A stretch of DNA of 57,461 nucleotides from a bacterium (GTDB taxonomy: Bacteria; Patescibacteriota; Minisyncoccia; Phycocordibacterales; Zambryskibacteraceae): contig JAHFOF010000003.1 in assembly GCA_023266935.1 (NCBI GenBank), positions 1 to 57,461 on the forward strand. The letters run 5' to 3'. Shown piece after piece: positions 1 to 57,461 of the stretch. Position numbers and translations under genes: made by a program. Numbering within the stretch: position 1 is the stretch's first letter; each line of letters starts with the position of its first letter. The notes below the pieces were generated by a model. That model worked only from the letters and a program-made list of their open reading frames with translations, made no database searches and was not told the origin of the DNA.

Positions 1-145
1 TTCTCAACTAACTACACTATTAAAACTTCTCCACCCTTTTATGCCTTTTGTCACAGAAGAAATATGGCAACTGATGAATAAAGAAAGTTTGCTCATGATT
101 GAACCTTGGCCCTTCGACCTTGCTCAGGATAAACCAAATGATTAA
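1..145 (+). CDS. valS: 3' end of valyl-tRNA synthetase-like gene (5' part outside window)
   Basis: Frame 2 reads ...TTLLKLLHPFMPFVTEEIWQLMNKESLLMIEPWPFDLAQDKPND*, with stop TAA at 143-145. LHPFMPFxTEExW is the conserved class-I aaRS motif in the form I associate with ValRS. It is absent from the ORF track because it has no start codon in the window. Confidence 0.6.
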   Translation, partial: SQLTTLLKLLHPFMPFVTEEIWQLMNKESLLMIEPWPFDLAQDKPND

Positions 146-833
146 CTACGATACAATTTTCTTTGCTTTACTTGGAGGAATTCTCCCAGCCATTATCTGG
201 CTTTTGTTTTGGCTTGAAGAAGATATAAATCACCCAGAATCACCATTCGCTATTACCAAAACATTTGTCGCTGGGATGTGTGTGGTAATCCTCGTTCTAC
301 CCCTACAAAGATTGGTGAATAAAACCTTCCCAGGCATGAGCCCTACAGCCTTTGCTCTCTGGGCTTTAATTGAAGAGGGTTTTAAATTCGCCGCAGCATA
401 TTTTATTGTTATTCGCACCAGAGAAGATGATGAACCGATAGACACGATGATTTATATGATTACTGTAGCTCTTGGATTTTCTGCCTTAGAAAATGCCCTC
501 TTTATCTTCAACCCTCTATTTGTAAAAAATTCTTTAGAAGCATTATCCACAGGTAGTTTTAGATTCATCGGAGCGTCACTTTTGCACGTTATTTCCAGCG
601 CTACGATAGGAATTGCCATGGCTCTTTCTTTCTATAAGAAAACTTCGATTAGAGTGTTCTGGGGAACTTTGGCCTTCGTTTTAGCTGTTGTTATTCACAC
701 CTTTTTCAATATATATATGTATCAAAATGTAAATTCTAGCACTTTTAAAACTTTCGCTTCTGTTTGGATAGGTGTGGCTCTACTCCTTCTCTTTTTTGAG
801 AAAGTTAAGGCGTTGCGCGCTCCTATAAAGTAG
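138..833 (+). CDS. PrsW-family intramembrane protease-like membrane protein
   Basis: The ORF track gives 99-833. I prefer the ATG at 138 (MINYDTIFFALLGGILPAIIWLLFW...), which overlaps the valS stop. It is a polytopic membrane protein with EEGFKF and HVISS/HTFFN motifs as in PrsW proteases. Confidence 0.65.
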   Translation: MINYDTIFFALLGGILPAIIWLLFWLEEDINHPESPFAITKTFVAGMCVVILVLPLQRLVNKTFPGMSPTAFALWALIEEGFKFAAAYFIVIRTREDDEPIDTMIYMITVALGFSALENALFIFNPLFVKNSLEALSTGSFRFIGASLLHVISSATIGIAMALSFYKKTSIRVFWGTLAFVLAVVIHTFFNIYMYQNVNSSTFKTFASVWIGVALLLLFFEKVKALRAPIK

Positions 834-842
834 AGATATAAT
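813..842 (+). promoter_or_regulatory. putative sigma70-type promoter of the Hsp20 gene (near-leaderless)
   Basis: TTGCGC (813-818), an 18-nt spacer, then TATAAT (837-842). The ATG at 849 lies only 6 nt after the -10, with no Shine-Dalgarno in between. Confidence 0.4.
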
Positions 843-848
843 ATAAGT

Positions 849-1295
849 ATGCCAAAACGATCTTTTTTTGAACGGTTAACAGGTGCGGTAAAGCTTGATG
901 ATGATTTTAGTGAAGACGAAAAACCAACTAAGTTGGTTTCTAGTAATTCAATTTTTGATGAAGAAGAAGAGGGACAACTCTCTGTAGATGTTTACCAAAC
1001 ACCAAGTGAGATTGTCATTAAAACTATGGTCGCTGGAGTAAAACCAGAGGATTTAGATGTGGCTATCACCAGAGATTCTGTCACTATCCGTGGTAAACGC
1101 GAAGAAGATCGAACTCTATCAGGAGAAGATTATTTTCACCGAGAATTATACTGGGGGTCTTTCTCTCGAACTATTGTCCTCCCAGAAGAAATAGATGTGG
1201 ATGAAGCCGAAGCCCTCGAAAAGCACGGTATGCTTATCCTCCGCTTACCAAAGGTTGATAAACACCGTCAAGCCAAGCTAAAGGTTAAGGGTTAA
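849..1295 (+). CDS. Hsp20/alpha-crystallin family small heat-shock protein
   Basis: 148 aa with the alpha-crystallin domain pattern LSVDVYQTPSEIVIKTMVAGVKPEDLDVAI..SVTIRGKREE..GSFSRTIVLPEEIDVDEAEA..KHGMLILRLPK. Confidence 0.9.
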   Translation: MPKRSFFERLTGAVKLDDDFSEDEKPTKLVSSNSIFDEEEEGQLSVDVYQTPSEIVIKTMVAGVKPEDLDVAITRDSVTIRGKREEDRTLSGEDYFHRELYWGSFSRTIVLPEEIDVDEAEALEKHGMLILRLPKVDKHRQAKLKVKG

Positions 1296-1299
1296 TAAT

Positions 1300-1374
1300 T
1301 GGTGCTCTCAGCAGGAATCGAACCTACATCTCGTCCTTAGGACGGACTTGCTCTATCCATTGAGCTATGAGAGC
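1300..1374 (-). tRNA. tRNA-Arg (anticodon CCU), CCA encoded
   Basis: The reverse complement GCTCTCA-TA-GCTCAATGGATAGAGC-A-AGTCC-GTCCTAA-GGACG-AGAT-GTAGGTTCGATTCCTGC-TGAGAGC-ACCA folds as a cloverleaf. The anticodon loop gUCCUaa gives CCU. The layout is close to E. coli argW. Confidence 0.85.
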
Positions 1375-1419
1375 TTGGCCTATCGACAGATAAGCATTAC
1401 CACGAATATATCACACAAT

Positions 1420-1447
1420 TTGAAAAACAGGAGTATTTTGGTATACT
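1420..1447 (+). promoter_or_regulatory. putative promoter of tRNA-Phe
   Basis: TTGAAA (1420-1425), a 16-nt spacer ending in tgg (extended -10), then TATACT (1442-1447). The tRNA 5' end is at 1461. Confidence 0.5.
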
Positions 1448-1460
1448 TGCAGAGCTTATT

Positions 1461-1536
1461 GTCGAGATAGCTCAGTTGGTAGAGCATTCGCCTGAAGAGC
1501 GAAGGGTCGGCGGTTCGAACCCGCCTCTCGACACCA
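1461..1536 (+). tRNA. tRNA-Phe (anticodon GAA), CCA encoded
   Basis: GTCGAGA-TA-GCTCAGTTGGTAGAGC-A-TTCGC-CTGAAGA-GCGAA-GGGTC-GGCGGTTCGAACCCGCC-TCTCGAC-ACCA is a canonical cloverleaf with anticodon GAA. Confidence 0.95.
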
Positions 1537-1538
1537 AA

Positions 1539-1772
1539 TTAGATACCCAAAAGATTAGAAAGTCTGTCTTGGTCGAAGCCAACGACTACGTTTCCATCCA
1601 CTACAATGACTGGCACACCCATTTGGCCACTTTTATTGACTGCTTCTTTGCGCTTCTCTAAATCTGAACCGACATTATAGTCTGTAAATGGTACGTTGTG
1701 AGCTTTAAAAAAATCCTTCGCGAGATGACAAAAGTGACAAGTGGAAGTCGAATATATTTCTACTTTATGCAT
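1539..1772 (-). CDS. glutaredoxin-like (NrdH/YruB-type) small redox protein
   Basis: 77 aa. MHKVEIYSTSTCHFCHLAKDFF.. carries a CxxC motif and ..GVPVIVVDGNVVVGFD.. is a typical glutaredoxin fold signature. Confidence 0.8.
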   Translation of the reverse strand: MHKVEIYSTSTCHFCHLAKDFFKAHNVPFTDYNVGSDLEKRKEAVNKSGQMGVPVIVVDGNVVVGFDQDRLSNLLGI

Positions 1773-1805
1773 TGAATATTATTAAAAATTGTAAGTTAAA
1801 ACATC

Positions 1806-2189
1806 TTACCACAAGTCCAAGAATCCGCGCCAGAGTTTTTGGAGCCAATTTAGCTCCACTTGCGAAGTAGAAGTTGATTTATCATCTCTGTCCAGTATAA
1901 CTGCGACTTTCTCCCCTTCTTTCGAAACACTAAACTTTTCTTTGATTAAAGTATCAATCCCCTCATCTGTGCCTAAACGAGCGATTTGGACCTTTAATTC
2001 GGATTCCCTGGCCGAAAGAAGGGTGATTTTGGCTTTTAAATTATCTACATAGCGTTGACTTTCTCTATCCTTAACTACCACACCATATGCCCCTCGAATA
2101 GCAAAAATAGTGATAACTAAAAGAGCAATCAGAGCTGGGGTCGAGTAGAGTTTGCGTTTAAGTTTCTGTTTTTGTTGGAGTTCCTTCAT
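1806..2189 (-). CDS. septum formation initiator (FtsB/DivIC)-like protein
   Basis: 127 aa: a basic N terminus, one TM helix (STPALIALLVITIFAI), a coiled-coil (VDNLKAKITLLSARESELKVQIARL), then ..IEKLIKEKF..EGEKV-like tail. Confidence 0.55.
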   Translation of the reverse strand: MKELQQKQKLKRKLYSTPALIALLVITIFAIRGAYGVVVKDRESQRYVDNLKAKITLLSARESELKVQIARLGTDEGIDTLIKEKFSVSKEGEKVAVILDRDDKSTSTSQVELNWLQKLWRGFLDLW

Positions 2190-2326
2190 CGTTTCCCATA
2201 TGTTATCATATTCAAATAATGTTTGATAAGAAGCACAAAAAAACCCTTCAGGGCATCATGGTCGTCGTGGCTGTTTTAATGATCATTAGCATGATACTTC
2301 TGTACATGCCGAATTTTCGTTAGGTC

Positions 2327-4096
2327 TTAATCGCTCCGCATCATTTTGAGGAAGACGTCATGAGGAATGTTCACTTTGCCCATGGACTTCATTTTCTTTT
2401 TACCCTTTTTCTGTTTTTCTCGAAGCTTCATTTTACGAGTGATGTCTCCCCCGTACATATGTTGAGTCACATCCTTTTTCATCGCTGAAAGGGTACGACT
2501 AGAAATAATTCTACCCAAACCTTTGGCTTGAATCTTTGTGGTGAACATCTGTCGAGGCAAAACTCCAAACAGTTTTTCTACAGTGGTCTCTGCTTCTGTT
2601 TCTACCAACCGACGCGAGACAATGCGTGAGAATGCAGGAACGATTTCATCTGCGACGAGCACATCGAGTTTAACCACATCAGCCTTTTTCATTTCTCCAA
2701 GTTCATAAGAGATAGAAGCGAATCCCGAAGTCACACTTTTTAACTTATCAAAAAATCCTCGCATTAATTCTCGCAGAGGCATCCGCACAGTCATCGAATT
2801 CCTCGAATCACCAAACGTTTCTGAATCCCCCACTTCGGCTTCATGCTCATATAAAATTTGAACAACCTGACCAACATACTGCATCGGAGTGATAATTGTT
2901 GCTGTCACCCACGGTTCAGAAACGGATTGAATCTGTCCATCATCTGGGAAAAAACTTGGAGAATAAATCATCACCTTCTTGTCATTTTTTAAAGTTACTT
3001 CATAAGTGATAGATGGGAGCGTCACTATAAGTTCAAGGTTAAACTCTCGACGTAGTCGTTCAGTAATGATTTCAAGATGAAGCATGCCGAGGAATCCACA
3101 CCTGAATCCCCGACCAAGTGCTCCTGACGATTCTTCTTCAAAGGTAAATGAAGAGTCAGAAAGCTTTAGGCGAAGAAGAGATTGTTTGAGAAGAGTGAAG
3201 TCGTCTTGGGATTCAGGATAAATAGATGCCCAAACTACTGGTCGTGGGGCCATATAACCCTCGAGAGGTGGCTGATTATCATCAGCGAACGCGATGGTGT
3301 CTCCCACGGAGGCGATACCCGGCTGTTTAATACCAGTCACAATATATCCTATCTCTCCAGCACTAAGTGATTCAGCCAGTGTCTCAAATGGAGAAAATGT
3401 CCCTACTTCGAGAGCTTTGAATTTGCCTCCAGCTACTTTGAACTTTAAATCTTTGAGTCGGGTCACCATACCACTCATCACTCGCACGAACACGATTACT
3501 CCGGTGTGATTCGAATATTTAAAATCAAAGATTAAGGCATCGAATCCAGAACTTAATTCTTTTGGTGGAGGAATTTTTTTAATGATAGTGTCTAAAAGAT
3601 TTGCTACTCCTTCTCCCGTTTTACCAGAGGTTTGGATAATATCTTCTTCTTTACATCCTAAAAGAGTGATAATTTCTTTTATCACTTCATCTTTCCTCGC
3701 AAGTGGCGAATCAATCTTTGAGAGGACTGGAATGATCACGAGTCCAGCATCCTTGGCCATACCAAGTGTTGTGAGCGTTTGGGCTTGTACTCCTTGAGTA
3801 GAATCAACGAGAAGAATCGACCCCTCGACTGCTCGCAGAGCCCTAGAGACTTCGTATGAGAAGTCGATGTGTCCCGGGGTGTCGATGAGGTTTAAAACAT
3901 AATCTTTATACTTCATCCTCACGGGTTGCATCTTTATCGTGATTCCCCTCTCTCGTTCAAGCTCCATAGAATCGAGCACTTGGGCCATCATTTTGCGTTT
4001 CTCTATGGTGCCCGTTAGTTCGAGCATTCTGTCTGCCAACGTAGATTTGCCATGGTCGATGTGGGCGATGATTGAAAAGTTTCTAATATGATCCAT
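2327..4096 (-). CDS. lepA: translation elongation factor 4 (LepA)
   Basis: 589 aa. The N terminus IRNFSIIAHIDHGKSTLADRMLELTG is followed by DTPGH, NKID-like SKID and the LepA C-terminal region. Confidence 0.95.
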   Translation of the reverse strand: MDHIRNFSIIAHIDHGKSTLADRMLELTGTIEKRKMMAQVLDSMELERERGITIKMQPVRMKYKDYVLNLIDTPGHIDFSYEVSRALRAVEGSILLVDSTQGVQAQTLTTLGMAKDAGLVIIPVLSKIDSPLARKDEVIKEIITLLGCKEEDIIQTSGKTGEGVANLLDTIIKKIPPPKELSSGFDALIFDFKYSNHTGVIVFVRVMSGMVTRLKDLKFKVAGGKFKALEVGTFSPFETLAESLSAGEIGYIVTGIKQPGIASVGDTIAFADDNQPPLEGYMAPRPVVWASIYPESQDDFTLLKQSLLRLKLSDSSFTFEEESSGALGRGFRCGFLGMLHLEIITERLRREFNLELIVTLPSITYEVTLKNDKKVMIYSPSFFPDDGQIQSVSEPWVTATIITPMQYVGQVVQILYEHEAEVGDSETFGDSRNSMTVRMPLRELMRGFFDKLKSVTSGFASISYELGEMKKADVVKLDVLVADEIVPAFSRIVSRRLVETEAETTVEKLFGVLPRQMFTTKIQAKGLGRIISSRTLSAMKKDVTQHMYGGDITRKMKLREKQKKGKKKMKSMGKVNIPHDVFLKMMRSD

Positions 4097-4105
4097 TGGA
4101 GGTTG

Positions 4106-4134
4106 ATTGTAAATTGAAAATTAGAAATTGTAAA
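4106..4134 (-). promoter_or_regulatory. putative lepA promoter (near-leaderless)
   Basis: On the minus strand: TTTACA (4134-4129), a 17-nt spacer, then TACAAT (4111-4106). The ATG at 4096 is 9 nt after the -10 and has no SD (the gap reads caacctcca). Confidence 0.45.
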
Positions 4135-5811
4135 TCAAACGATTTCTGGGTCTGTGGCAATGATTTTTGTTTTCCAAAATTTGCTGTGGATAGCAGCGGC
4201 GGCTTCTTCTAATTCCTTGCTCTTTAATAGAAGAAGCACGACTATCCCAGCGACAATACCTAATATTCCCGCAAAGAAACCTTGCAAGAAAATTCCAATG
4301 AGAGAATCCGTGTGGAAAAGTGGAGCAAATAAATTTAATCCTAGATAAGAGACATACCCGAGGATAACCGATGCTCCGATAGATTGAAAGAGGGTTCGAC
4401 TCACCTCCTTAGAAAACCCTCCAAAGTCCTTTTCAAATCCAATCCAATGAATCACTCCGTTAATAATGGTGCCGATTGAATATCCGAGTGGGAGCATTAA
4501 AACAGCTGTGCCAGGCAAATCTTCAACCTTTAGAAGTGCACTGATGAAGTATCTAAAGGTATCCGAATAATAAAAGTATTTGACCAAACCATAAGTACAA
4601 AGAATCAAAATTCCTGTAGAAAGAAGATTAATGAGAAATGGTTTTTTAGTATGCCCAGCAGAATAAAACGCTCGCACAAAAAGAAGCATCAAACTTTGAA
4701 AGACAGCAGAGAGGGCAAAGAGAGCAAGGGCAGCTGCGGTCAATCGTGTATCGCTCCAGTCGAAGTGGCCTGTGCCGAGCAACACTCGAACAACTTGGGC
4801 TCGAAGAACAATAAACAAAGCGGTCAGAGGTATGGACCAAAAAATTATATGCCGAGCGGTTGTAACCATTTGTTCTACAAACGCTTTCATATTATTGTCT
4901 GCAAAGTGCCTGGACAGTGTTGGGAAAGCCGCGAGAGAATAACTTACTCCGATTATAGTCAGAGGAATGGATTGAATATTAAGGGCGAAAGAAAAAACAG
5001 AGATAGAACCAACTGCCATAAGTGAAGCGAGGGAAACCAGAAAGATGGTGGCAATGTGGTTAATGGACAACGTGAGTGTGCGTGGAAATGATAAAGTAGC
5101 CACTTTCTTTATAGAACCCCAATCAAACTTTGAGCGAAATCGTGGGAAAAGTCCTATCCTCAAAACAAACGGTATCTGCACCAAGGCGTGCATAAGAGAA
5201 CCGATGATCACTCCAATAGCTACTCCCATTATGCCGTATTGAGGAGCCAAGAAAATCGTTCCCAAAATGATGCCTAGGTTGTAAAGAAGTGGAGCGAAGG
5301 CATAGATGGTGAAGCGATTATACGCTTGGGTCAAAGAACCAAAGAGATTTGAGAAACCAAGGAAGATTGGCGATAAGAGAAAAATTCTCGAAAGCAAAAT
5401 AACTTTAGTTAACTCCGCCCCACTAAATCCCTTAAACAAAATCCCAGAAAACTCTGGAATAAGAAAGAAAGCTAAACCACAAGAAACAATGATGAGGAAA
5501 GAAAAGAAAGTGAAGATGTTGTCCACGAATGCTCTGACCGCTTCGTGACCTTCTCTTTCTTTCTCTACAATAAACGGCACGATGACTGAGATGGATACCA
5601 CTGAAGCAATAGTCACAAACAAAAAGTCTGGAATGCGAAAAGCCGCATAGTAAGTATCTAAGGCAGAACTCGCTCCGAAAACATGCGCCAACAACCTGTC
5701 TCTAAGAAACGCGAGGACTTGAGAGAGAATAGCGAAAAATCCAAGCAGATACGCTGCCTTGTGGAGCGTAGAAGTCTCCTTGTAAAAGAATTCGAATATT
5801 CTCCTGACCAT
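4135..5811 (-). CDS. murJ: lipid II flippase MurJ/MviN
   Basis: 558 aa polytopic membrane protein. The N-terminal AAYLLGFFAILSQVLAFLRDRLLAHVFGAS..LDTYYAAFRIPDFLF is typical of MurJ. The gene ends in a TGA stop. Confidence 0.85.
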   Translation of the reverse strand: MVRRIFEFFYKETSTLHKAAYLLGFFAILSQVLAFLRDRLLAHVFGASSALDTYYAAFRIPDFLFVTIASVVSISVIVPFIVEKEREGHEAVRAFVDNIFTFFSFLIIVSCGLAFFLIPEFSGILFKGFSGAELTKVILLSRIFLLSPIFLGFSNLFGSLTQAYNRFTIYAFAPLLYNLGIILGTIFLAPQYGIMGVAIGVIIGSLMHALVQIPFVLRIGLFPRFRSKFDWGSIKKVATLSFPRTLTLSINHIATIFLVSLASLMAVGSISVFSFALNIQSIPLTIIGVSYSLAAFPTLSRHFADNNMKAFVEQMVTTARHIIFWSIPLTALFIVLRAQVVRVLLGTGHFDWSDTRLTAAALALFALSAVFQSLMLLFVRAFYSAGHTKKPFLINLLSTGILILCTYGLVKYFYYSDTFRYFISALLKVEDLPGTAVLMLPLGYSIGTIINGVIHWIGFEKDFGGFSKEVSRTLFQSIGASVILGYVSYLGLNLFAPLFHTDSLIGIFLQGFFAGILGIVAGIVVLLLLKSKELEEAAAAIHSKFWKTKIIATDPEIV

Positions 5812-5815
5812 TTAG

Positions 5816-8155
5816 TTATGGCTGACTAGTAATCGGAGGTGTTGGTCGGCTTTCTGGATTTTTTGAACCAGCTGGTGATTTATAGAATGGATCCTTGTTG
5901 TTTTGGAGATTGGCGAGGATGTTTTGAACCTCAACATTGTCTGGATTGCTTTTCGCCAAACTTTCGAATTGAACTATAGCTTCTGCATGTTTGCCTAAAT
6001 ATTCGTCTGATAAACCGAGGAAGTATTGAGCATTCGCATAATTTGGAACGATTGTGACTGCTTTGTTTAGAGCTTCAGCTGCTCCAGCAAAATCCTTCTT
6101 CGAATATTTGAGTAGACCGAGTTCAAAGAAGATTCCAGCATTATCAGGAGAAAGGATGGCTCCAGCTTCTGCAGCTGCTATCGCTTTGTCTACATTGTTT
6201 GCTCCTGCTTCGAGTTGAGTCAGAAGGAAATAAGCATCAGCATAATCTTGCTTTTTCACTAAAGCTTGTTCGATGAGAGTTCGGGCACCATCGACGTTCC
6301 CATGATCGAATTCAAGTCGAGCAGTCAGAAGAAGTGGTTCTGGGGATTCAGGATTTCTCTTTAGAGCTTCGGCATACGCATTTTTCGACGCTTCATATGC
6401 TCCATTCACCTTGAGAGGCGCTGGGACAAGTGAACCATACAGAGAGCCCAAAGTTATCCAGTTCTGATATATTCCTGGAGCAACATTTGTAGCTGTTTGA
6501 GCTGCCGCGATGCTGTTCGAAATAGCTGTCTGGAAAGTTTGTCTATTCGTCTCTGGAGCACCTGCGGTGGCTTGAGCTACAGCTTGAGCACGAGCAAAGT
6601 TGAGTTGATAAAGAGCATTGTAGTAAGTATCTGCTTGGGATAGATTAATGGCCTTGGTCAATTCAGCTTCGATAGTTTCCACAGAGGTGTTAGGCACCCT
6701 TGATGAAGTGAGGGCTTTCTCAAAATGAACTACTGAGAAAGTTTTTTGATAAGAAACGAATCCGAGAGCAACTGCCCCGATGACCAAGACTATTGCCACA
6801 AAGACCGAGGCGAAGTTCGTCACTACCCTTTCAGCAAACATCCAAGTTTTTGTAGGCACAACTCCGGAAACCTTTACTGCACTGAGGAAAAGACCCGAAA
6901 GGATGAAAGCCAAGAAAAGAATAGTGATGCTTGGAACATAGAAGAAACAAATAACCCAAAGGAACAAGGCTCCAACAAATGAAGAAACGAGAGCAAACCT
7001 GGTAGCTTTGTCTTCTGGAGTACGGACCAAAACTTTCCATCCCAAAATCAAGAAGTAGACGAAGAAGAAAATCCAAGCGAGTGTACCGAGAATTCCCGTC
7101 TCAGCGATTTGAGTTGGGATAAATCCTGCTCCAAATTGAAAAGATGTGTTCCAGAAAGGAGTGGAGTTAATGGATATTGGTTTGTAGAGGAACCAATCTC
7201 GAGCAAAAGTGTTTGGGCCAGAACCAAGAAGTGCTTGTTTAGAATTCACGATGGTGGCTTTCGCTACACCAAGGGTAGTAGACAATGAAGGACGGATATC
7301 TGTGTTTTGAACTCCGAAAGCACTAGAAACTACATTACCGAGACTACCTTGAGTTGAAGAAATAACTGGGTTGATAGTGAAGAGAAGGGCCACTACGAAG
7401 AGAGCGATTGCTGGCCAAATATTTTTCTTTTGTTCCTTTTCTACAGTCATCAAGTAAACCAAAACAACGAGAGAAAGAACGAGGAGAACTATCCAAGCGG
7501 TAGAGAAATTTATAATGGCCATCAGAACAACCGAGAGGATGAACACCACACTCAAGAAAATTCGTCTCATTTTGGAGAGGTCGAGCATGGTTAGAGCAAG
7601 TAGAGAGAGAGTGGAGAATAAACCGAAGGCCACAGCATAATCTGTCCAGGCACCAATCGGATTACCCATATTTCCTCCGAAAACATTCATCACTAATACA
7701 TTGCCACCAGAAACAATCTTGATAACTGCGAAGAGAGTGAGAATAGAGAAGGAAATGAGGAGAGCTCCATAGACCTTGAAGATCCTAGAAAGATCGGTCA
7801 CCACAACAGCAGTGAGACCAAAAAGAATAGAAGCGAAGAGTATAAATCCAAAAGTTCCTACTTCGAAGCTATAGCCGAAAAGTGAGAAAGAGGATGAAGC
7901 ACCGACCACAGAAGACAAGAAATAAACTACTGGCAAAAGAATCGTTCCCCAAAGAATTGGATGCGATGGGAAAGAAAACTTCCCTGCTCGTAGAGTATCA
8001 ACAAGAAAAGCAAGAAAAGCGACAATCGTCCCAAGGGTAAGCAAAGCAGACTTGGCTACACCGACCGGAAGAAGGACACTCGGAATAAAGAAAAGTGGTA
8101 ATAAAAGAACAAGGACGAGCAGTGAATTTAAGCTGATTTTATACTGTGGATTCAT
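5816..8155 (-). CDS. polytopic membrane protein (divergent O-antigen ligase/Wzy_C-like) with C-terminal TPR repeats
   Basis: 779 aa. About 10 or more TM helices and an IPTQIAETGILGTLAWIFFF segment resemble the Wzy_C core. The C-terminal ~300 aa carry TPR-like AxxYFxLG repeats. It is a paralogue in architecture of 36609-38783. Confidence 0.5.
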   Translation of the reverse strand: MNPQYKISLNSLLVLVLLLPLFFIPSVLLPVGVAKSALLTLGTIVAFLAFLVDTLRAGKFSFPSHPILWGTILLPVVYFLSSVVGASSSFSLFGYSFEVGTFGFILFASILFGLTAVVVTDLSRIFKVYGALLISFSILTLFAVIKIVSGGNVLVMNVFGGNMGNPIGAWTDYAVAFGLFSTLSLLALTMLDLSKMRRIFLSVVFILSVVLMAIINFSTAWIVLLVLSLVVLVYLMTVEKEQKKNIWPAIALFVVALLFTINPVISSTQGSLGNVVSSAFGVQNTDIRPSLSTTLGVAKATIVNSKQALLGSGPNTFARDWFLYKPISINSTPFWNTSFQFGAGFIPTQIAETGILGTLAWIFFFVYFLILGWKVLVRTPEDKATRFALVSSFVGALFLWVICFFYVPSITILFLAFILSGLFLSAVKVSGVVPTKTWMFAERVVTNFASVFVAIVLVIGAVALGFVSYQKTFSVVHFEKALTSSRVPNTSVETIEAELTKAINLSQADTYYNALYQLNFARAQAVAQATAGAPETNRQTFQTAISNSIAAAQTATNVAPGIYQNWITLGSLYGSLVPAPLKVNGAYEASKNAYAEALKRNPESPEPLLLTARLEFDHGNVDGARTLIEQALVKKQDYADAYFLLTQLEAGANNVDKAIAAAEAGAILSPDNAGIFFELGLLKYSKKDFAGAAEALNKAVTIVPNYANAQYFLGLSDEYLGKHAEAIVQFESLAKSNPDNVEVQNILANLQNNKDPFYKSPAGSKNPESRPTPPITSQP

Positions 8156-8259
8156 AATTTATAAACACTAATATTAATACCCTAATTTTATCAAAAAAGG
8201 GCTAGCTTTCCAAGTGTTTTGGGGATTATGGGCTAATAAAACTAAGATATAAAAGAAGT

Positions 8260-8288
8260 TTGATTGGAAGTAAAATTGGTGGTATAAT
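8260..8288 (+). promoter_or_regulatory. putative promoter of RNase P RNA
   Basis: TTGATT (8260-8265), a 17-nt spacer ending in tgg, then TATAAT (8283-8288). The predicted start at ~8295 coincides with the P1 helix 5' strand GGTGTC. Confidence 0.55.
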
Positions 8289-8290
8289 CA

Positions 8291-8615
8291 GAGTGGTGTC
8301 GGGTAATCGCTCGGTCCCATTTCGGTGGGATTTGAGAGGAAAGTCCGAACATTCAATTCTCTGGGTTAGCATATGCGCCTAGAGAATAAGAGTAGCAGGT
8401 AACACCTGTCGAGGGTAACCTTAGAGATGCGAACAGAGACGAGTCCCGCTTCGGCGGGGGTGCAACGGCAAAACTCTTACTCGAATGCAAGGCCGTGCCC
8501 CAAGAGAAATCAAAGGGAGTGCCGCTATAGGTTCGTGGTGACACGAATCACAGATAAATGATTATCGTCCCGAGCACAAGCGAGGGATACAGAATTCGGC
8601 TTATAGACACCCAAA
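8291..8615 (+). ncRNA. rnpB: RNase P RNA (bacterial type)
   Basis: The universally conserved GAGGAAAGTCCG (8336-8347) and ACAGAATTCGGCTTAT (8589-8604) P4 strands are present. P1 pairs GGTGTC (8295-8300) with GACACC (8606-8611). A promoter lies upstream and a terminator downstream. Confidence 0.85.
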
Positions 8616-8645
8616 GCCCCCACAGTTAAATGCGGGGGTTTTGTT
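8616..8645. terminator. GC-rich hairpin terminator after rnpB (possibly bidirectional)
   Basis: GCCCCCAC-AGTTAAAT-GCGGGGG is followed by TTTTGTT on the plus strand. On the minus strand it sits directly after the stop of CDS 8644-9060 but with a weaker U-run. Confidence 0.55.
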
Positions 8646-9060
8646 ATTGTAGGTTAGAAGCCTCAATAATTTTGTTCGTACTTGGGCGAAAGAGGATGGC
8701 TTTCTTGGCCACAGAATAAATTATCACCTGGTCCCCCACTTCAGCATTCATAAAGAATGGTTGATACTTCACTTCTTCTAGATTCGTCACCGTTTTAATC
8801 ACCGGCTCTTCGTTCGTGGGTAAAATTATTTCTCCGCGTATTGCGTTTAAAATTTGCTCGGTCGTCGGAGCATTACTTTTAGTCTGATAGGCATTAAAAA
8901 TTTGTAACCCGAAAACAACCAGAAAATAAATGCTAATTAAAACAATAACCCAAATAAATATTTTTTTAAATGAAAATCTCCTTTTCTTTTTGGGAAAATT
9001 TTCTTCTCCAAAAGATTTTGGTCTAAGCACTAATGGTTGATTAAAATTTTGATTGTTCAT
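8644..9060 (-). CDS. small single-pass membrane protein, unknown function, translationally coupled to the giant ORF
   Basis: 138 aa with a basic N terminus (KKKRRFSFKK), one TM helix (IFIWVIVLISIYFLVVFGL) and an ~80-aa extracytoplasmic domain. Its ATG overlaps the giant ORF stop (TAATG at 9058-9062). Confidence 0.6.
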   Translation of the reverse strand: MNNQNFNQPLVLRPKSFGEENFPKKKRRFSFKKIFIWVIVLISIYFLVVFGLQIFNAYQTKSNAPTTEQILNAIRGEIILPTNEEPVIKTVTNLEEVKYQPFFMNAEVGDQVIIYSVAKKAILFRPSTNKIIEASNLQ

Positions 9061-12000
9061 TAGATTGTTGGGTTAGCTTGCCCTGAGTCGGTCGAAGTGG
9101 TCGTCGAAGCCGAAGTATCCACAGTGCCCGGTGTACTCGAAGATGTGTCTGTTGATGGTGTAGTGGTGCTTGTATCTACTGGAGGGGTTGGGGTGGTAGG
9201 AGTTGTATCCACAGGAACATTATAAACTGCAGCTCCCGGATAAGTCTGACAATCTCCTGCAGTAGTCACCGCTTGACCGTTCACCACCTTCATACAATAC
9301 GGTGCACCGTTCACTTGGTCATACACAGTGATGCCTGTTGGTTTCTCTTTCGTCCCTACAGATAGAGCATATGTGCTAAGGCTCTCTACAGCAAGTTGTT
9401 TAAAGTGAGTGACCCCATCTACTATAGACGCACCCATCGCAGTCAAAGTATCTGCGATGATGCTTGGTGAAGTAGAAGCAGTAGCCACAAATCCAGTAGA
9501 TGAAGCGAACATTTGTTCTAGTGTTGAGAGTCTTGTTTCAAGAGCGATAACTCGATCAGTAGTCGAAGCCATCGTAGTTGAAGCATCGTTGAACCAAGCC
9601 AACATGTCAGAGTTAGAAATGCTTGGTGTAGTTGATGCCTGACCACAAACATCTCCGACAGATACTTCTCCATTATCAGAAATGCAGAGGAACTTATCAC
9701 CCGCTTTTGTTTCTGGAAGTCCGAAGAAAGTGATCGCTCCATCCACGGTCAAAGCTGAATCTGCATTCGGAGTTGAAGTCCCAAATGCCACTTGTCCTTC
9801 GACAATCAATCCATTCTCTGGAGCAAGGAGGTTGAAATCCGAACCAATGGATACTCCTCCAGCCACTACGAGTTTATTGAGCGGAGTAGTGGTGCCCATG
9901 CCTATGCCCACGTTGCCTTTGTTCAAAAGATTTTCTAAATCTGTAACTCGCAAATCCAAATCGTTCCAAGCGTTTGCTAAAATCGGAGCGAAGTCCAAAT
10001 AGTTCACTTGCAAAAATCCATCTGCACCAGTAGTGACCAATTCTGGTACTACTGACTGAACGTCTTGAGCGATGAACCCGATGTGGTTAGCCATGGTCTC
10101 ATCATTCTTCCAACTAAAGTTGACTCCTCGAAGTCTGCGTAGAATTTCTGTTGAACTCGCGATGGTGCTAATGTTTGTTTTTAACCTCGCATCAGAGGTA
10201 CAAGTAAGGGCTGTGTTGGTTGGATTAATTGTACAAGTGCCACCACCTATAACACTAAAGCCTGCCACAGAACCGTTTACACTGCTTACATGAAGGGTAT
10301 AAAGCGGATTGTTTGTCCCAATACCCACTTGGGGGCTACCATCTACGCTTGTGCCTGTTGAATTAATAACCAAAGCTTGTTTCTGGTAGTAAAAAGCATT
10401 CGGATCCATCGTTTGAAGGATCAAGTTCTCAGAATATGGTCCAGGTCCTGCTCCATCAGTGTGATACCTGACTAGGAACGAGCTCGAGTCTATGGCCAAA
10501 AAATCAGAAAGTGAATTAAAGTCCGTTATGGTTGAACTGTTTGCATATACAGTTTGTTCGCTAGAAATACCGACCACACCAGAAGATGATACATTTATCA
10601 CTCTGTTTTTTGTCCCACTATTAAACAAAAGATGGGTACTATCTAAAGCACTTAACCTCCACGGATTAGTAGAATATCCTCCAATAGAACTAGTAGTCGT
10701 GGAAGTAACAGACAAGTTAGTACTACTTACCCCGACGTATGAAATTAATGCATTGTTGTTACTTGAGTAATCTGAAGCGATGAAGAGAGTGCCGGGCAAT
10801 GGAGAAGCGATAGCCAATTTTGTGCTTGTTGCCGTCGCATAATTTTCTAAACTACCAAGACTAATACTGCTACCATTTACTCCTCCGATGATAACTTTGC
10901 CTTGAGCTTGAGTAGGGTTACCGCTTGTCTCGTTATAAACCAAAGCAAACTGTGTAGTGGTGCCATTTATGGCAGTCATGGCCATGTCAGCCACATTTAT
11001 ATTTGAAGCTACTGTAACCGGATTGCCGAATGAATTAATAGTGGTTCCGGTATATTGAACTGTCCTTGCGGTCACTGATGTAGCGCTCCCCGAAGGCAAA
11101 CCATAGCTGACTACAAACTGTCCTGCTGAAGCAGCTGCTATTCCCACAACAGGAACAGCACTATATCCTCCAGCAAAACTAATAGAGCTACCGCACGAAG
11201 GAGTGATCACAGAAATAGTACACACAGCCACATCAACCCAATAAACACTAGCAATACTTTTAGTATTTATAAGAGCTACCGTGTTTGCATCGAGAACTGC
11301 GATAGCTGATGGAGACCAAGAGACTGTGCTTGTGGCTGCTACATAAACTCCAGATGGTCCGTACGACAAAGAAGACCCGCTTTTCTGACCCACCCTGACT
11401 TGGTAACCAGAGCCATTTTGAGCGGTAAACAAAATGTGTCGTGTGCTGTCTAACTTCGCAGACATGTTGCTCCAGACAGTTTGGTTACCGTATTGCATAC
11501 CCGGGAAGATAATCGAAGCAGTACTTGGATCAAACGTCTGATTCGCATATGTGGTATCAGCAGTCCTTACTTTAAAAATTTGATCAGTCGAAGTAAAACC
11601 GGCAAGGAATGATGTGTTGGTAAGTGGAGTTAAGCCGAGTATGGTTGATCCGGCAGATTGTTCTCCTCCAATTGAAACTAGTGTAGTAGAAGAAACACCG
11701 AGAATCCTAAAATTGGAGCCGTACCCGACAGCAATATTAGAACCATCGAGGAAAGCAGACGAAACTGTGGCGCTATAAACAGTAGAAAGTGATGCCACGG
11801 TTGAAGTTGCTACTGTAGAAGTGCCTGTAACCGTCACTAGCATTGCATCCAATGAAACATTGCTATTATGAACAAAGTTAATAAAAGAAGTATCAGAAAG
11901 AGGTTGCGCAGATCCTATATAAGAACTGTTGGCCGCGTTTGTTGCATATGGAGTACCACAAGTCAAAACTCCGCCAGAAAAGTTTACAATAACAACTGAT

Positions 12001-15000
12001 TCCCACGGTGCAGCAGAATAAAAGTGAATCGCAGCCCTAGTTGTTGTAGCTGAAAACAACATTATCCCAGGATTAGTAGCAGAATAACTTGGAACACTTC
12101 TAACCGCATTTTGAGTCCCAAGAGAAATGGTTGTCCCAGAAGTGGTTGAGAGTCTGACATCTATTCCTCCCGCGGTATAGTCAGTATAAGTCGCAAGGAA
12201 ACTTCCTCCGCCAACCGACTTCACATCAACTGTTACTGGTTGAGCAAATGTACCCATGGTAACTGGTGTGCCACAAGAAGTAACTGTCGTTGCATTATAG
12301 TTACAAACCACAGCCTTTACACCCCATGATGAGTAGTTGTAAACAACAATAATTCTTGTGGAGTCCAATACGTCAACAGCAAAGTTAGCATAAGTTCCCC
12401 CGTAGAAATTTGCATCCACCGTAGCCATAGAAAAGGCAGGATAAAACAGAACATTTGTCCCATCAGTTTTACCCATATAAATACTTCCTATGGTATATGA
12501 AAGTACGGTAGTTGAGCTTATGGCGATAGGAATCGCACCGCCGTTTGCAGAAACACCACTTGACCAACTTGGACTAAGGGCAAAAACATTTAAACTCGAT
12601 GGAGTGGTGCTGACTCCATAAAACCTCGAGTTCCCTGCTACATCCAAATCAAACAATGGTTGAGTAACTCCTATACCCACATTGCCATTCTGGGCAAAGG
12701 TGACTGTCTGCGTCCCTGCAGCATTCGCTTGGTTATTGAAAGCCAAGCTACCGCTGTTGTCTGCAGACAACGACCAAGTGGATGTCCCTATATTTTGTGT
12801 CCCAACCCAAGATTGATTCCAACGTTGAGCTGATGTGCCTAGATTATAAGTAAGGTTTGCATCAGGAATAATGTCTCGAGCAGTAGTAGTCCCTACAACA
12901 ACTAATTTTGTGTTTGGAGTAGTCGAACCGATGCCAACATTACCATCATCTCTAACTAACAATGCTGAAGTTCCATTTGAGTTTGCAACATTTAATCCAG
13001 TCGTAGCAGAAGTGGCTCCAGAGCTCTGGATAGATAATTTAGAAAGTGGAGATGACGTACCTATACCAACTCTTGCGAGCGAAAGGTCGATGTCGAGAGT
13101 ATCGTTTCCACCATTCGCTCCTGTAAAGTGCATAACCTTTCCACTTGTTGTTCGATCATTACTAAACAATTGAAGAAAGAAATCCTGGCCAACTAAACTG
13201 GCAGAAATCAATCTAAGAGATCCACCACTTCCTCCAGCTGAGTCGCTAAAGAATGCCGCTGGTATCCCTGTTGTTTGATAAACATCAAGCATTGCAAACG
13301 GTGTGGTTGTGCTTATACCAACCCTGCCTGTTGAGGTGATTCGCATTCCTTCTCCGACTGTCCCAGAACTGTTGCTGGTGCTGAATTGTAGATAACCAGA
13401 ATAGTTTCCATTTGTGCCGTTTTCTTTTCTTCCTGCAATAGTGGCGAAAGGATTCGCTGCATCAGTACCGTTTGTATTCCCTGAAAAATGAAGTTGAGAT
13501 CCTATATCTATTCCTTGAGAATCTGTTGATATCAAGGTCAATGCTGATGACGAATCCCCAACATTTATACCAGCAGAAGCTTTCGCAATCGTAAGTAAAG
13601 CTGATGGTGTCGTAGTACTTATTCCAACATTGCCACTTCCATCAATCGTCATCTTTGTAGCTGAGTTGATTTGGAAATAAAGAGGATTTGATCGTCTCGA
13701 ATCTATTTTATTGTTTGCTGTTGAGCCAGTAATAACCAAGTCTTGTATTCCTCCGGTTGCAATTTGCAAACCAGTTGAAGCAACAGAATCAAGAACGAGC
13801 TGACTTGCTGGTGTGGTCGTACCTATACCCAAATTCCCAGAGGCCAACATAGTAACTAGAGGAACAAATGTCTGATTATCAGCACTCGCGCTTGCAACAT
13901 TTCCAAACTGCATTCCTCCTGCGACATTAGAAAGAATAATCGATGCTTGAATACCGTTTGTTTTAAAAGTATTAATGTTGGTGCCTGCTGAACCGTTGAA
14001 AGCAAGATAAGGAGTTCCTGCAGAATAATAATATCCAAGAGTGCTTCCGTAGCCAGAAGCATTCGCATGGCCCCATTCGAAACTATTTGAATTGTTAGCT
14101 ATATTACCTCCTCGAGCAGAAATGATTGAATTAAATTGGCTTGTGACTCCATTCACACCAACAACGTCTAATTTGGCTACAGGTGCAACTGTCCCAATAC
14201 CCACGTTACCTGAATTAGTAATGATGAAATTAGTTGCAGTAGAAGAACCAACCACGAATTGATTTGAAGCGAGTCCTGCGGTTGGGTTCACTGCAAATGT
14301 GGCGAATGGAGTAGTAGAACCTATGCCAACATTGCCGCTACCTTGAATATACATAAGAGGTGCTGGTGTTGAACCACCGACAAAAGCAAATCCTCCACCT
14401 GTTGAATCTGAGCGAGTTTGAAAAATGAGCGTTTGCGCCGCTAGTCCTGAAAATACATTTGATGTTTTATAAATATAAGAATCTGCCGATGATGTGACAA
14501 AAGCGCTTGCAGTATAATTACCAAATTGTAATGTGTTGGCAACACCTGTGGTGTCGTTCAAATTGCCGTATGGACTAACAACTAAGTTTGACCCAATAAC
14601 CCTCCCCACAACTTCGAGTGGCGAGTGCGGACCCGTCGTCCCGATGCCAACATTTCCACCAAGTGGTTGTAGTGATAATGCATATGTTGACCCATCATTT
14701 GTTGCATGACGATGCTGTATCCATGCGGTGAACGGGCTATTCTGCATACTTCCAAAAACCAAATCCGTTCCTGAACCTGATTGCATGGAAAACATAGCCG
14801 CTGTCCCATGAGTCAAAGAAGGATCGCTGTATGATGTTGTGCCAACAAGTTGTAATTTTGAAGAAGGAACAGCGGCTCCTATTCCAACATTACCACCTGA
14901 TGTCACATTAAATAACACACTTGAATCATTGTTTATTTGGAAACTATCGGCTGAACTTTTGTTGATAATAGTTAAAGGTACACCTTGTGTAGAACCAGCA

Positions 15001-18000
15001 TTTGTTTTGTTTATAATCAAACCATCACCATCTGCAGTTATATGAATATATGCTGTGGCAGTCCTCGAAGAAGCGTTGAGTGTCCCTGCTACGGGTCCAC
15101 TCCTTCCTGTTTTGTCATAAATAAACAATCCATTATTTGATGTTGAGTTTCCCTCAAGAGATAGATATTGGCCAACTGAAGTGTTAGAAGAATTCGCAAC
15201 AGCAAGAATCCCAACCGGTGAAGTTGTGCCTATTCCGACATTTCCTCCGAGAGGATTCAAAGCAATGGGATAATAAACACCATTAGCATTACTATCTTTT
15301 TGTTGAATCCAAGTTGTATAAGGGGATGCATTCAACATTCCTACTGAAAGGGTTGTGCCTGCATTACTGTGAATTTTAAATATTGAGCTATCTCCAATAG
15401 ACCCATTGTTGCTACTTGGAGCCGCAGCAGACAAACCATAAATAGATAACACGGAAGATGGTGTCGTTGTGCCTATACCCACATTTCCAGAAGTATCAAT
15501 GGTCATTCGATCATTAGCATTTGTACCTATTCTAAGTGGAACATTATTGAGAGTCCCAAATTTGCCGTACGTACCTGAATCAAAACCTCCTAGATACATC
15601 TGTACATTTCCATCATTTGTAGTTAAACCTCGGCCAAATATTGATAATGTTTCTGCGTGGCCACCAAATAAAGTTCCTGGAGTAGTGGTGCCTATCCCCA
15701 CATTCCCCGCTGCTGTAATTCTCATTTGTTCAGTTAAGGCTGCGGCTCCACCAGAATTTTGAGTGTAGAAAAGCAAATCACCAGAATAATTCCCCGCTGT
15801 GGCAGAACTCTTTACTCCTTGAATGGCGGCAAAGTTGTATGGGGTGGTCGCATTGTTTGTTTGTCCACCGAACATCATCACTGGACCAACTCCCACTCCA
15901 GCCGTCGCAGATGATTCGAGTCTTAATTGTGGAGTATACCCAGTAGTAGCTGTAGGCACCGCACCATTTGCCCCGAGTATATGCAAAGTCCCGCTTGGGG
16001 TTGATGTGCCTATCCCAACACTACCAGCACTCGTGATTCTTAATCGTTCAGTGCTGATATTTGAAGCAGCAGTCATGAATGCGAGTTCGGCTACTCCTCC
16101 CCACGAACCAGACTGTGTATCAATCGCTGCGATGCCTGCACCAGAGTTTGGAGAAGCAGTAGAATTTGTATCTGTGTGGAAGACAATACCAGTCGCACCG
16201 TTCCTCACTCCAACTTGTGCGCGTACAGCCATGGTTGCCCATGAATTTAAATTGGCTGCATTAAATGCGACTGATGCAGTGGTCGTTGCGTTCACCTGAA
16301 GAACTCGAACTGCAGTTTGAGTATTTATTCCTACCAAACCATTTCCATCAATTCTCATCCTTTCAGATACATCGGCCCCTCCATCTGTTTTTGTTTGGAA
16401 TAGTAACTGACCTCCGTTTGTACCCTGAACAACGCTTTGTATGTTACTTAATCTTTGGGTAAGTGCATTTGTATAAAAGTTTATAGATGGAGCAGAACTC
16501 CCCGCAATACCAAGAGTGTCCGAGTTGTTGTCAGCGATGAGAACTGCATTGGTTTGTGTACGAGCAGTAGCCGTGGCTCCCACATGGAGCTTGCTCACAG
16601 GTGCTGGTTGGCCCACACCCACGTTTCCACTAGAGATAACTGTTAATCCTTTGGCTGTATCAAATGTCGTTCCACCGACTGATGCGGATGGCCCAATAAA
16701 TAACCCATTATCTACTTCTTGTTCAGCGATTTCATAATTATTTTTTGTTGGAGAAGCAGCCCCATCTATAAATAACAATCTTCTATATTGACCAGAGTCA
16801 GAAGTAATTCTAATACTTGATTCACTGGCTCCGGATGAAGACACTTCTAATTTGGATTGTGGACTCGTTGTACCTATACCCACTCTACCAGTAGGAGTTA
16901 TCCTCATTCTTTCAGTTGTGCCGTTTGAACCGAAAATCAAAGTACTGGTCGCATAAAGTTCCAAACTATTTGCATCTGAAGAAATTCCCCCCGCAGTAGT
17001 ACCCGCATATCTAAAGGTGAGCAAATCTCCCGTCCCACCGAATCTGTTGAACTCACCCGGAGCAGCATTGTTGGCTGACACTTCGAAGTGACCGTTCGAA
17101 TTGTTATACCCCATGCCTCTTTGGGTATCACCGAATCCGCTTGATGGATTCACCACCGTGTTACCGAACCAAATATTTCCACTGTCTAATATAGTAAAGT
17201 TCGGAACGTCACTATTGTTTGTTGTTTGGAATGTCACTCCTGTCGTTGCTCCAACTCCAGCAACAGAAAGTCGTGCATATGGAGTAGTAGAAGCGATACC
17301 CACATTGCCTCCAGACAAAACCATTCTGATTGTTCCTGAATTTGGTTGTTGTTCAGAAATTCTCAAATCTGAATTTGTTGGAGTCGCAGTATTGGTAACA
17401 TTATAGAAAATATAACCCGGCTGACCAGATGAACCACCTGAGAGTGAGCTGTTTGTAAGTTTGAATCCGTTTGCATTCGAAGCAGCGAGGACGTCCAACT
17501 TGGCAGCAGGACTGGTTGTGCCTACACCAACACTTCCATTTGTAAGGATGGTCACAACATCTGTGCCTGCGAAGTTTCCTCCATTGTTAAATACGAAGGC
17601 AGAGTTGCTTCCTCTTTGACCAAACGTCCATTCGTTTACTCCACCAATGTATGCAGAATATATAGCATTGTTACCAGTAGTATTTGATGATCTGATTTGA
17701 CCGAAGACATCGAGTTTTGAAGAAGGAGAAGTCGTTCCCACACCTACATTGCCGTTGTTTCCTTGAACCAATAAAGCGCTTTTACCAATATTTGTGTTGG
17801 CATTAGATGAGTATTGTATATAAAGAGTACTCCCTACTCCTCCTGATGTGTAGTGATTTATTTCATTGTTGCTAGTAAGGTCTGTGTATTCAGCTGTTCC
17901 GTTGTGCCAGAACCTTGATGCTCCATTATAAACTTCAAGTTTCGCTGTTGGAGTGGTAGTGCCTATCCCAACATTTCCATTGCCATCTATAACCATTCTG

Positions 18001-21000
18001 GAAATATTGCCTGTACCAAAATCCATCGTTGTCGCTATATAAGGAGATTTGGCTGATCGATAATAATCAATATAACCAGATCTCTCCCCGAGTTCTGTAC
18101 CAAAATTTATTGAAGATATAGCAGAACTACGAGAAAGTATGGAGATACTCGATGTCCCATTCGCTGCGCCATTGTTTGCAAACACTGCGACGGTCGATGA
18201 AGCGATGCCTCCGGGTGGTTCTGAATATGTACTCCCCACTACGGTTAGTTTGGCTGTAGGTAGAGTGCTGTTTATACCTACATTTCCTGTTGGAGAAAGG
18301 ATGATGTGCCCAGTGCCTCCGGTGGTGGTGACGGTCAAATTCTGATCGTTGTGAGTAATAGTTGCTTTGTTACTTGCGAGCAATCCTGCACCAAACAAAC
18401 TAAGGATTCCATTTATATTCGTCGCTCCGTTTACAGCCAAGGTAGCGTTCGGAGCATTTGTAGCTATGCCCAATCTGTTGTTCGTATCATCGAAGAAAAA
18501 ATTCGCGTTGTCCTGAATAATCGCTCCGCCTGTCCCAACAAATGGAACTGAACCGAGGGTTAATCTGGTGATGGCGAAGTTGGTAGTAGTAGAATTTGTT
18601 CCCGTCGCGTTTGTAAATGCGAGCCATGGGAAGGTGTTGCTAATGGTAGTAGAGGTAGAAGTGAAATAATCCGCACGAACATCTTGATCGAATATTCCTC
18701 GACCAGCGACGCTTAGTGATGCATATGGTGAAGAGGTGCCGATGCCTACATTTCCTGTGGATGTGATTCTCATTCTTTCAGCCAATGATGAACCGTCTTG
18801 TGTCCCAAATCTTAAATATCCAGTACTTGCTGTATCTTGTCCTGCACCGATTTGAGTAAGAATTTTCTCAACTCCACTGCCGTCGTAAGCATGACTTTCC
18901 AAAGTATAAATTCCTCGACTGCTTGAGAAGTTTGTTGCTAATAAAGTTACATATTGAGGACTGGCAGTATTGTATTGAGAAATATTTCCTGTTAGACTCA
19001 AAAAACTTCCAACCGTATCTGTGCCTGGTGTAGTAGTGGCGATGCCAACCCTTCCATTACTATCAATCGTCATCCTCGCGACGTTGTTTGTAGCAAACTG
19101 AATCGGATACGCACCTTGTCTAGAAATAAGTGCGGCGCTAGGCAACGATCCTCCACCGGTTATCAATGAAGCTGCTCCAGATCCTTCAACTCCGAAATAA
19201 GCTTCGTTTGTAGTGTTGTTCGATGCGCGGTATCGAGTGATAGCATACGATGTGCCAACATCCAAGACATTTATTGTTGGTGATGCACCAGCCACATCAA
19301 GTTTTGTGGCGGGAGTGGTTGTCCCTATCCCAACATTTCCCCCGAAATACGAGATGCCAGAAGATACATATAACGATGAAGTTATCGGTCCTGCAGGTGC
19401 TGTACCTATGAGAACTCCGATTTTATTATTCGAACCGTTTGTAGGTAAAGCGAACAAGGCAGAATACTGATTCGTCACCGTCGCACTCGCACCCTTCGCA
19501 CTCAGAGCATTCACTTTGATGCCGTACAAATTTGTAAGGGTGCCAGCGACGTTTGTTACAGCGAGGTCGATGATGTCGAGCCCTGCTGCAGAAACTGCTG
19601 TCCCACCAGATGGTGGGTTCACATAACTATTTACTGTATTAAATGCTGCCACTCCACCGTTGGCTGGATTGACTCTAAAGTTTGTTAGATCTATGCCTTG
19701 AGTAAACGCAGAATTATTTACACCAGCAGTATAAAGTGCATACGTCGCTGGTGCAGCACCTATACCTATCCTACCCGTTGAATCTACTTGAAGATTGTTG
19801 CTTACAGAGAAAAGTGATGCTGGAGCATTCGTACCTACTCCCACTCTTCCACCAGTCGCTGCGAGCATAGAATTTCCAGAGACATACAAAGTGGAAGATG
19901 TGGCATTAGTACCAGTAGCATTTACAAAAGTGAAATTTTGGAGAGTAGTAGAACCCAATGCTAAATAATTGGTCCCATAAATTGTTCCATCTACTTCAAG
20001 ATCTCCAGCGATAAATCCTGAACGATAATAATTTGTTGACGCGATGTCTGATGGTGATGTTGAACCAACATGAAGAAGAGTCGATGGATTGGTTGTGCCG
20101 AGGCCGACGTTACCTGCTGCTTTTATGGTCACGTTTGGTATGCCCGAAGAAACATTTGGTTGAAGATAAAGGTCTCTCCATGCAGATGAATCCGAAGCAG
20201 CGATGATGCCGTAGTTGTTTGTAGTGTCATATCCAAAACTAATTCTTTGGGCACCGTCTGTACTGCCTGTCACACTAAATTGAGTGAGGTTGGCTCCTGA
20301 GATTCCCCCAGCAACAGCTCCTATCGCAACATCTTTCGCCACCTGAAGTTTAGATGCAGGACTTGTTGTCCCGATTCCAACATTTCCAGAAGTATCTGCG
20401 GTTAATACACTTGATGTTCCTCTAAGAAGTCTCCATCTACCTGAACCATCATTCCCCATTTCCCAAACTGTACCTCCATTCGTACTATTAAGAGTGATAG
20501 ATGGAGCAGTACCCCCAAGACTCAAAACTTGAGAGAATCCATTCAAAGAAGCTGGTGTGGTAGTGCCAATACCAACATTGCCATTATTATCAATTCTCAT
20601 TCTTTCTGTTATCGATCCGCCATTTGTGGTCACGGTTGAAAAGGCGATTGTTCCTGAATCATTTCCACTACTTCCTCTTTGGAATGAAATCCTTGATGAG
20701 GGAACTTGTTGAGTACCAAGTCCGTTGACCGCATCAATTCTAGAGAAAGCAAAATCTTGTGTACCTGTCTGACCAACCAACTCAACAGCAGTTGGGTCAC
20801 CTACTGTTTGAGTTGAGACAGTTAATGCTCGTCCGGTCGTCCCTATATAATTCGGACTTGTTGTACCAACACCAACATTTCCATTACGATCAATTCCTAA
20901 ACCAGTGACTGAAGCATTCGATGAATTTCTTGGTCTAAAAATAAATCCTTGTGAAGCGACTGTCCCATCAATAGCCAAATCTCCTCCCACCGAACCTCCC

Positions 21001-24000
21001 ATAACATTGCTTAAACTAAAGGTAATCGCCCCAACACCTACAGTTGTTCTGTGCAAAGAAAGCAATGGGGTTGAACCGTTGCCATTAACGTCCAAAGGAT
21101 AGGCAGGACTTGGAGTACCTATACCTAATCGTGCATTTGTGTTGTCCCAGAAAAACTTGTTGTTATTTTGAGCGAGGATTCCAGAGGTGCTGGCAAACAC
21201 CACTGAACCCAAAGTGAATGTTGTTGAAAGCTTCCCAGAAATATATTGGTTCGTCGTCGTCGCATTTGTACCAGTGGCATTCGTATAAGCAAGATTGGTT
21301 ATGTTGAAATTCGTACCAAAGAGATTGGTAGAGAAGAAGTTGGTGGTTGTAGCTGAAGTACCAGTCGCATTTGTAAATGCAAGCCATGGGAATGTGTTGC
21401 TGATAGTTGTTGATGTAGAAGTAAAGTAATCCGCTTGAACATCTTGATCGAATATTCCTCTACCGGCAACGCTGAGTGATGCATATGGTGAAGTGGTACC
21501 AATACCAACATTGCCTCCTACAATTCTCATTGCTTCTGCCACAGTGTCATTTGAACTGCCAGATACATTTGTATTAAATGCTAAATAGGTTTCAGTATTC
21601 ACTGCTGGATTTGTATAACCAGAAAGAATACGTGCTGTTCTCCCTGCACTAACTCTAAAGCTAATTTCATTTATATCTGTATTGGAAACTCCATTCAAAC
21701 GGATTTGTGAGCCACCTGATTTATAAATTTCCAATAATGTCGACGGGCTCGTTGTTCCGATTCCAACATTTCCACTTGCAGATAAAATGGTAAATTTTTC
21801 TGTGCCGTTTGGACGAATACCAAAATCTCCAGTGGCTCCATTTGTTACCAAACGATTATAATTTCCATTACCTTCAATTAAATCTATTCCTACAGAAGCT
21901 CCCGCATCATTTCTCTTAAATGTAGCGAGGGGGAATCCTGTCCCAGCCACAGACAACATAGTGCTTGGAGATGAGGTTCCGATTCCCACGTTCCCTCCAT
22001 TTATTGGTTGAAGAGTAAGGTCGCCTGTATTCGCAGATAATTCCAAATCACCTCTTCTTCCTGTCGTAACAAAACCACTACCTATTAGGGTGATATCAGC
22101 TTTCGCCACTCCGGCTTGTTTGAAATTAAAGAATCCATACGAGCTTGCTGTTGGGAAATCTATAGCGATATCTTTCGCATCACCATAAACATGAAGTAAC
22201 GATTGTGGAGTGGTTGTTCCAATGCCGACATTTCCATTGGTTCCAATGCGCATTCTCTCCGCCGTATTTGAACCATTGTAATTCCAAAACTGTATTGCTC
22301 GTGCCGTACCATTACCACCAGCAGTCAAAACTAAATCACCCGCATAACCAGCGAACAATTGAGTAGAACCTGCTTGGTTAGCTCCTGAGGTGGTGAACGC
22401 TGCAGAATAATGATCAATCCCCCCGTAGTTTCCATTTGTACCTGATTGTCCGATTAAAAGTTCTGTATAAGCACCGGTGTTTGAAGTGGCATTATAAAGA
22501 TTAATGGCCGTGTTTCCATTTTGGTCCTTTCTTAGATTAAGAATGTCGTCTGGGACCGCAGTGCCTATACCCAATCTATTGTTCCCATTGTCCCAGAAGA
22601 ATTGAGAATTATTTTGAGCAAGTATTCCAGAACTTGTGGCAAACACGACTGAGCCCGCAGTGAACGATGTCGAAAGTTTACCCGAAACATATGTATTCGT
22701 AGTTGTAGAATTTGTACCCGTCGCATTTACAAAAGTGAAATTCTGCAGAGTAGTAGAGCCAGAACCGAGAAGATTCGCAATAGTAGTTAGCCCAGAAGCA
22801 TCAACCTTTAACAAACTTGAAACTATGTTTGTGGAAGTGGTAGTAGAAACATTAAATATATCTATCTGAGAACCGAGTGCCCCAGCAACATCTAATAATG
22901 CAAGAGGTGTAGTGGTCCCTATCCCCACAACTCCATTGTCTATGATTGTTCTAGTATACAGACCTGTCCATCTCCTCCCAGTAACACCTAGACTACGAGC
23001 CAGATCTGAATCTGGATAAAAATTACTTTGAGATTGAACACTCGCACCATTCAAGAACAAAGCGGTTGATCCACCGCTTATCACCGGATAGCCTGTACCC
23101 GCACCGGTGTTCGAAGTATCACCAAGTGTTAAATGATAATTGCTCACTGGATTCACTAATATATCTATCCTATTAGTAGGAGTGATGGTGCCTCCTATAC
23201 CTATAAAGCCAGAATTGTTTATTAAAAAGTTAGTAGCAGTTGAAGAACCAATCACAAACTGATTCGAAGCATTTCCCGCTGTTGGATTCACTGCGAAGGT
23301 GGCAAATGGTGTAGTAGAAGCGATGCCCACATTCCCTGTCCCGAGAAAAGAAGCTACGGGCGTTCCAGAATATTGAATATCAAATCGTCTTGAGGCCACT
23401 CCACCAGTAGTAAAGTTTATAAGCGCTTGAGAAGTGACTGGGTCATAGTTAAGATCTACAAATCTTGAATTATCTCCAGAATGAGCGACTCGCACCCCAC
23501 CAATTGTCGCTGTATCTGCGGTCACAATAGACAATCTGTTTGCTGGGGTCGAAGTAGCTATTCCTACATTGCCATTCATATTCACATTAAAGAGAGGTAT
23601 ATTCGAGGTGTTTGTCACTCTAAAGACATCTGCAAGTTGTCCAGATTGTGCTCGAACATCGAGAGTCGGGACTGTGGTGGTTGAAGATTGATTTTGGATT
23701 AAGGTTGGTTGATTAAAATTAAATTTATCAAGGAGAGAGTCCCAAGCAATAACTGCGTTCGGAGTGACTAACCCACGGAAGAAAATAAGATTCATATTTT
23801 CTGTGTCCGAGGTAGCGTTATCTGTATTTATGGTCCAATCATTATTTGTGGTGCCACTAATGGCAACTGCAGAACCACTTATGGTGTTCACATTTAAAGT
23901 ATCGATGTACGCTGTTTTCCAATAAAGAGAAGCCGAGCCGATGTCTCTGGTAATGTTGGCATCAGGAACAAGATTAGAGTTGATTCGAGCCGTGACTGTG

Positions 24001-27000
24001 AGAGTATCATTTATACCCGTACCCACACTCAAACTTTTGGCCACGGTGACAGCACCAGCGAAGCTTGAGGTATTGTTGTTTGTAACAGTGAGATTTGAAA
24101 GAGAGGTTGTGCCGAGGTTTGAGTTATTGGAGAAAAGATTAGTACTAAATACATTAGAAGATGTGGCTTGAGTAATATTGGCCAATGAGCCAAAGATGTT
24201 TGCACTGAATAGATTGGTGGTGGTAGCAGACGTGCCAGTGGCTTTATTGAAGATTAAATTTGTAAAGTTAAAGTTTCCACCAAAAAGGTTTGTGGCATAA
24301 AAATTCGTGGTCGTAGCTGAAGTGCCTGTTGCATTTACATATACGAGGCTCTGTATGTTCCCAATGGTACTAAATGAATTTGTTGAAAATAGATTAGTAG
24401 TTGTAGCACTAGTACCAGTTGCGTTTATGTATGTCAGGTTTTGTGTATTAGAGATTGTGCTAAATAAATTAGGAGAGTAGAAATTGTTAGTTGAAGTAGC
24501 ATTAGTACTGGTGCCGTTACTGAATTGAAGAGTGGTGAAGTTTCCATTAGCTCCGAAGACATTCACACCATAGAGAGAAGTGGAGGTACCGTTAGTGAAG
24601 TTGGTGGTACCGAGGTTTGAGTTAGTGGAGAAGAGATTAGTGCTAAAGAAATTAGTTGAGGTTCCGTTAGTGGTTGTAGAGAAGTTAACAAATAGTTTTC
24701 CAATGGTAGAACTACCTATGACTTCGGTGTTAGCAAACAGGTTGGTGGTAGAAGCATTGTGTGAAGCGTAGAAATCGGTGGTGGTGGCTGCAACTGCGGT
24801 GAGGTTAGTGGTGTTTGAAATTGTGCTGAAGAGGTTGGTAGCAAACAAACTATTAGTTGAAGTGGCATTGGTAGAGGTGCCGTTGGTGTAGATTAGTGGA
24901 CCGAAGTTTCCATTAGCTCCGAAAACATTAACTCCGTAAATAGAAGTGGTGGTAGCAGCTCCGAGGTTAGAAACATTGGCAAAGAGATTTTGGGTGTAGA
25001 AGGAGTTGGTTGAAGTAGCATTAGTACTGGTGCCGTTACCGAATTGAAGAGTGGTGAAGTTTCCATTAGCTCCGAAGACATTCACACCATAGAGAGAAGT
25101 GGAGGTACCGTTAGTGAAGTTGGTGGTACCGAGGTTTGAGTTAGTGGAGAAGAGATTTTGAGTGAAGAAACTGTTTGTAGAGGTGGCGTTGGTCGAAGTA
25201 GAGTTCCCATTTATATTTAATCCTCCATTGACTGTTAACTGTTGTCCGACTAGAGAACCAGCCACACCAGCGAAATTTCCATAAAGAAGTGAATATGCTT
25301 TATCATTTGCTGTAGAAGTTTGATCAATGTTATTAACATAAAAAGAGTTCGAACCTGTTTCGTACATTCCAGAAGTGAATCCCAAACCAACGTTAGAACT
25401 ACCATGTACGTTGTTGTACAAACTATAATTTCCTACTCCGACGTTGTAGCTCGGGTTTGGAGAAAAACCAAGCGAACCCAAAGCATTGAGACCCAAGGCA
25501 ACGTTATGATCTCCTCTGTTGTTCTGCATGGTCGAGTATCCAAGAGCAACGTTGTAATTCCCAGAATTACTGGACAATGCGCTGTTACCAATAGCTGTGT
25601 TATAGAGGCCACCATATAAAAGGGTGTAATATCCAATACCCACGTTTCCATAATTATCCCCATTTCCAATGTTCCCCATTGAATTTGTACCAATAGCAAT
25701 GTTATTCCCTCTATTGCCTGAAGTAACCGCAGTCCCCAACGCATTATTACCAATAGCGATACTTGGCGCACCACTACCAGAATCATTAATCAAAGCATGA
25801 TAACCAATAGCAGTATTCCATGTATTATTTGTACCTCCTCCCAATCCAACAGTAACTGTGTGAATTAATGCATCTCCATTCACATCCAATTTTGCCCCAG
25901 GAGTTGTAGTCCCTATACCCACTGCTCCCATAAAGGTTGAGGTGGCGGTTGTTGAGGTCGCCGTGAAGTATGAAGAGAGGACGCTGTCTTCTATAATCGC
26001 TTTTCCTGTAACCGAGAGTGGTCTGTATGGAGAAGTGGTGCCTATACCGAAATTTCCGTTATAATCCAATGTGGCCATGTTGAATCCAGATGCCCCTCTA
26101 GAGAAAATCTGAAAGGCACTTTTGAAAGTTGAAGCATCGTGTTCTATTGTTTTGCCTACAAATCCAGCATATTCAAAAAAGTTACTGGCTCCTACTCCAG
26201 TAGTATTTGTTCTAAACGAAACTACACTCCCGTTGTTGTTCGTTGTATCCGGATTTTCAAAAGCGATGTTGGTGAAAGTGCCTGTGCTACTTGCAAAGAT
26301 ATGCAATTTTCTTTGGGGATTATTCGTGCCTATGCCTAAATTATTCGTAGAACTATTCCAAAAAAGTTCTGAATTATTTTGAGAAAGTAGCCCATTCGCA
26401 CCGATAAAAGGAACTGAACCTTGGGTAAGAGAAGTGTATAAATTACCGAGTATTGCGAGGTTTGTTGTGGTGGCATTCGTGGTGGTTGAATTAGTCAAAG
26501 CCAAAGAACCGTTACTGAGGGTCAAATTATCAAAATTGGCTGTATGAGCATAAAAATTTGTCGTGGTAGCAGCAGAGCCCGTGGCGTATCTAAAGGTAAA
26601 ATCTTGAAGAGTAGTTGAGCTGTTCACCAACAAATTTTGTAAATTAGCATTATTCCCAAAAATATTTGTTGAGAAGAAGTTGGTCGAAGTAGCGTTTGTG
26701 GTAGTCGAATCTCCTACTACGGATCCACTGAAAGTGATGTTACCGAAGGTGGCGTTGTTAGCAAAGAAGTTTGTAGTAGTAGCATTGGTAGAAGTTGAAT
26801 TTGTAGAAACTAAGTTCGTTGAATTTAAATTTGTTGTGGTGGCATCCGTGGCTGTCAATGCTCCAACAGAAATATCGTTTGAAATAATCGAATTTATAAC
26901 AGACAAAGTCGCATTAAAATTTTCAGCAAAGAAATTTGTAGTGGTAGCATTTTTGACTAAAATATCCGTCCCATAAATATTTTTCCCCGAAAGGTCTCCG

Positions 27001-28553
27001 CTCGCACTAAGATCGGTGAATGAACCGCCCTTGGCTATGATGCCACTGCCCACTTCGAGTCCCCCACGAACGTTTATATTTTTTCGCACAGTAAGGTTAC
27101 CCTGGGTGAGCAAATCACTTTTCATATTTACAATACTTTCAAAATATGCCGGACCAAGAACCCTTAGAGTTTGATTAAATTCAGCTTCACCAAAAACAGA
27201 GAGGTCTCCTCCAACATTTAAAGATGCGAGGAGTTTAGTCGCCCCCTTAACCAAAAGAGTTTTACCTACTTCAACATTTCCTTGAAGCTGTACATCTTCT
27301 GTAGTGACACTTCCATTTTTTGTCACAAACGCAAGAGTAAAATCAGTTGATGACGCTCCGCCAAAATATTCTGCGTTCAAATTTTTCACCAAAGTTTTCG
27401 AATCTACTACTATCGGTGCGGTTCCATCTTGGATATAAGAACGTAGTTGGCCTTCTGTTTCTATGTGACCCAAGATAGAAATATTACCTTCTTTGTTTAG
27501 AAGTAGAATTTCGTTCGCATGGGTACCTGGTCTAAAACCCAATACAGTATTCGCATCTTTTAGACCACTCTTTACATAATCAAACGATTTTTCAAACAAA
27601 CCGAAGACAACTGGTACAGGGAAAAGAGTAAAAGCGAGTATCCCTAATACTGCGATTCCGCCGAGGAATCTGCTCGAAAAAACCGTTCTAAAGGATTTAA
27701 AATAATTTCGTTCGGAACGAAAATTGGTCCCTCCACTTAGTTTTTTATCCAAAACCTTTTCAAGAGCTTTTTCTATAACTGTTGTATCTACAGCGGAGTT
27801 TGTACTAGAAATCGTTGATGCCGTAGTGAGAGTTTCAGGAATAGATTCAGTCTGTCCTGGTTTCTCTTTCTTGATTGAAAAAATATTTTTTATAAAACCC
27901 ACAAAAGCCAGCATCTGCGTTTTTATGCCTTCAGACAAAGAATCCAAAATTGATGGACGAATAATTTTTGTTTGATCTGATGATTTTCTTTGTTCAAATA
28001 CCGTGGGCTGATAAACAGATTCTTCTTTCTCTGATGCTGGAAACATTTCTTTCCATCGTCTTTTTAATCTTCCAAAAAAAGTATCAAGAGCGGTTTGTCT
28101 GATAATTTCCGGTTCAACAGTTACTTTTTTCGCTTCTTTTTCTGCTTGTAACTTTTCAAATTCATTCAGATATTCTTTGATATCTTCGTGATACGAACGA
28201 ATAGAATTAACTGGTAGAACAACACTTTGAGTAACACCAACTTTTTCTGAGACTTCTGGTGCCACCGCATTTTGCGGGGTCCCGCCAGAGGCGGTGATTT
28301 GTGGTTCGATCTGTGAAGCCACAGCATTAAAGTTTCCACTTTGAATTTGAGCACGCATCATCTGCCTCTTCATATAATCATCGAGGACGGCGAGTGTGGT
28401 GTACCAAGTGTTATCAATTTTTTTAGCCGAGAGTTTGCCCTTTCGAGCGAGGAGACTTAAATATTCAGAACTATACGGAGTGTGCACGGAAGCCTCAGAC
28501 ATCGAAAGCCACTTCTCGTCATTCGGCCTGTTGTTGTCAAGGTTTGGATTCAA
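9060..28553 (-). CDS. giant (6,497 aa) N-terminally membrane-anchored fibre/adhesin-like surface protein
   Basis: A single stop-free frame of 19,494 nt. The domain content read from the translation is listed in the sub-features. The start is TTG at 28553 (first start after an in-frame TAG ~54 nt upstream). The alternative is the ATG at codon 18 (28502). Confidence 0.9.
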   Translation of the reverse strand: MNPNLDNNRPNDEKWLSMSEASVHTPYSSEYLSLLARKGKLSAKKIDNTWYTTLAVLDDYMKRQMMRAQIQSGNFNAVASQIEPQITASGGTPQNAVAPEVSEKVGVTQSVVLPVNSIRSYHEDIKEYLNEFEKLQAEKEAKKVTVEPEIIRQTALDTFFGRLKRRWKEMFPASEKEESVYQPTVFEQRKSSDQTKIIRPSILDSLSEGIKTQMLAFVGFIKNIFSIKKEKPGQTESIPETLTTASTISSTNSAVDTTVIEKALEKVLDKKLSGGTNFRSERNYFKSFRTVFSSRFLGGIAVLGILAFTLFPVPVVFGLFEKSFDYVKSGLKDANTVLGFRPGTHANEILLLNKEGNISILGHIETEGQLRSYIQDGTAPIVVDSKTLVKNLNAEYFGGASSTDFTLAFVTKNGSVTTEDVQLQGNVEVGKTLLVKGATKLLASLNVGGDLSVFGEAEFNQTLRVLGPAYFESIVNMKSDLLTQGNLTVRKNINVRGGLEVGSGIIAKGGSFTDLSASGDLSGKNIYGTDILVKNATTTNFFAENFNATLSVINSIISNDISVGALTATDATTTNLNSTNLVSTNSTSTNATTTNFFANNATFGNITFSGSVVGDSTTTNATSTNFFSTNIFGNNANLQNLLVNSSTTLQDFTFRYATGSAATTTNFYAHTANFDNLTLSNGSLALTNSTTTNATTTNLAILGNLYTSLTQGSVPFIGANGLLSQNNSELFWNSSTNNLGIGTNNPQRKLHIFASSTGTFTNIAFENPDTTNNNGSVVSFRTNTTGVGASNFFEYAGFVGKTIEHDASTFKSAFQIFSRGASGFNMATLDYNGNFGIGTTSPYRPLSVTGKAIIEDSVLSSYFTATSTTATSTFMGAVGIGTTTPGAKLDVNGDALIHTVTVGLGGGTNNTWNTAIGYHALINDSGSGAPSIAIGNNALGTAVTSGNRGNNIAIGTNSMGNIGNGDNYGNVGIGYYTLLYGGLYNTAIGNSALSSNSGNYNVALGYSTMQNNRGDHNVALGLNALGSLGFSPNPSYNVGVGNYSLYNNVHGSSNVGLGFTSGMYETGSNSFYVNNIDQTSTANDKAYSLLYGNFAGVAGSLVGQQLTVNGGLNINGNSTSTNATSTNSFFTQNLFSTNSNLGTTNFTNGTSTSLYGVNVFGANGNFTTLQFGNGTSTNATSTNSFYTQNLFANVSNLGAATTTSIYGVNVFGANGNFGPLIYTNGTSTNATSTNSLFATNLFSTISNTTNLTAVAATTTDFYASHNASTTNLFANTEVIGSSTIGKLFVNFSTTTNGTSTNFFSTNLFSTNSNLGTTNFTNGTSTSLYGVNVFGANGNFTTLQFSNGTSTNATSTNNFYSPNLFSTISNTQNLTYINATGTSATTTNLFSTNSFSTIGNIQSLVYVNATGTSATTTNFYATNLFGGNFNFTNLIFNKATGTSATTTNLFSANIFGSLANITQATSSNVFSTNLFSNNSNLGTTSLSNLTVTNNNTSSFAGAVTVAKSLSVGTGINDTLTVTARINSNLVPDANITRDIGSASLYWKTAYIDTLNVNTISGSAVAISGTTNNDWTINTDNATSDTENMNLIFFRGLVTPNAVIAWDSLLDKFNFNQPTLIQNQSSTTTVPTLDVRAQSGQLADVFRVTNTSNIPLFNVNMNGNVGIATSTPANRLSIVTADTATIGGVRVAHSGDNSRFVDLNYDPVTSQALINFTTGGVASRRFDIQYSGTPVASFLGTGNVGIASTTPFATFAVNPTAGNASNQFVIGSSTATNFLINNSGFIGIGGTITPTNRIDILVNPVSNYHLTLGDTSNTGAGTGYPVISGGSTALFLNGASVQSQSNFYPDSDLARSLGVTGRRWTGLYTRTIIDNGVVGIGTTTPLALLDVAGALGSQIDIFNVSTTTSTNIVSSLLKVDASGLTTIANLLGSGSTTLQNFTFVNATGTNSTTTNTYVSGKLSTSFTAGSVVFATSSGILAQNNSQFFWDNGNNRLGIGTAVPDDILNLRKDQNGNTAINLYNATSNTGAYTELLIGQSGTNGNYGGIDHYSAAFTTSGANQAGSTQLFAGYAGDLVLTAGGNGTARAIQFWNYNGSNTAERMRIGTNGNVGIGTTTPQSLLHVYGDAKDIAIDFPTASSYGFFNFKQAGVAKADITLIGSGFVTTGRRGDLELSANTGDLTLQPINGGNVGIGTSSPSTMLSVAGTGFPLATFKRNDAGASVGIDLIEGNGNYNRLVTNGATGDFGIRPNGTEKFTILSASGNVGIGTTSPSTLLEIYKSGGSQIRLNGVSNTDINEISFRVSAGRTARILSGYTNPAVNTETYLAFNTNVSGSSNDTVAEAMRIVGGNVGIGTTSPYASLSVAGRGIFDQDVQADYFTSTSTTISNTFPWLAFTNATGTSATTTNFFSTNLFGTNFNITNLAYTNATGTNATTTNQYISGKLSTTFTLGSVVFASTSGILAQNNNKFFWDNTNARLGIGTPSPAYPLDVNGNGSTPLLSLHRTTVGVGAITFSLSNVMGGSVGGDLAIDGTVASQGFIFRPRNSSNASVTGLGIDRNGNVGVGTTSPNYIGTTGRALTVSTQTVGDPTAVELVGQTGTQDFAFSRIDAVNGLGTQQVPSSRISFQRGSSGNDSGTIAFSTVTTNGGSITERMRIDNNGNVGIGTTTPASLNGFSQVLSLGGTAPSITLNSTNGGTVWEMGNDGSGRWRLLRGTSSVLTADTSGNVGIGTTSPASKLQVAKDVAIGAVAGGISGANLTQFSVTGSTDGAQRISFGYDTTNNYGIIAASDSSAWRDLYLQPNVSSGIPNVTIKAAGNVGLGTTNPSTLLHVGSTSPSDIASTNYYRSGFIAGDLEVDGTIYGTNYLALGSTTLQNFTFVNATGTNATSSTLYVSGNSMLAATGGRVGVGTNAPASLFSVSNNLQVDSTGRIGIGAAPATYALYTAGVNNSAFTQGIDLTNFRVNPANGGVAAFNTVNSYVNPPSGGTAVSAAGLDIIDLAVTNVAGTLTNLYGIKVNALSAKGASATVTNQYSALFALPTNGSNNKIGVLIGTAPAGPITSSLYVSSGISYFGGNVGIGTTTPATKLDVAGASPTINVLDVGTSYAITRYRASNNTTNEAYFGVEGSGAASLITGGGSLPSAALISRQGAYPIQFATNNVARMTIDSNGRVGIATTTPGTDTVGSFLSLTGNISQYNTASPQYVTLLATNFSSSRGIYTLESHAYDGSGVEKILTQIGAGQDTASTGYLRFGTQDGSSLAERMRITSTGNVGIGTSSPYASLSVAGRGIFDQDVRADYFTSTSTTISNTFPWLAFTNATGTNSTTTNFAITRLTLGSVPFVGTGGAIIQDNANFFFDDTNNRLGIATNAPNATLAVNGATNINGILSLFGAGLLASNKATITHNDQNLTVTTTGGTGHIILSPTGNVGINSTLPTAKLTVVGSTYSEPPGGIASSTVAVFANNGAANGTSSISILSRSSAISSINFGTELGERSGYIDYYRSAKSPYIATTMDFGTGNISRMVIDGNGNVGIGTTTPTAKLEVYNGASRFWHNGTAEYTDLTSNNEINHYTSGGVGSTLYIQYSSNANTNIGKSALLVQGNNGNVGVGTTSPSSKLDVFGQIRSSNTTGNNAIYSAYIGGVNEWTFGQRGSNSAFVFNNGGNFAGTDVVTILTNGSVGVGTTSPAAKLDVLAASNANGFKLTNSSLSGGSSGQPGYIFYNVTNTATPTNSDLRISEQQPNSGTIRMVLSGGNVGIASTTPYARLSVAGVGATTGVTFQTTNNSDVPNFTILDSGNIWFGNTVVNPSSGFGDTQRGMGYNNSNGHFEVSANNAAPGEFNRFGGTGDLLTFRYAGTTAGGISSDANSLELYATSTLIFGSNGTTERMRITPTGRVGIGTTSPQSKLEVSSSGASESSIRITSDSGQYRRLLFIDGAASPTKNNYEIAEQEVDNGLFIGPSASVGGTTFDTAKGLTVISSGNVGVGQPAPVSKLHVGATATARTQTNAVLIADNNSDTLGIAGSSAPSINFYTNALTQRLSNIQSVVQGTNGGQLLFQTKTDGGADVSERMRIDGNGLVGINTQTAVRVLQVNATTTASVAFNAANLNSWATMAVRAQVGVRNGATGIVFHTDTNSTASPNSGAGIAAIDTQSGSWGGVAELAFMTAASNISTERLRITSAGSVGIGTSTPSGTLHILGANGAVPTATTGYTPQLRLESSATAGVGVGPVMMFGGQTNNATTPYNFAAIQGVKSSATAGNYSGDLLFYTQNSGGAAALTEQMRITAAGNVGIGTTTPGTLFGGHAETLSIFGRGLTTNDGNVQMYLGGFDSGTYGKFGTLNNVPLRIGTNANDRMTIDTSGNVGIGTTTPSSVLSIYGLSAAAPSSNNGSIGDSSIFKIHSNAGTTLSVGMLNASPYTTWIQQKDSNANGVYYPIALNPLGGNVGIGTTSPVGILAVANSSNTSVGQYLSLEGNSTSNNGLFIYDKTGRSGPVAGTLNASSRTATAYIHITADGDGLIINKTNAGSTQGVPLTIINKSSADSFQINNDSSVLFNVTSGGNVGIGAAVPSSKLQLVGTTSYSDPSLTHGTAAMFSMQSGSGTDLVFGSMQNSPFTAWIQHRHATNDGSTYALSLQPLGGNVGIGTTGPHSPLEVVGRVIGSNLVVSPYGNLNDTTGVANTLQFGNYTASAFVTSSADSYIYKTSNVFSGLAAQTLIFQTRSDSTGGGFAFVGGSTPAPLMYIQGSGNVGIGSTTPFATFAVNPTAGLASNQFVVGSSTATNFIITNSGNVGIGTVAPVAKLDVVGVNGVTSQFNSIISARGGNIANNSNSFEWGHANASGYGSTLGYYYSAGTPYLAFNGSAGTNINTFKTNGIQASIILSNVAGGMQFGNVASASADNQTFVPLVTMLASGNLGIGTTTPASQLVLDSVASTGLQIATGGIQDLVITGSTANNKIDSRRSNPLYFQINSATKMTIDGSGNVGISTTTPSALLTIAKASAGINVGDSSSALTLISTDSQGIDIGSQLHFSGNTNGTDAANPFATIAGRKENGTNGNYSGYLQFSTSNSSGTVGEGMRITSTGRVGISTTTPFAMLDVYQTTGIPAAFFSDSAGGSGGSLRLISASLVGQDFFLQLFSNDRTTSGKVMHFTGANGGNDTLDIDLSLARVGIGTSSPLSKLSIQSSGATSATTGLNVANSNGTSALLVRDDGNVGIGSTTPNTKLVVVGTTTARDIIPDANLTYNLGTSAQRWNQSWVGTQNIGTSTWSLSADNSGSLAFNNQANAAGTQTVTFAQNGNVGIGVTQPLFDLDVAGNSRFYGVSTTPSSLNVFALSPSWSSGVSANGGAIPIAISSTTVLSYTIGSIYMGKTDGTNVLFYPAFSMATVDANFYGGTYANFAVDVLDSTRIIVVYNYSSWGVKAVVCNYNATTVTSCGTPVTMGTFAQPVTVDVKSVGGGSFLATYTDYTAGGIDVRLSTTSGTTISLGTQNAVRSVPSYSATNPGIMLFSATTTRAAIHFYSAAPWESVVIVNFSGGVLTCGTPYATNAANSSYIGSAQPLSDTSFINFVHNSNVSLDAMLVTVTGTSTVATSTVASLSTVYSATVSSAFLDGSNIAVGYGSNFRILGVSSTTLVSIGGEQSAGSTILGLTPLTNTSFLAGFTSTDQIFKVRTADTTYANQTFDPSTASIIFPGMQYGNQTVWSNMSAKLDSTRHILFTAQNGSGYQVRVGQKSGSSLSYGPSGVYVAATSTVSWSPSAIAVLDANTVALINTKSIASVYWVDVAVCTISVITPSCGSSISFAGGYSAVPVVGIAAASAGQFVVSYGLPSGSATSVTARTVQYTGTTINSFGNPVTVASNINVADMAMTAINGTTTQFALVYNETSGNPTQAQGKVIIGGVNGSSISLGSLENYATATSTKLAIASPLPGTLFIASDYSSNNNALISYVGVSSTNLSVTSTTTSSIGGYSTNPWRLSALDSTHLLFNSGTKNRVINVSSSGVVGISSEQTVYANSSTITDFNSLSDFLAIDSSSFLVRYHTDGAGPGPYSENLILQTMDPNAFYYQKQALVINSTGTSVDGSPQVGIGTNNPLYTLHVSSVNGSVAGFSVIGGGTCTINPTNTALTCTSDARLKTNISTIASSTEILRRLRGVNFSWKNDETMANHIGFIAQDVQSVVPELVTTGADGFLQVNYLDFAPILANAWNDLDLRVTDLENLLNKGNVGIGMGTTTPLNKLVVAGGVSIGSDFNLLAPENGLIVEGQVAFGTSTPNADSALTVDGAITFFGLPETKAGDKFLCISDNGEVSVGDVCGQASTTPSISNSDMLAWFNDASTTMASTTDRVIALETRLSTLEQMFASSTGFVATASTSPSIIADTLTAMGASIVDGVTHFKQLAVESLSTYALSVGTKEKPTGITVYDQVNGAPYCMKVVNGQAVTTAGDCQTYPGAAVYNVPVDTTPTTPTPPVDTSTTTPSTDTSSSTPGTVDTSASTTTSTDSGQANPTI
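9063..9218 (-). other. Pro/Thr/Ser-rich C-terminal tail of the giant protein
   Basis: VPVDTTPTTPTPPVDTSTTTPSTDTSSSTPGTVDTSASTTTSTDSGQANPTI*. Confidence 0.85.
9927..10196 (-). other. Peptidase S74 / intramolecular chaperone auto-processing domain (aa 6120-~6209)
   Basis: TSDARLKTNISTIASSTEILRRLRGVNFSWKNDETMANHIGFIAQDVQSVVPELVTTGADGFLQVNYLDFAPILANAWNDLDLRVTDLE matches the SDxRxK...GFIAQE...P family pattern of endosialidase and tail-fibre C-terminal chaperones. The Ser codon is at 10194-10196. Confidence 0.8.
10340..12640 (-). other. non-fibrous Cys-containing repeat domain (aa ~5305-6072), candidate distal head
   Basis: About a dozen ~55-60-aa units of the form hydrophobic strand + LDSTR-like turn + ...G(T/S)x(I/L)(S/T)xG... 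Examples: VDVLDSTRIIVVYNY..VVCNYNATTVTSCGTPV, AKLDSTRHILFTAQ..GQKSGSSLSYGPSG, SALDSTHLLFNSG..VSSSGVVGISSEQ. Confidence 0.5.
24491..24638 (-). repeat. 148-bp direct repeat, copy A
   Basis: Identical to 25010-25157 except for one position (T at 24521 versus C at 25040). The offset is 519 bp, i.e. 173 codons, in frame. Confidence 0.95.
25010..25157 (-). repeat. 148-bp direct repeat, copy B
   Basis: See copy A. Both encode ..FSTNSNLGTTNFTNGTSTSLYGVNVFGANGNFTTLQF(G/S)NGTSTNATSTN.. Confidence 0.95.
25330..25820 (-). repeat. YadA-head (Hep_Hag)-like short repeats, aa ~913-1075
   Basis: Nine units of N-[TVI]-[AG]-[ILV]-G spaced ~14-20 aa apart: NTAIGYHAL, SIAIGNNALG, NIAIGTNSMG, NVGIGYYTL, NTAIGNSALS, NVALGYSTMQ, NVALGLNALG, NVGVGNYSLY, NVGLGFTSGMY. 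Confidence 0.5.
26350..26960 (-). repeat. S/T/N-rich low-complexity tract 1 (aa ~532-735)
   Basis: Degenerate units such as NATTTNFFAENFNAT, NSTSTNATTTNFFANNATFGN, TTTNATSTNFFSTNIFGNNANLQN. Confidence 0.8.
27594..27668 (-). other. single transmembrane helix of the giant protein, aa 296-320
   Basis: FLGGIAVLGILAFTLFPVPVVFGLF is preceded by a K/R-rich segment (RSERNYFKSFRTVFSSR). By the positive-inside rule the N terminus is cytoplasmic. Confidence 0.75.
28368..28511 (-). other. N-terminal winged-HTH (HTH_17/MerR-excisionase-like) domain of the giant protein, aa ~15-62
   Basis: WLSMSEASVHTPYSSEYLSLLARKGKLSAKKIDNTWYTTLAVLDDYM follows the same pattern as the stand-alone HTH proteins at 29353-29601 and 41739-41984. 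Confidence 0.6.
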
Positions 28554-28850
28554 TGTGTTTTTGTTATGCCGATACGGTATATCGGATACGAAATAGTGTT
28601 GCTATTATTATATATTTCAGAAACCTATTCTCCTAATGTTTTTTGATTATTTCTGTGGATAAATCAATTTATTTTTAGAAAATTTTTTATTTTTTATAAT
28701 TTTAAATCAAATGAAATAATACGTGAATTTATATAAACATTTTTAAAATTTTAATTTTTAATGAAAATTTGTTGATTTTTTGGAAAATTTTTCTTTTATA
28801 AACTATCTGCTACTTTAATAAACCTTGATAGTTTTATCTATCAACGTTGG
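28554..28850 (-). promoter_or_regulatory. 297-bp AT-rich upstream region of the giant ORF (promoter, curved DNA, one consensus DnaA box)
   Basis: AAAATTTT-type tracts occur at 28678, 28744, 28763 and 28783, the last three 19-20 bp apart. TGTGGATAA lies at 28654-28662. The best -10 on the minus strand is TATAAT (plus-strand 28605-28610), with only a weak -35. Confidence 0.45.
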
Positions 28851-29291
28851 CTAGAAACCTACGTATTTTAATGATATCAAATTTAGTGCTCCAATTACCT
28901 TTCCTTTGATACTCCATTTATCTATTGGTCCTAATTCTCTTGAATCTATACTGACATTTCTATTGTCTCCCATCACATAATACTCTTTGGGATCCAATAC
29001 TATAGCTGAAGTAGTCGTACCATTTAACCTTTCTCCAGGTAAACCAATTACTCGCTTTAGAATTTTGTTTGGATATATGCGAGGTATGACTACTACTATG
29101 TCTCCATGGGCAGGTTCAGTCCACCAATAAGCTACTTTGTTTATAAAAACAAACTCTCCCGAATGAATGGTTGGTTCCATAGAATCTCCACTTACTACGA
29201 AGCCTTCTATTACAAAAATACGAAGAAAGAGCGCGCAAATAAAGACTACAATAACTATTGATAGAATTTTTTGTTTGGTGGTTGCTTGCAT
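28851..29291 (-). CDS. lepB: signal peptidase I
   Basis: 146 aa with an N-terminal TM helix, GDSMEPTI (catalytic Ser box), KRVIGLPGE (Lys box) and GDNRNVSIDSRELGPI. Confidence 0.85.
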   Translation of the reverse strand: MQATTKQKILSIVIVVFICALFLRIFVIEGFVVSGDSMEPTIHSGEFVFINKVAYWWTEPAHGDIVVVIPRIYPNKILKRVIGLPGERLNGTTTSAIVLDPKEYYVMGDNRNVSIDSRELGPIDKWSIKGKVIGALNLISLKYVGF

Positions 29292-29308
29292 AAAGGTTTA
29301 TTACTATA

Positions 29309-29336
29309 ATTATACTACTTGATATATACTTATCAA
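29309..29336 (-). promoter_or_regulatory. putative lepB promoter
   Basis: On the minus strand: TTGATA (29336-29331), a 16-nt spacer, then TATAAT (29314-29309). The ATG is at 29291. Confidence 0.5.
29319..29336. repeat. perfect 6-N6-6 inverted repeat TTGATA-tatact-TATCAA (candidate operator)
   Basis: Read directly from the sequence. It lies between the divergent lepB (29291) and MerR-like HTH (29353) starts. Confidence 0.9.
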
Positions 29337-29352
29337 TGTTTAACAAACTTTC

Positions 29353-29601
29353 ATGAAAGAAATTTATTTCTCTATAAAAGAAGCCTCCGAGGTTTTAGGG
29401 GTCTCTCCTCTCACCCTTCGAAATTGGGACAAGTCTGGTAAATTTAAAGCCCAGAGACATCCGATGAACAATTATCGAGTTTACAAACTTTCGGCTCTAG
29501 AAGATATCATTAGAGACATCGAGGGAGGAACTCAAAAAAGTAACGCGGGGAAAGCAGAAAAGATTATTAAGAAACTTATGATAAAGCACTTAGAAGACTA
29601 G
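29353..29601 (+). CDS. small MerR-family/HTH DNA-binding protein
   Basis: 82 aa. FSIKEASEVLGVSPLTLRNWDKSGKFKAQRHPMNNYRVYKLSALEDIIRDI fits the MerR N-terminal HTH pattern. Its 3' end overlaps the gatB 3' end by 26 bp (convergent). Confidence 0.75.
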   Translation: MKEIYFSIKEASEVLGVSPLTLRNWDKSGKFKAQRHPMNNYRVYKLSALEDIIRDIEGGTQKSNAGKAEKIIKKLMIKHLED

Positions 29602-30961
29602 TTTTCAGCATCTCAGGATTAGCACTCCCCTTCGACGCTTTCATACCTTGTCCAACTAAAAACTGCAACGACGCTTGTTTACCTTTTTTGAATTCTTCTA
29701 CTGCTGTTGGATTTTCAGCAATGATTTTTTTAGCCAATTCATCTAAAGTCCCTGTGTCACTCGATTGAATTAAGTTATTTTCTTCGGCAATAACTTTCGG
29801 ATCACCGTCTTTCTCCATCATGATCTTTAGAGTATCCTTTGCACCACGGCTCGAGAGCTCACCTCCATCAATCATTTTTATCAATTTGGCAAAATTTTCT
29901 GGTTTGGCTACAAGGTTTGATAAATCAGTAATGATGTAGTTGGAAGCCAGATTGGCTAATTTATTATCCCCCAGTAGAGCAATGACTGCTTCAAAAAATG
30001 CTCCCTTATTTAAATCTTGGATATAAATTTCTATATCACTATCTTTGATTTCAAATTCTTTTTTGTACCTTAAACGTTTGTTGTTTGGAAGTTCGGGCAG
30101 AGAAACTTTCAGTGTTTCAATATTAAATTCGGGTATCTCACTTATAAAGAGTTTAGGCAAATCTGGTTCTGGGAAATACCTATAATCGTGCGAATCTTCC
30201 TTGACTCTTTGGGAGAAAGTTTCTTCTTTGTTTTCATCCCAACCACGAGTCTCTTGAATTATCTTTTCGCCCCTTTCTAATAATCCTTTATGCCTCTCCA
30301 CTTCATATTTAATCGCCTTTTCCATAGCTCTAAACGAGTTGAGGTTCTTTACTTCTACTTTTGTTCCCATCTTGCCATCTAAACCTACAGAAATATTCGC
30401 TTCTACACGCATCTCTCCTTTCTCCATGTTGGCTTCGCTTGCGCCTAGATATTGGAGGATAAGTTTAAATTCCCTAGCAAATTTACCTGCTGTCTCTGCA
30501 TCGTGAATAACCGGTTCAGTCACTAATTCCATGAGAGGAACCCCCGCACGATTAAAATCTACCAAACTGTCTTCGTTTCCTTCGTGAGACGATTTGGCTG
30601 TATCTTCTTCGAGATGAACTCGAGTGAGTTCTACTCCGGCCAGACTTCCTCCAGAAACTAGAGGAAATTTATATTGACTAATCTGATAACCCTTGGGGAT
30701 ATCTGGATAAAAATAATTTTTTCTATCAAACTCAGAATAATCTGCAATCTTACCTCCGACAGCTACTCCGAGACGTAAAACATGTCGAACGGCTTCTTTG
30801 TTTATTGTTGGGAGGGTGCCAGGATAACCCATGCAAATTGGACAGATGTTTGTGTTGGGTTTGGTCTCATTGGTATCATTTTTAGAATTACAAAACATTT
30901 TCGTTTTTGTTCGAAGTTCAGCATGTATTTCTAATCCTATAGTTGGTGTGTATTCGCTCAT
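29576..30961 (-). CDS. gatB: Asp/Glu-tRNA(Asn/Gln) amidotransferase subunit B
   Basis: 461 aa. YTPTIGLEIHAELRTKTKMFC.. N terminus, with the GatB core and a YqeY-like C-terminal domain. Confidence 0.9.
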   Translation of the reverse strand: MSEYTPTIGLEIHAELRTKTKMFCNSKNDTNETKPNTNICPICMGYPGTLPTINKEAVRHVLRLGVAVGGKIADYSEFDRKNYFYPDIPKGYQISQYKFPLVSGGSLAGVELTRVHLEEDTAKSSHEGNEDSLVDFNRAGVPLMELVTEPVIHDAETAGKFAREFKLILQYLGASEANMEKGEMRVEANISVGLDGKMGTKVEVKNLNSFRAMEKAIKYEVERHKGLLERGEKIIQETRGWDENKEETFSQRVKEDSHDYRYFPEPDLPKLFISEIPEFNIETLKVSLPELPNNKRLRYKKEFEIKDSDIEIYIQDLNKGAFFEAVIALLGDNKLANLASNYIITDLSNLVAKPENFAKLIKMIDGGELSSRGAKDTLKIMMEKDGDPKVIAEENNLIQSSDTGTLDELAKKIIAENPTAVEEFKKGKQASLQFLVGQGMKASKGSANPEMLKTSLLSALS

Positions 30962-31920
30962 TTGGCTGTTTGAGTTAAATAATCTTTGAACTGTTTAACT
31001 AAAATATCATCAATGATTGATATGGGAAACACCGGTTTACCTAGAGATTTTAAAGTTTTAATTTTCTCTTCTGTTTGCTCTGGGCTGATTAAATCAACTT
31101 TAGTCAAAAGGATAATCTCTGCTTTGGATGTTATCTCTTTATTATAAAGTTCTAACTCTTTTTGAACAATCTCATAAGTGGCAATTGGATCTGTCTCTTC
31201 TGAGCTAATACAATGAATAATCCCTTTGGTTCTCTTCACATGCCGGAGAAACTTGTGACCCAACCCCTTGCCTGTTGATGCTCCTTCTATTAATCCGGGT
31301 ATATCTCCAAGTATAACTCCATATAAATCACCGAGATTTGGTTCGAGGGTGGTGAATTGATACGCTCCAACTTTCGCCTTTGCTCTAGTCAATGTATTTA
31401 ATAGGCTCGATTTACCCGCATTAGGTAATCCGACTAATCCAAAATCAACCACGAGTTCTAATTCAATTTGAAAATCAGATTCTTCTCCTTCTACTCCTAG
31501 AGTAAATTCTCGTGGACTAATATTGGTTGAAGATTTAAAATGCTCATTACCTAAACCGCCTTTCCCACCAGTGAGCAACTTTATCCTCTGGCCATCTTCC
31601 ACCAATTCGAAAACGTGTCCAGTGGTTAGGTTTGTGATTCTTGAACCAACTGGAAATTTTATTTCCTTGTCTTCTCCATCAGCTCCGTGCCAGACATTTT
31701 TCGCTCCATCTCCACCTGGACCAGCTTCAAAAAGCTTTACATCTCTGTACGCCGAAAGGATTCCTAAATCTCTGATAGCTACAGCAAAGACATCCCCACC
31801 TTTGCCCCCATTGCCTCCAGACGGTCCTCCGCGGTCTTTCATCTTCTCTTGGAGCCAGCGCTCTACCCCATCTCCCCCTTTGCCAGCTTTTAAATGTAGT
31901 TTGATTTCGTCTACGAACAT
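30958..31920 (-). CDS. obg: GTPase Obg/CgtA
   Basis: 320 aa. MFVDEIKLHLKAGKGGDG.. is a Gly-rich Obg fold, followed by G1 GLPNAGKSSL, G3 DIPGLIEGA and a TKVD G4-like motif. Confidence 0.9.
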   Translation of the reverse strand: MFVDEIKLHLKAGKGGDGVERWLQEKMKDRGGPSGGNGGKGGDVFAVAIRDLGILSAYRDVKLFEAGPGGDGAKNVWHGADGEDKEIKFPVGSRITNLTTGHVFELVEDGQRIKLLTGGKGGLGNEHFKSSTNISPREFTLGVEGEESDFQIELELVVDFGLVGLPNAGKSSLLNTLTRAKAKVGAYQFTTLEPNLGDLYGVILGDIPGLIEGASTGKGLGHKFLRHVKRTKGIIHCISSEETDPIATYEIVQKELELYNKEITSKAEIILLTKVDLISPEQTEEKIKTLKSLGKPVFPISIIDDILVKQFKDYLTQTAK

Positions 31921-31929
31921 GTGCTTACC

Positions 31930-32820
31930 TTACGCATTAAGAGACTTGTTAGCAAGTTCAATCGCTGCTTCTTTGGTCACAGCCACTACCAAATATCCAG
32001 ATTTATGAGCGAAGAATGACCCTTTCACTCCGCTCGCTTCCTCAAATTCTGTTCCTGTTTTTCCTCTCCAGCTTTCTGGAAAAGGTTTTTTGTTTTCAAA
32101 AGTATTCATATCCAAAGGAAGCGCTCGAACAGCAAACCGTACATCGTGTGGGTGAATGACATAAATCGGTTCATTATGTTTAACCAGAACTTTGCCATAA
32201 GAACTAAATCCTATGTTGAAAGACGTTAGATCAATGATTCTTTTATCTTGTGTTTCAGAATAAACTTTTTCTACTATTTTCCTTTCTTCTGCATGAACCT
32301 TGGATTTGTTTATTTCTCGAGTTAACACACCTTGAGCCAAGGCAACCATATTCATAAAAGTTGTTTGGAGTTCTGGTTCAGTATCTTTAATGGTTTTAAA
32401 AGAAGAGAAAAAGTCTCCGATAGTATATTCGTTTATATTATCGAAAACAGGAACGGAAACAGAAACGGCGTTGTCGGTCGCATCAATGGGTAAAATCAAT
32501 TTTTGTTCTATTTCATCCGCCACTTCTTTTGAACCGGCTAATTTTTCTCCGTATTCTTTCCAAACTAAACCAAACGAGGCATAAGGAATAGTATTTTCTC
32601 TGGTCAATGCTCCGCCAATCTGATGGTGATCAAAACGCATTTTGGTCGGGTCATAGATACTTCCAACATCTACTACTATATCTGCACTAGAAATAATTTG
32701 TTCATCCCTGCTTCGTATCACCTCTGAATTAGGATAAACAAAAAGAAGTACCGCCACGGCAAAGATATCGTCCGCGTGATAATTTCCACTATGAGTTACT
32801 ATCTTCATACTTTTTGGCAA
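31930..32820 (-). CDS. MYG1/UPF0160 family metal-dependent hydrolase
   Basis: 296 aa with MKIVTHSGNYHADDIFAVAVLL and ..DHHQ.. motifs. The start may be M5 (32808). It overlaps the upstream DsbB-like gene end. Confidence 0.7.
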   Translation of the reverse strand: MPKSMKIVTHSGNYHADDIFAVAVLLFVYPNSEVIRSRDEQIISSADIVVDVGSIYDPTKMRFDHHQIGGALTRENTIPYASFGLVWKEYGEKLAGSKEVADEIEQKLILPIDATDNAVSVSVPVFDNINEYTIGDFFSSFKTIKDTEPELQTTFMNMVALAQGVLTREINKSKVHAEERKIVEKVYSETQDKRIIDLTSFNIGFSSYGKVLVKHNEPIYVIHPHDVRFAVRALPLDMNTFENKKPFPESWRGKTGTEFEEASGVKGSFFAHKSGYLVVAVTKEAAIELANKSLNA

Positions 32821-33322
32821 TCAAATTTATAAAGAGCAAATAAACAGCGAGGGTTAAACTCATGAGTGGGATAGTGATGTATCCAAATTCGAGGACATAA
32901 ATCTTGGAACAAGCTCCTCCTACAGCTGTACAAGGCAAAATAGATGTGCCTCCAAGATTTGTATAAGTTTGGTATAGAGAAACGAGAAAAACTCCTAGAG
33001 TTAAAGGCAGAGAATAATTCCAAACTCCTCGATCTCTCCTTATAATCGCCACCAAAAAAAGTACTGCTTGAGGATAAATAAAAATCCTCTGCCACCAACA
33101 AAGCGTGCATGGTTCAAATCCGATGACATTCGAATAAATCAAGCTGGCAATGATGGCTACAAGAGAAGCCCCGAACCCTAGCCACAGAGAATATTGATGA
33201 ACAAATTTTATAATCTCCTTGCCCCAAGATTTTCTATAGACAAAAGCGATGATGCAAAAAACCAGAAGAAAATGGGATAGCAAAGTGGCTACAGAAAAAA
33301 AGGAATTAATGAATGAAGTCAT
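32789..33322 (-). CDS. disulfide bond formation protein B (DsbB/BdbC-like)
   Basis: 177 aa and 4 TM helices, with CTLCWWQRIFIYP (first Cys pair) and a second pair CTAVGGAC. Confidence 0.75.
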   Translation of the reverse strand: MTSFINSFFSVATLLSHFLLVFCIIAFVYRKSWGKEIIKFVHQYSLWLGFGASLVAIIASLIYSNVIGFEPCTLCWWQRIFIYPQAVLFLVAIIRRDRGVWNYSLPLTLGVFLVSLYQTYTNLGGTSILPCTAVGGACSKIYVLEFGYITIPLMSLTLAVYLLFINLIAKKYEDSNS

Positions 33323-33327
33323 ATGGA

Positions 33328-33702
33328 TTATTGAGGAAGCACACAGGATGTTTGTTTAGCCAAGTCAACGAGAGAAATCTCACCATTTAGAGTAGTACCG
33401 TCCTTGAATATCCAAGTTGGGTAACCAGTAATTTTCTTATCTTTGCAAACTTGGAGTTGACCACTTCCGTCTGGAGTTGAACATTCTACATAAGGCAGAA
33501 ATCGTTCAGATGTCCCAAACATCTTTTTTTGAGCCTGACAATGCGGGCACCAAAACGCTCCATAGAAAGTTGCCCCGCTATCTTTAATACAAGTGGCGAA
33601 TCCATCGAGTTTTGAGGCAACTACCCTTTTGGGAGTCATAATAAGCCACACCACAAACGCCATGAATAAAATAATGACAACAATCCAAATGTTCTTTTTC
33701 AT
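33328..33702 (-). CDS. membrane-anchored thioredoxin-like protein (VKOR-associated Trx-type, WCPHC)
   Basis: 124 aa with an N-terminal TM anchor. GATFYGAFWCPHCQAQKKMFG closely resembles the Trx-like domain fused to bacterial VKOR homologues. Confidence 0.7.
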   Translation of the reverse strand: MKKNIWIVVIILFMAFVVWLIMTPKRVVASKLDGFATCIKDSGATFYGAFWCPHCQAQKKMFGTSERFLPYVECSTPDGSGQLQVCKDKKITGYPTWIFKDGTTLNGEISLVDLAKQTSCVLPQ

Positions 33703-33727
33703 AACCTTATTATAGATTAATCACTGA

Positions 33728-36256
33728 TTATTTCCCAGCTGAAAGTTTTTGATGCTCCTCGGTATTCAGCATCCCACATTTTTTGTACTTCTTACCTGAA
33801 CCACATGGGCACAAATCGTTTCGACCGATTTCTGAACTAGACGAAACAACAGAGCGCGTAGTGTCTGCAACTGATTCGGCTTCTTTTTGGATTGAAGATT
33901 CTCTAATTTGAGAGATGGTTTCTGGCTGAAGAGTGATAAGAAATTCTGCCACTTGTCGAGCAATAGAGTTTTCCATATCCTTGAATAAACGCAAACCTTC
34001 TCGTTTATATTCTACAAGTGGATCTCTTTGGCCATACGCTCGAAGATTTACTGAACCACGTAGATACTCCATCGTCTCAAGGTGCCCGACCCAGAACGTA
34101 TCTATAGTCTGGAGAATCAAACCACGAAGAGGATCTATCACTTCTGAATGTTCAAGGGCGGGCTTCTTCTCGAGCAAAGCTTGGGCCTTTTCTGGTTCTA
34201 TCATCGTAGCCACCTCACTTATATATTCATCTATCTTTTCCTTGCCTCCAATTAAGATGTTTCTTCGACGAGTATAAATAATTCCTCTTTGATAATTTAA
34301 AACATCATCAAATTCCAAAACATGTTTACGAGCATCAAAATTGAATCCTTCTATTTTCTCTTGGGCTTTCTCCAGAGAACTGGTGATAAGTTTATTCTGA
34401 ATAGCTTCATCTTCGGGTATATTAAATCTTCCCATCATCGATTTGATTGTATCCGTCGCGAAGATTCTCATTAGACTATCTTCAAGGGAAACAAAGAATT
34501 GGGTCTCCCCCGGATCACCCTGCCTCCCCGAACGGCCACGAAGCTGGTTGTCGATTCTACGAGCATCGTGCCTTTCTGTACCCAGAACAAATAATCCTCC
34601 CAGAGATTTTATTTCTTCCAAACTTTCTGGTGTCCCTGGATTCCCTCCAAGTTTTATGTCCACCCCACGACCAGCCATGTTCGTGGCAATAGTTACTGCT
34701 CCTCGTTTGCCTGCTTGAGCGATGATTTCTCCTTCTCGTTCATGAACAGATGTGTTCTTGGCATTCAAAATTTCGTGTGAAATACCCTCTCCTCTCAAAT
34801 ATTCAGAAAGCATTTCGTTGTGTTCTATGGACACTGTACCAATCAAAACTGGCTGACCCTTGGCATTTAACTCTTTTACCTTTGTGGCCACAGCTTTCAT
34901 CTTTCCTTTTTGATTTTGAAAGATTAAATCATTATGATCGGCTCGCATCGCTGGTTTGTTTGTGGGGATGACAAATGTCTCAAGGCCATAAACCTTATAA
35001 AACTCTTCCTTAGAGGTAAGAGCTGTTCCTGTCATACCAGAAAGCTTTTTATACATCCTAAAATAATTCTGAAAGGTGATAGAAGCGAAGGTCCTCGACT
35101 CTTCTTTAATCTTTACTCCTTCCTTAGCTTCTATAGCCTGATGCAAACCTTCCGACCATCGACGTCCAGGCTGGAGTCGTCCTGTAAATGTATCCACGAT
35201 CATCACTTCTCCTTCTTTGATGACATAGTCAACGTCTTTTAGATATAGAGCTTTGGCTCTCACCGCAGTTTCTAAGTGATGCACATATTTCACTCCTCCA
35301 TCAGTATAAATATTTTCTATACCTAAAAGCTTTTCAGCTTTCGAGATACCATGATCGGTTAGACTAATGGCCTTCAGTTTTTCGTCCACTTTAAAATCTT
35401 CTTCCACATCAAGTTGCCTAGCAATCTTGGCAAACTTTTCGTACAAATCCCCTGCTGCTCCAGTGTTCGCAGATATAATGAGAGGAGTACGAGCTTCATC
35501 TATAAGAATAGAATCTATTTCATCTACTACTGCATAGTTGAAAGGACGTTGTGAAAGGTCTTCTTTTTTGTATAAAAGATTGTCTCGGAGGTAGTCAAAG
35601 CCGAATTCATTGTTCGTCCCGTATGTGATGTCTGCAAGGTATGCTTCTTGTTTTGAAACGGGACGAAGAAATTCATGAACTACATGAAATGAACCGAGTG
35701 TATCGCGCTCTTTATCGAGGTCTGCTCGCCCCGCCTCGGCGTGGGTATGAGCTGGATCATAAATAAAAGATTCTTGGTGATTCAAAATACCAACAGACAA
35801 ACCAAGAGTAGAATAAATTTGTCCCATCCACACCGCATCTCTTCGAGAAAGGTAATCGTTCACCGTGACCACATGCACTCCGAGCCCAGTAAGAGCATTC
35901 AAATAAACAGGGAGAGTAGCAACCAAAGTTTTCCCTTCTCCAGTTCTCATCTCAGCAATACCTCCTTGGTGTAAAGCGATTCCACCGAGAAGCTGAACAT
36001 CAAAGTGTCTTTGACCAAGTGTCCTCTTTGATGCTTCTCTCACTAAAGCAAAGGCTTCTGGCAAAATAATATCTAAGGTTTCTCCATTCTTTAATCTTTC
36101 TTTTAATTCATCTGTTTTGTTTTTTAATTCATCGGATGAAAATGATTCAAATTTTGATTCTAAATTATTTATTTGTGCGACAACAGGCGCCCAAGAACGG
36201 ACGGCTTTCTCTTCTACACCCTTAAATAAACCGCTTAAAAATGCCATAAGACTCAT
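33728..36256 (-). CDS. secA: preprotein translocase ATPase SecA
   Basis: 842 aa with DEAD-motor motifs (MRTGEGKT, VDEIDSILIDEARTPLIIS, TNMAGRGVDIKLGG) and a C-terminal Zn finger CPCGSGKKYKKCG. The true start may be the second ATG at 36247 (MAFLSGLFKG), given the promoter position. Confidence 0.95.
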   Translation of the reverse strand: MSLMAFLSGLFKGVEEKAVRSWAPVVAQINNLESKFESFSSDELKNKTDELKERLKNGETLDIILPEAFALVREASKRTLGQRHFDVQLLGGIALHQGGIAEMRTGEGKTLVATLPVYLNALTGLGVHVVTVNDYLSRRDAVWMGQIYSTLGLSVGILNHQESFIYDPAHTHAEAGRADLDKERDTLGSFHVVHEFLRPVSKQEAYLADITYGTNNEFGFDYLRDNLLYKKEDLSQRPFNYAVVDEIDSILIDEARTPLIISANTGAAGDLYEKFAKIARQLDVEEDFKVDEKLKAISLTDHGISKAEKLLGIENIYTDGGVKYVHHLETAVRAKALYLKDVDYVIKEGEVMIVDTFTGRLQPGRRWSEGLHQAIEAKEGVKIKEESRTFASITFQNYFRMYKKLSGMTGTALTSKEEFYKVYGLETFVIPTNKPAMRADHNDLIFQNQKGKMKAVATKVKELNAKGQPVLIGTVSIEHNEMLSEYLRGEGISHEILNAKNTSVHEREGEIIAQAGKRGAVTIATNMAGRGVDIKLGGNPGTPESLEEIKSLGGLFVLGTERHDARRIDNQLRGRSGRQGDPGETQFFVSLEDSLMRIFATDTIKSMMGRFNIPEDEAIQNKLITSSLEKAQEKIEGFNFDARKHVLEFDDVLNYQRGIIYTRRRNILIGGKEKIDEYISEVATMIEPEKAQALLEKKPALEHSEVIDPLRGLILQTIDTFWVGHLETMEYLRGSVNLRAYGQRDPLVEYKREGLRLFKDMENSIARQVAEFLITLQPETISQIRESSIQKEAESVADTTRSVVSSSSEIGRNDLCPCGSGKKYKKCGMLNTEEHQKLSAGK

Positions 36257-36284
36257 ATTTTACCACATTTTATGCTTTTGTCAT
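36257..36284 (-). promoter_or_regulatory. putative secA promoter
   Basis: On the minus strand: ATGACA (36284-36279), a 16-nt spacer ending in tgg, then TAAAAT (36262-36257). It abuts the first ATG. Confidence 0.45.
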
Positions 36285-36285
36285 A

Positions 36286-36318
36286 AGAAAAAGAAAAAAC
36301 GCACCTTACGATGCGTTT
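36286..36318 (-). terminator. rho-independent terminator (minus strand)
   Basis: The minus-strand RNA is ACGCAUC-GUAA-GGUGCGU (7 bp including one G-U pair) followed by UUUUUUCUUUUUC. On the plus strand the same stem has a C-A mismatch, which favours minus-strand function. Confidence 0.7.
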
Positions 36319-36335
36319 TTTCCGAGGAATCGAGA

Positions 36336-36413
36336 CTATGCTCGTTTCTTCTTCGTAGCCTTTCGCTTCTTAGCTGGCTTTCGCTTTGCTGCTTTTCGCT
36401 TTTTTGCTGCCAT
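36336..36413 (-). CDS. unannotated 25-codon Lys/Arg/Ala-rich small ORF
   Basis: ATG at 36413 to TAG at 36336 gives MAAKKRKAAKRKPAKKRKATKKKRA*. The terminator hairpin starts ~18 nt after the stop. There is only a weak SD (AAGG ~13 nt upstream). It falls below the ORF-track size cut-off. Confidence 0.4.
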   Translation of the reverse strand: MAAKKRKAAKRKPAKKRKATKKKRA

Positions 36414-36544
36414 TTTATTTTGTGCGCCTTGATCTGAGACGCAAATTATTGTTAACGTCCATCGCAGAAAAGATTTCTCTGCTAATGACTTGCATATATT
36501 ATCTAATGCTGTTCATCTGCACACAAGCATTTTTAAAATAAATA

Positions 36545-36553
36545 TGTGGATAA
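36545..36553 (-). promoter_or_regulatory. consensus DnaA-box 9-mer (TTATCCACA on the minus strand)
   Basis: An exact match read in the AT-rich intergenic region 36414-36608. Function is unproven. Confidence 0.3.
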
Positions 36554-36567
36554 CTTTTAAAAAAATT

Positions 36568-36591
36568 TAGAAATTATTTTAGAAATTATTT
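36568..36591. repeat. perfect tandem 12-mer TAGAAATTATTT x2
   Basis: Read directly, ~15 bp from the DnaA-box 9-mer. Confidence 0.9.
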
Positions 36592-36608
36592 ATGATAATC
36601 TCGTTGAA

Positions 36609-38783
36609 TTATTTTAGCGTGCCATCTTCAATTCCTTTTATGTATTGTTCGGCTTGATCAGTGCTCGATGGAATTGTTGCTTCGAGATTTCTCAACACAC
36701 CTATAGCTGAATTTTTATCACCCATTTTAATATAAGTAGCAGAGAGTCCGATATAACCTTGAGGATCTGTGGGTTTCAAATCTATTCTTCGACGAAGAAG
36801 TTGGACCAGAGCATTATAATTTTTAGTATTCATGAGAGCACTAGTTATTCGATCATCAGTCACAAGGGTTGATTCAGGAATTATCGAAGACATCTGATTT
36901 ACTACTCCGCTGTCTCCTGCATAAATAGCGCCGATGAGATAAACAATTTGTCCGGTGGTATATCCGGGTGCCAGTTCGTATGCTTGTTTAAAACTTTGCA
37001 AAGCACTCGTAGCATCTCCTTTGTTCAAATAGGCGCTTCCGAGTTCAATATAAACAGCTTGTTTACCTGGTATAAGAGTTTTCGCAATGTTTAGATGCTT
37101 GAGAGCTTCATCGGGGAATCCTGTTTTACTAAAGAATGTTCCAGCAAAAATTTGATACCTAGCATCAGTTGGGAGTTCTTCTAATTGTTTATTAATGGCT
37201 TCTTTAGAAAAAGTAAAATAATCATTTTTATCGCTAGTAGAGATATTACTGCTCAAAATTGGTTGAGCATTTGTCACAAGCCACTCAACCACTTCTGGTC
37301 TGCCAAGTCGAGAGTTGTTATAGGCTGTTTTGAAAAAACCTAAAGTTTTCTGTTGCGACTCAGTATTACCCTGAACCGCTTGCAAAGCTTTAATCAAACT
37401 TTGATTCCCTATATAAGGTTTGAGATTAACGGTATACAAAACAAAGATTAGACCGATAACCGCCACCGGAGAAACAAAAGCGATTATTTTTTTATTATCA
37501 ATAACTTTTATCACTTCGTTTTGAGTCCCTGTTCGACTATGAACATATGCCAGAATCGATATGAACAAAATATAACTAATCAGATGATCGAAAACGAAAA
37601 GATTATGAAAGAAATAAGCAGAAATAAGACCAGTGATGATAGACCGATCAAGATAGGAGAAATCTTTGTCGTGTTTCCAGATAGAAACAAGCAGTGCTAC
37701 ATAAAGAAAAAGATAGGCCAAGAGTCCAAGAATTCCTCCGGCGATGGCCCAGTCTAGGAAAATATTGTGAGCCCTATCAAACCACGGCTCGAGTCTATAC
37801 ATCGCAGGATCATAGTGTTCATTAAATACATAGTTAAAATTGTCCTGACCCCAACCCAGAATCGGCTTCTCCATCACTCCTTTAACAGCCATCGGCCAGA
37901 TAAATGAACGTCCTTCTGTTTTTATTTGGGAAGTACTGATTTCAGAAAATCTAGAAAGGACTGCGCTGTTCTTTACAAAATCTGTGTTCCTGGCAAGCAG
38001 AAATACAACAGTAAGAACAACAAACAGAGTTATCCCTATCCTAGATATTTTCTGCACACCTTTTTGTTCTGCATTACGAAAGTTGAGTATTCCTACAATA
38101 AGCAAACCGCCCAAGAGACCGAGAATGGCACCACGAGTCGCAGTGTAATAAAGGATAACGGCTTGAAGAAAAACCAAAATCCCATAAATCCACTTCATAA
38201 ATGAACCCCTGTTCTCTCTCATATATAGTATGAGAGCAAAGAAGATATGGAAAAGAAGATAAACCGCAAGGTAAGCCGCATTCCCCAATGCTCCATCCAC
38301 TCGAACTCCTCCTTGATGAATTTCAAACACTCCAGCAAGTTGCATGAAGCAATACAGAACCATGAGAAATGATGCAGCCAAGGAAGTATTCCACCAAGCC
38401 TTCCACTCTTTATCTTTAAAAACCGAAGAAATCACAATAAAGAAGGCGCCGAGGTGAAGAATAGTAATATAACCCTCCATCCTTTCATAATTTGACCAAA
38501 AACTTTTTAGCGGTGCTACCCCAAAAATATCTGCAACTCCAATAATCAACATGAACGAGAGCAAACTGTATAAAATAATAGATTTCTTCGGTCTGTATTC
38601 TGGCTCAAACAAAGCCAGGATAACCCAAGCTCCGAAAATTATTTCAACGATTGTTCTCCAAGCAAAAGCTTTTGTTGTGATAAATGGAAAGAAAAGCGAA
38701 CTATCTACGAGGAACGGCACAAATGGTATTAAAAAAAGGCCACCGAAGACCACCCACTTGAGATATTTTTTAATCATAGGCAT
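36609..38783 (-). CDS. O-antigen ligase (Wzy_C) family membrane protein with C-terminal TPR repeats
   Basis: 724 aa with 10 or more TM helices, TATRGAILGLLGG and RAHNIFLDWAIAGGILGLLAY as in Wzy_C proteins, and a TPR-like C-terminal ~270 aa. Confidence 0.7.
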   Translation of the reverse strand: MPMIKKYLKWVVFGGLFLIPFVPFLVDSSLFFPFITTKAFAWRTIVEIIFGAWVILALFEPEYRPKKSIILYSLLSFMLIIGVADIFGVAPLKSFWSNYERMEGYITILHLGAFFIVISSVFKDKEWKAWWNTSLAASFLMVLYCFMQLAGVFEIHQGGVRVDGALGNAAYLAVYLLFHIFFALILYMRENRGSFMKWIYGILVFLQAVILYYTATRGAILGLLGGLLIVGILNFRNAEQKGVQKISRIGITLFVVLTVVFLLARNTDFVKNSAVLSRFSEISTSQIKTEGRSFIWPMAVKGVMEKPILGWGQDNFNYVFNEHYDPAMYRLEPWFDRAHNIFLDWAIAGGILGLLAYLFLYVALLVSIWKHDKDFSYLDRSIITGLISAYFFHNLFVFDHLISYILFISILAYVHSRTGTQNEVIKVIDNKKIIAFVSPVAVIGLIFVLYTVNLKPYIGNQSLIKALQAVQGNTESQQKTLGFFKTAYNNSRLGRPEVVEWLVTNAQPILSSNISTSDKNDYFTFSKEAINKQLEELPTDARYQIFAGTFFSKTGFPDEALKHLNIAKTLIPGKQAVYIELGSAYLNKGDATSALQSFKQAYELAPGYTTGQIVYLIGAIYAGDSGVVNQMSSIIPESTLVTDDRITSALMNTKNYNALVQLLRRRIDLKPTDPQGYIGLSATYIKMGDKNSAIGVLRNLEATIPSSTDQAEQYIKGIEDGTLK

Positions 38784-38803
38784 TATAGTAGCACACTCAA
38801 TAT

Positions 38804-39841
38804 ATGAAGAAAGCTTTAATCACGGGTATCACCGGTCAGGACGGTTCATACCTCGCCGAACTATTATTAGACAAGGGTTATGAGGTTCATGGCCTGATTC
38901 GTCGTTCAAGTTCTTTTAATACTGGTCGCTTGAACCATATCTACAAAGATCCTCACGAGAAAAGCAGACGTTTGATTCTGCACTACGGAGATCTTTCTGA
39001 TTCTTCAAACCTAAATAGAATTTTGGAAAAAGTTAAACCCCATGAAATCTATCACCTCGGGGCCCAAAGCCATGTTCGAGTCAGTTTTGATTTGCCAGAA
39101 TATACTGGAGATGTCACGGGGCTTGGTACTCTTCGTCTTTTGGATGCTATTCGCGAAACGGGAATAAAAACTAAATTTTATCAAGCATCTTCGAGTGAAA
39201 TGTTCGGCAAGGCGGTTGAACTTCCTTTGAGGGAAACCACACCGTTCTATCCCCGTTCTCCATACGGAGTGGCCAAGGTTTATGCTTATTGGATTACTAA
39301 AAATTATAGAGAAAGCTACGGCATGTTCGCTGTGAACGGTATCCTCTTCAATCATGAGTCTCCTCGTAGAGGAGAAACGTTTGTGACAAAAAAAATTACT
39401 CGTGCGCTGGCCAGAATAAAACTGGGTAAAGAGAAAAAACTTTTTCTCGGAAACTTGGATGCCAAGCGTGACTGGGGCCATGCCCAAGATTTCGTTTATG
39501 CCATGTGGCTCATGCTTCAAGCTAAGGAGCCAGATGATTTTGTTATTGCCACAAACGAAACCCACAGTGTAAGGGAATTCGTAGAAGAATCAGCTAAAAT
39601 TCTAGGCATGAATATTGTTTGGAAAGGAAAAGGTTTAAAGGAAAAAGGTGTTGATACGAAAACGGGCAAGACGATTATAGAAATAGATCCTAGATACTAT
39701 CGACCTTCAGAAGTAGATGTCCTCATTGGGGATTATTCGAAAGCTAAGAAAAAACTCGGCTGGAAACCAAAAATAAAATTCAAAGAATTAGTGAGACTGA
39801 TGACCGAAGCAGATTTGAAAAAAGAACAGGGTGTGATATAG
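38804..39841 (+). CDS. gmd: GDP-mannose 4,6-dehydratase
   Basis: 345 aa. [47 protein letters not shown].. with SSSEMFG and [10 protein letters not shown] catalytic motifs. Confidence 0.9.
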
Positions 39842-39850
39842 TGTTTACCT

Positions 39851-40771
39851 ATGAAAAAAGCACTTGTAATAGGAGCCGGTGGATTCATCGGCCATAATTT
39901 GATTAGAAGACTAAAAGGTGAAGGTTGGTGGGTTAAGGGTATTGATTTAAAAAATCCAGAATACGAAGGCACTCATGCAGATGAGTTTTTAATTGCTGAT
40001 GCTTCTGTGGATAAGATAATCGACCAAAAATATGACCGTATTTATCAACTCGCCGCAGATATGGGCGGAGCTGGATTCGTTTTCACCGGAGAAAATGATG
40101 CTGATATCCTTACTAACTCTCTAGGAGTAAATATAAACGTTCTTAAACAGGTTGAAAAGGTTGGGGTTGGCACAATCTTCTATTCATCATCTGTTTGCGC
40201 TTATCCAGATGAAGTACCAGGGGTAGAATCAGATGCCTATCCAGCTAACCCACCATCAAACTATGGGTGGGAAAAGCTGACGAGCGAACGACTCTTCCTT
40301 GCTTATCATAAAAACAAAGGAGTGAATATTAGGATTGCTCGTTTTCATAACTGTTTTGGTCCTCATGGAACATACAAAGGTGGTAGAGAAAAATCCCCTG
40401 CTGCTATCTGTAGAAAAATCATTGAATCAGATGGAGAAATTGAAATTTGGGGAGACGGCGAACAGCTTCGACCTTTCATCTACATCGAAGACCTGTTGGA
40501 TGGTGTTGAAGCTTTAATGACTTCAAATTTTATTGGTCCAATAAATATCGGCCCATCTGATGGAATAACTATTAATGAACTCATAAATATTGTTTCTGAA
40601 TTGTCTGGAAAAACGTTTACCATCAAAAGAATCCCAGGTCCTACTGGTGGAGCAAAGAGGTACGCCAACAACGACTTGGCCAAAAAACACCTCAACTGGT
40701 CTCCTAAACTACCACTCAAAGAATCTCTGAAAAAAACTCACGATTGGATTAAAAGTGAAATGGAAAAATAG
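39851..40771 (+). CDS. NAD-dependent epimerase, GDP-mannose 3,5-epimerase (GME)-like
   Basis: 306 aa. LAADMGGAGF, ARFHNCFGPHGTYKGGREKSPAAICRK, WGDGEQLRPF and IPGPTGG..R..N closely parallel plant and bacterial GME rather than Fcl/WcaG. Confidence 0.6.
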   Translation: MKKALVIGAGGFIGHNLIRRLKGEGWWVKGIDLKNPEYEGTHADEFLIADASVDKIIDQKYDRIYQLAADMGGAGFVFTGENDADILTNSLGVNINVLKQVEKVGVGTIFYSSSVCAYPDEVPGVESDAYPANPPSNYGWEKLTSERLFLAYHKNKGVNIRIARFHNCFGPHGTYKGGREKSPAAICRKIIESDGEIEIWGDGEQLRPFIYIEDLLDGVEALMTSNFIGPINIGPSDGITINELINIVSELSGKTFTIKRIPGPTGGAKRYANNDLAKKHLNWSPKLPLKESLKKTHDWIKSEMEK

Positions 40772-41068
40772 ATGCCAGCAGGAAAATTCCATCATATAGT
40801 TTTATTTAAACTGTACGATGGAGTAAGTTTAGAACAGAAACAAAAAGCTATAGAAATACTAAAATCTTTAGGGGAAAATAATTCTGATATCATAGAATCA
40901 ACCGTCTTGGAATCTTTAGATAGTAAAAAAGGAGTTATTCTTGTAGAAAACTTTGTATTCAAAGATCTAGATTCTACAGAAAAATTCAAAGAATCTAAGG
41001 AACACAAAGAAACCGGGATCTATATGTCTACAATTTCCGATTGGTGGATTGGTGACTACTTTTTATAA
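40772..41068 (+). CDS. Dabb (stress-responsive alpha/beta barrel) family protein
   Basis: 98 aa. GKFHHIVLFKL..GVSLEQKQKAIEILKSL matches the Dabb N-terminal pattern. Confidence 0.5.
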   Translation: MPAGKFHHIVLFKLYDGVSLEQKQKAIEILKSLGENNSDIIESTVLESLDSKKGVILVENFVFKDLDSTEKFKESKEHKETGIYMSTISDWWIGDYFL

Positions 41069-41083
41069 AAATAAAAGGATTAC

Positions 41084-41112
41084 TTGACAAAACTAATTAA
41101 ATTGTGTATTAT
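41084..41112 (+). promoter_or_regulatory. putative promoter of the Nudix gene
   Basis: TTGACA (41084-41089), a 17-nt spacer, then TATTAT (41107-41112). The leader carries a strong SD GGAGGA (41153-41158) 5 nt before the TTG start. Confidence 0.55.
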
Positions 41113-41163
41113 TCACACTAGACTGCTTCATTTGATCTAACCATTATTCATTGGAGGAATACC

Positions 41164-41625
41164 TTGCCTAGCCCAACGTCTGGGTCGACTCGAATGAGTG
41201 ACGCGGCGTACAACTACATCTTCGATCATGTTCCTCGTCTTTGCGTGGATGTGATAATAAGAGACATTCAGGCGCCAGATCACGTTTTACTTTCACTTCG
41301 TGACATCGAACCATTCAAGGGTTCATGGCACATTCCTGGTGGGCGAGTTCATAAGGGTGAGCTTGTTGGAGAAGCTACCATTCGAATCGCCAGAGCCGAA
41401 ACTGGGTTAGAGGTGATGTTCAAGAAACTCCTTGATTTCTCTGAGTATACAAACGAAATTCGCAACGGCCATGTAGGTCATTCTGTGAGTTTGGTTGTAG
41501 AGGCTGACATCATCGGTGGATCTTTGAAAAAGGATCACCAGGCCACCGAACTTCGATACTGGAACACCGTGCCTCCAATCGTACTTCCGGCTCATCATTC
41601 GGTTCTGTTCAAGTTCATGGGATAG
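41164..41625 (+). CDS. Nudix hydrolase, GDP-mannose mannosyl hydrolase (Gmm/WcaH)-like
   Basis: 153 aa with a TTG start. The Nudix box is GGRVHKGELVGEATIRIARAETGL. The overall layout resembles WcaH (WxxPGGRVxK.E). Confidence 0.65.
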   Translation: MPSPTSGSTRMSDAAYNYIFDHVPRLCVDVIIRDIQAPDHVLLSLRDIEPFKGSWHIPGGRVHKGELVGEATIRIARAETGLEVMFKKLLDFSEYTNEIRNGHVGHSVSLVVEADIIGGSLKKDHQATELRYWNTVPPIVLPAHHSVLFKFMG

Positions 41626-41643
41626 TGATTGAACAGAAGCCAA

Positions 41644-41671
41644 AACCTCTCGACTTGTCGGGAGGTTTTTT
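41644..41671 (+). terminator. rho-independent terminator after the Nudix gene
   Basis: AACCTCTCGA-CTTG-TCGGGAGGTT (10-bp stem) followed by TTTTATATT. Confidence 0.8.
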
Positions 41672-41698
41672 ATATTCAAATTATCCTCAAGAGACAAT

Positions 41699-41726
41699 TT
41701 GACACCTTTTGACACTTTGGTATACT
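41699..41726 (+). promoter_or_regulatory. near-consensus promoter of the glycan operon
   Basis: TTGACA (41699-41704), a 16-nt spacer ending in tgg, then TATACT (41721-41726). The first ATG (41739) is 12 nt downstream. Confidence 0.6.
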
Positions 41727-41738
41727 AGGTCTAATTAT

Positions 41739-41984
41739 ATGCAAGAAATTAAGCCTTTGGCGGTTTATACAACCGACGAAACTAGAGACGTCCTCCGCAT
41801 CAGTGACAGCACTATTAAACGCATGCTTAAAAAAGGTTTAATTCGCGCAAACAAAGTAGGTGGGCAATATAGAATAATGGGCAAAGAAATTCTCCGTCTC
41901 GTCTCTCCTGAGCTTGAAAAGGAGGCTATAAGTTCATATCAAATTTTGAAAAAGAAGATCGTCAATAAAATAAACAGATGGTAA
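41739..41984 (+). CDS. HTH_17/excisionase-family DNA-binding protein
   Basis: The ORF track starts at 41709 (TTG), which lies inside the promoter, so the ATG at 41739 is preferred. YTTDETRDVLRISDSTIKRMLKKGLIRANKVGGQYRIMGKEILRLV. The stop overlaps the next start (ATGGTAA). Confidence 0.7.
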   Translation: MQEIKPLAVYTTDETRDVLRISDSTIKRMLKKGLIRANKVGGQYRIMGKEILRLVSPELEKEAISSYQILKKKIVNKINRW

Positions 41985-42823
41985 AATCAGAAACTCACAT
42001 GAGCGATCAGGTCACCGTTATCCGTCCAAAAAAAATGTTCAGTTTGGACGATATAAAAGAAATTTGGAGGTTTAAAGAACTTCTCTTTTTCTTCACTTGG
42101 AGAGATTTAAAGGTTCGATACAAACAAACTATCGTGGGAGTTGGTTGGGCCATCTTTCAACCTTTCATGACCATGGTGGTGTTCAGTGTTTTCTTTGGAA
42201 ATCTCCTTAAGGTGCCTTCGGACAATATTCCCTACCCCATTTTCGTTTACACCGGACTTCTTTTCTGGCAGTTTTTCTCTGGAGCTCTTTCTTCCACTTC
42301 GAGCACTTTAATTTCTAATCAATCAATTATTACCAAAGTTTATTTTCCTCGTCTCATCCTTCCTCTATCCGCTGTAGTCACAGAATTAGTAGACTTCGCT
42401 GTCGCTGGAGTAATGCTCATAGTACTGATGTTTTATTTTCATTACACTCCACATATCGCTGGCTTGCTCATTCTTCCTCTTCTTCTTATTATTACTTTCC
42501 TCGCAGCCGTGGGAGGTGGACTCTTCCTCGCTTCTATAAATGTAAAGTATCGTGATGTTCGCTATGTCTTGCCTTACTTTATCCAAATGCTCCTATTCAT
42601 TACCCCGGTTATCTATCCCTCATCTATTGCTGGTAAGTGGTCTTGGGTCCTCGCTGTTAATCCTATGACCGGAGTGATTAAAGCCGCCCGAGGTGCACTT
42701 CTGGGTACAGAGCCTATCAATTGGACATTGCTTATGATTTCTTTGGTGGCAGTTTCTGTTTTGATGATCATTGGAGTTTATTTCTTCAAGAAAACGGAGA
42801 GATATTTCGCTGATATCGTATAA
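41978..42823 (+). CDS. ABC-2 type polysaccharide/teichoic acid export permease (Wzm/TagG-like)
   Basis: 281 aa and 6 TM helices. FKELLFFFTWRDLKVRYKQTIVGVGWAIFQPF is the typical ABC-2 N-terminal signature. Confidence 0.85.
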   Translation: MVKSETHMSDQVTVIRPKKMFSLDDIKEIWRFKELLFFFTWRDLKVRYKQTIVGVGWAIFQPFMTMVVFSVFFGNLLKVPSDNIPYPIFVYTGLLFWQFFSGALSSTSSTLISNQSIITKVYFPRLILPLSAVVTELVDFAVAGVMLIVLMFYFHYTPHIAGLLILPLLLIITFLAAVGGGLFLASINVKYRDVRYVLPYFIQMLLFITPVIYPSSIAGKWSWVLAVNPMTGVIKAARGALLGTEPINWTLLMISLVAVSVLMIIGVYFFKKTERYFADIV

Positions 42824-42827
42824 ATTT

Positions 42828-44111
42828 ATGAATAAACCCATCATAGAAATAAAGAATCTGTCGAAGAGATACAACATCACCCATCACCGTGGTGGATATG
42901 TTGCGCTTCGAGACATTATAGCTAACACCATTAAAAGTCCTTTAAAGTTTTTAAAAAACAAAGCAAATTCTGTTCTAGGTCGAGAAGTTCAAGAAGAGTT
43001 TTGGGCTTTAAAAGATATAAATTTTACCGTTCATGAAGGCGAAGCGATCGGTATCATCGGTGCGAATGGTGCTGGGAAGTCTACTCTGCTTAAAATCCTT
43101 TCGAAGATTACTCCTCCAACAACTGGTGAAGCGATTCTCCGTGGCAAGGTTGCTTCCCTACTCGAAGTCGGCACAGGATTCCACCCAGAACTTACGGGCA
43201 GAGAAAATATTTTCCTTAATGGAGCTATCTTGGGTATGTCCAGAAAAGAAATGGCTAAAAAGTTTGATGATATCGTGAAATTTTCTGGTGTAGAAAAGTT
43301 TTTAGATACTCCAGTAAAAAGATATTCTTCTGGAATGTATGTTCGCCTCGCCTTTTCTGTGGCTGCTCATATGGAACCAGATATTCTTATCGTCGATGAA
43401 GTGCTCGCCGTTGGTGATGCAGATTTTCAAAAGAAATGTTTAGGTAAAATGGATAGTGTGACCAAAGCTGAAGGACGAACCGTTCTTTTCGTCAGCCACA
43501 ACATGAGTGCTATCCAAAGTTTGTGTACTAAAGCTATTCTCCTTGAGAACGGCAAGATAAAAGCGATGGGCAAGACTGATGAAGTTATCGCCACTTATCT
43601 TAAAAATAATCCCTTGACCCAAGAAGGTTCAACTCTCCGTGAACGCAAAGATAGAAGGGGTAAAGGAGAAGTAAAATTAGTCTCATTTTTTGTTGAAGAT
43701 AATAATGGTGAGCGAGTTAGCTCTTTGGAAACAGGGGGTCATTATACTTTATGTTTTGGATACGAAACCGCTGATGAAAAACCTACACAAAATTTACATA
43801 TTGGTTCTCAGATAACTGCCGATGATGGCACCCCCCTTGCTCTTAATTGGGGCAAAAACACCAAACAAGAAATAAACAAAGCATCTGCGAAGGGAGTTAT
43901 CCGATGCGAAATAAAACAAAAGTTTCCATTTAATCCCGGCCTGTATCACATTTCAGCAAACTTATTTAGAGATAATGAAATAGAGGATTATATAAAAAAT
44001 CTTGGCGTTTTCGAAGTTAAAGAGGGTGATTTCCATAATCTAGGAATAAAAACAGAAAAAGATGGCAGACATATAACACTAGAGCAAGATTGGTCTATAA
44101 AAGAAAATTAA
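42828..44111 (+). CDS. polysaccharide export ABC ATPase (Wzt/TagH-like) with C-terminal beta-rich extension
   Basis: The ATG at 42828 (MNKPIIEIKNL) is preferred over 42771. Walker A is GANGAGKST, the signature is YSSGMYVRLAF and Walker B is ILIVDE. About 180 extra C-terminal residues (43578-44108) resemble Wzt_C glycan-binding domains. Confidence 0.85.
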   Translation: MNKPIIEIKNLSKRYNITHHRGGYVALRDIIANTIKSPLKFLKNKANSVLGREVQEEFWALKDINFTVHEGEAIGIIGANGAGKSTLLKILSKITPPTTGEAILRGKVASLLEVGTGFHPELTGRENIFLNGAILGMSRKEMAKKFDDIVKFSGVEKFLDTPVKRYSSGMYVRLAFSVAAHMEPDILIVDEVLAVGDADFQKKCLGKMDSVTKAEGRTVLFVSHNMSAIQSLCTKAILLENGKIKAMGKTDEVIATYLKNNPLTQEGSTLRERKDRRGKGEVKLVSFFVEDNNGERVSSLETGGHYTLCFGYETADEKPTQNLHIGSQITADDGTPLALNWGKNTKQEINKASAKGVIRCEIKQKFPFNPGLYHISANLFRDNEIEDYIKNLGVFEVKEGDFHNLGIKTEKDGRHITLEQDWSIKEN

Positions 44112-44112
44112 T

Positions 44113-45738
44113 ATGTCTATAGATAAACAATACAACGTACCGATTCTCATCATGGCCTTTAACCGAGCGAACATCACCCAGCAAGTTTTCGATATGGTGA
44201 AGAAAGTTAAACCCAAGCAACTCTTCTTCTTCGTAGATGGTCCAAGGAAAACAAAGGAGGGAGAGGAGGATTTGTGCAAGGCAACTAGGGATATTATCAA
44301 ACAAGTTGATTGGGATTGTGAGGTAAAGACTCTTTTCCTTGAAGAAAACGCCGGGATTCATGGGGTAGAATCTGGTCCAACCCAAGCCTTAAACTGGTTC
44401 TTTGGGCAAGTAGAACGGGGCATCGTATTCGAAGATGACTGCGTGCCTGATCCAAGCTTCTTCCCCTTCGTCGAAGAGATGCTCAACAAATACGAACACG
44501 ATGAACGAGTGATGCACATCAGTGGGAACAACTTCCAATTCGGCACCAAGCGTGGAGCGGACAACGATGCGAGCTACTACTTCTCTATATACCCCAGCTC
44601 TTGGGGTTGGGCTACCTGGCGCCGAGCATGGAAACACTTTGACCCAACACTACAAAGCTTCCCCGAGTTTCGTGATACAAACAAAATAGAAAAGATGACC
44701 ACAGAGAAAGATGCACAGAAAATATGGTTAGAAACCTTTAGGAAAGAATATTATGGTGAGTGGAAAACTTGGGACTACGAGTGGGTCTATGCGATCTGGG
44801 CGAACGGAGGGCTTTCTATTATCCCAAATGTAAACCTGATTAAAAATATTGGGTTTGGTGAACAAGCCACTTTTGGATTTTCTACTGATCATAAATATTC
44901 AAACTACCCTACAGAAAATATTCTACCTATCACTCATCCAACAGAAGTTAAACCGAACATCGAAGCAGATAGATATGTGTTTGAATCTTCATTTATGAGC
45001 ACTAAACCTCTAAAGAAAAAGATTAAGGATTATATTCTCCGCAAACTTTCTCGTCGAACCAAAAACATCATCAAGGTCGTAGTAGAATTTCCTAAAAAAG
45101 TCCAAGAAAACTATTTATTCAAACACCTTCAGGGCAAATATGCAGATTATTCGATGATTCCCCAAGAAACATTCAAAGAAAACCTCCGTCTGGCCAACTC
45201 GTTCAAGAGAATTAAAGGTTCAGTGGTCGAATGTGGAGTCTGGCGCGGAGGGATGAGTGCCTCTCTTGCTGAAATACTTGGACCGGAGAGAATGTATTAC
45301 CTATTCGACAGCTTTGAAGGCCTCCCTCCAGCTACAGACATGGATGGTTATAAAGCCAAACAATGGCAAAATGACAAGACATCAAAAATATATTTTGATA
45401 ACTGTTCTGCAGAAATGAAATACGCCGAAGAAGCGATGAAGAAATCTGGAGTGAAGAATTATGAATTAAAAAAAGGTTGGTTCATCGATTCCCTAAAAGA
45501 TTTTAAACCAAACTCCCCCATTGCTGTGCTTCGACTCGACGGAGATTGGTACGATTCAACTATGCAGTGCTTGGATGGTCTCTATAAATACGTAGTCTCT
45601 GGTGGAGTAATCATCATAGACGACTACTATACTTGGGAAGGTTGTTCGAGAGCTGTTCATGATTTTCTTTCTAAAAACCAATTGAGAGATGCTGTGCGAA
45701 CAAGCTCTGGTGGAGTGGCTTATATAACAAAAAACTAA
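44113..45738 (+). CDS. fusion: HlpA-like GT-A nucleotide-sugar transferase domain + TylF-type O-methyltransferase domain
   Basis: 541 aa. The N-terminal part is VPILIMAFNRANITQQVF..KPKQLFFFVDGPRK..DWDCEVKTLF..EDDCVPDPSFF. The C-terminal part is VECGVWRGGMS..LRLDGDWYDSTMQCL..GGVIIIDDY..W.G (macrocin/TylF family). Confidence 0.65.
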   Translation: MSIDKQYNVPILIMAFNRANITQQVFDMVKKVKPKQLFFFVDGPRKTKEGEEDLCKATRDIIKQVDWDCEVKTLFLEENAGIHGVESGPTQALNWFFGQVERGIVFEDDCVPDPSFFPFVEEMLNKYEHDERVMHISGNNFQFGTKRGADNDASYYFSIYPSSWGWATWRRAWKHFDPTLQSFPEFRDTNKIEKMTTEKDAQKIWLETFRKEYYGEWKTWDYEWVYAIWANGGLSIIPNVNLIKNIGFGEQATFGFSTDHKYSNYPTENILPITHPTEVKPNIEADRYVFESSFMSTKPLKKKIKDYILRKLSRRTKNIIKVVVEFPKKVQENYLFKHLQGKYADYSMIPQETFKENLRLANSFKRIKGSVVECGVWRGGMSASLAEILGPERMYYLFDSFEGLPPATDMDGYKAKQWQNDKTSKIYFDNCSAEMKYAEEAMKKSGVKNYELKKGWFIDSLKDFKPNSPIAVLRLDGDWYDSTMQCLDGLYKYVVSGGVIIIDDYYTWEGCSRAVHDFLSKNQLRDAVRTSSGGVAYITKN

Positions 45739-45739
45739 T

Positions 45740-46660
45740 ATGAATATCCAAAGCCCACTCACAGGTTCTACAAATACCAAAAAGGTCAAAGATATTTCTT
45801 CTAAAAAAATTATAGAGGCATACAAGAAAGATATGAGTGTGGATGTTTCTAAATATTTTAAAGATCTTGAAAATATAAGTATCTATGAATGCTTGGATTC
45901 TGGGTATAAATTTTATTACCCACCCACACTCGCTGGAGACAGTTCGTTCTACGAACAACTTCAGAAATTCCCTTGGTACTACATGAACTGGAAATGGGAG
46001 CACCAGAAAGCCTTGGAGATTATAGGTGAAGTCAAAAATCTACTCGAAGTGGGCTGTGGTCGAGGGGAGTTTATAGAGAAAGTTCAAAAGAAAGGCATAA
46101 ATTGTGTTGGACTTGAATTAAATGAAGATGTGGTCAAAGAAGGTGTAAAGAAAGGTGTAAAAATTTTGAATGAACCTATAGAAAAATATGCAGAAAAACA
46201 CATAAATGAATTCGATGTAATCTGTTCATTCCAAGTAGTAGAGCATATCACCAACGTTGGAGAATTTATCAAAGCATCTATAGTTGCCCTTAAACCAGGG
46301 GGTAAATTAATCGTTTGCGTCCCCAATAACGATTCTGTCTTGTATAAAATTGGAATAGATAATTATTTGAATATGCCTCCACACCACATGGGTCTGTGGG
46401 ACATGAATTCACTCATTAAACTCCCCCGATTCTTCTCCCTCAATGTTGATGCTGTTTATCTTGAACCTCTACAGTCGTACCATGCATGGTTTGCGAAGCG
46501 TGTGGCCGAGAACAAATTTAAAGAGAAATTGGATAGAAAAAAGCTTGGTTGGATACCTTTCTTGAAATCATTTGCGGACAGAATGATAAACATGACTGTT
46601 CGGGCTGTTTCTGATCACATAATTGGTCACAGCATTATGGTGGTTTATACCAAAAAATAA
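45740..46660 (+). CDS. class I SAM-dependent methyltransferase
   Basis: 306 aa. LLEVGCGRGEF is SAM motif I and LKPGGKLIV is the post-I motif. Confidence 0.75.
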   Translation: MNIQSPLTGSTNTKKVKDISSKKIIEAYKKDMSVDVSKYFKDLENISIYECLDSGYKFYYPPTLAGDSSFYEQLQKFPWYYMNWKWEHQKALEIIGEVKNLLEVGCGRGEFIEKVQKKGINCVGLELNEDVVKEGVKKGVKILNEPIEKYAEKHINEFDVICSFQVVEHITNVGEFIKASIVALKPGGKLIVCVPNNDSVLYKIGIDNYLNMPPHHMGLWDMNSLIKLPRFFSLNVDAVYLEPLQSYHAWFAKRVAENKFKEKLDRKKLGWIPFLKSFADRMINMTVRAVSDHIIGHSIMVVYTKK

Positions 46661-46662
46661 TT

Positions 46663-47646
46663 ATGATAATTATTCGAGACATAAATAAAAGAAACTTTTA
46701 TAGATGGGCATCACAAATGTCGTACTTTTTCACCCCAACCTCAAAAGGTTTCAAAGATGCTTCAAAAAAATATAGAGGAATTTATGAAGATTATATAAAA
46801 AAATCTAACGATTATTCAGATTTTATGGTTCCTGGTTGGAGAGAAAATGAAACGAAAATTAAATATTATTTTATGGATAAGTTTAATAATTCATTCTTAA
46901 ATAATCCCATTATTCGCTCAACGATGTTTATGGATTTTGCCGGAGAACAACAAAAAAATGAATTGAATTATTTAAAAAATCGAATACCGGAAAAAGATTT
47001 AAAACAACTACTAAAGGAAAATAACATCGGCAATCCAACAATTACTAATTTCCACTACAACACTTCTCATAACACTATCCACCATCTCACTCACCTATTT
47101 AAATTCCTAGATGTGACAAAAAACAAAGTTCAGAAGAAATTTTCAAATATCCATCAAGTAGTTGAATGGGGCGGAGGGTACGGAAACTTGGCCAAAATTT
47201 TCTTAAAACTTAACCCCGAAGTAACTTATATAATCATAGACATACCTGTTTTCTCTTTTATACAAGCTATCTATCTATCAGTTGTATGCGACAAGGAAAA
47301 GATTAATCTCATATTGAATCAAGAAGATTCTATTGAAAAAGGAAAAATAAACATCATCCCCCTTAATGAATCTTTACTCAATAATCTTAATATCACAAAT
47401 ACAGATTTGTTTATAAGTACTTGGGCATTAAGTGAATCAACAAAATACGCTATAGAATATGTTACCTCTAAAAATTTCTTTAATGCAAAATATCTATTAA
47501 TTGCCCATCAAGCAAAATCAGAATTCACTCCATATTCTGAAACTATAAAAGACAACTTATCTAAATTTAATATTCTTTATCATGAAAAAATTCCTCTTCT
47601 AAAAAATAATTACTATTTATTCGCAGAACAAAAAAATGAAATATAA
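46663..47646 (+). CDS. putative sugar O-methyltransferase-like protein
   Basis: 327 aa and very AT-rich. VVEWGGGYGNLAKIFLKLNPEVTYIIIDIP resembles a SAM-binding motif I. No stronger assignment is possible by eye. Confidence 0.45.
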   Translation: MIIIRDINKRNFYRWASQMSYFFTPTSKGFKDASKKYRGIYEDYIKKSNDYSDFMVPGWRENETKIKYYFMDKFNNSFLNNPIIRSTMFMDFAGEQQKNELNYLKNRIPEKDLKQLLKENNIGNPTITNFHYNTSHNTIHHLTHLFKFLDVTKNKVQKKFSNIHQVVEWGGGYGNLAKIFLKLNPEVTYIIIDIPVFSFIQAIYLSVVCDKEKINLILNQEDSIEKGKINIIPLNESLLNNLNITNTDLFISTWALSESTKYAIEYVTSKNFFNAKYLLIAHQAKSEFTPYSETIKDNLSKFNILYHEKIPLLKNNYYLFAEQKNEI

Positions 47647-49633
47647 TTTTTATAGTCTTTTTGATGAAAGTTTCTTGATAAAGGGCTTGGCCCTGCACGA
47701 ATCTCTCTTGAAACACTGCCCAGAAGGATTCAAGTTATGGGTTTTGTGTGCAGATCAAACTACTTTCAACATCCTCAACAAAATGAATTTAAAGTATGTC
47801 ACTCTTTTAACTCTGGATGATATAGAAGATGATGAACTTCGAGAAGTAAAGAAAACTCGAACTATGAGAGAGTATTGTTGGACCATAAAAACTTCTGTCG
47901 GAACATACATCTTCAACAAACATCCAGAGCCTGAAACTTTGTTTTATCTAGACAGCGACATATATTTTTATTCTTCTCCGGAGCCTCTTTATAAAGAATT
48001 TGAAGGCAAATCAACTTTATTGTTCCCTCATCTATTACCCCCTAAAAGAAAATGGAAAGAAAAAGATGTAGGCAAATATAACGCTGGGATGTTTATGTTT
48101 AGAAATGATAAGGACGGGAGAGAAGCTCTTGAGTGGTGGAGACAGGTTTGTAATGTGTGGTGCTACGATACACCGGGCCAAGGCAGAATCGGTGATCAAA
48201 AATATTTGGATGAGTTCGAAGAAAAATTCAAAGGTGTCCATGCCACAGAACATATCGGGGCAGATGTAGCTATTTGGAACATAGAAAATTATAAAGGTAT
48301 GATTAAGAAAAAGAATGATGAGGTGTTTATAGGAAACGAACCTTTGATTTGTTTCCATTATTCTGGTTTCCCCATTTACTATCCGGCCTCAAAATTCTTA
48401 CCAAACGGACCCGATGTAAACAACGGATATACAGAATACTCAACAGAAAGAAAATTAATTTATGATGAATATTATAAAACTTTATACAGACAAATAGAAA
48501 AAATAAAAAAGATAGAACCGGAGTTTACAGCAGGAATATTGCCCAGACCAAATCTCTTGAAACAAATACGAAGGGATGTTCTTCCCCTTATCCGCACAGC
48601 TCTCAGGGAGAAACTGAGACCTGTTATAATTAATAAACAAATGAACAATAAAAAAAGAATTCTAGTGACTGGAGGATTGGGTTTTATCGGCTCAAATTTC
48701 ATCGAACTTCTCTTAAAAAGAGATTTTTACGTCATCAATGTGGACAAGATGACCTACGCGGCTCGCACCGATCTAAATTTTGATGAAAATCCAAACTATG
48801 AGTTTATTAAAAAAGATATTTGCGATCTAACCGAGCTTCCAAAAAATATTGATTATTTAGTGAATTTTGCTGCCGAATCACACGTTGATAATTCATTGAA
48901 AGACAGCAGGGATTTTTGTTTCTCCAATGTCCACGGTGTTCATAACCTCCTCGAACTTGTTCGTAAAACTAAAAAAGAAGAACGTCCTGTCTTTATTCAA
49001 ATCTCTACAGACGAAGTTTATGGAGATATATTAGAAGGACAATCTAAAGAGTCTGATAAAACCAAACCTTCAAGCCCATATTCAGCCACAAAATCTGCTG
49101 CTGAACAACTCTTCCCTGGTTGGGCCAGAAGCTATGACATTAAATATAGAATTTGCCGTTCTGGAAATAACTATGGATATGGTCAGCAAGCAGAAAAGCT
49201 TATCCCTCATACAATCAAAAAAACCAGAAAAGACCAGAAGATGCAAATGCATGGTGATGGCTCTTACAGAAGAGAGTGGATCCAAGTTATGGATAACTGT
49301 GAAGGAATATTGATGGTTATGGAGAAAGGTGACAACAGTGAAATCTACAACATTTCATCAAATGAGGAAAAAACCAATCTGGAAGTAGTAAAGATAATAC
49401 TTCGAGCCTTGGGCAAACCAGAAGATTTCTTTGAATTCGTTCCTAATAGACCCGGTCAAGATCTACGCTACGCCACAGATGCAAATAAGATAAAAAATTT
49501 AGGCTGGAAAGCTAAACATACTCTTATTGAGCATATACCTGAATACATAAAACTTTGTGAAATAGCAGAAGAAACTCCTTCACGCAAAAAAACATTCTTC
49601 AAAAGAATTTTGGGCAAAATAAAAAAGATCTGA
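47636..49633 (+). CDS. fusion: GT-A (DXD, GT8-like) glycosyltransferase domain + dTDP-glucose 4,6-dehydratase (RmlB)-like domain
   Basis: 665 aa. The N-terminal part is FYLDSDIYFYS..YNAGMFMFRN..GDQKYLDEF. From the internal Met336 (ATG at 48641): MNNKKRILVTGGLGFIGSNF, AAESHVDNS, STDEVYGD, YSATK, RPGQDLRYA. Confidence 0.65.
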   Translation: MKYNFYSLFDESFLIKGLALHESLLKHCPEGFKLWVLCADQTTFNILNKMNLKYVTLLTLDDIEDDELREVKKTRTMREYCWTIKTSVGTYIFNKHPEPETLFYLDSDIYFYSSPEPLYKEFEGKSTLLFPHLLPPKRKWKEKDVGKYNAGMFMFRNDKDGREALEWWRQVCNVWCYDTPGQGRIGDQKYLDEFEEKFKGVHATEHIGADVAIWNIENYKGMIKKKNDEVFIGNEPLICFHYSGFPIYYPASKFLPNGPDVNNGYTEYSTERKLIYDEYYKTLYRQIEKIKKIEPEFTAGILPRPNLLKQIRRDVLPLIRTALREKLRPVIINKQMNNKKRILVTGGLGFIGSNFIELLLKRDFYVINVDKMTYAARTDLNFDENPNYEFIKKDICDLTELPKNIDYLVNFAAESHVDNSLKDSRDFCFSNVHGVHNLLELVRKTKKEERPVFIQISTDEVYGDILEGQSKESDKTKPSSPYSATKSAAEQLFPGWARSYDIKYRICRSGNNYGYGQQAEKLIPHTIKKTRKDQKMQMHGDGSYRREWIQVMDNCEGILMVMEKGDNSEIYNISSNEEKTNLEVVKIILRALGKPEDFFEFVPNRPGQDLRYATDANKIKNLGWKAKHTLIEHIPEYIKLCEIAEETPSRKKTFFKRILGKIKKI

Positions 49634-49635
49634 GC

Positions 49636-50541
49636 ATGAAAAAGAAAATAGTCATCTTGGATCACATCGGTGGAGGAAGGCTAGCTAACCAGCTTTGGAA
49701 TTATATGGGCTTATATTCGTATTGCCTTGAGAAAAATTACGCCTTAGAAAATTATGCCTTTTTTGATTATATTAATCTGTTTAATATTCCCTACCCAACA
49801 AATCCATTCATAAGATTTTTCTTGTATACCTTAAATCAAATAAAGTTTTATAGAAAATTACACGTGTATGATTATTTTTTACGCATGGCCAGAAAGATTT
49901 TAAAAAATAAAATTCTTGAGGACGACAGAGTTAACCCGTTTTATCTCCCTCCAACATCTACCTCTGAACCAGAAATAGTTCTAAAAAATAAAACAATTTA
50001 TACTAGCGGATGGTTATTTAGAAATCCAGTTGGAATTAAAAAATACAGAGAACAAATTATAAAATATTTTAAACCCAAAGAATCAATTCTTAAAAAAGTT
50101 GATTCGGTGATTGGTCCTTTAAGAGAAAAATACAAAAACGTAGTCGGAGTACATATTAGACAAACAGACTACAAGGTTTGGATGAACGGCAAGTATTATT
50201 TTTCCCAAGATGAGGTCAGAAAAATACTAAACGAGTATCTAAAAGAATTTGAACGGAAACCTGAAGAAACTGTGTTTGTTATTTGCTCAGATGGAAATAT
50301 AGATGAATCAATTTTCTCTGGATTAAACATACATTTACCAAAAGGAAATTTGGCTGAAGATTTGTTCACTCTATCTAAAACAGATGTGATTATCGGCAAC
50401 GACAGCACTTATAGTGCTTTCGCTTCTTATTATGGAAACATCCCTTTTATTGTTTTTGAAAGAGAGGGGGTAGAATGGGATTTTTATAGAGATAAATCCG
50501 GTTATTTTGAAAACAAAAAGAATGTTTTAGTTTGGTATTAA
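49636..50541 (+). CDS. fucosyltransferase-superfamily (GT11-like) glycosyltransferase
   Basis: 301 aa. GGGRLANQLWNY (compare GGLGNQMFQY), VGVHIRQTDY (the HxRRxD motif) and IIGNDSTYSAFASYYG. Confidence 0.45.
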   Translation: MKKKIVILDHIGGGRLANQLWNYMGLYSYCLEKNYALENYAFFDYINLFNIPYPTNPFIRFFLYTLNQIKFYRKLHVYDYFLRMARKILKNKILEDDRVNPFYLPPTSTSEPEIVLKNKTIYTSGWLFRNPVGIKKYREQIIKYFKPKESILKKVDSVIGPLREKYKNVVGVHIRQTDYKVWMNGKYYFSQDEVRKILNEYLKEFERKPEETVFVICSDGNIDESIFSGLNIHLPKGNLAEDLFTLSKTDVIIGNDSTYSAFASYYGNIPFIVFEREGVEWDFYRDKSGYFENKKNVLVWY

Positions 50542-50545
50542 ATAT

Positions 50546-52075
50546 ATGAACAATTTATTAGATAAAAACGAAGTTTCTATCTGGCAAACCAAAACCGATG
50601 GTTACCCAGAGACTCCACCCTATAATCCTGATATTTTGTATCCAGAATATCCTTTGGGAGTAAAAAATTTAGGCTTAAAAAATGAAACCTACGAAGCAGT
50701 TCGTGGTTCGCTCATCACCCTTGAATTGGATAAAGAAAATTTTGGAACGAAAGATTGGAATCCTTTTTCAGTCATTATTTCTCCTGGAAACACAGTAGTA
50801 ATCAAGCCAAACGCTGTGAATGATATAAATATAAAAAACAGAGGTTCAGCTTTTGCCAGCATTACTCATGGTTCGGTTATGAGAGCTGTTGTGGACTATG
50901 TCTATATTGCTCTAAAGGGAAATGGAAGGATTGTCATAGCTGACGCCCCGGGTGCTATCTGTAACTTTGAAAATTGGAAAAAAATCACAGGCATGAACGA
51001 GCTAGTGGAACTTTATAAAAAGGAAAGGAATTTTAAAATAGAAGTTTTTGACCTTCGACAAATGTATTCTCCTTGGAGTGGAGAACACGGCTATGCACCT
51101 TCAAACGAAAAAGTCAGAGTAGAGAGAGATCCAGCTGGATACAATGAAATAGATTTAGGAAAAACCAGCATGTTCTCTACTTTGACCGATAAACAATGTG
51201 AATTAATTTATGGTGCAGACTATGATAGAGAACACACCATCAAGGTTCACACCAAAGGTCACCACAAATACAAAGTTTCTCAAACTTTTCTCGACGCAGA
51301 TGTGGTTATTTCTGTCCCAAAACTTAAAACTCATATGAAAGTTGGGGTAACTCTAAACATTAAATCTATGGTTGGAACACAAGGGGATAAAAACTATGTC
51401 CCTCATTGCCGAATTGGAGATCCCACCAGAGGCGGAGATGAGTATCCAGATTTAGGCACTCTACAAAACGCCTTGAACAGATATAGGATGTGGGTTATGA
51501 CCAACGTATTGTCCAAAGAGAAACCTTGGGCAGATTTTCTTTATAAAAACTTCTTTAGAGTAATCCAAAATAAACTTCAAGGAATTTTACACCGTTGGGG
51601 CAATTATTCTAAAGGTGAAAAATATTTGGGAAACATCACTGGCGGTTCTTGGTACGGTAACGATACGGCTTGGAGAATGGCTCTGGACCTTATAAAAATA
51701 ATTCTATATGCAGATAAAACAGGTAAAATCCAAACCGTTCCACAGAGAAAATTCTTCTCTATAGTAGATGGAATTGTGGCCGGACATGAAGATGGCCCTC
51801 TGTATCCAACAGATAAATATGCCAAGGTAATAGTTTCCGGCTTTAATCCCCTCGCTGTTGATGTGGCTTCTACTGTTCTTATGGGTTTTGACTCAAATAA
51901 AATTGTAACCTTTAGAGAAGGTCTGAAGCTCCCTTGGCTCGCCCTTTGGGGTAATAAACCCGCAGATATAGATGTCCATTCGAATAACCCGAGTTGGGAT
52001 AATATTCAAAATCTAAGTGAAAATAATTTGAACTTTACCCCACATAAAGCTTGGAAGGGTCATATAGAAAAATAA
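50546..52075 (+). CDS. DUF362 domain-containing protein
   Basis: 509 aa. VVIKPNAV.., IVIADAPG and SVPKLKTHMKVGVTLNIKSMVG are characteristic DUF362 blocks. Confidence 0.6.
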   Translation: MNNLLDKNEVSIWQTKTDGYPETPPYNPDILYPEYPLGVKNLGLKNETYEAVRGSLITLELDKENFGTKDWNPFSVIISPGNTVVIKPNAVNDINIKNRGSAFASITHGSVMRAVVDYVYIALKGNGRIVIADAPGAICNFENWKKITGMNELVELYKKERNFKIEVFDLRQMYSPWSGEHGYAPSNEKVRVERDPAGYNEIDLGKTSMFSTLTDKQCELIYGADYDREHTIKVHTKGHHKYKVSQTFLDADVVISVPKLKTHMKVGVTLNIKSMVGTQGDKNYVPHCRIGDPTRGGDEYPDLGTLQNALNRYRMWVMTNVLSKEKPWADFLYKNFFRVIQNKLQGILHRWGNYSKGEKYLGNITGGSWYGNDTAWRMALDLIKIILYADKTGKIQTVPQRKFFSIVDGIVAGHEDGPLYPTDKYAKVIVSGFNPLAVDVASTVLMGFDSNKIVTFREGLKLPWLALWGNKPADIDVHSNNPSWDNIQNLSENNLNFTPHKAWKGHIEK

Positions 52076-52076
52076 A

Positions 52077-53480
52077 ATGAACGAGCAATTTCTACAAACA
52101 GACTGGGTCAACACCAAACCCGTCTTTTATAATGAGACGACTAGAAAATTTAGCCACAACATCCATGAACTCATAGATTATAAAAATTTAGAATTGGATG
52201 CAGAAGGTTTTAATAATTATTTAGAATTCGGCTATTCTGTTTTCAATCAAACTCCTATTAAAAATATTAAATTTCTAGATGCCTGCTCCAAAATATCTCT
52301 GGCCGATGGAAACTTAAAAATAGAAAACTTGCCCGATCCACTTTTTGACCACGCCAACCAACGCTCTACCCCAGAACAAATCTTAGATTTGCTTAGAAAA
52401 AATATAAACGACTGGGAAGATAGAACCGCGGGAGAAATCATCCTCCCTCTCTCTGGAGGCAACGACTCACGCCTTATCGCATCGATGATTAAAGACCCAT
52501 CGAGAGTCAGAACTTTTACCTACGGTATCTCAGACAACCAAAGAAAATCCAAAGAAGTAGTTTATGCCGAAGCCGTGGCCAAGAAGCTTGGGATGAGATG
52601 GAATTTTGTTCCTTTAGAAAATATCCACAAATACTTTGGTGAATGGGATAATTTCTTCGGTCCATCCGTGCATGCTCATGGGATGTATCACTTCCCTTTC
52701 TACAACGCTCTAAAGGGTGTGATGCCTTTAGAAAATGTTGGATTCCTCTCTGGGATATTCGGTGACAGCTGGGCAGGAGCAATCAGGACAGATAAATTTA
52801 ATTCTCCAGATGAATTAATTAAAATATCTTATAACCATGGGATGTGCGCAGATAGGAACATGTCTCTCCTAAAATCTAAGGACGAACAAAGGTTAGCCTT
52901 TTGGAACAAACACAAAGACACTATCAACCAAGGATACTTCCAATCTACCCTGTTCTGTAGGATGAAAATGATTCTCATATCTTATCTCCTCACTATCCCT
53001 GAATCATATGGACTTAGACCCTATGCTCCCATATTTGAACCAGACATCGCCTTGGGTATGCTCAACCTTCCACAGGAAATAAGACAAAACAGACAGTGGC
53101 AAGCGGATTATTTTAAAAGTGTTGGCTTAGATGTAGAAAATTGGGGGCTAAGGTTTGATGAATCAAACACCTTGAACCTGTGGGCCTTGGAAGAGATGGT
53201 TCCCCCGCCTTTGGATACCAAACTCTTAAAGGATGTTTTAAATTCAAATTATATTGAAGACATAAACAACACTCTAAAAAACTCTACAAATACTTTAAGG
53301 ATCAAAAAACTAATCCATAATATATTCAGAATTCCAAAGGTTGGGGGTGCTTTAAAAATGCTTGGGTTCACTGACCCATACAGGTTAAACAACAAAGAGG
53401 GCATGGCCTATTATGCTTATCTAGTGATCAAACCCATCGAGCTGGCTCTTCAAAAAAGCGCCGAATTTAAAAAAAGATGA
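52077..53480 (+). CDS. asparagine synthetase-like PP-loop ATP pyrophosphatase (no glutaminase Cys)
   Basis: 467 aa. ILPLSGGNDSRLIASM is the SGGxDS PP-loop. The N terminus lacks the Met-Cys of class II amidotransferases. Confidence 0.55.
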   Translation: MNEQFLQTDWVNTKPVFYNETTRKFSHNIHELIDYKNLELDAEGFNNYLEFGYSVFNQTPIKNIKFLDACSKISLADGNLKIENLPDPLFDHANQRSTPEQILDLLRKNINDWEDRTAGEIILPLSGGNDSRLIASMIKDPSRVRTFTYGISDNQRKSKEVVYAEAVAKKLGMRWNFVPLENIHKYFGEWDNFFGPSVHAHGMYHFPFYNALKGVMPLENVGFLSGIFGDSWAGAIRTDKFNSPDELIKISYNHGMCADRNMSLLKSKDEQRLAFWNKHKDTINQGYFQSTLFCRMKMILISYLLTIPESYGLRPYAPIFEPDIALGMLNLPQEIRQNRQWQADYFKSVGLDVENWGLRFDESNTLNLWALEEMVPPPLDTKLLKDVLNSNYIEDINNTLKNSTNTLRIKKLIHNIFRIPKVGGALKMLGFTDPYRLNNKEGMAYYAYLVIKPIELALQKSAEFKKR

Positions 53481-54538
53481 AAATATTCATTATTCATAGT
53501 TATTATCCAGAATTTTTAAAGGGTTTTTATGAGAAAAATCCTAACCTTAAATCTTCATCTTATAAGGAACAGAAATCTGCATTGATTAAAGAGCAATTTG
53601 GAACAGCTGATTTTTATTCTAAAAACCTCTCACCTCTTGGACACACAGCCGAAGAGTTCATCATCAACAACGAAGTTCTTCAGAAACAATGGGCCAAGGA
53701 AAATAATATTCAATATTCGGATAATATCTTTAAATCAAACTGGCTTGAGAAGATTGTTGAAGCTCAGATTCTTCAATTTAAACCGGATGTTGTTTATTCC
53801 CACAATTTAAAAATTGTATCCTTAGAAAGCTTAGACAGAATTAAAAAAATGACGAAGATTTTGGTTGGGCAAATCGCTTCCCCACTCCCAGATGAAAATT
53901 TTTTGAAAAAGTACGATCTGATTCTAAGTTCATTTCCACATTATGTACAAAGATTTAAAGAACTGGGAATTGCTGGCGATTATTTTAATCTAGGATTTGA
54001 AGAATCAATCTTATCAACTTTAAGGAAAACCAAAGATCAATACGATACGGTTTTCATCGGTACCCTTGGGGGAAAACATACTAAGGGTTTGGACATATTT
54101 GAATATATTAGTAACCATATAAAATTAGATTTATGGGGACCAGATTCTTACATCACAAAAAACTATCATGGAGAAGCTTGGGGGCATGAAATGTTTAATA
54201 TTCTTTATAATTCAAAAATTGCCATCAATAGACATATAGATGTGGCCGAAAATTATGCGAACAATATGCGCTTATATGAGGCCACGGGTTCTGGGACAAT
54301 GCTTATCACGGATGCAAAACCAAATTTAAATGATTTATTCGAAGCAGGTAAGGAAGTCGAAACTTATTCTTCTAAAGAGGAACTGCTAAAGAAAATAGAG
54401 TATTATTTGATCCACGATGACGAAAGAAAGGCTATCGCCCAAGCTGGACAAAAACGAACCTTTCGTGACCATACTTATAGGGTCAGAATGGTTCAATTGG
54501 TTCAAATTTTAGAACGATATTTAAACAAAAATGTCTAA
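53477..54538 (+). CDS. CgeB-family (Glyco_trans_1_2/DUF3880-like) glycosyltransferase
   Basis: 353 aa. ..NMRLYEATGSGTMLITD...FEAGKEVETYSSKEELLKKIEYYLIHDDERKAIAQAGQKRTFRDHTY is a typical CgeB C terminus. Confidence 0.6.
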   Translation: MKIFIIHSYYPEFLKGFYEKNPNLKSSSYKEQKSALIKEQFGTADFYSKNLSPLGHTAEEFIINNEVLQKQWAKENNIQYSDNIFKSNWLEKIVEAQILQFKPDVVYSHNLKIVSLESLDRIKKMTKILVGQIASPLPDENFLKKYDLILSSFPHYVQRFKELGIAGDYFNLGFEESILSTLRKTKDQYDTVFIGTLGGKHTKGLDIFEYISNHIKLDLWGPDSYITKNYHGEAWGHEMFNILYNSKIAINRHIDVAENYANNMRLYEATGSGTMLITDAKPNLNDLFEAGKEVETYSSKEELLKKIEYYLIHDDERKAIAQAGQKRTFRDHTYRVRMVQLVQILERYLNKNV

Positions 54539-55415
54539 AAAAATTTTAATTTTAGGAGGAAACGGGTTCATCGGATTACACCTACAAAAACGTCTTGCTA
54601 ATGAAGATGTGGTAGTAACAGTTGGAGGAGATGTCACAAACTACGAAGATGTAGCTTCAAAAATAAAGGACCAAGATATCATCATAAACCTGGCCACGGT
54701 TGTTCAAACTATTGGAAACTTTGATGCTTATAAAGATTTAAATGTGAACTGTTTGGGACAAATAAATATTTTGGAAGCTAGGAAAAATATTAACCCTAAT
54801 TCTAAATATATTTACTTTGGAAGCAGTCTGCAGTTTGGAAGAATAGACCCTAAAGATTTACCCATACCAGAAGATTATCCTCAAAGACCATTGTCTCTAT
54901 ATGGATCCCACAAAGTAACAGCTGAAAATTATTGTTTGGTTTATAAAAAAGCTTATAACCTTGATTCAATTATTCTTCGTATGCCTCCTATTTATGGTCC
55001 GAGTTTAGATGGGAAAGAAACTAGAAGCCTAGTAGAAAAATTTATCAAGATCGCTCTAGGAAATGGAAACTTCACGGCTAATAATTTTGGAGAAGATATA
55101 AAAGATTTTGTTTATGTTGATGATGTGATTGAAGCAATAATAAAAGTTATAGAATCTCCAGTCCAAAATGCTATTTATAACTTGGGTTCTGGTTGTGGTT
55201 TAAAACTAGTCGAGATTTCTCAAATGATTTTAGATGAATGTCAGGGCGGTACCATGGAGCTCGTCCCCTATCCACCCGATAGAGTGGCGTTTGAATCTGG
55301 CAGTTTTTGTTTTGATATTTCTAAAATCAAAAAAGAATTAGGTTGGGCTCCAAAAGTTGATATAAAAGAAGGGATTAAAAGAATGGTTGAATTCTATAAA
55401 AACAAAAAAGATTAA
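54531..55415 (+). CDS. NAD-dependent epimerase/dehydratase (extended SDR)
   Basis: 294 aa with KILILGGNGFIGLHL and the YGSHK catalytic YxxxK. Confidence 0.75.
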   Translation: MSKKILILGGNGFIGLHLQKRLANEDVVVTVGGDVTNYEDVASKIKDQDIIINLATVVQTIGNFDAYKDLNVNCLGQINILEARKNINPNSKYIYFGSSLQFGRIDPKDLPIPEDYPQRPLSLYGSHKVTAENYCLVYKKAYNLDSIILRMPPIYGPSLDGKETRSLVEKFIKIALGNGNFTANNFGEDIKDFVYVDDVIEAIIKVIESPVQNAIYNLGSGCGLKLVEISQMILDECQGGTMELVPYPPDRVAFESGSFCFDISKIKKELGWAPKVDIKEGIKRMVEFYKNKKD

Positions 55416-55416
55416 T

Positions 55417-56385
55417 ATGAATGTTTGCAAGGTTTGTGGAAAAAGCCTAAAAATTAGTACCCCTAAAGCTTTTGATGCCAGATACGGTTATCCAGATTAT
55501 TTTGATATTTTATATTGTCCTAATTGTGGTCTTTTCCAAACCCATCCTCCATTGACTCAAGATGATATTGGGCCACTTTATTCTAACTATTATCCATACG
55601 CAGATATTGATCCGGAAAAAATAAAAACTGGTTTCCAACCAGAACTAGAAAACAAAGCCAAGCTTAAAAACTGGATTATAGGCAATCATCGAATCCAAAA
55701 CATGCTTCCACAAGGAACAGGCAAGATTCTCGAGGTTGGTTGTGGAGACGGTCGATCCCTTCTTCAACTGAAAGCTTTGGGTTATGAAGCTTATGGGATA
55801 GAAGCAGACAAAAATATTGAACCTATTAAAAACGCTCTGGGGCTAAACATTCACATCGGTACTATAGAAAATGCCCCATTTGAGCCGAAAACTTTTGATA
55901 TCGTTACTGCCAACCAACTCATTGAGCACATTGTGGATTTAAATAGCTTTATAACTTACTCTAAAAAATTTCTTAAAGATGGTGGAATTTTGATTTTAAG
56001 CACCCCCAATGCCAACAGTTTGTACAGATTAATGTTCGGACAGAAGTGGATTAATTGGCACATCCCCTTTCACCAACAAGTTTTTACTCTAAAATCTTTA
56101 AAAAATCTTTTGGAGAAAAACGGTCTTAAAATATTTAAATCAAAAACTGTAACTCCTACTTCTTGGACCTTGCATCAACTCGATGCCTTTAGACATCCAT
56201 CAAAAATCGGAGTGAAAAATCCATATTGGATGATAAAGAAAGCTACATCAAACAATCAACGATCCATAAAACAAAATTTGTTTAAAAAATTTATATTAAA
56301 GATTATAGTGGGAATAATAACTTTGGTTAACAGAATTATAGATTCACTGTATCTAGGTGATTGTCTGGTAGTATATATAAAATAA
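55417..56385 (+). CDS. class I SAM-dependent methyltransferase with N-terminal Cys4 zinc-ribbon
   Basis: The ATG at 55417 (MNVCKVCGK...CPNCG) is preferred. ILEVGCGDGRSL is SAM motif I and LKDGGILILSTPN follows. Confidence 0.75.
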   Translation: MNVCKVCGKSLKISTPKAFDARYGYPDYFDILYCPNCGLFQTHPPLTQDDIGPLYSNYYPYADIDPEKIKTGFQPELENKAKLKNWIIGNHRIQNMLPQGTGKILEVGCGDGRSLLQLKALGYEAYGIEADKNIEPIKNALGLNIHIGTIENAPFEPKTFDIVTANQLIEHIVDLNSFITYSKKFLKDGGILILSTPNANSLYRLMFGQKWINWHIPFHQQVFTLKSLKNLLEKNGLKIFKSKTVTPTSWTLHQLDAFRHPSKIGVKNPYWMIKKATSNNQRSIKQNLFKKFILKIIVGIITLVNRIIDSLYLGDCLVVYIK

Positions 56386-56387
56386 TT

Positions 56388-56822
56388 ATGGAAAAATTTA
56401 TTACCAAAATCTCTGGTTTGGAAGAACATAAGAACCCCAAAGTCTTTCAATTTTTTCGTTTTTTTGTCACGGGAGGTTCTTCAGCTCTCTTTAATTTTAT
56501 AATCCTTTATTCATTAACTGAATTTTTGGGAATTTGGTATTTATTATCTACGATAATTTCTTTTTCTCTGGCTTCTGTTTATAGTTTTACTCTCCAAAAA
56601 TTTTGGGCCTTTAAGGATGTGGACAAACAAAAAACCGCATGGCAACTACCCGCCTATATCCTTATGGCCATTTGTAACCTTTTCATCAATTCAGGAATAG
56701 TTTATTTGTTGGTTGAGAAGTTTGGAGTTTGGTATATGTTGGCCCAGTTTATCGCCGCTGGTCTAATCGCTTTTGAGAGCTACGCCGTATTCAAATTTCT
56801 TATCTTTAAAATAAAAGATTAA
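56388..56822 (+). CDS. GtrA family membrane protein
   Basis: The ATG at 56388 is preferred. FFRFFVTGGSSALFNFIILYSL..FSLASVYSFTLQKFWAF with 4 TM helices. Confidence 0.8.
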   Translation: MEKFITKISGLEEHKNPKVFQFFRFFVTGGSSALFNFIILYSLTEFLGIWYLLSTIISFSLASVYSFTLQKFWAFKDVDKQKTAWQLPAYILMAICNLFINSGIVYLLVEKFGVWYMLAQFIAAGLIAFESYAVFKFLIFKIKD

Positions 56823-57461
56823 TGATTCATATCCTCATCCCCTTTTTTAATAGAGAACAGTTAACACTCGAGTGTTTAGAATCATTCTCTAAACAAATAC
56901 ACACAGATTATAAAATAACTTTGGTGGACGATGGTTCTACAGATGGTTCAAGTGAATCTATAAAACAAAGATTTCCTGATGTAGAAATAATAAAAACAAA
57001 AGGAGATTTATGGTGGGCCAAATCTCTCAATGTTGGGCTCGAATCAATTCTTCCAAACACAAAAACTGACGATTTTATATTGATTATTAATCAAGATACA
57101 GAGGTTAAACCCGATTATTTGGATAAATTATTAGAGACAAGTTTAACTAATAATCGAGCCATCGTTGGTTCTTTGGTAAAAAATTTTTATGATGAAAATA
57201 TCATTCATTACACTGGAACTACAGCAAATTGGACTAACTACACCTTCCCCAAATCAGTTTTTAACCCTTCTATAAGAATAAACAAAAATGTCGATGGGCT
57301 TATTACCCGAGGAGTATTAATGCCCGTAGAGGTTTTTGAAAAAGTCGGTTTGTACACTCCACTTCTTCCTCATCACGAAGCTGATATAAATTTTTCTATG
57401 AAAGCCAAGCGAGCGGGATTAAATTTGGTGTTAGACAATGAAGCAATCGTCTACAACAAAA
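56822..57461 (+). CDS. family 2 glycosyltransferase (3'-truncated by window edge)
   Basis: My own translation from ATG 56822 (TAATG overlap) is MIHILIPFFNREQLTLECLESFSKQIHTDYKITLVDDGSTDGSSESIKQRF...INQDTEV..., open to the window end. It is not in the ORF track because there is no stop. Confidence 0.8.
   Translation, partial: MIHILIPFFNREQLTLECLESFSKQIHTDYKITLVDDGSTDGSSESIKQRFPDVEIIKTKGDLWWAKSLNVGLESILPNTKTDDFILIINQDTEVKPDYLDKLLETSLTNNRAIVGSLVKNFYDENIIHYTGTTANWTNYTFPKSVFNPSIRINKNVDGLITRGVLMPVEVFEKVGLYTPLLPHHEADINFSMKAKRAGLNLVLDNEAIVYNK

Follow-up and report, generated by a model that had tools for sequence, protein, structure and literature searches.

Our results indicate that a single 19.5-kb open reading frame of a Patescibacterium encodes what is probably a membrane-tethered, Peptidase_S74-matured trimeric adhesion fibre, some 0.2-0.4 µm in length. 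The frame (9060..28553, minus strand) lies in the 57,461-nucleotide stretch of DNA analysed here, referred to as the window, and its status as a real gene is confirmed. As judged from the literature searched, the stalk and the C-terminal Peptidase_S74 (S74) domain follow an arrangement already known from phage fibres and from the mosaic adhesive trimer (MAT) fibres of Bdellovibrio bacteriovorus, while the HTH-TM-juxtamembrane base and the Patescibacteria-wide family to which it belongs are new. A membrane-anchored fibre of this kind is a good candidate for the means by which host-dependent bacteria grip other cells.

The giant ORF runs as one frame for 6,497 codons from a TTG start to a TAA stop and is free of internal stops; given the base composition of the ORF itself, a stop-free run of this length has a chance probability of ~1e-172. 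Public gene calls start instead at the ATG of codon 18, giving a product of 6,480 aa. The TTG start is plausible because the residues that it adds (NPNLDNN...) align with the N termini of homologues (MNPNFNNK and MNPDFQKP). An NCBI record (a 76.3-kb contig) carries the 6,480-aa call in a form identical to the window, and an independent ENA assembly (a 57.7-kb contig) carries a 6,480-aa call from codon 18 with three substitutions and with the same neighbours in the same gene order; an exact-sequence look-up of the window's 6,480-aa product returned no record and the three-substitution variant was found. An earlier note on this DNA had read a single ORF of the same length, which thus stands. The protein is very rich in Ser, Thr and Asn, and no tile of it matched NCBIfam.

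The proximal end of the protein appears to be a membrane-integral base. Residues ~15-72 (28338..28511, minus strand) form a putative cytoplasmic HTH_17-like domain of the excisionase/MerR-type winged-helix class. The HTH_17 match is full-length over aa 15-64 but sub-threshold in the giant ORF (E 0.048; 14.4 bits against a cut-off of 27), whereas it is stronger in orthologues (E 2e-5 to 6e-4; 20-25 bits), and six homologues have a precomputed PF12728 assignment. The AF2 model, which starts at codon 18, is consistent with this assignment: the topology is helix, helix, beta-hairpin, helix and the pLDDT is 94-97 over the first ~50 modelled residues (ORF aa ~18-67). The motif PYSxEYLSLLARKxK...W is invariant in the HTH across the family alignment, and the 70-aa HTH as sole query retrieved only three short proteins in the protein homologue search. 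A charged linker follows (aa ~73-295; 27669..28337, minus strand; 27% K/R/D/E over aa 71-295), which is mostly predicted to be helical and has a low pLDDT; alignments A1 and A3 show little conservation of this linker and differences in its length. The first hydrophobic segment, which is also the peak hydropathy window of the protein (Kyte-Doolittle 2.36), is found at aa ~296-320 (27594..27668, minus strand), beyond the soluble HTH at the N terminus. We predict that this is a single TM helix acting as an N-in signal anchor, as there is an excess of K/R on its N side (five K/R and one D/E, as compared to four K/R and two D/E on the C side). The HTH, a linker of ~230 aa, one TM helix and a membrane anchor at the proximal end had all been proposed from the sequence, and these data agree with each of them.

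Directly beyond the membrane is a conserved, putatively extracellular juxtamembrane domain with a short beta-helix (aa ~327-540; 26934..27575, minus strand), which is the signature of the family. This domain is 50-69% identical to homologues of many Paceibacteria lineages, has dozens of invariant columns in alignments A1 and A3 and carries the signature GTHANE...GHIETEGQLRS...APIVVDS...NLNAEY...FTLAFVTKNG. There was a weak match to a Bactofilin-type beta-helix (E 0.019), and a profile of the N-terminal module found no significant relative among PDB sequences. Foldseek with the whole-chain N-terminal model also gave no significant match; this model is of low confidence outside the HTH, probably because the region is trimeric.

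The stalk accounts for most of the protein. Its proximal part (aa ~541-1500; 24054..26933, minus strand) contains S/T/N-rich tracts of the form TTTNxxSTN, three early capping-loop motifs and NxAIG-type repeats, with DNA repeat families D3, D4 and D7 at 61-88% identity. The tracts and NxAIG repeats matched neither Pfam, Hep_Hag included, nor the PDB, and the same S/T/N tracts are present in fibres with a signal peptide (P0066 and P0070). The main stalk (aa ~1650-5310; 12624..23606, minus strand) consists of 42 modules of the beta-helix with capping loops seen in MAT and phage tail fibres, each module ending in (ERMRI...)GNVGIGTxxPxxxLxV. A total of 47 motifs of the form [VLIF]G[IVL][GANS]x2-5P occur in the giant ORF, 42 of them within aa 1600-5320 at a median spacing of 86 aa, in agreement with the about 47 GNVGIGTxxP modules reported before. 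Matches to PHROG were strong and in multiple stretches (phrog_9942, E 1.5e-71; phrog_18345, E 2.7e-69) and tblastn detected 25-37% identity to tail fibres of cyanophages and pelagiphages, so that the claim of phage-tail-fibre parts is upheld. The only PDB sequence matches of the stalk, obtained with phmmer, were Bdellovibrio MAT fibres: 8OND (Bd2133; E 1.9e-7 and 4.3e-5), 8OML and 8OJN. The alignment with 8OND has the common motif SERMRID..GN(L/V)G(L/I)GTxxPxxxLHV, a sequence of the type described as the MAT capping-loop motif by Caulton et al. (2024; PMC10769870). A further proposal of the earlier note, that YadA-head-like repeats at aa ~900-1075 represent parts of a trimeric adhesin, finds no profile or sequence support, as aa 880-1100 gave no Pfam match at E<=10 and no PDB sequence match.

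The distal end of the fibre comprises a candidate binding tip, the S74 domain and an extension. We predict with moderate confidence that aa ~5340-6050 (10404..12536, minus strand; five Cys) are a tandem beta-propeller. The AF2 model is all-beta with two lobes (mean pLDDT 66), and Foldseek matched it to tandem WD40-type propellers (E 6e-11, probability 1.0, with a TM of only ~0.25) and also to phage propeller proteins. The propeller region has no Pfam match and only about five representative homologues among 1.84 billion proteins. The last beta-helix turn (10197..10376, minus strand; PQVGIGTNNPLYTLHV...GGGTCTINPTNTALTCT), invariant in alignment A2, carries a capping-loop motif and the Cys6107/Cys6118 pair and lies directly before the putative cleavage site. 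All 11 Cys of the protein fall within aa 5417-6435, near the C-terminal end, in agreement with the Cys-containing domain claimed before. The S74 intramolecular chaperone/autoprotease domain (aa 6120-6174; 10032..10196, minus strand), likewise claimed before, scored 60-63 bits against a Pfam cut-off of 22 and has an intact S-D-x-R-x-K (SDxxxK) catalytic motif, S6120-D-A-R-L-K6125. It aligns to gp37 of phage S16 (6F45) with Ser and Lys in register, and this region is matched by about 31,000 representative proteins. Beyond S74, aa 6175-6497 (9063..10031, minus strand) comprise a helix, a further GNVGIG motif, two pairs of Cys, a domain of ~170 aa that is conserved and then the expected Pro/Thr/Ser tail (aa ~6447-6497). 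This extension, which has no Pfam match, is 53% identical to P0071 over 185 aa and is also conserved in P0066 and P0067. Such conservation of ~320 residues is strange for a piece that is supposedly discarded.

The N-terminal module had 64 protein homologues and 407 loci in GTDB species representatives, all in Patescibacteria; the 407-locus search was run from alignment A1, a single N-terminal sequence as query having retrieved none. The finding that every relative is from Patescibacteria agrees with the earlier view of a CPR-like organism. Sequence comparison suggests that the HTH, linker, TM helix and juxtamembrane domain together define a Patescibacteria-wide fibre family. The HTH motif was kept in 68 of the 75 related ORFs scanned, and 57 of the 75 had at least one stalk module. 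Family members occur both with and without S74, tips are exchanged among members and lengths range between lineages from 678 to >3,800 aa, the giant ORF with its 6,497 aa being the longest HTH-TM member seen. In three syntenic orthologues (L017, L033 and L037) the protein likewise terminates in S74; hence, the combination of HTH-TM and S74 recurs in independent assemblies. In the distal ~1,350-1,600 aa, P0066 (6,621 aa) and P0067 (4,075 aa) are collinear with the giant ORF and 33-37% identical to it; P0066 has a signal peptide at its N terminus, and the P0067 record begins within stalk sequence. Some homologues are named 'YadA domain-containing structural protein' in database records. The literature searched held no paper describing the HTH-TM-juxtamembrane family or MAT-like fibres in Patescibacteria. 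The earlier statement that the protein fits no described family hence holds for the base and its family but not for the stalk and S74, which match the Bdellovibrio MAT superfamily.

The giant ORF is flanked, as the earlier note had it, by a signal peptidase gene and the RNase P RNA. The immediate upstream neighbour, which is conserved, is a lepB-like Peptidase_S26 (signal peptidase I) gene (28851..29291, minus strand; E 1.9e-30). Downstream is the RNase P RNA (8295-8615, plus strand), whose score (97.5 bits, E 3e-30) is just under the Rfam gathering score of 100, such that it appears only in an E-value search. Between this RNA and the giant ORF is a 138-aa single-TM ORF (8644..9060, minus strand), a possible partner, whose start overlaps the giant ORF stop (TAATG) and whose match to DUF7248 is weak. 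The window also contains lepA, murJ, gatB, obg, dsbB, secA and a polysaccharide cluster. The gene order secA ... obg, gatB, lepB, fibre gene, TPR protein, murJ, lepA is found again in further genomes of Patescibacteria and the locus is syntenic across genera, which supports a chromosomal rather than a prophage gene. Thirty of the 69 related loci had a same-strand lepB <=1.5 kb upstream of the fibre gene, and longer synteny was found in L015, L017, L033 and L037. Of the arrangement suggested for related genomes, lepB, giant ORF and small TM protein, the lepB-fibre part thus recurs, but only in L003 and L033 is the fibre gene immediately followed by a homologue of the 138-aa ORF.

From these observations we infer a topology, trimeric state, autocleavage, physical length and adhesive function for the giant fibre, with trimerisation and autocleavage being proposed from homology. 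The HTH_17-like domain and charged linker would stay in the cytoplasm, with the TM helix as N-in signal anchor, while Sec would export the remaining ~6,170 residues. The juxtamembrane domain would seat the base of the fibre in the envelope. The S74 domain would then nucleate trimerisation, as in phage tail fibres and Bdellovibrio MAT fibres, after which the ~47 capping-loop modules may fold into a single intertwined beta-helical stalk and S74 may cleave itself at Ser6120 by means of the Ser6120/Lys6125 dyad. Three disulfide-containing tandem beta-propeller units would remain near the distal end as the ligand-binding tip. Scaling from the published dimensions of Bdellovibrio MATs (PMC10769870) gives a fibre of 0.2-0.4 µm, and the micrometre-scale fibre envisaged earlier is probably too long. 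A fibre of this length could let a host-dependent cell of ~0.2-0.3 µm reach and hold a partner cell or surface, with lineage differences in stalk length and tip type tuning reach and specificity. A host-attachment role is reasonably inferred, and we know of no partner organism for the lineage of this bacterium.

Other explanations of the giant ORF have to be weighed against an adhesion fibre. A repeat-driven chimera or collapse in assembly might be suspected because in about 60 of 80 related loci the contig ends within the fibre gene, which shows that this gene is hard to assemble. However, the internal DNA repeats are diverged (60-88% identity), the longest being 211 nt at 88% and 181 nt at 83%, so that repeat collapse, also named earlier as a possible flaw, is unlikely. 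Together with the second public assembly, the frame open over 19.5 kb and the collinearity of P0066 and P0067, this divergence led us to reject a collapsed repeat, and we consider an assembly artefact of any kind to be very unlikely. A phage-derived gene, whether for the tail fibre of a prophage, for a component of a tailocin or acquired recently by lateral transfer, would account for the PHROG and phage tail-fibre matches and for an S74 domain typical of phage fibres. There are, however, no other virion, integrase or lysis genes within the 57-kb window, the lepB-adjacent locus holds orthologues in many genera, the GC content is near that of the flanks and the HTH-TM base is cellular, being found in the searches run only in Patescibacteria. 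We therefore rejected a prophage origin, and phage derivation in general is extremely unlikely.

A general envelope structure, such as a coat, spacer or S-layer-like brush, is a rather unlikely alternative to a specific adhesin but one with some appeal. The family is widespread and sits amid housekeeping and envelope-biogenesis genes (secA, dsbB, lepB, murJ and the polysaccharide cluster), a near-universal presence that would fit such a role, and the richness in Ser, Thr and Asn would suit glycosylation. Against this, the homology is to tail fibres and MAT adhesins, and the range in length and the swapping of tips, with and without S74, are hallmarks of receptor-binding fibres and not of lattice proteins. 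It has also to be asked why the base carries an HTH, as a passive anchor would not need an invariant cytoplasmic HTH. The protein may be a contact-sensing receptor instead of, or besides, an adhesin, with engagement or tension at the tip being passed on through the membrane. One route might be a cut close to the TM helix, which would release the HTH_17 domain for binding to DNA and so activate an attachment or feeding programme. HTH_17 members are typically DNA-binding proteins, few parts of the family are as well conserved as the HTH, which is also confidently predicted as a winged HTH, the gene conserved next upstream codes for a signal peptidase and a PrsW-family intramembrane protease is encoded in the window (99-833). 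Yet no candidate has been identified for the cleavage site, the target operator or the regulated genes, the HTH might bind a protein instead, as does that of RodZ with MreB, the lepB adjacency may merely reflect operon history and PrsW is ~28 kb away. Release of the HTH by S74 in the manner of MYRF was considered and rejected, because S74 lies outside and the HTH in the cytoplasm. Sensing is thus a distinctly unlikely reading of the HTH. In its fullest form, a two-way device with a ~0.3 µm tether wired to the cytoplasmic HTH, so that tip contact evokes a transcriptional or chromosomal response, for instance through proteolytic HTH release, it would be a long shot.

Patescibacteria outside Saccharibacteria are very diverse and mostly uncultured, and work on their attachment to partners has so far centred on type IV pili. 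A widespread, syntenic and almost always mis-assembled Paceibacteria family is now linked to the characterised MAT fibres of Bdellovibrio and to phage receptor-binding fibres, and this link provides a concrete, testable candidate for the attachment apparatus of Paceibacteria. Hundreds of MAGs carry truncated genes, annotated as 'hypothetical' or 'YadA domain', that are fragments of these fibres, for which the 6,497-aa ORF is a rare complete reference, and the swappable tip domains offer a handle for predicting partner specificity. In the giant ORF, a tail-fibre architecture is mounted on a different, membrane-integral base with a cytoplasmic HTH. If the two-way device were true, the fibre would be a type of contact sensor that has no described counterpart in bacteria, and it would serve Paceibacteria as their main organelle of host recognition.

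Several known systems resemble the giant ORF in part. RodZ has the same topology, with a cytoplasmic N-terminal HTH, one TM helix and the remainder outside; its XRE-type HTH binds MreB and its periplasmic domain is small. No sequence relation between RodZ and the giant ORF was found. MYRF also combines a DNA-binding-type domain, a TM helix and S74 on one polypeptide. In MYRF, however, S74 is a cytoplasmic domain placed after the DNA-binding domain and before the TM helix, and its cleavage frees the transcription factor, whereas the order here is HTH, TM helix and then, ~5,800 residues beyond the TM helix and outside, S74. MyRF is reported to bear the MAT capping-loop motif as well (PMC10769870). 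Trimeric autotransporter adhesins of the YadA family are likewise long, repetitive surface adhesins, and the giant fibre is presumably also trimeric. They are anchored by a C-terminal outer-membrane barrel as opposed to an N-terminal TM helix, and the C terminus here is S74 and a Pro/Thr tail. We rejected membership of this family, there being no match to Hep_Hag, stalk or YadA_anchor profiles (E<=0.01 for the whole protein; E<=10 for aa 880-1100) and no PDB match of the YadA-head-like repeats.

Further likenesses are with fibres of the same phylum, of phages and of Bdellovibrio. The signal-peptide fibres of Paceibacterota (P0066; P0070, 3,567 aa, in a cluster named 'tail fiber domain-containing protein') have S/T/N tracts and capping-loop modules in common with the giant ORF. 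P0066, like P0067, shares the whole distal cassette of propeller, S74 and extension, whereas in P0070 the resemblance is limited to the S74/extension region and parts of the stalk. The base of P0066 and P0070 is a cleavable-looking signal peptide with an INYQGKLT... beta-rich domain and not HTH-TM-juxtamembrane; hhalign detected no relation between the two types of base (juxtamembrane profile against the P0070 N-domain, probability 0.1). Phage tail fibres and tailspikes that end in an intramolecular chaperone (K1F endosialidase, T5 pb1, S16 gp37; PHROG 9942 and 18345; tail fibres of cyanophages and pelagiphages) have homologous stalk modules, the same S74 Ser/Lys dyad and the same polarity, with attachment through the proximal N terminus and binding at the distal C terminus. 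Unlike these fibres, which sit on a baseplate, the giant ORF product would sit on the cell membrane, is chromosomally encoded in synteny with housekeeping genes and away from virion genes, is several-fold longer and has ~320 conserved residues after S74.

MAT fibres of Bdellovibrio, such as Bd2133 and Bd3182, are displayed on the surface of a bacterial predator and involved in prey handling (Caulton et al. 2024, PMC10769870). They are, like the giant ORF, cell-encoded and tail-fibre-like. The MAT stalk is defined as a beta-helix with repeated capping loops, V-G-G/N-pi-x-x-P-x-x-x-L, and this arrangement is present in the giant ORF, whose stalk is directly similar (E 1.9e-7) with the common motif ERMRI..GNVGIGTxxPxxxL. 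A C-terminal S74 bearing SDxxxK was described in 13 of 21 MATs (PMC10769870) and is found here too. The differences are in scale, host and base. MATs have ~1,000 aa, as compared to 6,497 aa and 47 modules; their host is a diderm predator and not a monoderm-like Patescibacterium, and the list of other lineages in the MAT paper has no CPR entry (PMC10769870). [quoted passage not shown] The absence from the giant ORF of this signal peptide and N-terminal domain, which are defining features of MATs, counts against our model. The predicted tandem propeller tip is likewise absent from described MAT tips. In both systems, nevertheless, a conserved base is combined with tips that vary and can be exchanged.

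We describe a giant ORF together with its order of domains, its homologies and a family that has a conserved locus. The gene, at 9060..28553 on the minus strand, is a single ORF of 6,497 codons read from a TTG, and its translation contains zero internal stops. A stop-free run of this length has a probability of ~1e-172 given the base composition of the ORF itself; the ORF listing, the translation and this estimate confirm the single stop-free frame of the earlier note. Public gene calls place the start at the ATG at codon 18, giving 6,480 aa. The TTG start is plausible because the residues read from it (NPNLDNN...) align with the N termini of homologues (MNPNFNNK / MNPDFQKP).

We considered whether the giant ORF is an assembly artefact. 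This is probably not the case, because its repeats are diverged, matching records are found in other assemblies and long fibres are collinear with it. The 41-64-nt DNA motif families share 60-80% identity, the two longest DNA repeats cover 211 nt (88%) and 181 nt (83%), and a tandem-repeat search returned a single trivial repeat. An exhaustive search of representative proteins recovered P0065, a 6,480-aa protein on a 57,713-bp contig of ENA assembly ERZ27297709, which differs by three substitutions (D2003N, N4664S, G4787V) and is flanked by the same genes. An NCBI record on a 76,319-bp contig, P0215, is identical from codon 18 on. Two other long fibres, P0066 (6,621 aa) and P0067 (4,075 aa), are collinear at 33-37% identity over the distal ~1,350-1,600 residues.

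The protein begins with an HTH_17-like domain (aa ~15-72), assigned from a sub-threshold profile match and an AlphaFold2 model. The profile aligned over its full length at an E of 0.048; orthologues match it better (E 2e-5 to 6e-4), and six homologues carry a precomputed PF12728 assignment. The model, which was built from a 62-sequence alignment and begins at codon 18, has a pLDDT of 94-97 over its first ~50 residues (ORF aa ~18-67), arranged as helix, helix, beta-hairpin, helix. A charged linker (aa 73-295; 27% K/R/D/E), whose length and sequence vary, leads to the sole strongly hydrophobic segment of the protein, a TM helix at aa ~296-320, whose more positively charged N-terminal flank suggests an N-in orientation. 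The juxtamembrane domain that follows (aa ~327-540) is 50-69% identical across distant lineages and has a weak bactofilin-type beta-helix match; its profile was compared with the N-domain of P0070 alone, a signal-peptide-type fibre, and showed no relation (hhalign probability 0.1).

S/T/N tracts and NxAIG-type repeats occupy aa ~541-1500, for which Pfam and PDB searches gave no match; the YadA component proposed earlier is unsupported, as Pfam gives no Hep_Hag/YadA signal there. The main stalk (aa ~1650-5310) carries 42 of the 47 [VLIF]G[IVL][GANS]x2-5P motifs; their median spacing is 86 aa, and ERMRI precedes many of them. Each 2,500-aa tile contains 5-10 stretches matching PHROG 9942 and 18345 ('tail fiber protein'; best E 1.5e-71), and cyanophage and pelagiphage tail fibres are 25-37% identical to a 1,000-aa tile by tblastn. 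The sole PDB sequence matches to aa 2001-5299 are 8OND (Bd2133; E 1.9e-7 and 4.3e-5), 8OML and 8OJN/8ONB/8ONC, the last three labelled 'cell wall surface anchor family protein'. All are mosaic adhesive trimer (MAT) fibres of Bdellovibrio bacteriovorus (Caulton et al. 2024, PMC10769870).

Beyond the stalk lies a distal domain (aa ~5340-6050) with 5 of the 11 Cys, all of which fall within aa 5417-6435. Homologues of aa 5300-6060 are rare, with only about five among 1.84 billion representative proteins, against about 31,000 for the S74 region. The AlphaFold2 model of the distal domain, from a 5-sequence alignment, is all-beta with two lobes and a mean pLDDT of 66. Foldseek matched it to tandem WD40-type propellers (Utp21, Elp2, DDB1; E ~1e-10, probability 1.0, but TM ~0.25) and to phage proteins that contain propellers, including one with the annotation of a short tail fibre. 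With moderate confidence, we predict a tandem beta-propeller, a plausible candidate for the ligand-binding tip. An additional capping-loop turn with a Cys pair (aa 6060-6119) precedes Peptidase_S74 (aa 6120-6174). The S74 chaperone domain read from the translation in the earlier note is borne out by a Pfam score of 60 bits against a cut-off of 22 and by an intact motif, S6120-D-A-R-L-K6125, in register with phage S16 gp37 (PDB 6F45). The protein ends in a conserved extension of ~320 aa (aa 6175-6497; window 9063-10031, minus strand), comprising a further GNVGIG motif, two Cys pairs, a ~170-aa domain 53% identical to protein P0071 over 185 aa, and a Pro/Thr/Ser tail.

The gene is set among housekeeping and envelope genes, and no phage genes were found in the 57-kb window. 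Upstream are a lepB-like signal peptidase I gene, then gatB, obg, a MYG1-family gene, dsbB, a thioredoxin-like ORF of 124 aa and secA; the last three (32789-33702 and 33728-36256, minus strand) form a conserved upstream cluster with lepB. Genes for export, cleavage and disulfide machinery thus adjoin an exported giant whose Cys lie only in its distal ~1,000 residues; DsbB and the thioredoxin-like protein could support disulfides in the distal domain, on circumstantial grounds. Between gatB and lepB, convergent with the gatB end, is a gene for a stand-alone 82-aa MerR/HTH_17-type protein (29353-29601, plus strand; MerR E 9e-10, HTH_17 E 5e-7), also called in the independent ENA contig; its HTH belongs to the class found at the N terminus of the fibre. 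Further on (36609-56822) lies a cluster for surface-polysaccharide biosynthesis and export, with a GC of 0.32-0.39, below that of the fibre gene; it encodes a Wzy_C (O-antigen-ligase-like) plus TPR protein, GDP-mannose 4,6-dehydratase, epimerases, an ABC-2/Wzt exporter, methyltransferases and a marginal GT11-like protein (E 8.8e-6).

On the other side, a 138-aa single-TM ORF (8644-9060, minus strand), with a weak DUF7248 match as its sole profile match, has its ATG overlapping the giant ORF's TAA stop as TAATG, which suggests translational coupling. Next are a bacterial class A RNase P RNA (8295-8615, plus strand; E 3e-30), a 779-aa TPR protein (5816-8155, minus strand), murJ and lepA. At 97.5 bits, the RNA scores slightly below the Rfam gathering score of 100 and was therefore missed by the default scan; reduced RNase P RNAs of CPR bacteria may typically score in this way. 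The TPR protein has C-terminal TPR repeats and no Pfam match in its N-terminal 580 aa; it might serve the fibre in some way, such as glycosylation or assembly. Genes for a PrsW-family intramembrane metalloprotease (99-833) and Hsp20 (849-1295) are on the plus strand.

Homologues of aa 1-450 number 64, nearly all from Patescibacteria/Parcubacteria MAGs, the others being one record labelled Omnitrophica and a few metagenome sequences; the HTH and the TM-plus-juxtamembrane block are common to them. Every match is at most 777 aa, and the named records, mostly flagged 'partial', include 'helix-turn-helix domain-containing protein' and 'YadA domain-containing structural protein'. Records annotated in the latter way are fragments of fibres of this family. 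Many family records bear the generic title 'uncultured Candidatus Saccharibacteria'; their neighbours resemble Paceibacteria. An alignment of the N-terminal module found 407 loci in GTDB species representatives, and the 80 kept for detail include Zambryski-, Yanofsky-, Nealson-, Taylor-, Kaiser-, Wolfe- and Tagabacteria. In about 60 of the 80 the ORF is cut by the 3' contig end, indicating that assemblies break at fibre genes. The ORFs that are complete measure 678 to 3,537 aa, two more exceed 3,700 aa as a lower bound, and the copy in the window, which has 47 motifs, is the longest member seen. The HTH motif is kept in 68 of 75 scannable ORFs, and 57 have at least one capping-loop module.

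As to the lepB, fibre gene, small TM protein arrangement for which the earlier note advised a search, 30 of the 69 loci whose upstream sequence is long enough have lepB on the same strand, no more than 1.5 kb upstream. Homologues of the 138-aa protein directly follow the fibre gene in L003 and L033, and are absent from that position in the 11 further complete loci whose downstream sequence is long enough. The order secA ... obg, gatB, lepB, fibre gene, TPR protein, murJ, lepA recurs in L015, L017, L033 and L037. Since the syntenic orthologues L017 (1,660 aa), L033 (1,963 aa) and L037 (1,954 aa) also carry Peptidase_S74 near the C terminus, an HTH-TM base with an S74 end is a recurring, vertically maintained architecture; S74 is absent from nine other complete members, and what varies is stalk length and tip type.

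From family knowledge, the TM helix would act as an N-in signal anchor with Sec exporting the remainder, and S74 would nucleate trimerisation and folding of the beta-helical stalk and cleave itself at Ser6120. By analogy with MAT and phage fibres, the product would adhere to a partner cell or surface. Bd3182 measures ~550 Å with ~760 mature residues, and the tip of Bd2133 measures 150 Å with 370 residues (PMC10769870). Scaling these dimensions to about 5,000 stalk residues, we infer a length of roughly 0.2-0.4 µm; the micrometre length suggested earlier is unsupported. CPR cell diameters are comparable. Two features fit this simple model poorly. The post-S74 extension would, if cleavage occurs, be shed despite its conservation, and an invariant cytoplasmic HTH is not needed by a passive anchor. 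The HTH may point to signalling, or to a cytoplasmic docking role as in RodZ. Other bacteria use PrsW-type proteases to cut regulators tethered to the membrane, and the PrsW-family protease here bears only on the speculative signalling reading. The family is widespread and systematically mis-annotated, and offers a concrete candidate attachment apparatus for a major uncultured lineage.

Bdellovibrio bacteriovorus has 21 MATs of about 1,000 aa each, displayed on the predator surface and implicated in prey recognition. Each starts with a signal peptide and a conserved ~130-aa beta-rich domain, continues as a meandering trimeric beta-helix (capping-loop consensus V-G-G/N-pi-x-x-P-x-x-x-L) and ends in S74 with SDxxxK (13 of 21) or in swapped-in adhesive domains; S74 autocleavage has been demonstrated for Bd3182 (PMC10769870). 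The Bd2133 segment SERMRIDTSGNLGLGTAAPTSALHV aligns with stalk modules of the giant protein. Hence its stalk and S74 belong to an already described MAT/tail-fibre structural kind, with capping-loop beta-helix modules and an S74 end, and to this extent the view that no described family applied does not stand. It stands for the base: no paper describing an HTH-TM-juxtamembrane fibre family was found in the literature searched, and the supplementary list of MATs in other lineages (Halobacteriovorax, Micavibrio, Uabimicrobium, Omnitrophica, FCB group) has no Patescibacteria entry (PMC10769870). Signal-peptide-type fibres also occur in this phylum: P0066 and P0070 (cluster name 'tail fiber domain-containing protein') have the same stalk tracts as the giant protein, and P0066 and P0067 share its distal cassette. 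Such sharing of parts is the mosaic pattern that MAT-like fibres would be expected to show. What appears to be new, therefore, is a MAT/tail-fibre stalk with S74 carried, in place of the signal peptide and ~130-aa beta-rich domain of MATs, on a different, Patescibacteria-specific base.

Follow-up and report, generated by a model that had tools for sequence, protein, structure and literature searches.

CCGATA/TATCGG inverted repeats lie at the promoters of the genes for a winged helix-turn-helix (HTH) domain, both the one that heads a giant fibre protein of an ultrasmall Patescibacteria bacterium and those of its relatives; this association is new. Combined with the predicted cytoplasmic position of the HTH and the fibre nature of the ectodomain, the candidate operator of the giant gene is best explained by membrane-tethered negative autoregulation, a reading that we believe slightly more than we doubt. 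The same HTH-transmembrane (TM) head, with a matching palindrome ahead of the gene, is found in thousands of related genes for surface proteins, and these costly proteins probably restrain their own expression from the membrane. The coding features of the window, the 57,461-nucleotide stretch of DNA that was analysed, are:

9060-28553, minus strand: giant ORF of 6,497 aa, with a TTG start at 28551-28553
28338-28514, minus strand: winged HTH, aa ~14-72 of the giant ORF (AlphaFold2, Foldseek, HTH_17, profile search)
27669-28337, minus strand: predicted cytoplasmic linker, aa 73-295 (homologue sequences, composition, pLDDT)
27594-27668, minus strand: only strong hydrophobic segment, aa 296-320 (FLGGIAVLGILAFTLFPVPVVFGLF; hydropathy, positive-inside rule)
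27144-27593, minus strand: conserved first ectodomain, aa 321-~470 (alignments)
10032-10196, minus strand: intramolecular chaperone domain Peptidase_S74, aa ~6120-6174, close to the C terminus (Pfam, 3.5e-16)

The giant ORF is one uninterrupted frame from 28553 to 9060, of which the interval 27594-28553, singled out by the original prediction, represents exactly codons 1-320. Upstream of an ATG at codon 18 the frame offers no start other than the TTG at 28553, and orthologues keep TTG or ATG at the equivalent position; several of them lack the internal start because Leu replaces Met18. Relative to the related locus L001, codons 1-17 show four synonymous changes and codons 18-54 show 20 codon differences, all but three synonymous.

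The AlphaFold2 model of the N terminus displays a strand-helix-helix-strand-strand-helix order with a block-mean pLDDT of 85-97 over residues 11-70, comprising a strand (15-17), a helix (18-21), the recognition helix (29-38), a wing (44-53) and a final helix (54-71). Its best geometric match in the PDB by Foldseek is the RdfS excisionase (rmsd 1.9 A, probability 0.97), with BldC, RacA, Tn916 Xis, TraN and CarH among the further top matches. Aa 1-400 gave no HTH match at E<=1 against Pfam and NCBIfam; the isolated 65-aa segment aligned over the whole length of HTH_17, with aa 15-64 on positions 1-50 of the 51 in the profile, but scored 16 bits (E=0.015), under the 27-bit cut-off. Relatives recovered with a profile built from 16 homologous HTH segments exceed this cut-off (P0133, P0165, P0141, P0137 and P0168, 34-47 bits). 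Model geometry and profile matches together confirm the predicted DNA-binding-type fold as a MerR/excisionase-type winged HTH, a divergent version of HTH_17. The proposed likeness to two stand-alone HTH proteins of the window (29353-29601 and 41739-41984) stands at the superfamily level and fails at anything closer: BLASTP gave E=0.043 for one and no match for the other, and hhalign aligned them in the correct register with P about 0.006-0.008.

Past residue 72 the pLDDT falls to 55-70, and the S/K/E/T-rich linker is weakly conserved and varies in length among homologues; its end is marked by a conserved ALEKVLDKK motif and a stretch rich in K and R. Only aa 302-320 exceed a Kyte-Doolittle value of 1.8 (score 2.36), with 8 K+R in the 30 residues before this stretch and 4 in the 30 after. 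Among 95 relatives the mean flanking K+R is 3.18 on the N side versus 1.92 on the C side, and D+E 0.73 versus 1.91; K+R is higher on the N side in 64 and on the C side in 12 (Wilcoxon P=3e-10), and just one protein of this set has a hydrophobic 12-mer within its first ~40 residues. The positive-inside rule thereby bears out the single N-in segment that had been proposed, with a predicted cytoplasmic HTH.

The HTH-TM-fibre fusion is not a one-off. The HTH profile search recovered 4,477 protein clusters at E<=1e-3, almost all from Patescibacteria, and species-representative genomes yielded 545 HTH loci, nearly all of them patescibacterial. The HTH belongs to a large, mainly patescibacterial subfamily whose recognition helix (PYSxEYLSLLARKGK) hardly varies. 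The expected recurrence on other giant proteins was found: of the 86 members that are 400 aa or longer, 79 begin with one to three HTH copies, continue with a single TM and end in an ectodomain, none of the 86 has a TM ahead of the HTH, and the largest reach 6,890 aa. A split-gene version occurs at one locus (L201), where the HTH has a gene of its own (83 aa), which overlaps the beginning of a second gene for a TM-fibre protein with Peptidase_S74. That the ectodomain is a fibre is supported by its body, which resembles phage tail fibres (PHROG tail-fibre families down to 2e-37), and by the Peptidase_S74 domain. The first ectodomain contains the conserved motifs NTVLGFRPGTHANEILLL, GHIETEGQLRSY, APIVVDS and NLNA in this order; its AlphaFold2 model was unusable (pLDDT 38).

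The region 28554-28850, earlier suggested as a DNA target, does contain a specific candidate operator, which strengthens the case for DNA binding and is found once in the window. It and its neighbours are:

28569-28585, no strand assigned: 17-bp palindrome CCGATA-N5-TATCGG, candidate operator, 15 nt upstream of the TTG
28607-28612, minus strand: TATAAT box, likely the -10 element, conserved in orthologues and 21 nt upstream of the palindrome
28653-28662, minus strand: TTATCCACAG, a DnaA-box-like motif ~40 nt upstream of the -10 box
28851-29291, minus strand: lepB (signal peptidase I), immediately upstream of the giant ORF (Pfam Peptidase_S26, 1.9e-30)
29353-29601, plus strand: MerR82, a divergent 82-aa MerR-type HTH gene (Pfam MerR, 9.4e-10)

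The palindrome lies between the TATAAT box and the conserved TTG. The DnaA-box-like motif is kept as TT[AG]TCC[AC]CAG in most related loci, and the window has four perfect copies of TTATCCACA. Across 684 kb of related loci CCGATA-N5-TATCGG occurs 31 times, each just upstream of an HTH gene, against 0.04 expected; the 5' ends of HTH ORFs hold 7.9 CCGATA half-sites per kb versus 0.77 per kb elsewhere, with at least one at 72 of 79 loci. These counts overstate independence because many of the loci are phylogenetically related. In the reverse direction, an ORF with the HTH module begins 24-360 nt downstream in 38 of 120 metagenome loci with ATCCGATANNNTATCGGAT; of the other 81, 48 fall within an open frame of at least 150 aa (contig GC 0.26-0.74). 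The statistical link between the two sequences thus holds in both the HTH-first and the motif-first search. In a comparison of five families with altered recognition helices, from genomes of very different GC content, four have no CCGATA in the upstream 300-350 nt (Fisher P=8e-4). The arms of the palindrome are invariant, and neighbouring positions show no covariation; some half-sites adjoin or precede the -10 box and are therefore probably outside the transcript. We infer that the HTH recognises CCGATA half-sites. The true binder could instead be MerR82, a conserved gene found beside most of these loci: it adjoins the HTH-TM gene in 53 of 80 loci from genomes and in 37 metagenome loci selected by the motif. 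Fic-HTH genes of Anaerolineae and of a Nanoarchaeota MAG have everted TATCGG…CCGATA repeats at their promoters with no MerR82 neighbour.

Under membrane-tethered autorepression the HTH would stay cytoplasmic, joined by a flexible linker of ~220 residues to the hydrophobic segment, past which would extend a tail-fibre-like ectodomain of ~6,180 residues. Fibre N termini accumulating at the membrane would bind the 17-bp palindrome between the -10 box and the start codon, so that transcription of the very costly gene that encodes them would be blocked. In 27 of 32 loci of the N5 type, TA[TCA]AAT is present 16-23 nt upstream of the palindrome. Such a position is typical of repression, and by this criterion the regulation would be negative. 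Among the points against autorepression, a palindrome implies a dimer whereas the fibre is probably trimeric, and the window's own HTH scores under the Pfam threshold (16 bits versus a 27-bit cut-off). The scheme also supposes that the mature protein keeps its tether, with aa 296-320 as a permanent TM anchor. The same residues may instead be the h and c regions of a signal peptide cleaved by signal peptidase I (SPase I) at the candidate site G318|L319, in which case the mature fibre would carry no physically attached HTH. Position -1 of this site is G/S/A in 66 of 66 sequences and -3 is V/S/I/A in 63, with Pro at -7 in 49 and Pro or Gly at -5 in 52; moreover, lepB is a conserved neighbour of the giant-fibre gene: among the closest loci, L001-L036, 32 have it in the equivalent place. 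The SPase-I-like site ending the hydrophobic segment and the lepB synteny lend some support to the earlier suggestion of release by proteolysis.

The suggestion that the fibre reports surface or host contact to DNA in the manner of ToxR is not supported. The same HTH-TM head is shared by many unrelated ectodomains, by Fic proteins and by free-standing 83-aa proteins, and no target other than the gene's own promoter is recognisable, which together argue for self-regulation rather than sensing; membrane-tethered autorepression is the most likely function. Nor is membership in the ToxR/CadC family supported: the HTH of the giant fibre is of the MerR/excisionase type (HTH_17) and not of the OmpR type.

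The fibre gene is a single minus-strand ORF that runs from 28553 to 9060, starts with TTG and encodes 6,497 amino acids; the interval 27594-28553, which was the subject of the original prediction, corresponds to its codons 1-320. The body of the protein matches phage tail-fibre PHROGs (best 2e-37) and its C terminus carries the Peptidase_S74 intramolecular chaperone (PF13884; 59.7 bits against a cut-off of 22, 3.5e-16), so that the name giant fibre is a fair one and the ectodomain can be taken as fibre-like, as had been claimed. The window also contains the housekeeping genes lepA, murJ, gatB, obg and secA of a small-genome bacterium, and the nearest relatives of the locus are all MAGs of Patescibacteria/CPR, mainly of the Parcubacteria/Paceibacterota type. 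The features around the 5' end of the fibre gene, together with the tRNA genes of the window, are:

28553, minus strand: TTG start codon of the fibre gene
28569-28585: palindrome CCGATA-N5-TATCGG, candidate operator of the fibre gene
28607-28612, minus strand: TATAAT box of the fibre gene
28851-29291, minus strand: lepB, gene for a short (146-aa) signal peptidase I, with its own promoter TTGATA-16-TATAAT at 29336-29309
29353-29601, plus strand: gene for the 82-aa MerR-type protein MerR82, here divergent to lepB; 88% identity in the related locus L001
1303-1374, minus strand: tRNA gene (Rfam)
1461-1533, plus strand: tRNA gene (Rfam)

Two large TPR membrane proteins (5816-8155 and 36609-38783, both on the minus strand) are encoded on either side of the fibre locus, at a distance of about 1 kb on its downstream side and about 8 kb on its upstream side, and one of them has an O-antigen ligase (Wzy_C) domain; their presence on both sides fits a cell-surface neighborhood. 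A surface-polysaccharide cluster on the plus strand (38804-56385) encodes a GDP-mannose dehydratase, epimerases, a Wzm/Wzt ABC exporter, methyltransferases and glycosyltransferases, with the G+C falling to 0.32-0.37 from ~46 kb, and the second free HTH_17 gene of the window (41709-41984) lies immediately 5' of the Wzm/Wzt genes. A 138-aa ORF (8644-9060, minus strand) begins at the base where the coordinates of the fibre ORF end (9060); it has a weak DUF7248 match (E=4.7e-4) and a relative in a single related locus (L028), and may encode a small membrane partner of the fibre. The 3' end of the MerR82 gene overlaps that of the convergent gatB by 26 nt.

Pfam and NCBIfam scans of residues 1-400 of the fibre protein returned no HTH match. 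The isolated 65-aa segment aligned with positions 1-50 of the 51-position HTH_17 profile (PF12728) with only 16 bits (E=0.015), which is below the gathering score of 27 bits. A profile made from the window segment and its homologues (A1, 16 sequences) retrieves proteins that pass HTH_17 (P0133, 47 bits; P0165, 45; P0141, 45; P0137, 42; P0168, 34), as well as many 83-aa proteins with a precomputed PF12728 match. The AlphaFold2 model has a block-mean pLDDT of 85-97 over residues 11-70 and shows the strand (E) and helix (H) elements E15-17, H18-21, H29-38, E44-46, E49-53 and H54-71. Its best geometric matches in Foldseek are RdfS, Tn916 Xis, BldC, RacA, TraN and CarH, all MerR/excisionase-type winged helices, with an rmsd of 1.8-2.1 Å over 44-50 residues; all E-values are weak (0.07 or more) because the domain is small (~50 residues), and a profile search of PDB sequences found nothing at E<=10. 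On the combined profile and model evidence we regard it as settled that the N-terminal domain is a winged HTH of the MerR/excisionase type and a homologue of HTH_17, which bears out the original prediction of a DNA-binding-type HTH at this position. The likeness that had been drawn to the two free HTH genes of the window is marginal in BLASTP and hhalign comparisons and too weak to carry that part of the claim, and the second of these genes (41709-41984) does not match the fibre-type HTH profile. The recognition helix of the module is near-invariant across thousands of proteins (consensus PYSxEYLSLLAR), and its association with CCGATA repeats makes sequence-specific DNA binding a candidate property of the domain.

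The TTG at 28553 is the sole in-frame start 5' of the ATG at codon 18, and the orthologues retain TTG (often followed by N-P-E-L) or ATG at the equivalent start. Several of them have leucine in place of Met18 and hence have no internal start. Between the window and its closest locus, L001, 20 codons differ in the stretch from 18 to 54, all but three of them synonymously, and codons 1-17 show four third-position changes, all synonymous. A Shine-Dalgarno-like sequence within 25 nt of the start is present in one of the 34 long ORFs of the window, and the organism appears to do without Shine-Dalgarno-led initiation; since the other 33 ORFs also lack such a sequence, its absence at the fibre TTG is uninformative. 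Helices 1-3 of the HTH would be retained even with initiation at Met18.

The HTH profile recovers 4,477 clusters (at 50% identity) at E<=1e-3 and 1,932 at E<=1e-10, and 545 matching loci in species-representative genomes are nearly all from Patescibacteria. The architectures were surveyed in the best 150 matches of the profile together with earlier matches, which included 86 proteins of at least 400 aa. In 79 of them the N terminus has one, two or three copies of the HTH and after these, at 130-410 residues from the beginning of the protein, a single hydrophobic segment; a TM segment ahead of the HTH occurs in none. Thus, the recurrence of HTH+TM N termini on other giant proteins, which had been proposed as a check, is massive. 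The largest HTH-TM protein of the sample has 6,890 aa, and the ectodomains are diverse, including tail-fibre/S74 regions, collagen, LVIVD propellers and an intein, with mostly nothing recognizable. Fic proteins (P0016, P0099 and P0118) carry the module at their C-terminal end, and it also exists as free proteins of ~83 aa. In the locus L201 (1501-3252) a free HTH gene for an 83-aa protein shares 4 nt with the start of a separate gene that encodes a short tail, a TM segment and a Peptidase_S74 fibre, and is a split version of the HTH-TM-fibre fusion. This contig has 50% GC and may lie outside Patescibacteria; the genes upstream in it encode a LexA/UmuD-like S24 peptidase and a Y-family polymerase.

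Residues 296-320 are the only strongly hydrophobic stretch in the fibre protein. We applied the positive-inside rule to 15 residues on each side of the segment in 95 family members and found a mean of 3.2 K+R before it as against 1.9 after it, with the acidic residues showing the reverse. The N-terminal side is richer in K+R in 64 of the proteins and the C-terminal side in 12 (P=3e-10), and a hydrophobic 12-mer within the first ~40 residues is present in only one of the 95. The sequences give good support to an N-in orientation, with the HTH in the cytoplasm, in agreement with the single-TM topology envisaged originally.

Alignment of the DNA upstream of the orthologues revealed a conserved layout of TATAAT, ~21 nt, the palindrome CCGATA-N5-TATCGG and then the start codon. 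A simple sigma-70 scan did not call the fibre promoter, which has no -35 match, and the assignment of the promoter rests on TATAAT and its spacing, both of which are conserved. The 684 kb of related loci contain 31 copies of the palindrome, each of them just 5' of an HTH gene, against 0.04 expected by chance. In remoter HTH genes the half-sites are 3 nt apart and the bases outside them are conserved as well, TTATCCGATA-N3-TATCGGATAA. Half-sites are ten times as frequent at the 5' ends of HTH ORFs as elsewhere, with at least one in 72 and at least two in 68 of 79 loci. In a motif-first search with the exact ATCCGATANNNTATCGGAT, an HTH-module ORF begins 24-360 nt downstream in 38 of 120 metagenome loci, among the matches listed; also among these, 48 of the other 81 motif loci lie within an open frame of at least 150 aa and the contig GC ranges from 0.26 to 0.74, which fits chance matches.

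Being downstream of the -10 box, the palindrome is probably transcribed and a stem of 6-7 bp is possible, raising the alternative that it is an RNA hairpin of the 5' leader, acting on stability or translation and unrelated to the HTH. However, the hairpin has little stability (-7.3 kcal/mol, z=-1.3; 22 of 200 shuffled sequences fold equally well) and the arms are invariant in sequence, without compensatory change in them or covariation at the neighboring positions, where the adjacent pair is often mismatched. Further, extra half-sites adjoin or precede the -10 box and are probably outside the transcript, and Rfam finds no known family in the leaders examined, one from the window and seven from related loci. 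The invariant arms, these additional half-sites and the weak hairpin together argue for recognition at the level of DNA, and we consider the RNA alternative very improbable indeed.

Other elements are also conserved in these upstream regions. A perfect DnaA-box-like TTATCCACA(G) is present at 28653-28662, ~40 nt 5' of the -10 box of the fibre gene, and TTATCCACA recurs in the window at 543-551, 36545-36553 and 40006-40014; when up to one mismatch is allowed, the window has 39 copies of the motif where 17 would be expected. It is kept as TT[AG]TCC[AC]CAG in most related loci, in some of them at -35 distance from TATAAT. In loci with long leaders (L046-L048, L100, L110, L111 and L117), the stretch between the palindrome and the start of the HTH gene contains a hairpin rich in G+C and, after it, a conserved GGAATGCACGCC…AAACGAAGC… element of ~60-80 nt; this element matches no Rfam family and could be an attenuator or a small RNA.

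As to the protein that reads the palindrome, the comparative evidence makes it likely that the fibre-type HTH itself binds CCGATA. The alternative is that the palindrome belongs to MerR82 or another factor, with the HTH either tethering the nucleoid non-specifically, in the manner of RacA, or binding a protein partner, like RodZ with MreB. MerR82 could be the palindrome binder: its gene adjoins HTH-TM genes in 53 of 80 genome loci and at least 37 motif-selected metagenome loci, and this neighborhood spans very different Patescibacteria. Moreover, RacA, a chromosome anchor, is among the structural neighbors of the domain, and a near-invariant recognition helix would also fit a common non-DNA partner. 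Against these considerations we observed that: 1) MerR82 is missing from at least 12 loci that have both the palindrome and the HTH gene and for which 6 kb of upstream DNA is covered. 2) Outside Patescibacteria, half-sites in everted form, TATCGG…CCGATA, surround a -10-like box at Fic-HTH genes from Anaerolineae and from a Nanoarchaeota MAG, none of which has MerR82 as a neighbor. 3) Among proteins with a variant recognition helix (not PYSxEYLSLLAR), P0122, P0126, P0165 and P0174 have no upstream CCGATA and P0132 has an imperfect site; the difference in CCGATA presence between variant- and canonical-helix loci is significant (Fisher P=8e-4), in a small variant sample of five families and across genomes that differ in GC content. 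4) In the long-leader loci the palindrome is 300-450 nt from the start of MerR82, yet at the promoter or leader of the HTH gene. The first three of these observations disfavor MerR82 as the binder, and we regard the alternative as a whole as improbable. The 80 genome loci are nearly all of the single-HTH form, and five multi-HTH contexts were examined as well. Two further multi-HTH proteins with the canonical helix have a perfect palindrome abutting the ATG (P0133) and an imperfect site (P0141), respectively.

The Fic proteins of L050, L067, L075 and L202, which come from Anaerolineae, the Nanoarchaeota MAG and one other contig, end in the same HTH, and the DNA upstream of fic in them has the form TATCGG(TATCGG)…CCGATA(CCGATA) around the -10-like box. 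In L212 (~1110-1160) a three-HTH protein with the variant helix T[AT]RHLSLMARQGKL has no upstream CCGATA; a different inverted repeat, AGTAATA…TATTACT, lies there between two TATAAT boxes and may represent a changed specificity.

If the fibre-type HTH does bind CCGATA, the simplest model would be that the membrane-resident N termini repress their own gene and that loss of the protein relieves the repression. Just 3' of the -10 box or flanking it, the operator is placed where repressor sites are usually found, and a near-invariant recognition helix makes sense if all these proteins read one half-site at their own promoters. The long linker (~220 residues), being poorly conserved and modeled as disordered, would let the HTH reach the DNA, which in very small cells would be kept close to the membrane. 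To a cell of this small size, a 19.5-kb gene must come at a very high cost.

One reading offered in the original prediction was a fibre that could report contact directly to DNA. As a ToxR/CadC-style sensor, it would pass mechanical or ligand signals across the TM segment to the HTH, which would control a regulon of other genes. The topology is indeed that of the widespread single-pass transmembrane transcription regulators (PMC10269533), and the ectodomain is exposed and fibre-like. However, the same head is found on many unrelated ectodomains, mostly without a recognizable domain, as well as in Fic and free proteins; conformational signals are poorly transmitted by a disordered linker of ~220 residues; both in the 684 kb of loci and in the 57-kb window, the palindrome is nearly confined to the HTH gene itself; and Pfam detects no OmpR-type domain. 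The unrelated ectodomains and the lack of other visible targets leave contact sensing without support, and we judge it very unlikely.

A variant of the self-repression model couples it to export. In the fibre subgroup (66 distinct sequences) the end of the hydrophobic segment resembles a signal peptidase I site, which in the window would be G318|L319: position -1 is G/S/A in all 66, -3 is V/S/I/A in 63, -2 is Phe in 52, Pro is present at -7 in 49 and Pro or Gly at -5 in 52, with an acidic residue at +3 and a hydrophobic core of ~15 residues after K/R. Read from these alignment columns, the Sec signal-peptide pattern of positive n-region, core, helix breaker and small -3/-1 residues is present; the short n-region at the extreme N terminus is absent, as the hydrophobic core starts at residue 296. 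In this variant the segment would be the h/c region of a signal peptide with the HTH within its 295-residue n-region; LepB would cut at G318|L319 and free the fibre, the HTH-linker-TM stub would stay in the membrane, and the abundance or turnover of the stub would report completed exports to the promoter. Consistent with this, in 32 of the closest loci lepB immediately precedes the fibre gene in the same orientation, catalytic signal peptidase boxes are recognizable by eye in its translation, and a second AlphaFold2 model of low confidence (residues 261-620, TM segment and first ectodomain; mean pLDDT 38) breaks the helix at PVPVVF. However, known bacterial signal peptides have nothing close to a 295-residue n-region that contains a folded domain, which as part of a cleavable one would be unprecedented. 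The 25-residue hydrophobic span suits a TM anchor equally well, the motif was not found in HTH-TM proteins with other ectodomains and could equally be a subgroup-specific TM end, and the adjacency of lepB could be plain conserved gene order (gatB-merR-lepB). Cleavage by signal peptidase I is possible but doubtful, and the same holds for the export-coupled variant. Were the segment cleaved, the HTH would be left behind by the fibre rather than fused to it, with no effect on the DNA-binding reading. In another genome (L214) a gene for a site-2-protease-type Peptidase_M50 (14667-15293) lies just 3' of a 4,384-aa three-HTH giant gene, which would be relevant if HTH stubs are freed by intramembrane proteolysis. 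In its broadest form the proposal would be that promoter, operator, HTH, linker and segment make up a portable export leader that limits itself and that Patescibacteria use at thousands of genes for surface proteins; in the fibre subgroup the segment would belong to a 318-residue cleavable signal peptide from which LepB frees the fibre, the HTH stub would repress and each completed export would thereby be counted at the promoter. This composite we hold to be rather unlikely.

Almost nothing is known of gene regulation in Patescibacteria; they have many large surface proteins, for which a role in attaching to the host cell is assumed. A literature search found no description of the HTH-TM family, the palindrome or the lepB link, an absence that is not proof of novelty, and term searches in a giant-gene preprint and a Patescibacteria review likewise found no account of the family or the palindrome; the NCBI pipeline already labels some members 'helix-turn-helix domain-containing protein'. 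The unexpected part is the lineage-wide, self-targeting design. If the self-repression model is correct, a near-invariant head with a matching operator on thousands of proteins would amount to a lineage-wide regulatory principle, directly testable with a 17-bp oligonucleotide and an 80-residue peptide, and the class of membrane-bound transcription factors would extend to self-regulating structural giants; if the segment is cleaved, it would be a signal peptide doubling as a transcription factor. The HTH profile and the palindrome should also help annotators to recognize the true 5' ends and promoters of such genes, many of which are now called from an internal ATG or broken at contig ends.

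Transmembrane transcription regulators, a known and widespread class, combine a DNA-binding domain and at least one TM region in one protein (Demey et al. 2023, PMC10269533), and the fibre protein, with its HTH fold and single TM segment, falls within this broad definition. With ToxR, TcpP and CadC it shares an N-terminal cytoplasmic DNA-binding domain, one TM segment, an extracytoplasmic C-terminal part and, putatively, action from the membrane. Those proteins are distinguished by an OmpR/PhoB-type winged helix, a compact sensor domain and control of other genes, whereas the fibre protein has an HTH of the HTH_17/MerR type, a 6,180-aa structural fibre outside and its own promoter as the sole visible target. 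Neither residues 1-400 nor the isolated HTH segment has a Pfam match to the OmpR/PhoB-type domain (Trans_reg_C), and in place of a ligand-sensing ectodomain and a regulon we find a tail-fibre-like ectodomain and a candidate operator almost only at its own gene. Thus, the ToxR/CadC comparison made at the outset stands for the topology and fails for family membership, the HTH being of the wrong class. RdfS, Tn916 Xis, BldC and RacA, the best structural matches of the modeled HTH, are neither membrane-integrated nor fused to a surface protein (Xis, BldC and RacA are soluble), and their DNA sites differ. BldC and RacA are DNA-binding proteins without effector domains, and RacA anchors DNA at a cell site, reaching the membrane via DivIVA, whereas the fibre HTH would do so via its own TM segment. 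RodZ likewise has an N-terminal cytoplasmic HTH, a linker, one TM segment and an extracytoplasmic domain; its HTH is of the XRE type and binds MreB rather than DNA, and Pfam detects no RodZ-type family in residues 1-400 or the whole protein. Toxin-antitoxin/Fic loci have the same HTH subfamily at the Fic C terminus and promoters with the same half-sites, and their logic would be self-repression by the product; here the self-repressor would be the first domain of a membrane-inserted structural giant rather than a soluble antitoxin. Phage fibres and endosialidase-type spikes share the tail-fibre PHROGs and the C-terminal Peptidase_S74, and the fibre differs from them in being chromosomally encoded among housekeeping genes, membrane-inserted and roughly five to ten times longer than is typical. 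Finally, the extended signal peptides of autotransporters also have an N-terminal extension before a classical h/c region with small -3/-1 residues; the known extensions are of ~25-60 residues without a folded domain, whereas that of the fibre, if the putative cleavage occurs, would be of 295 residues and include a DNA-binding fold.
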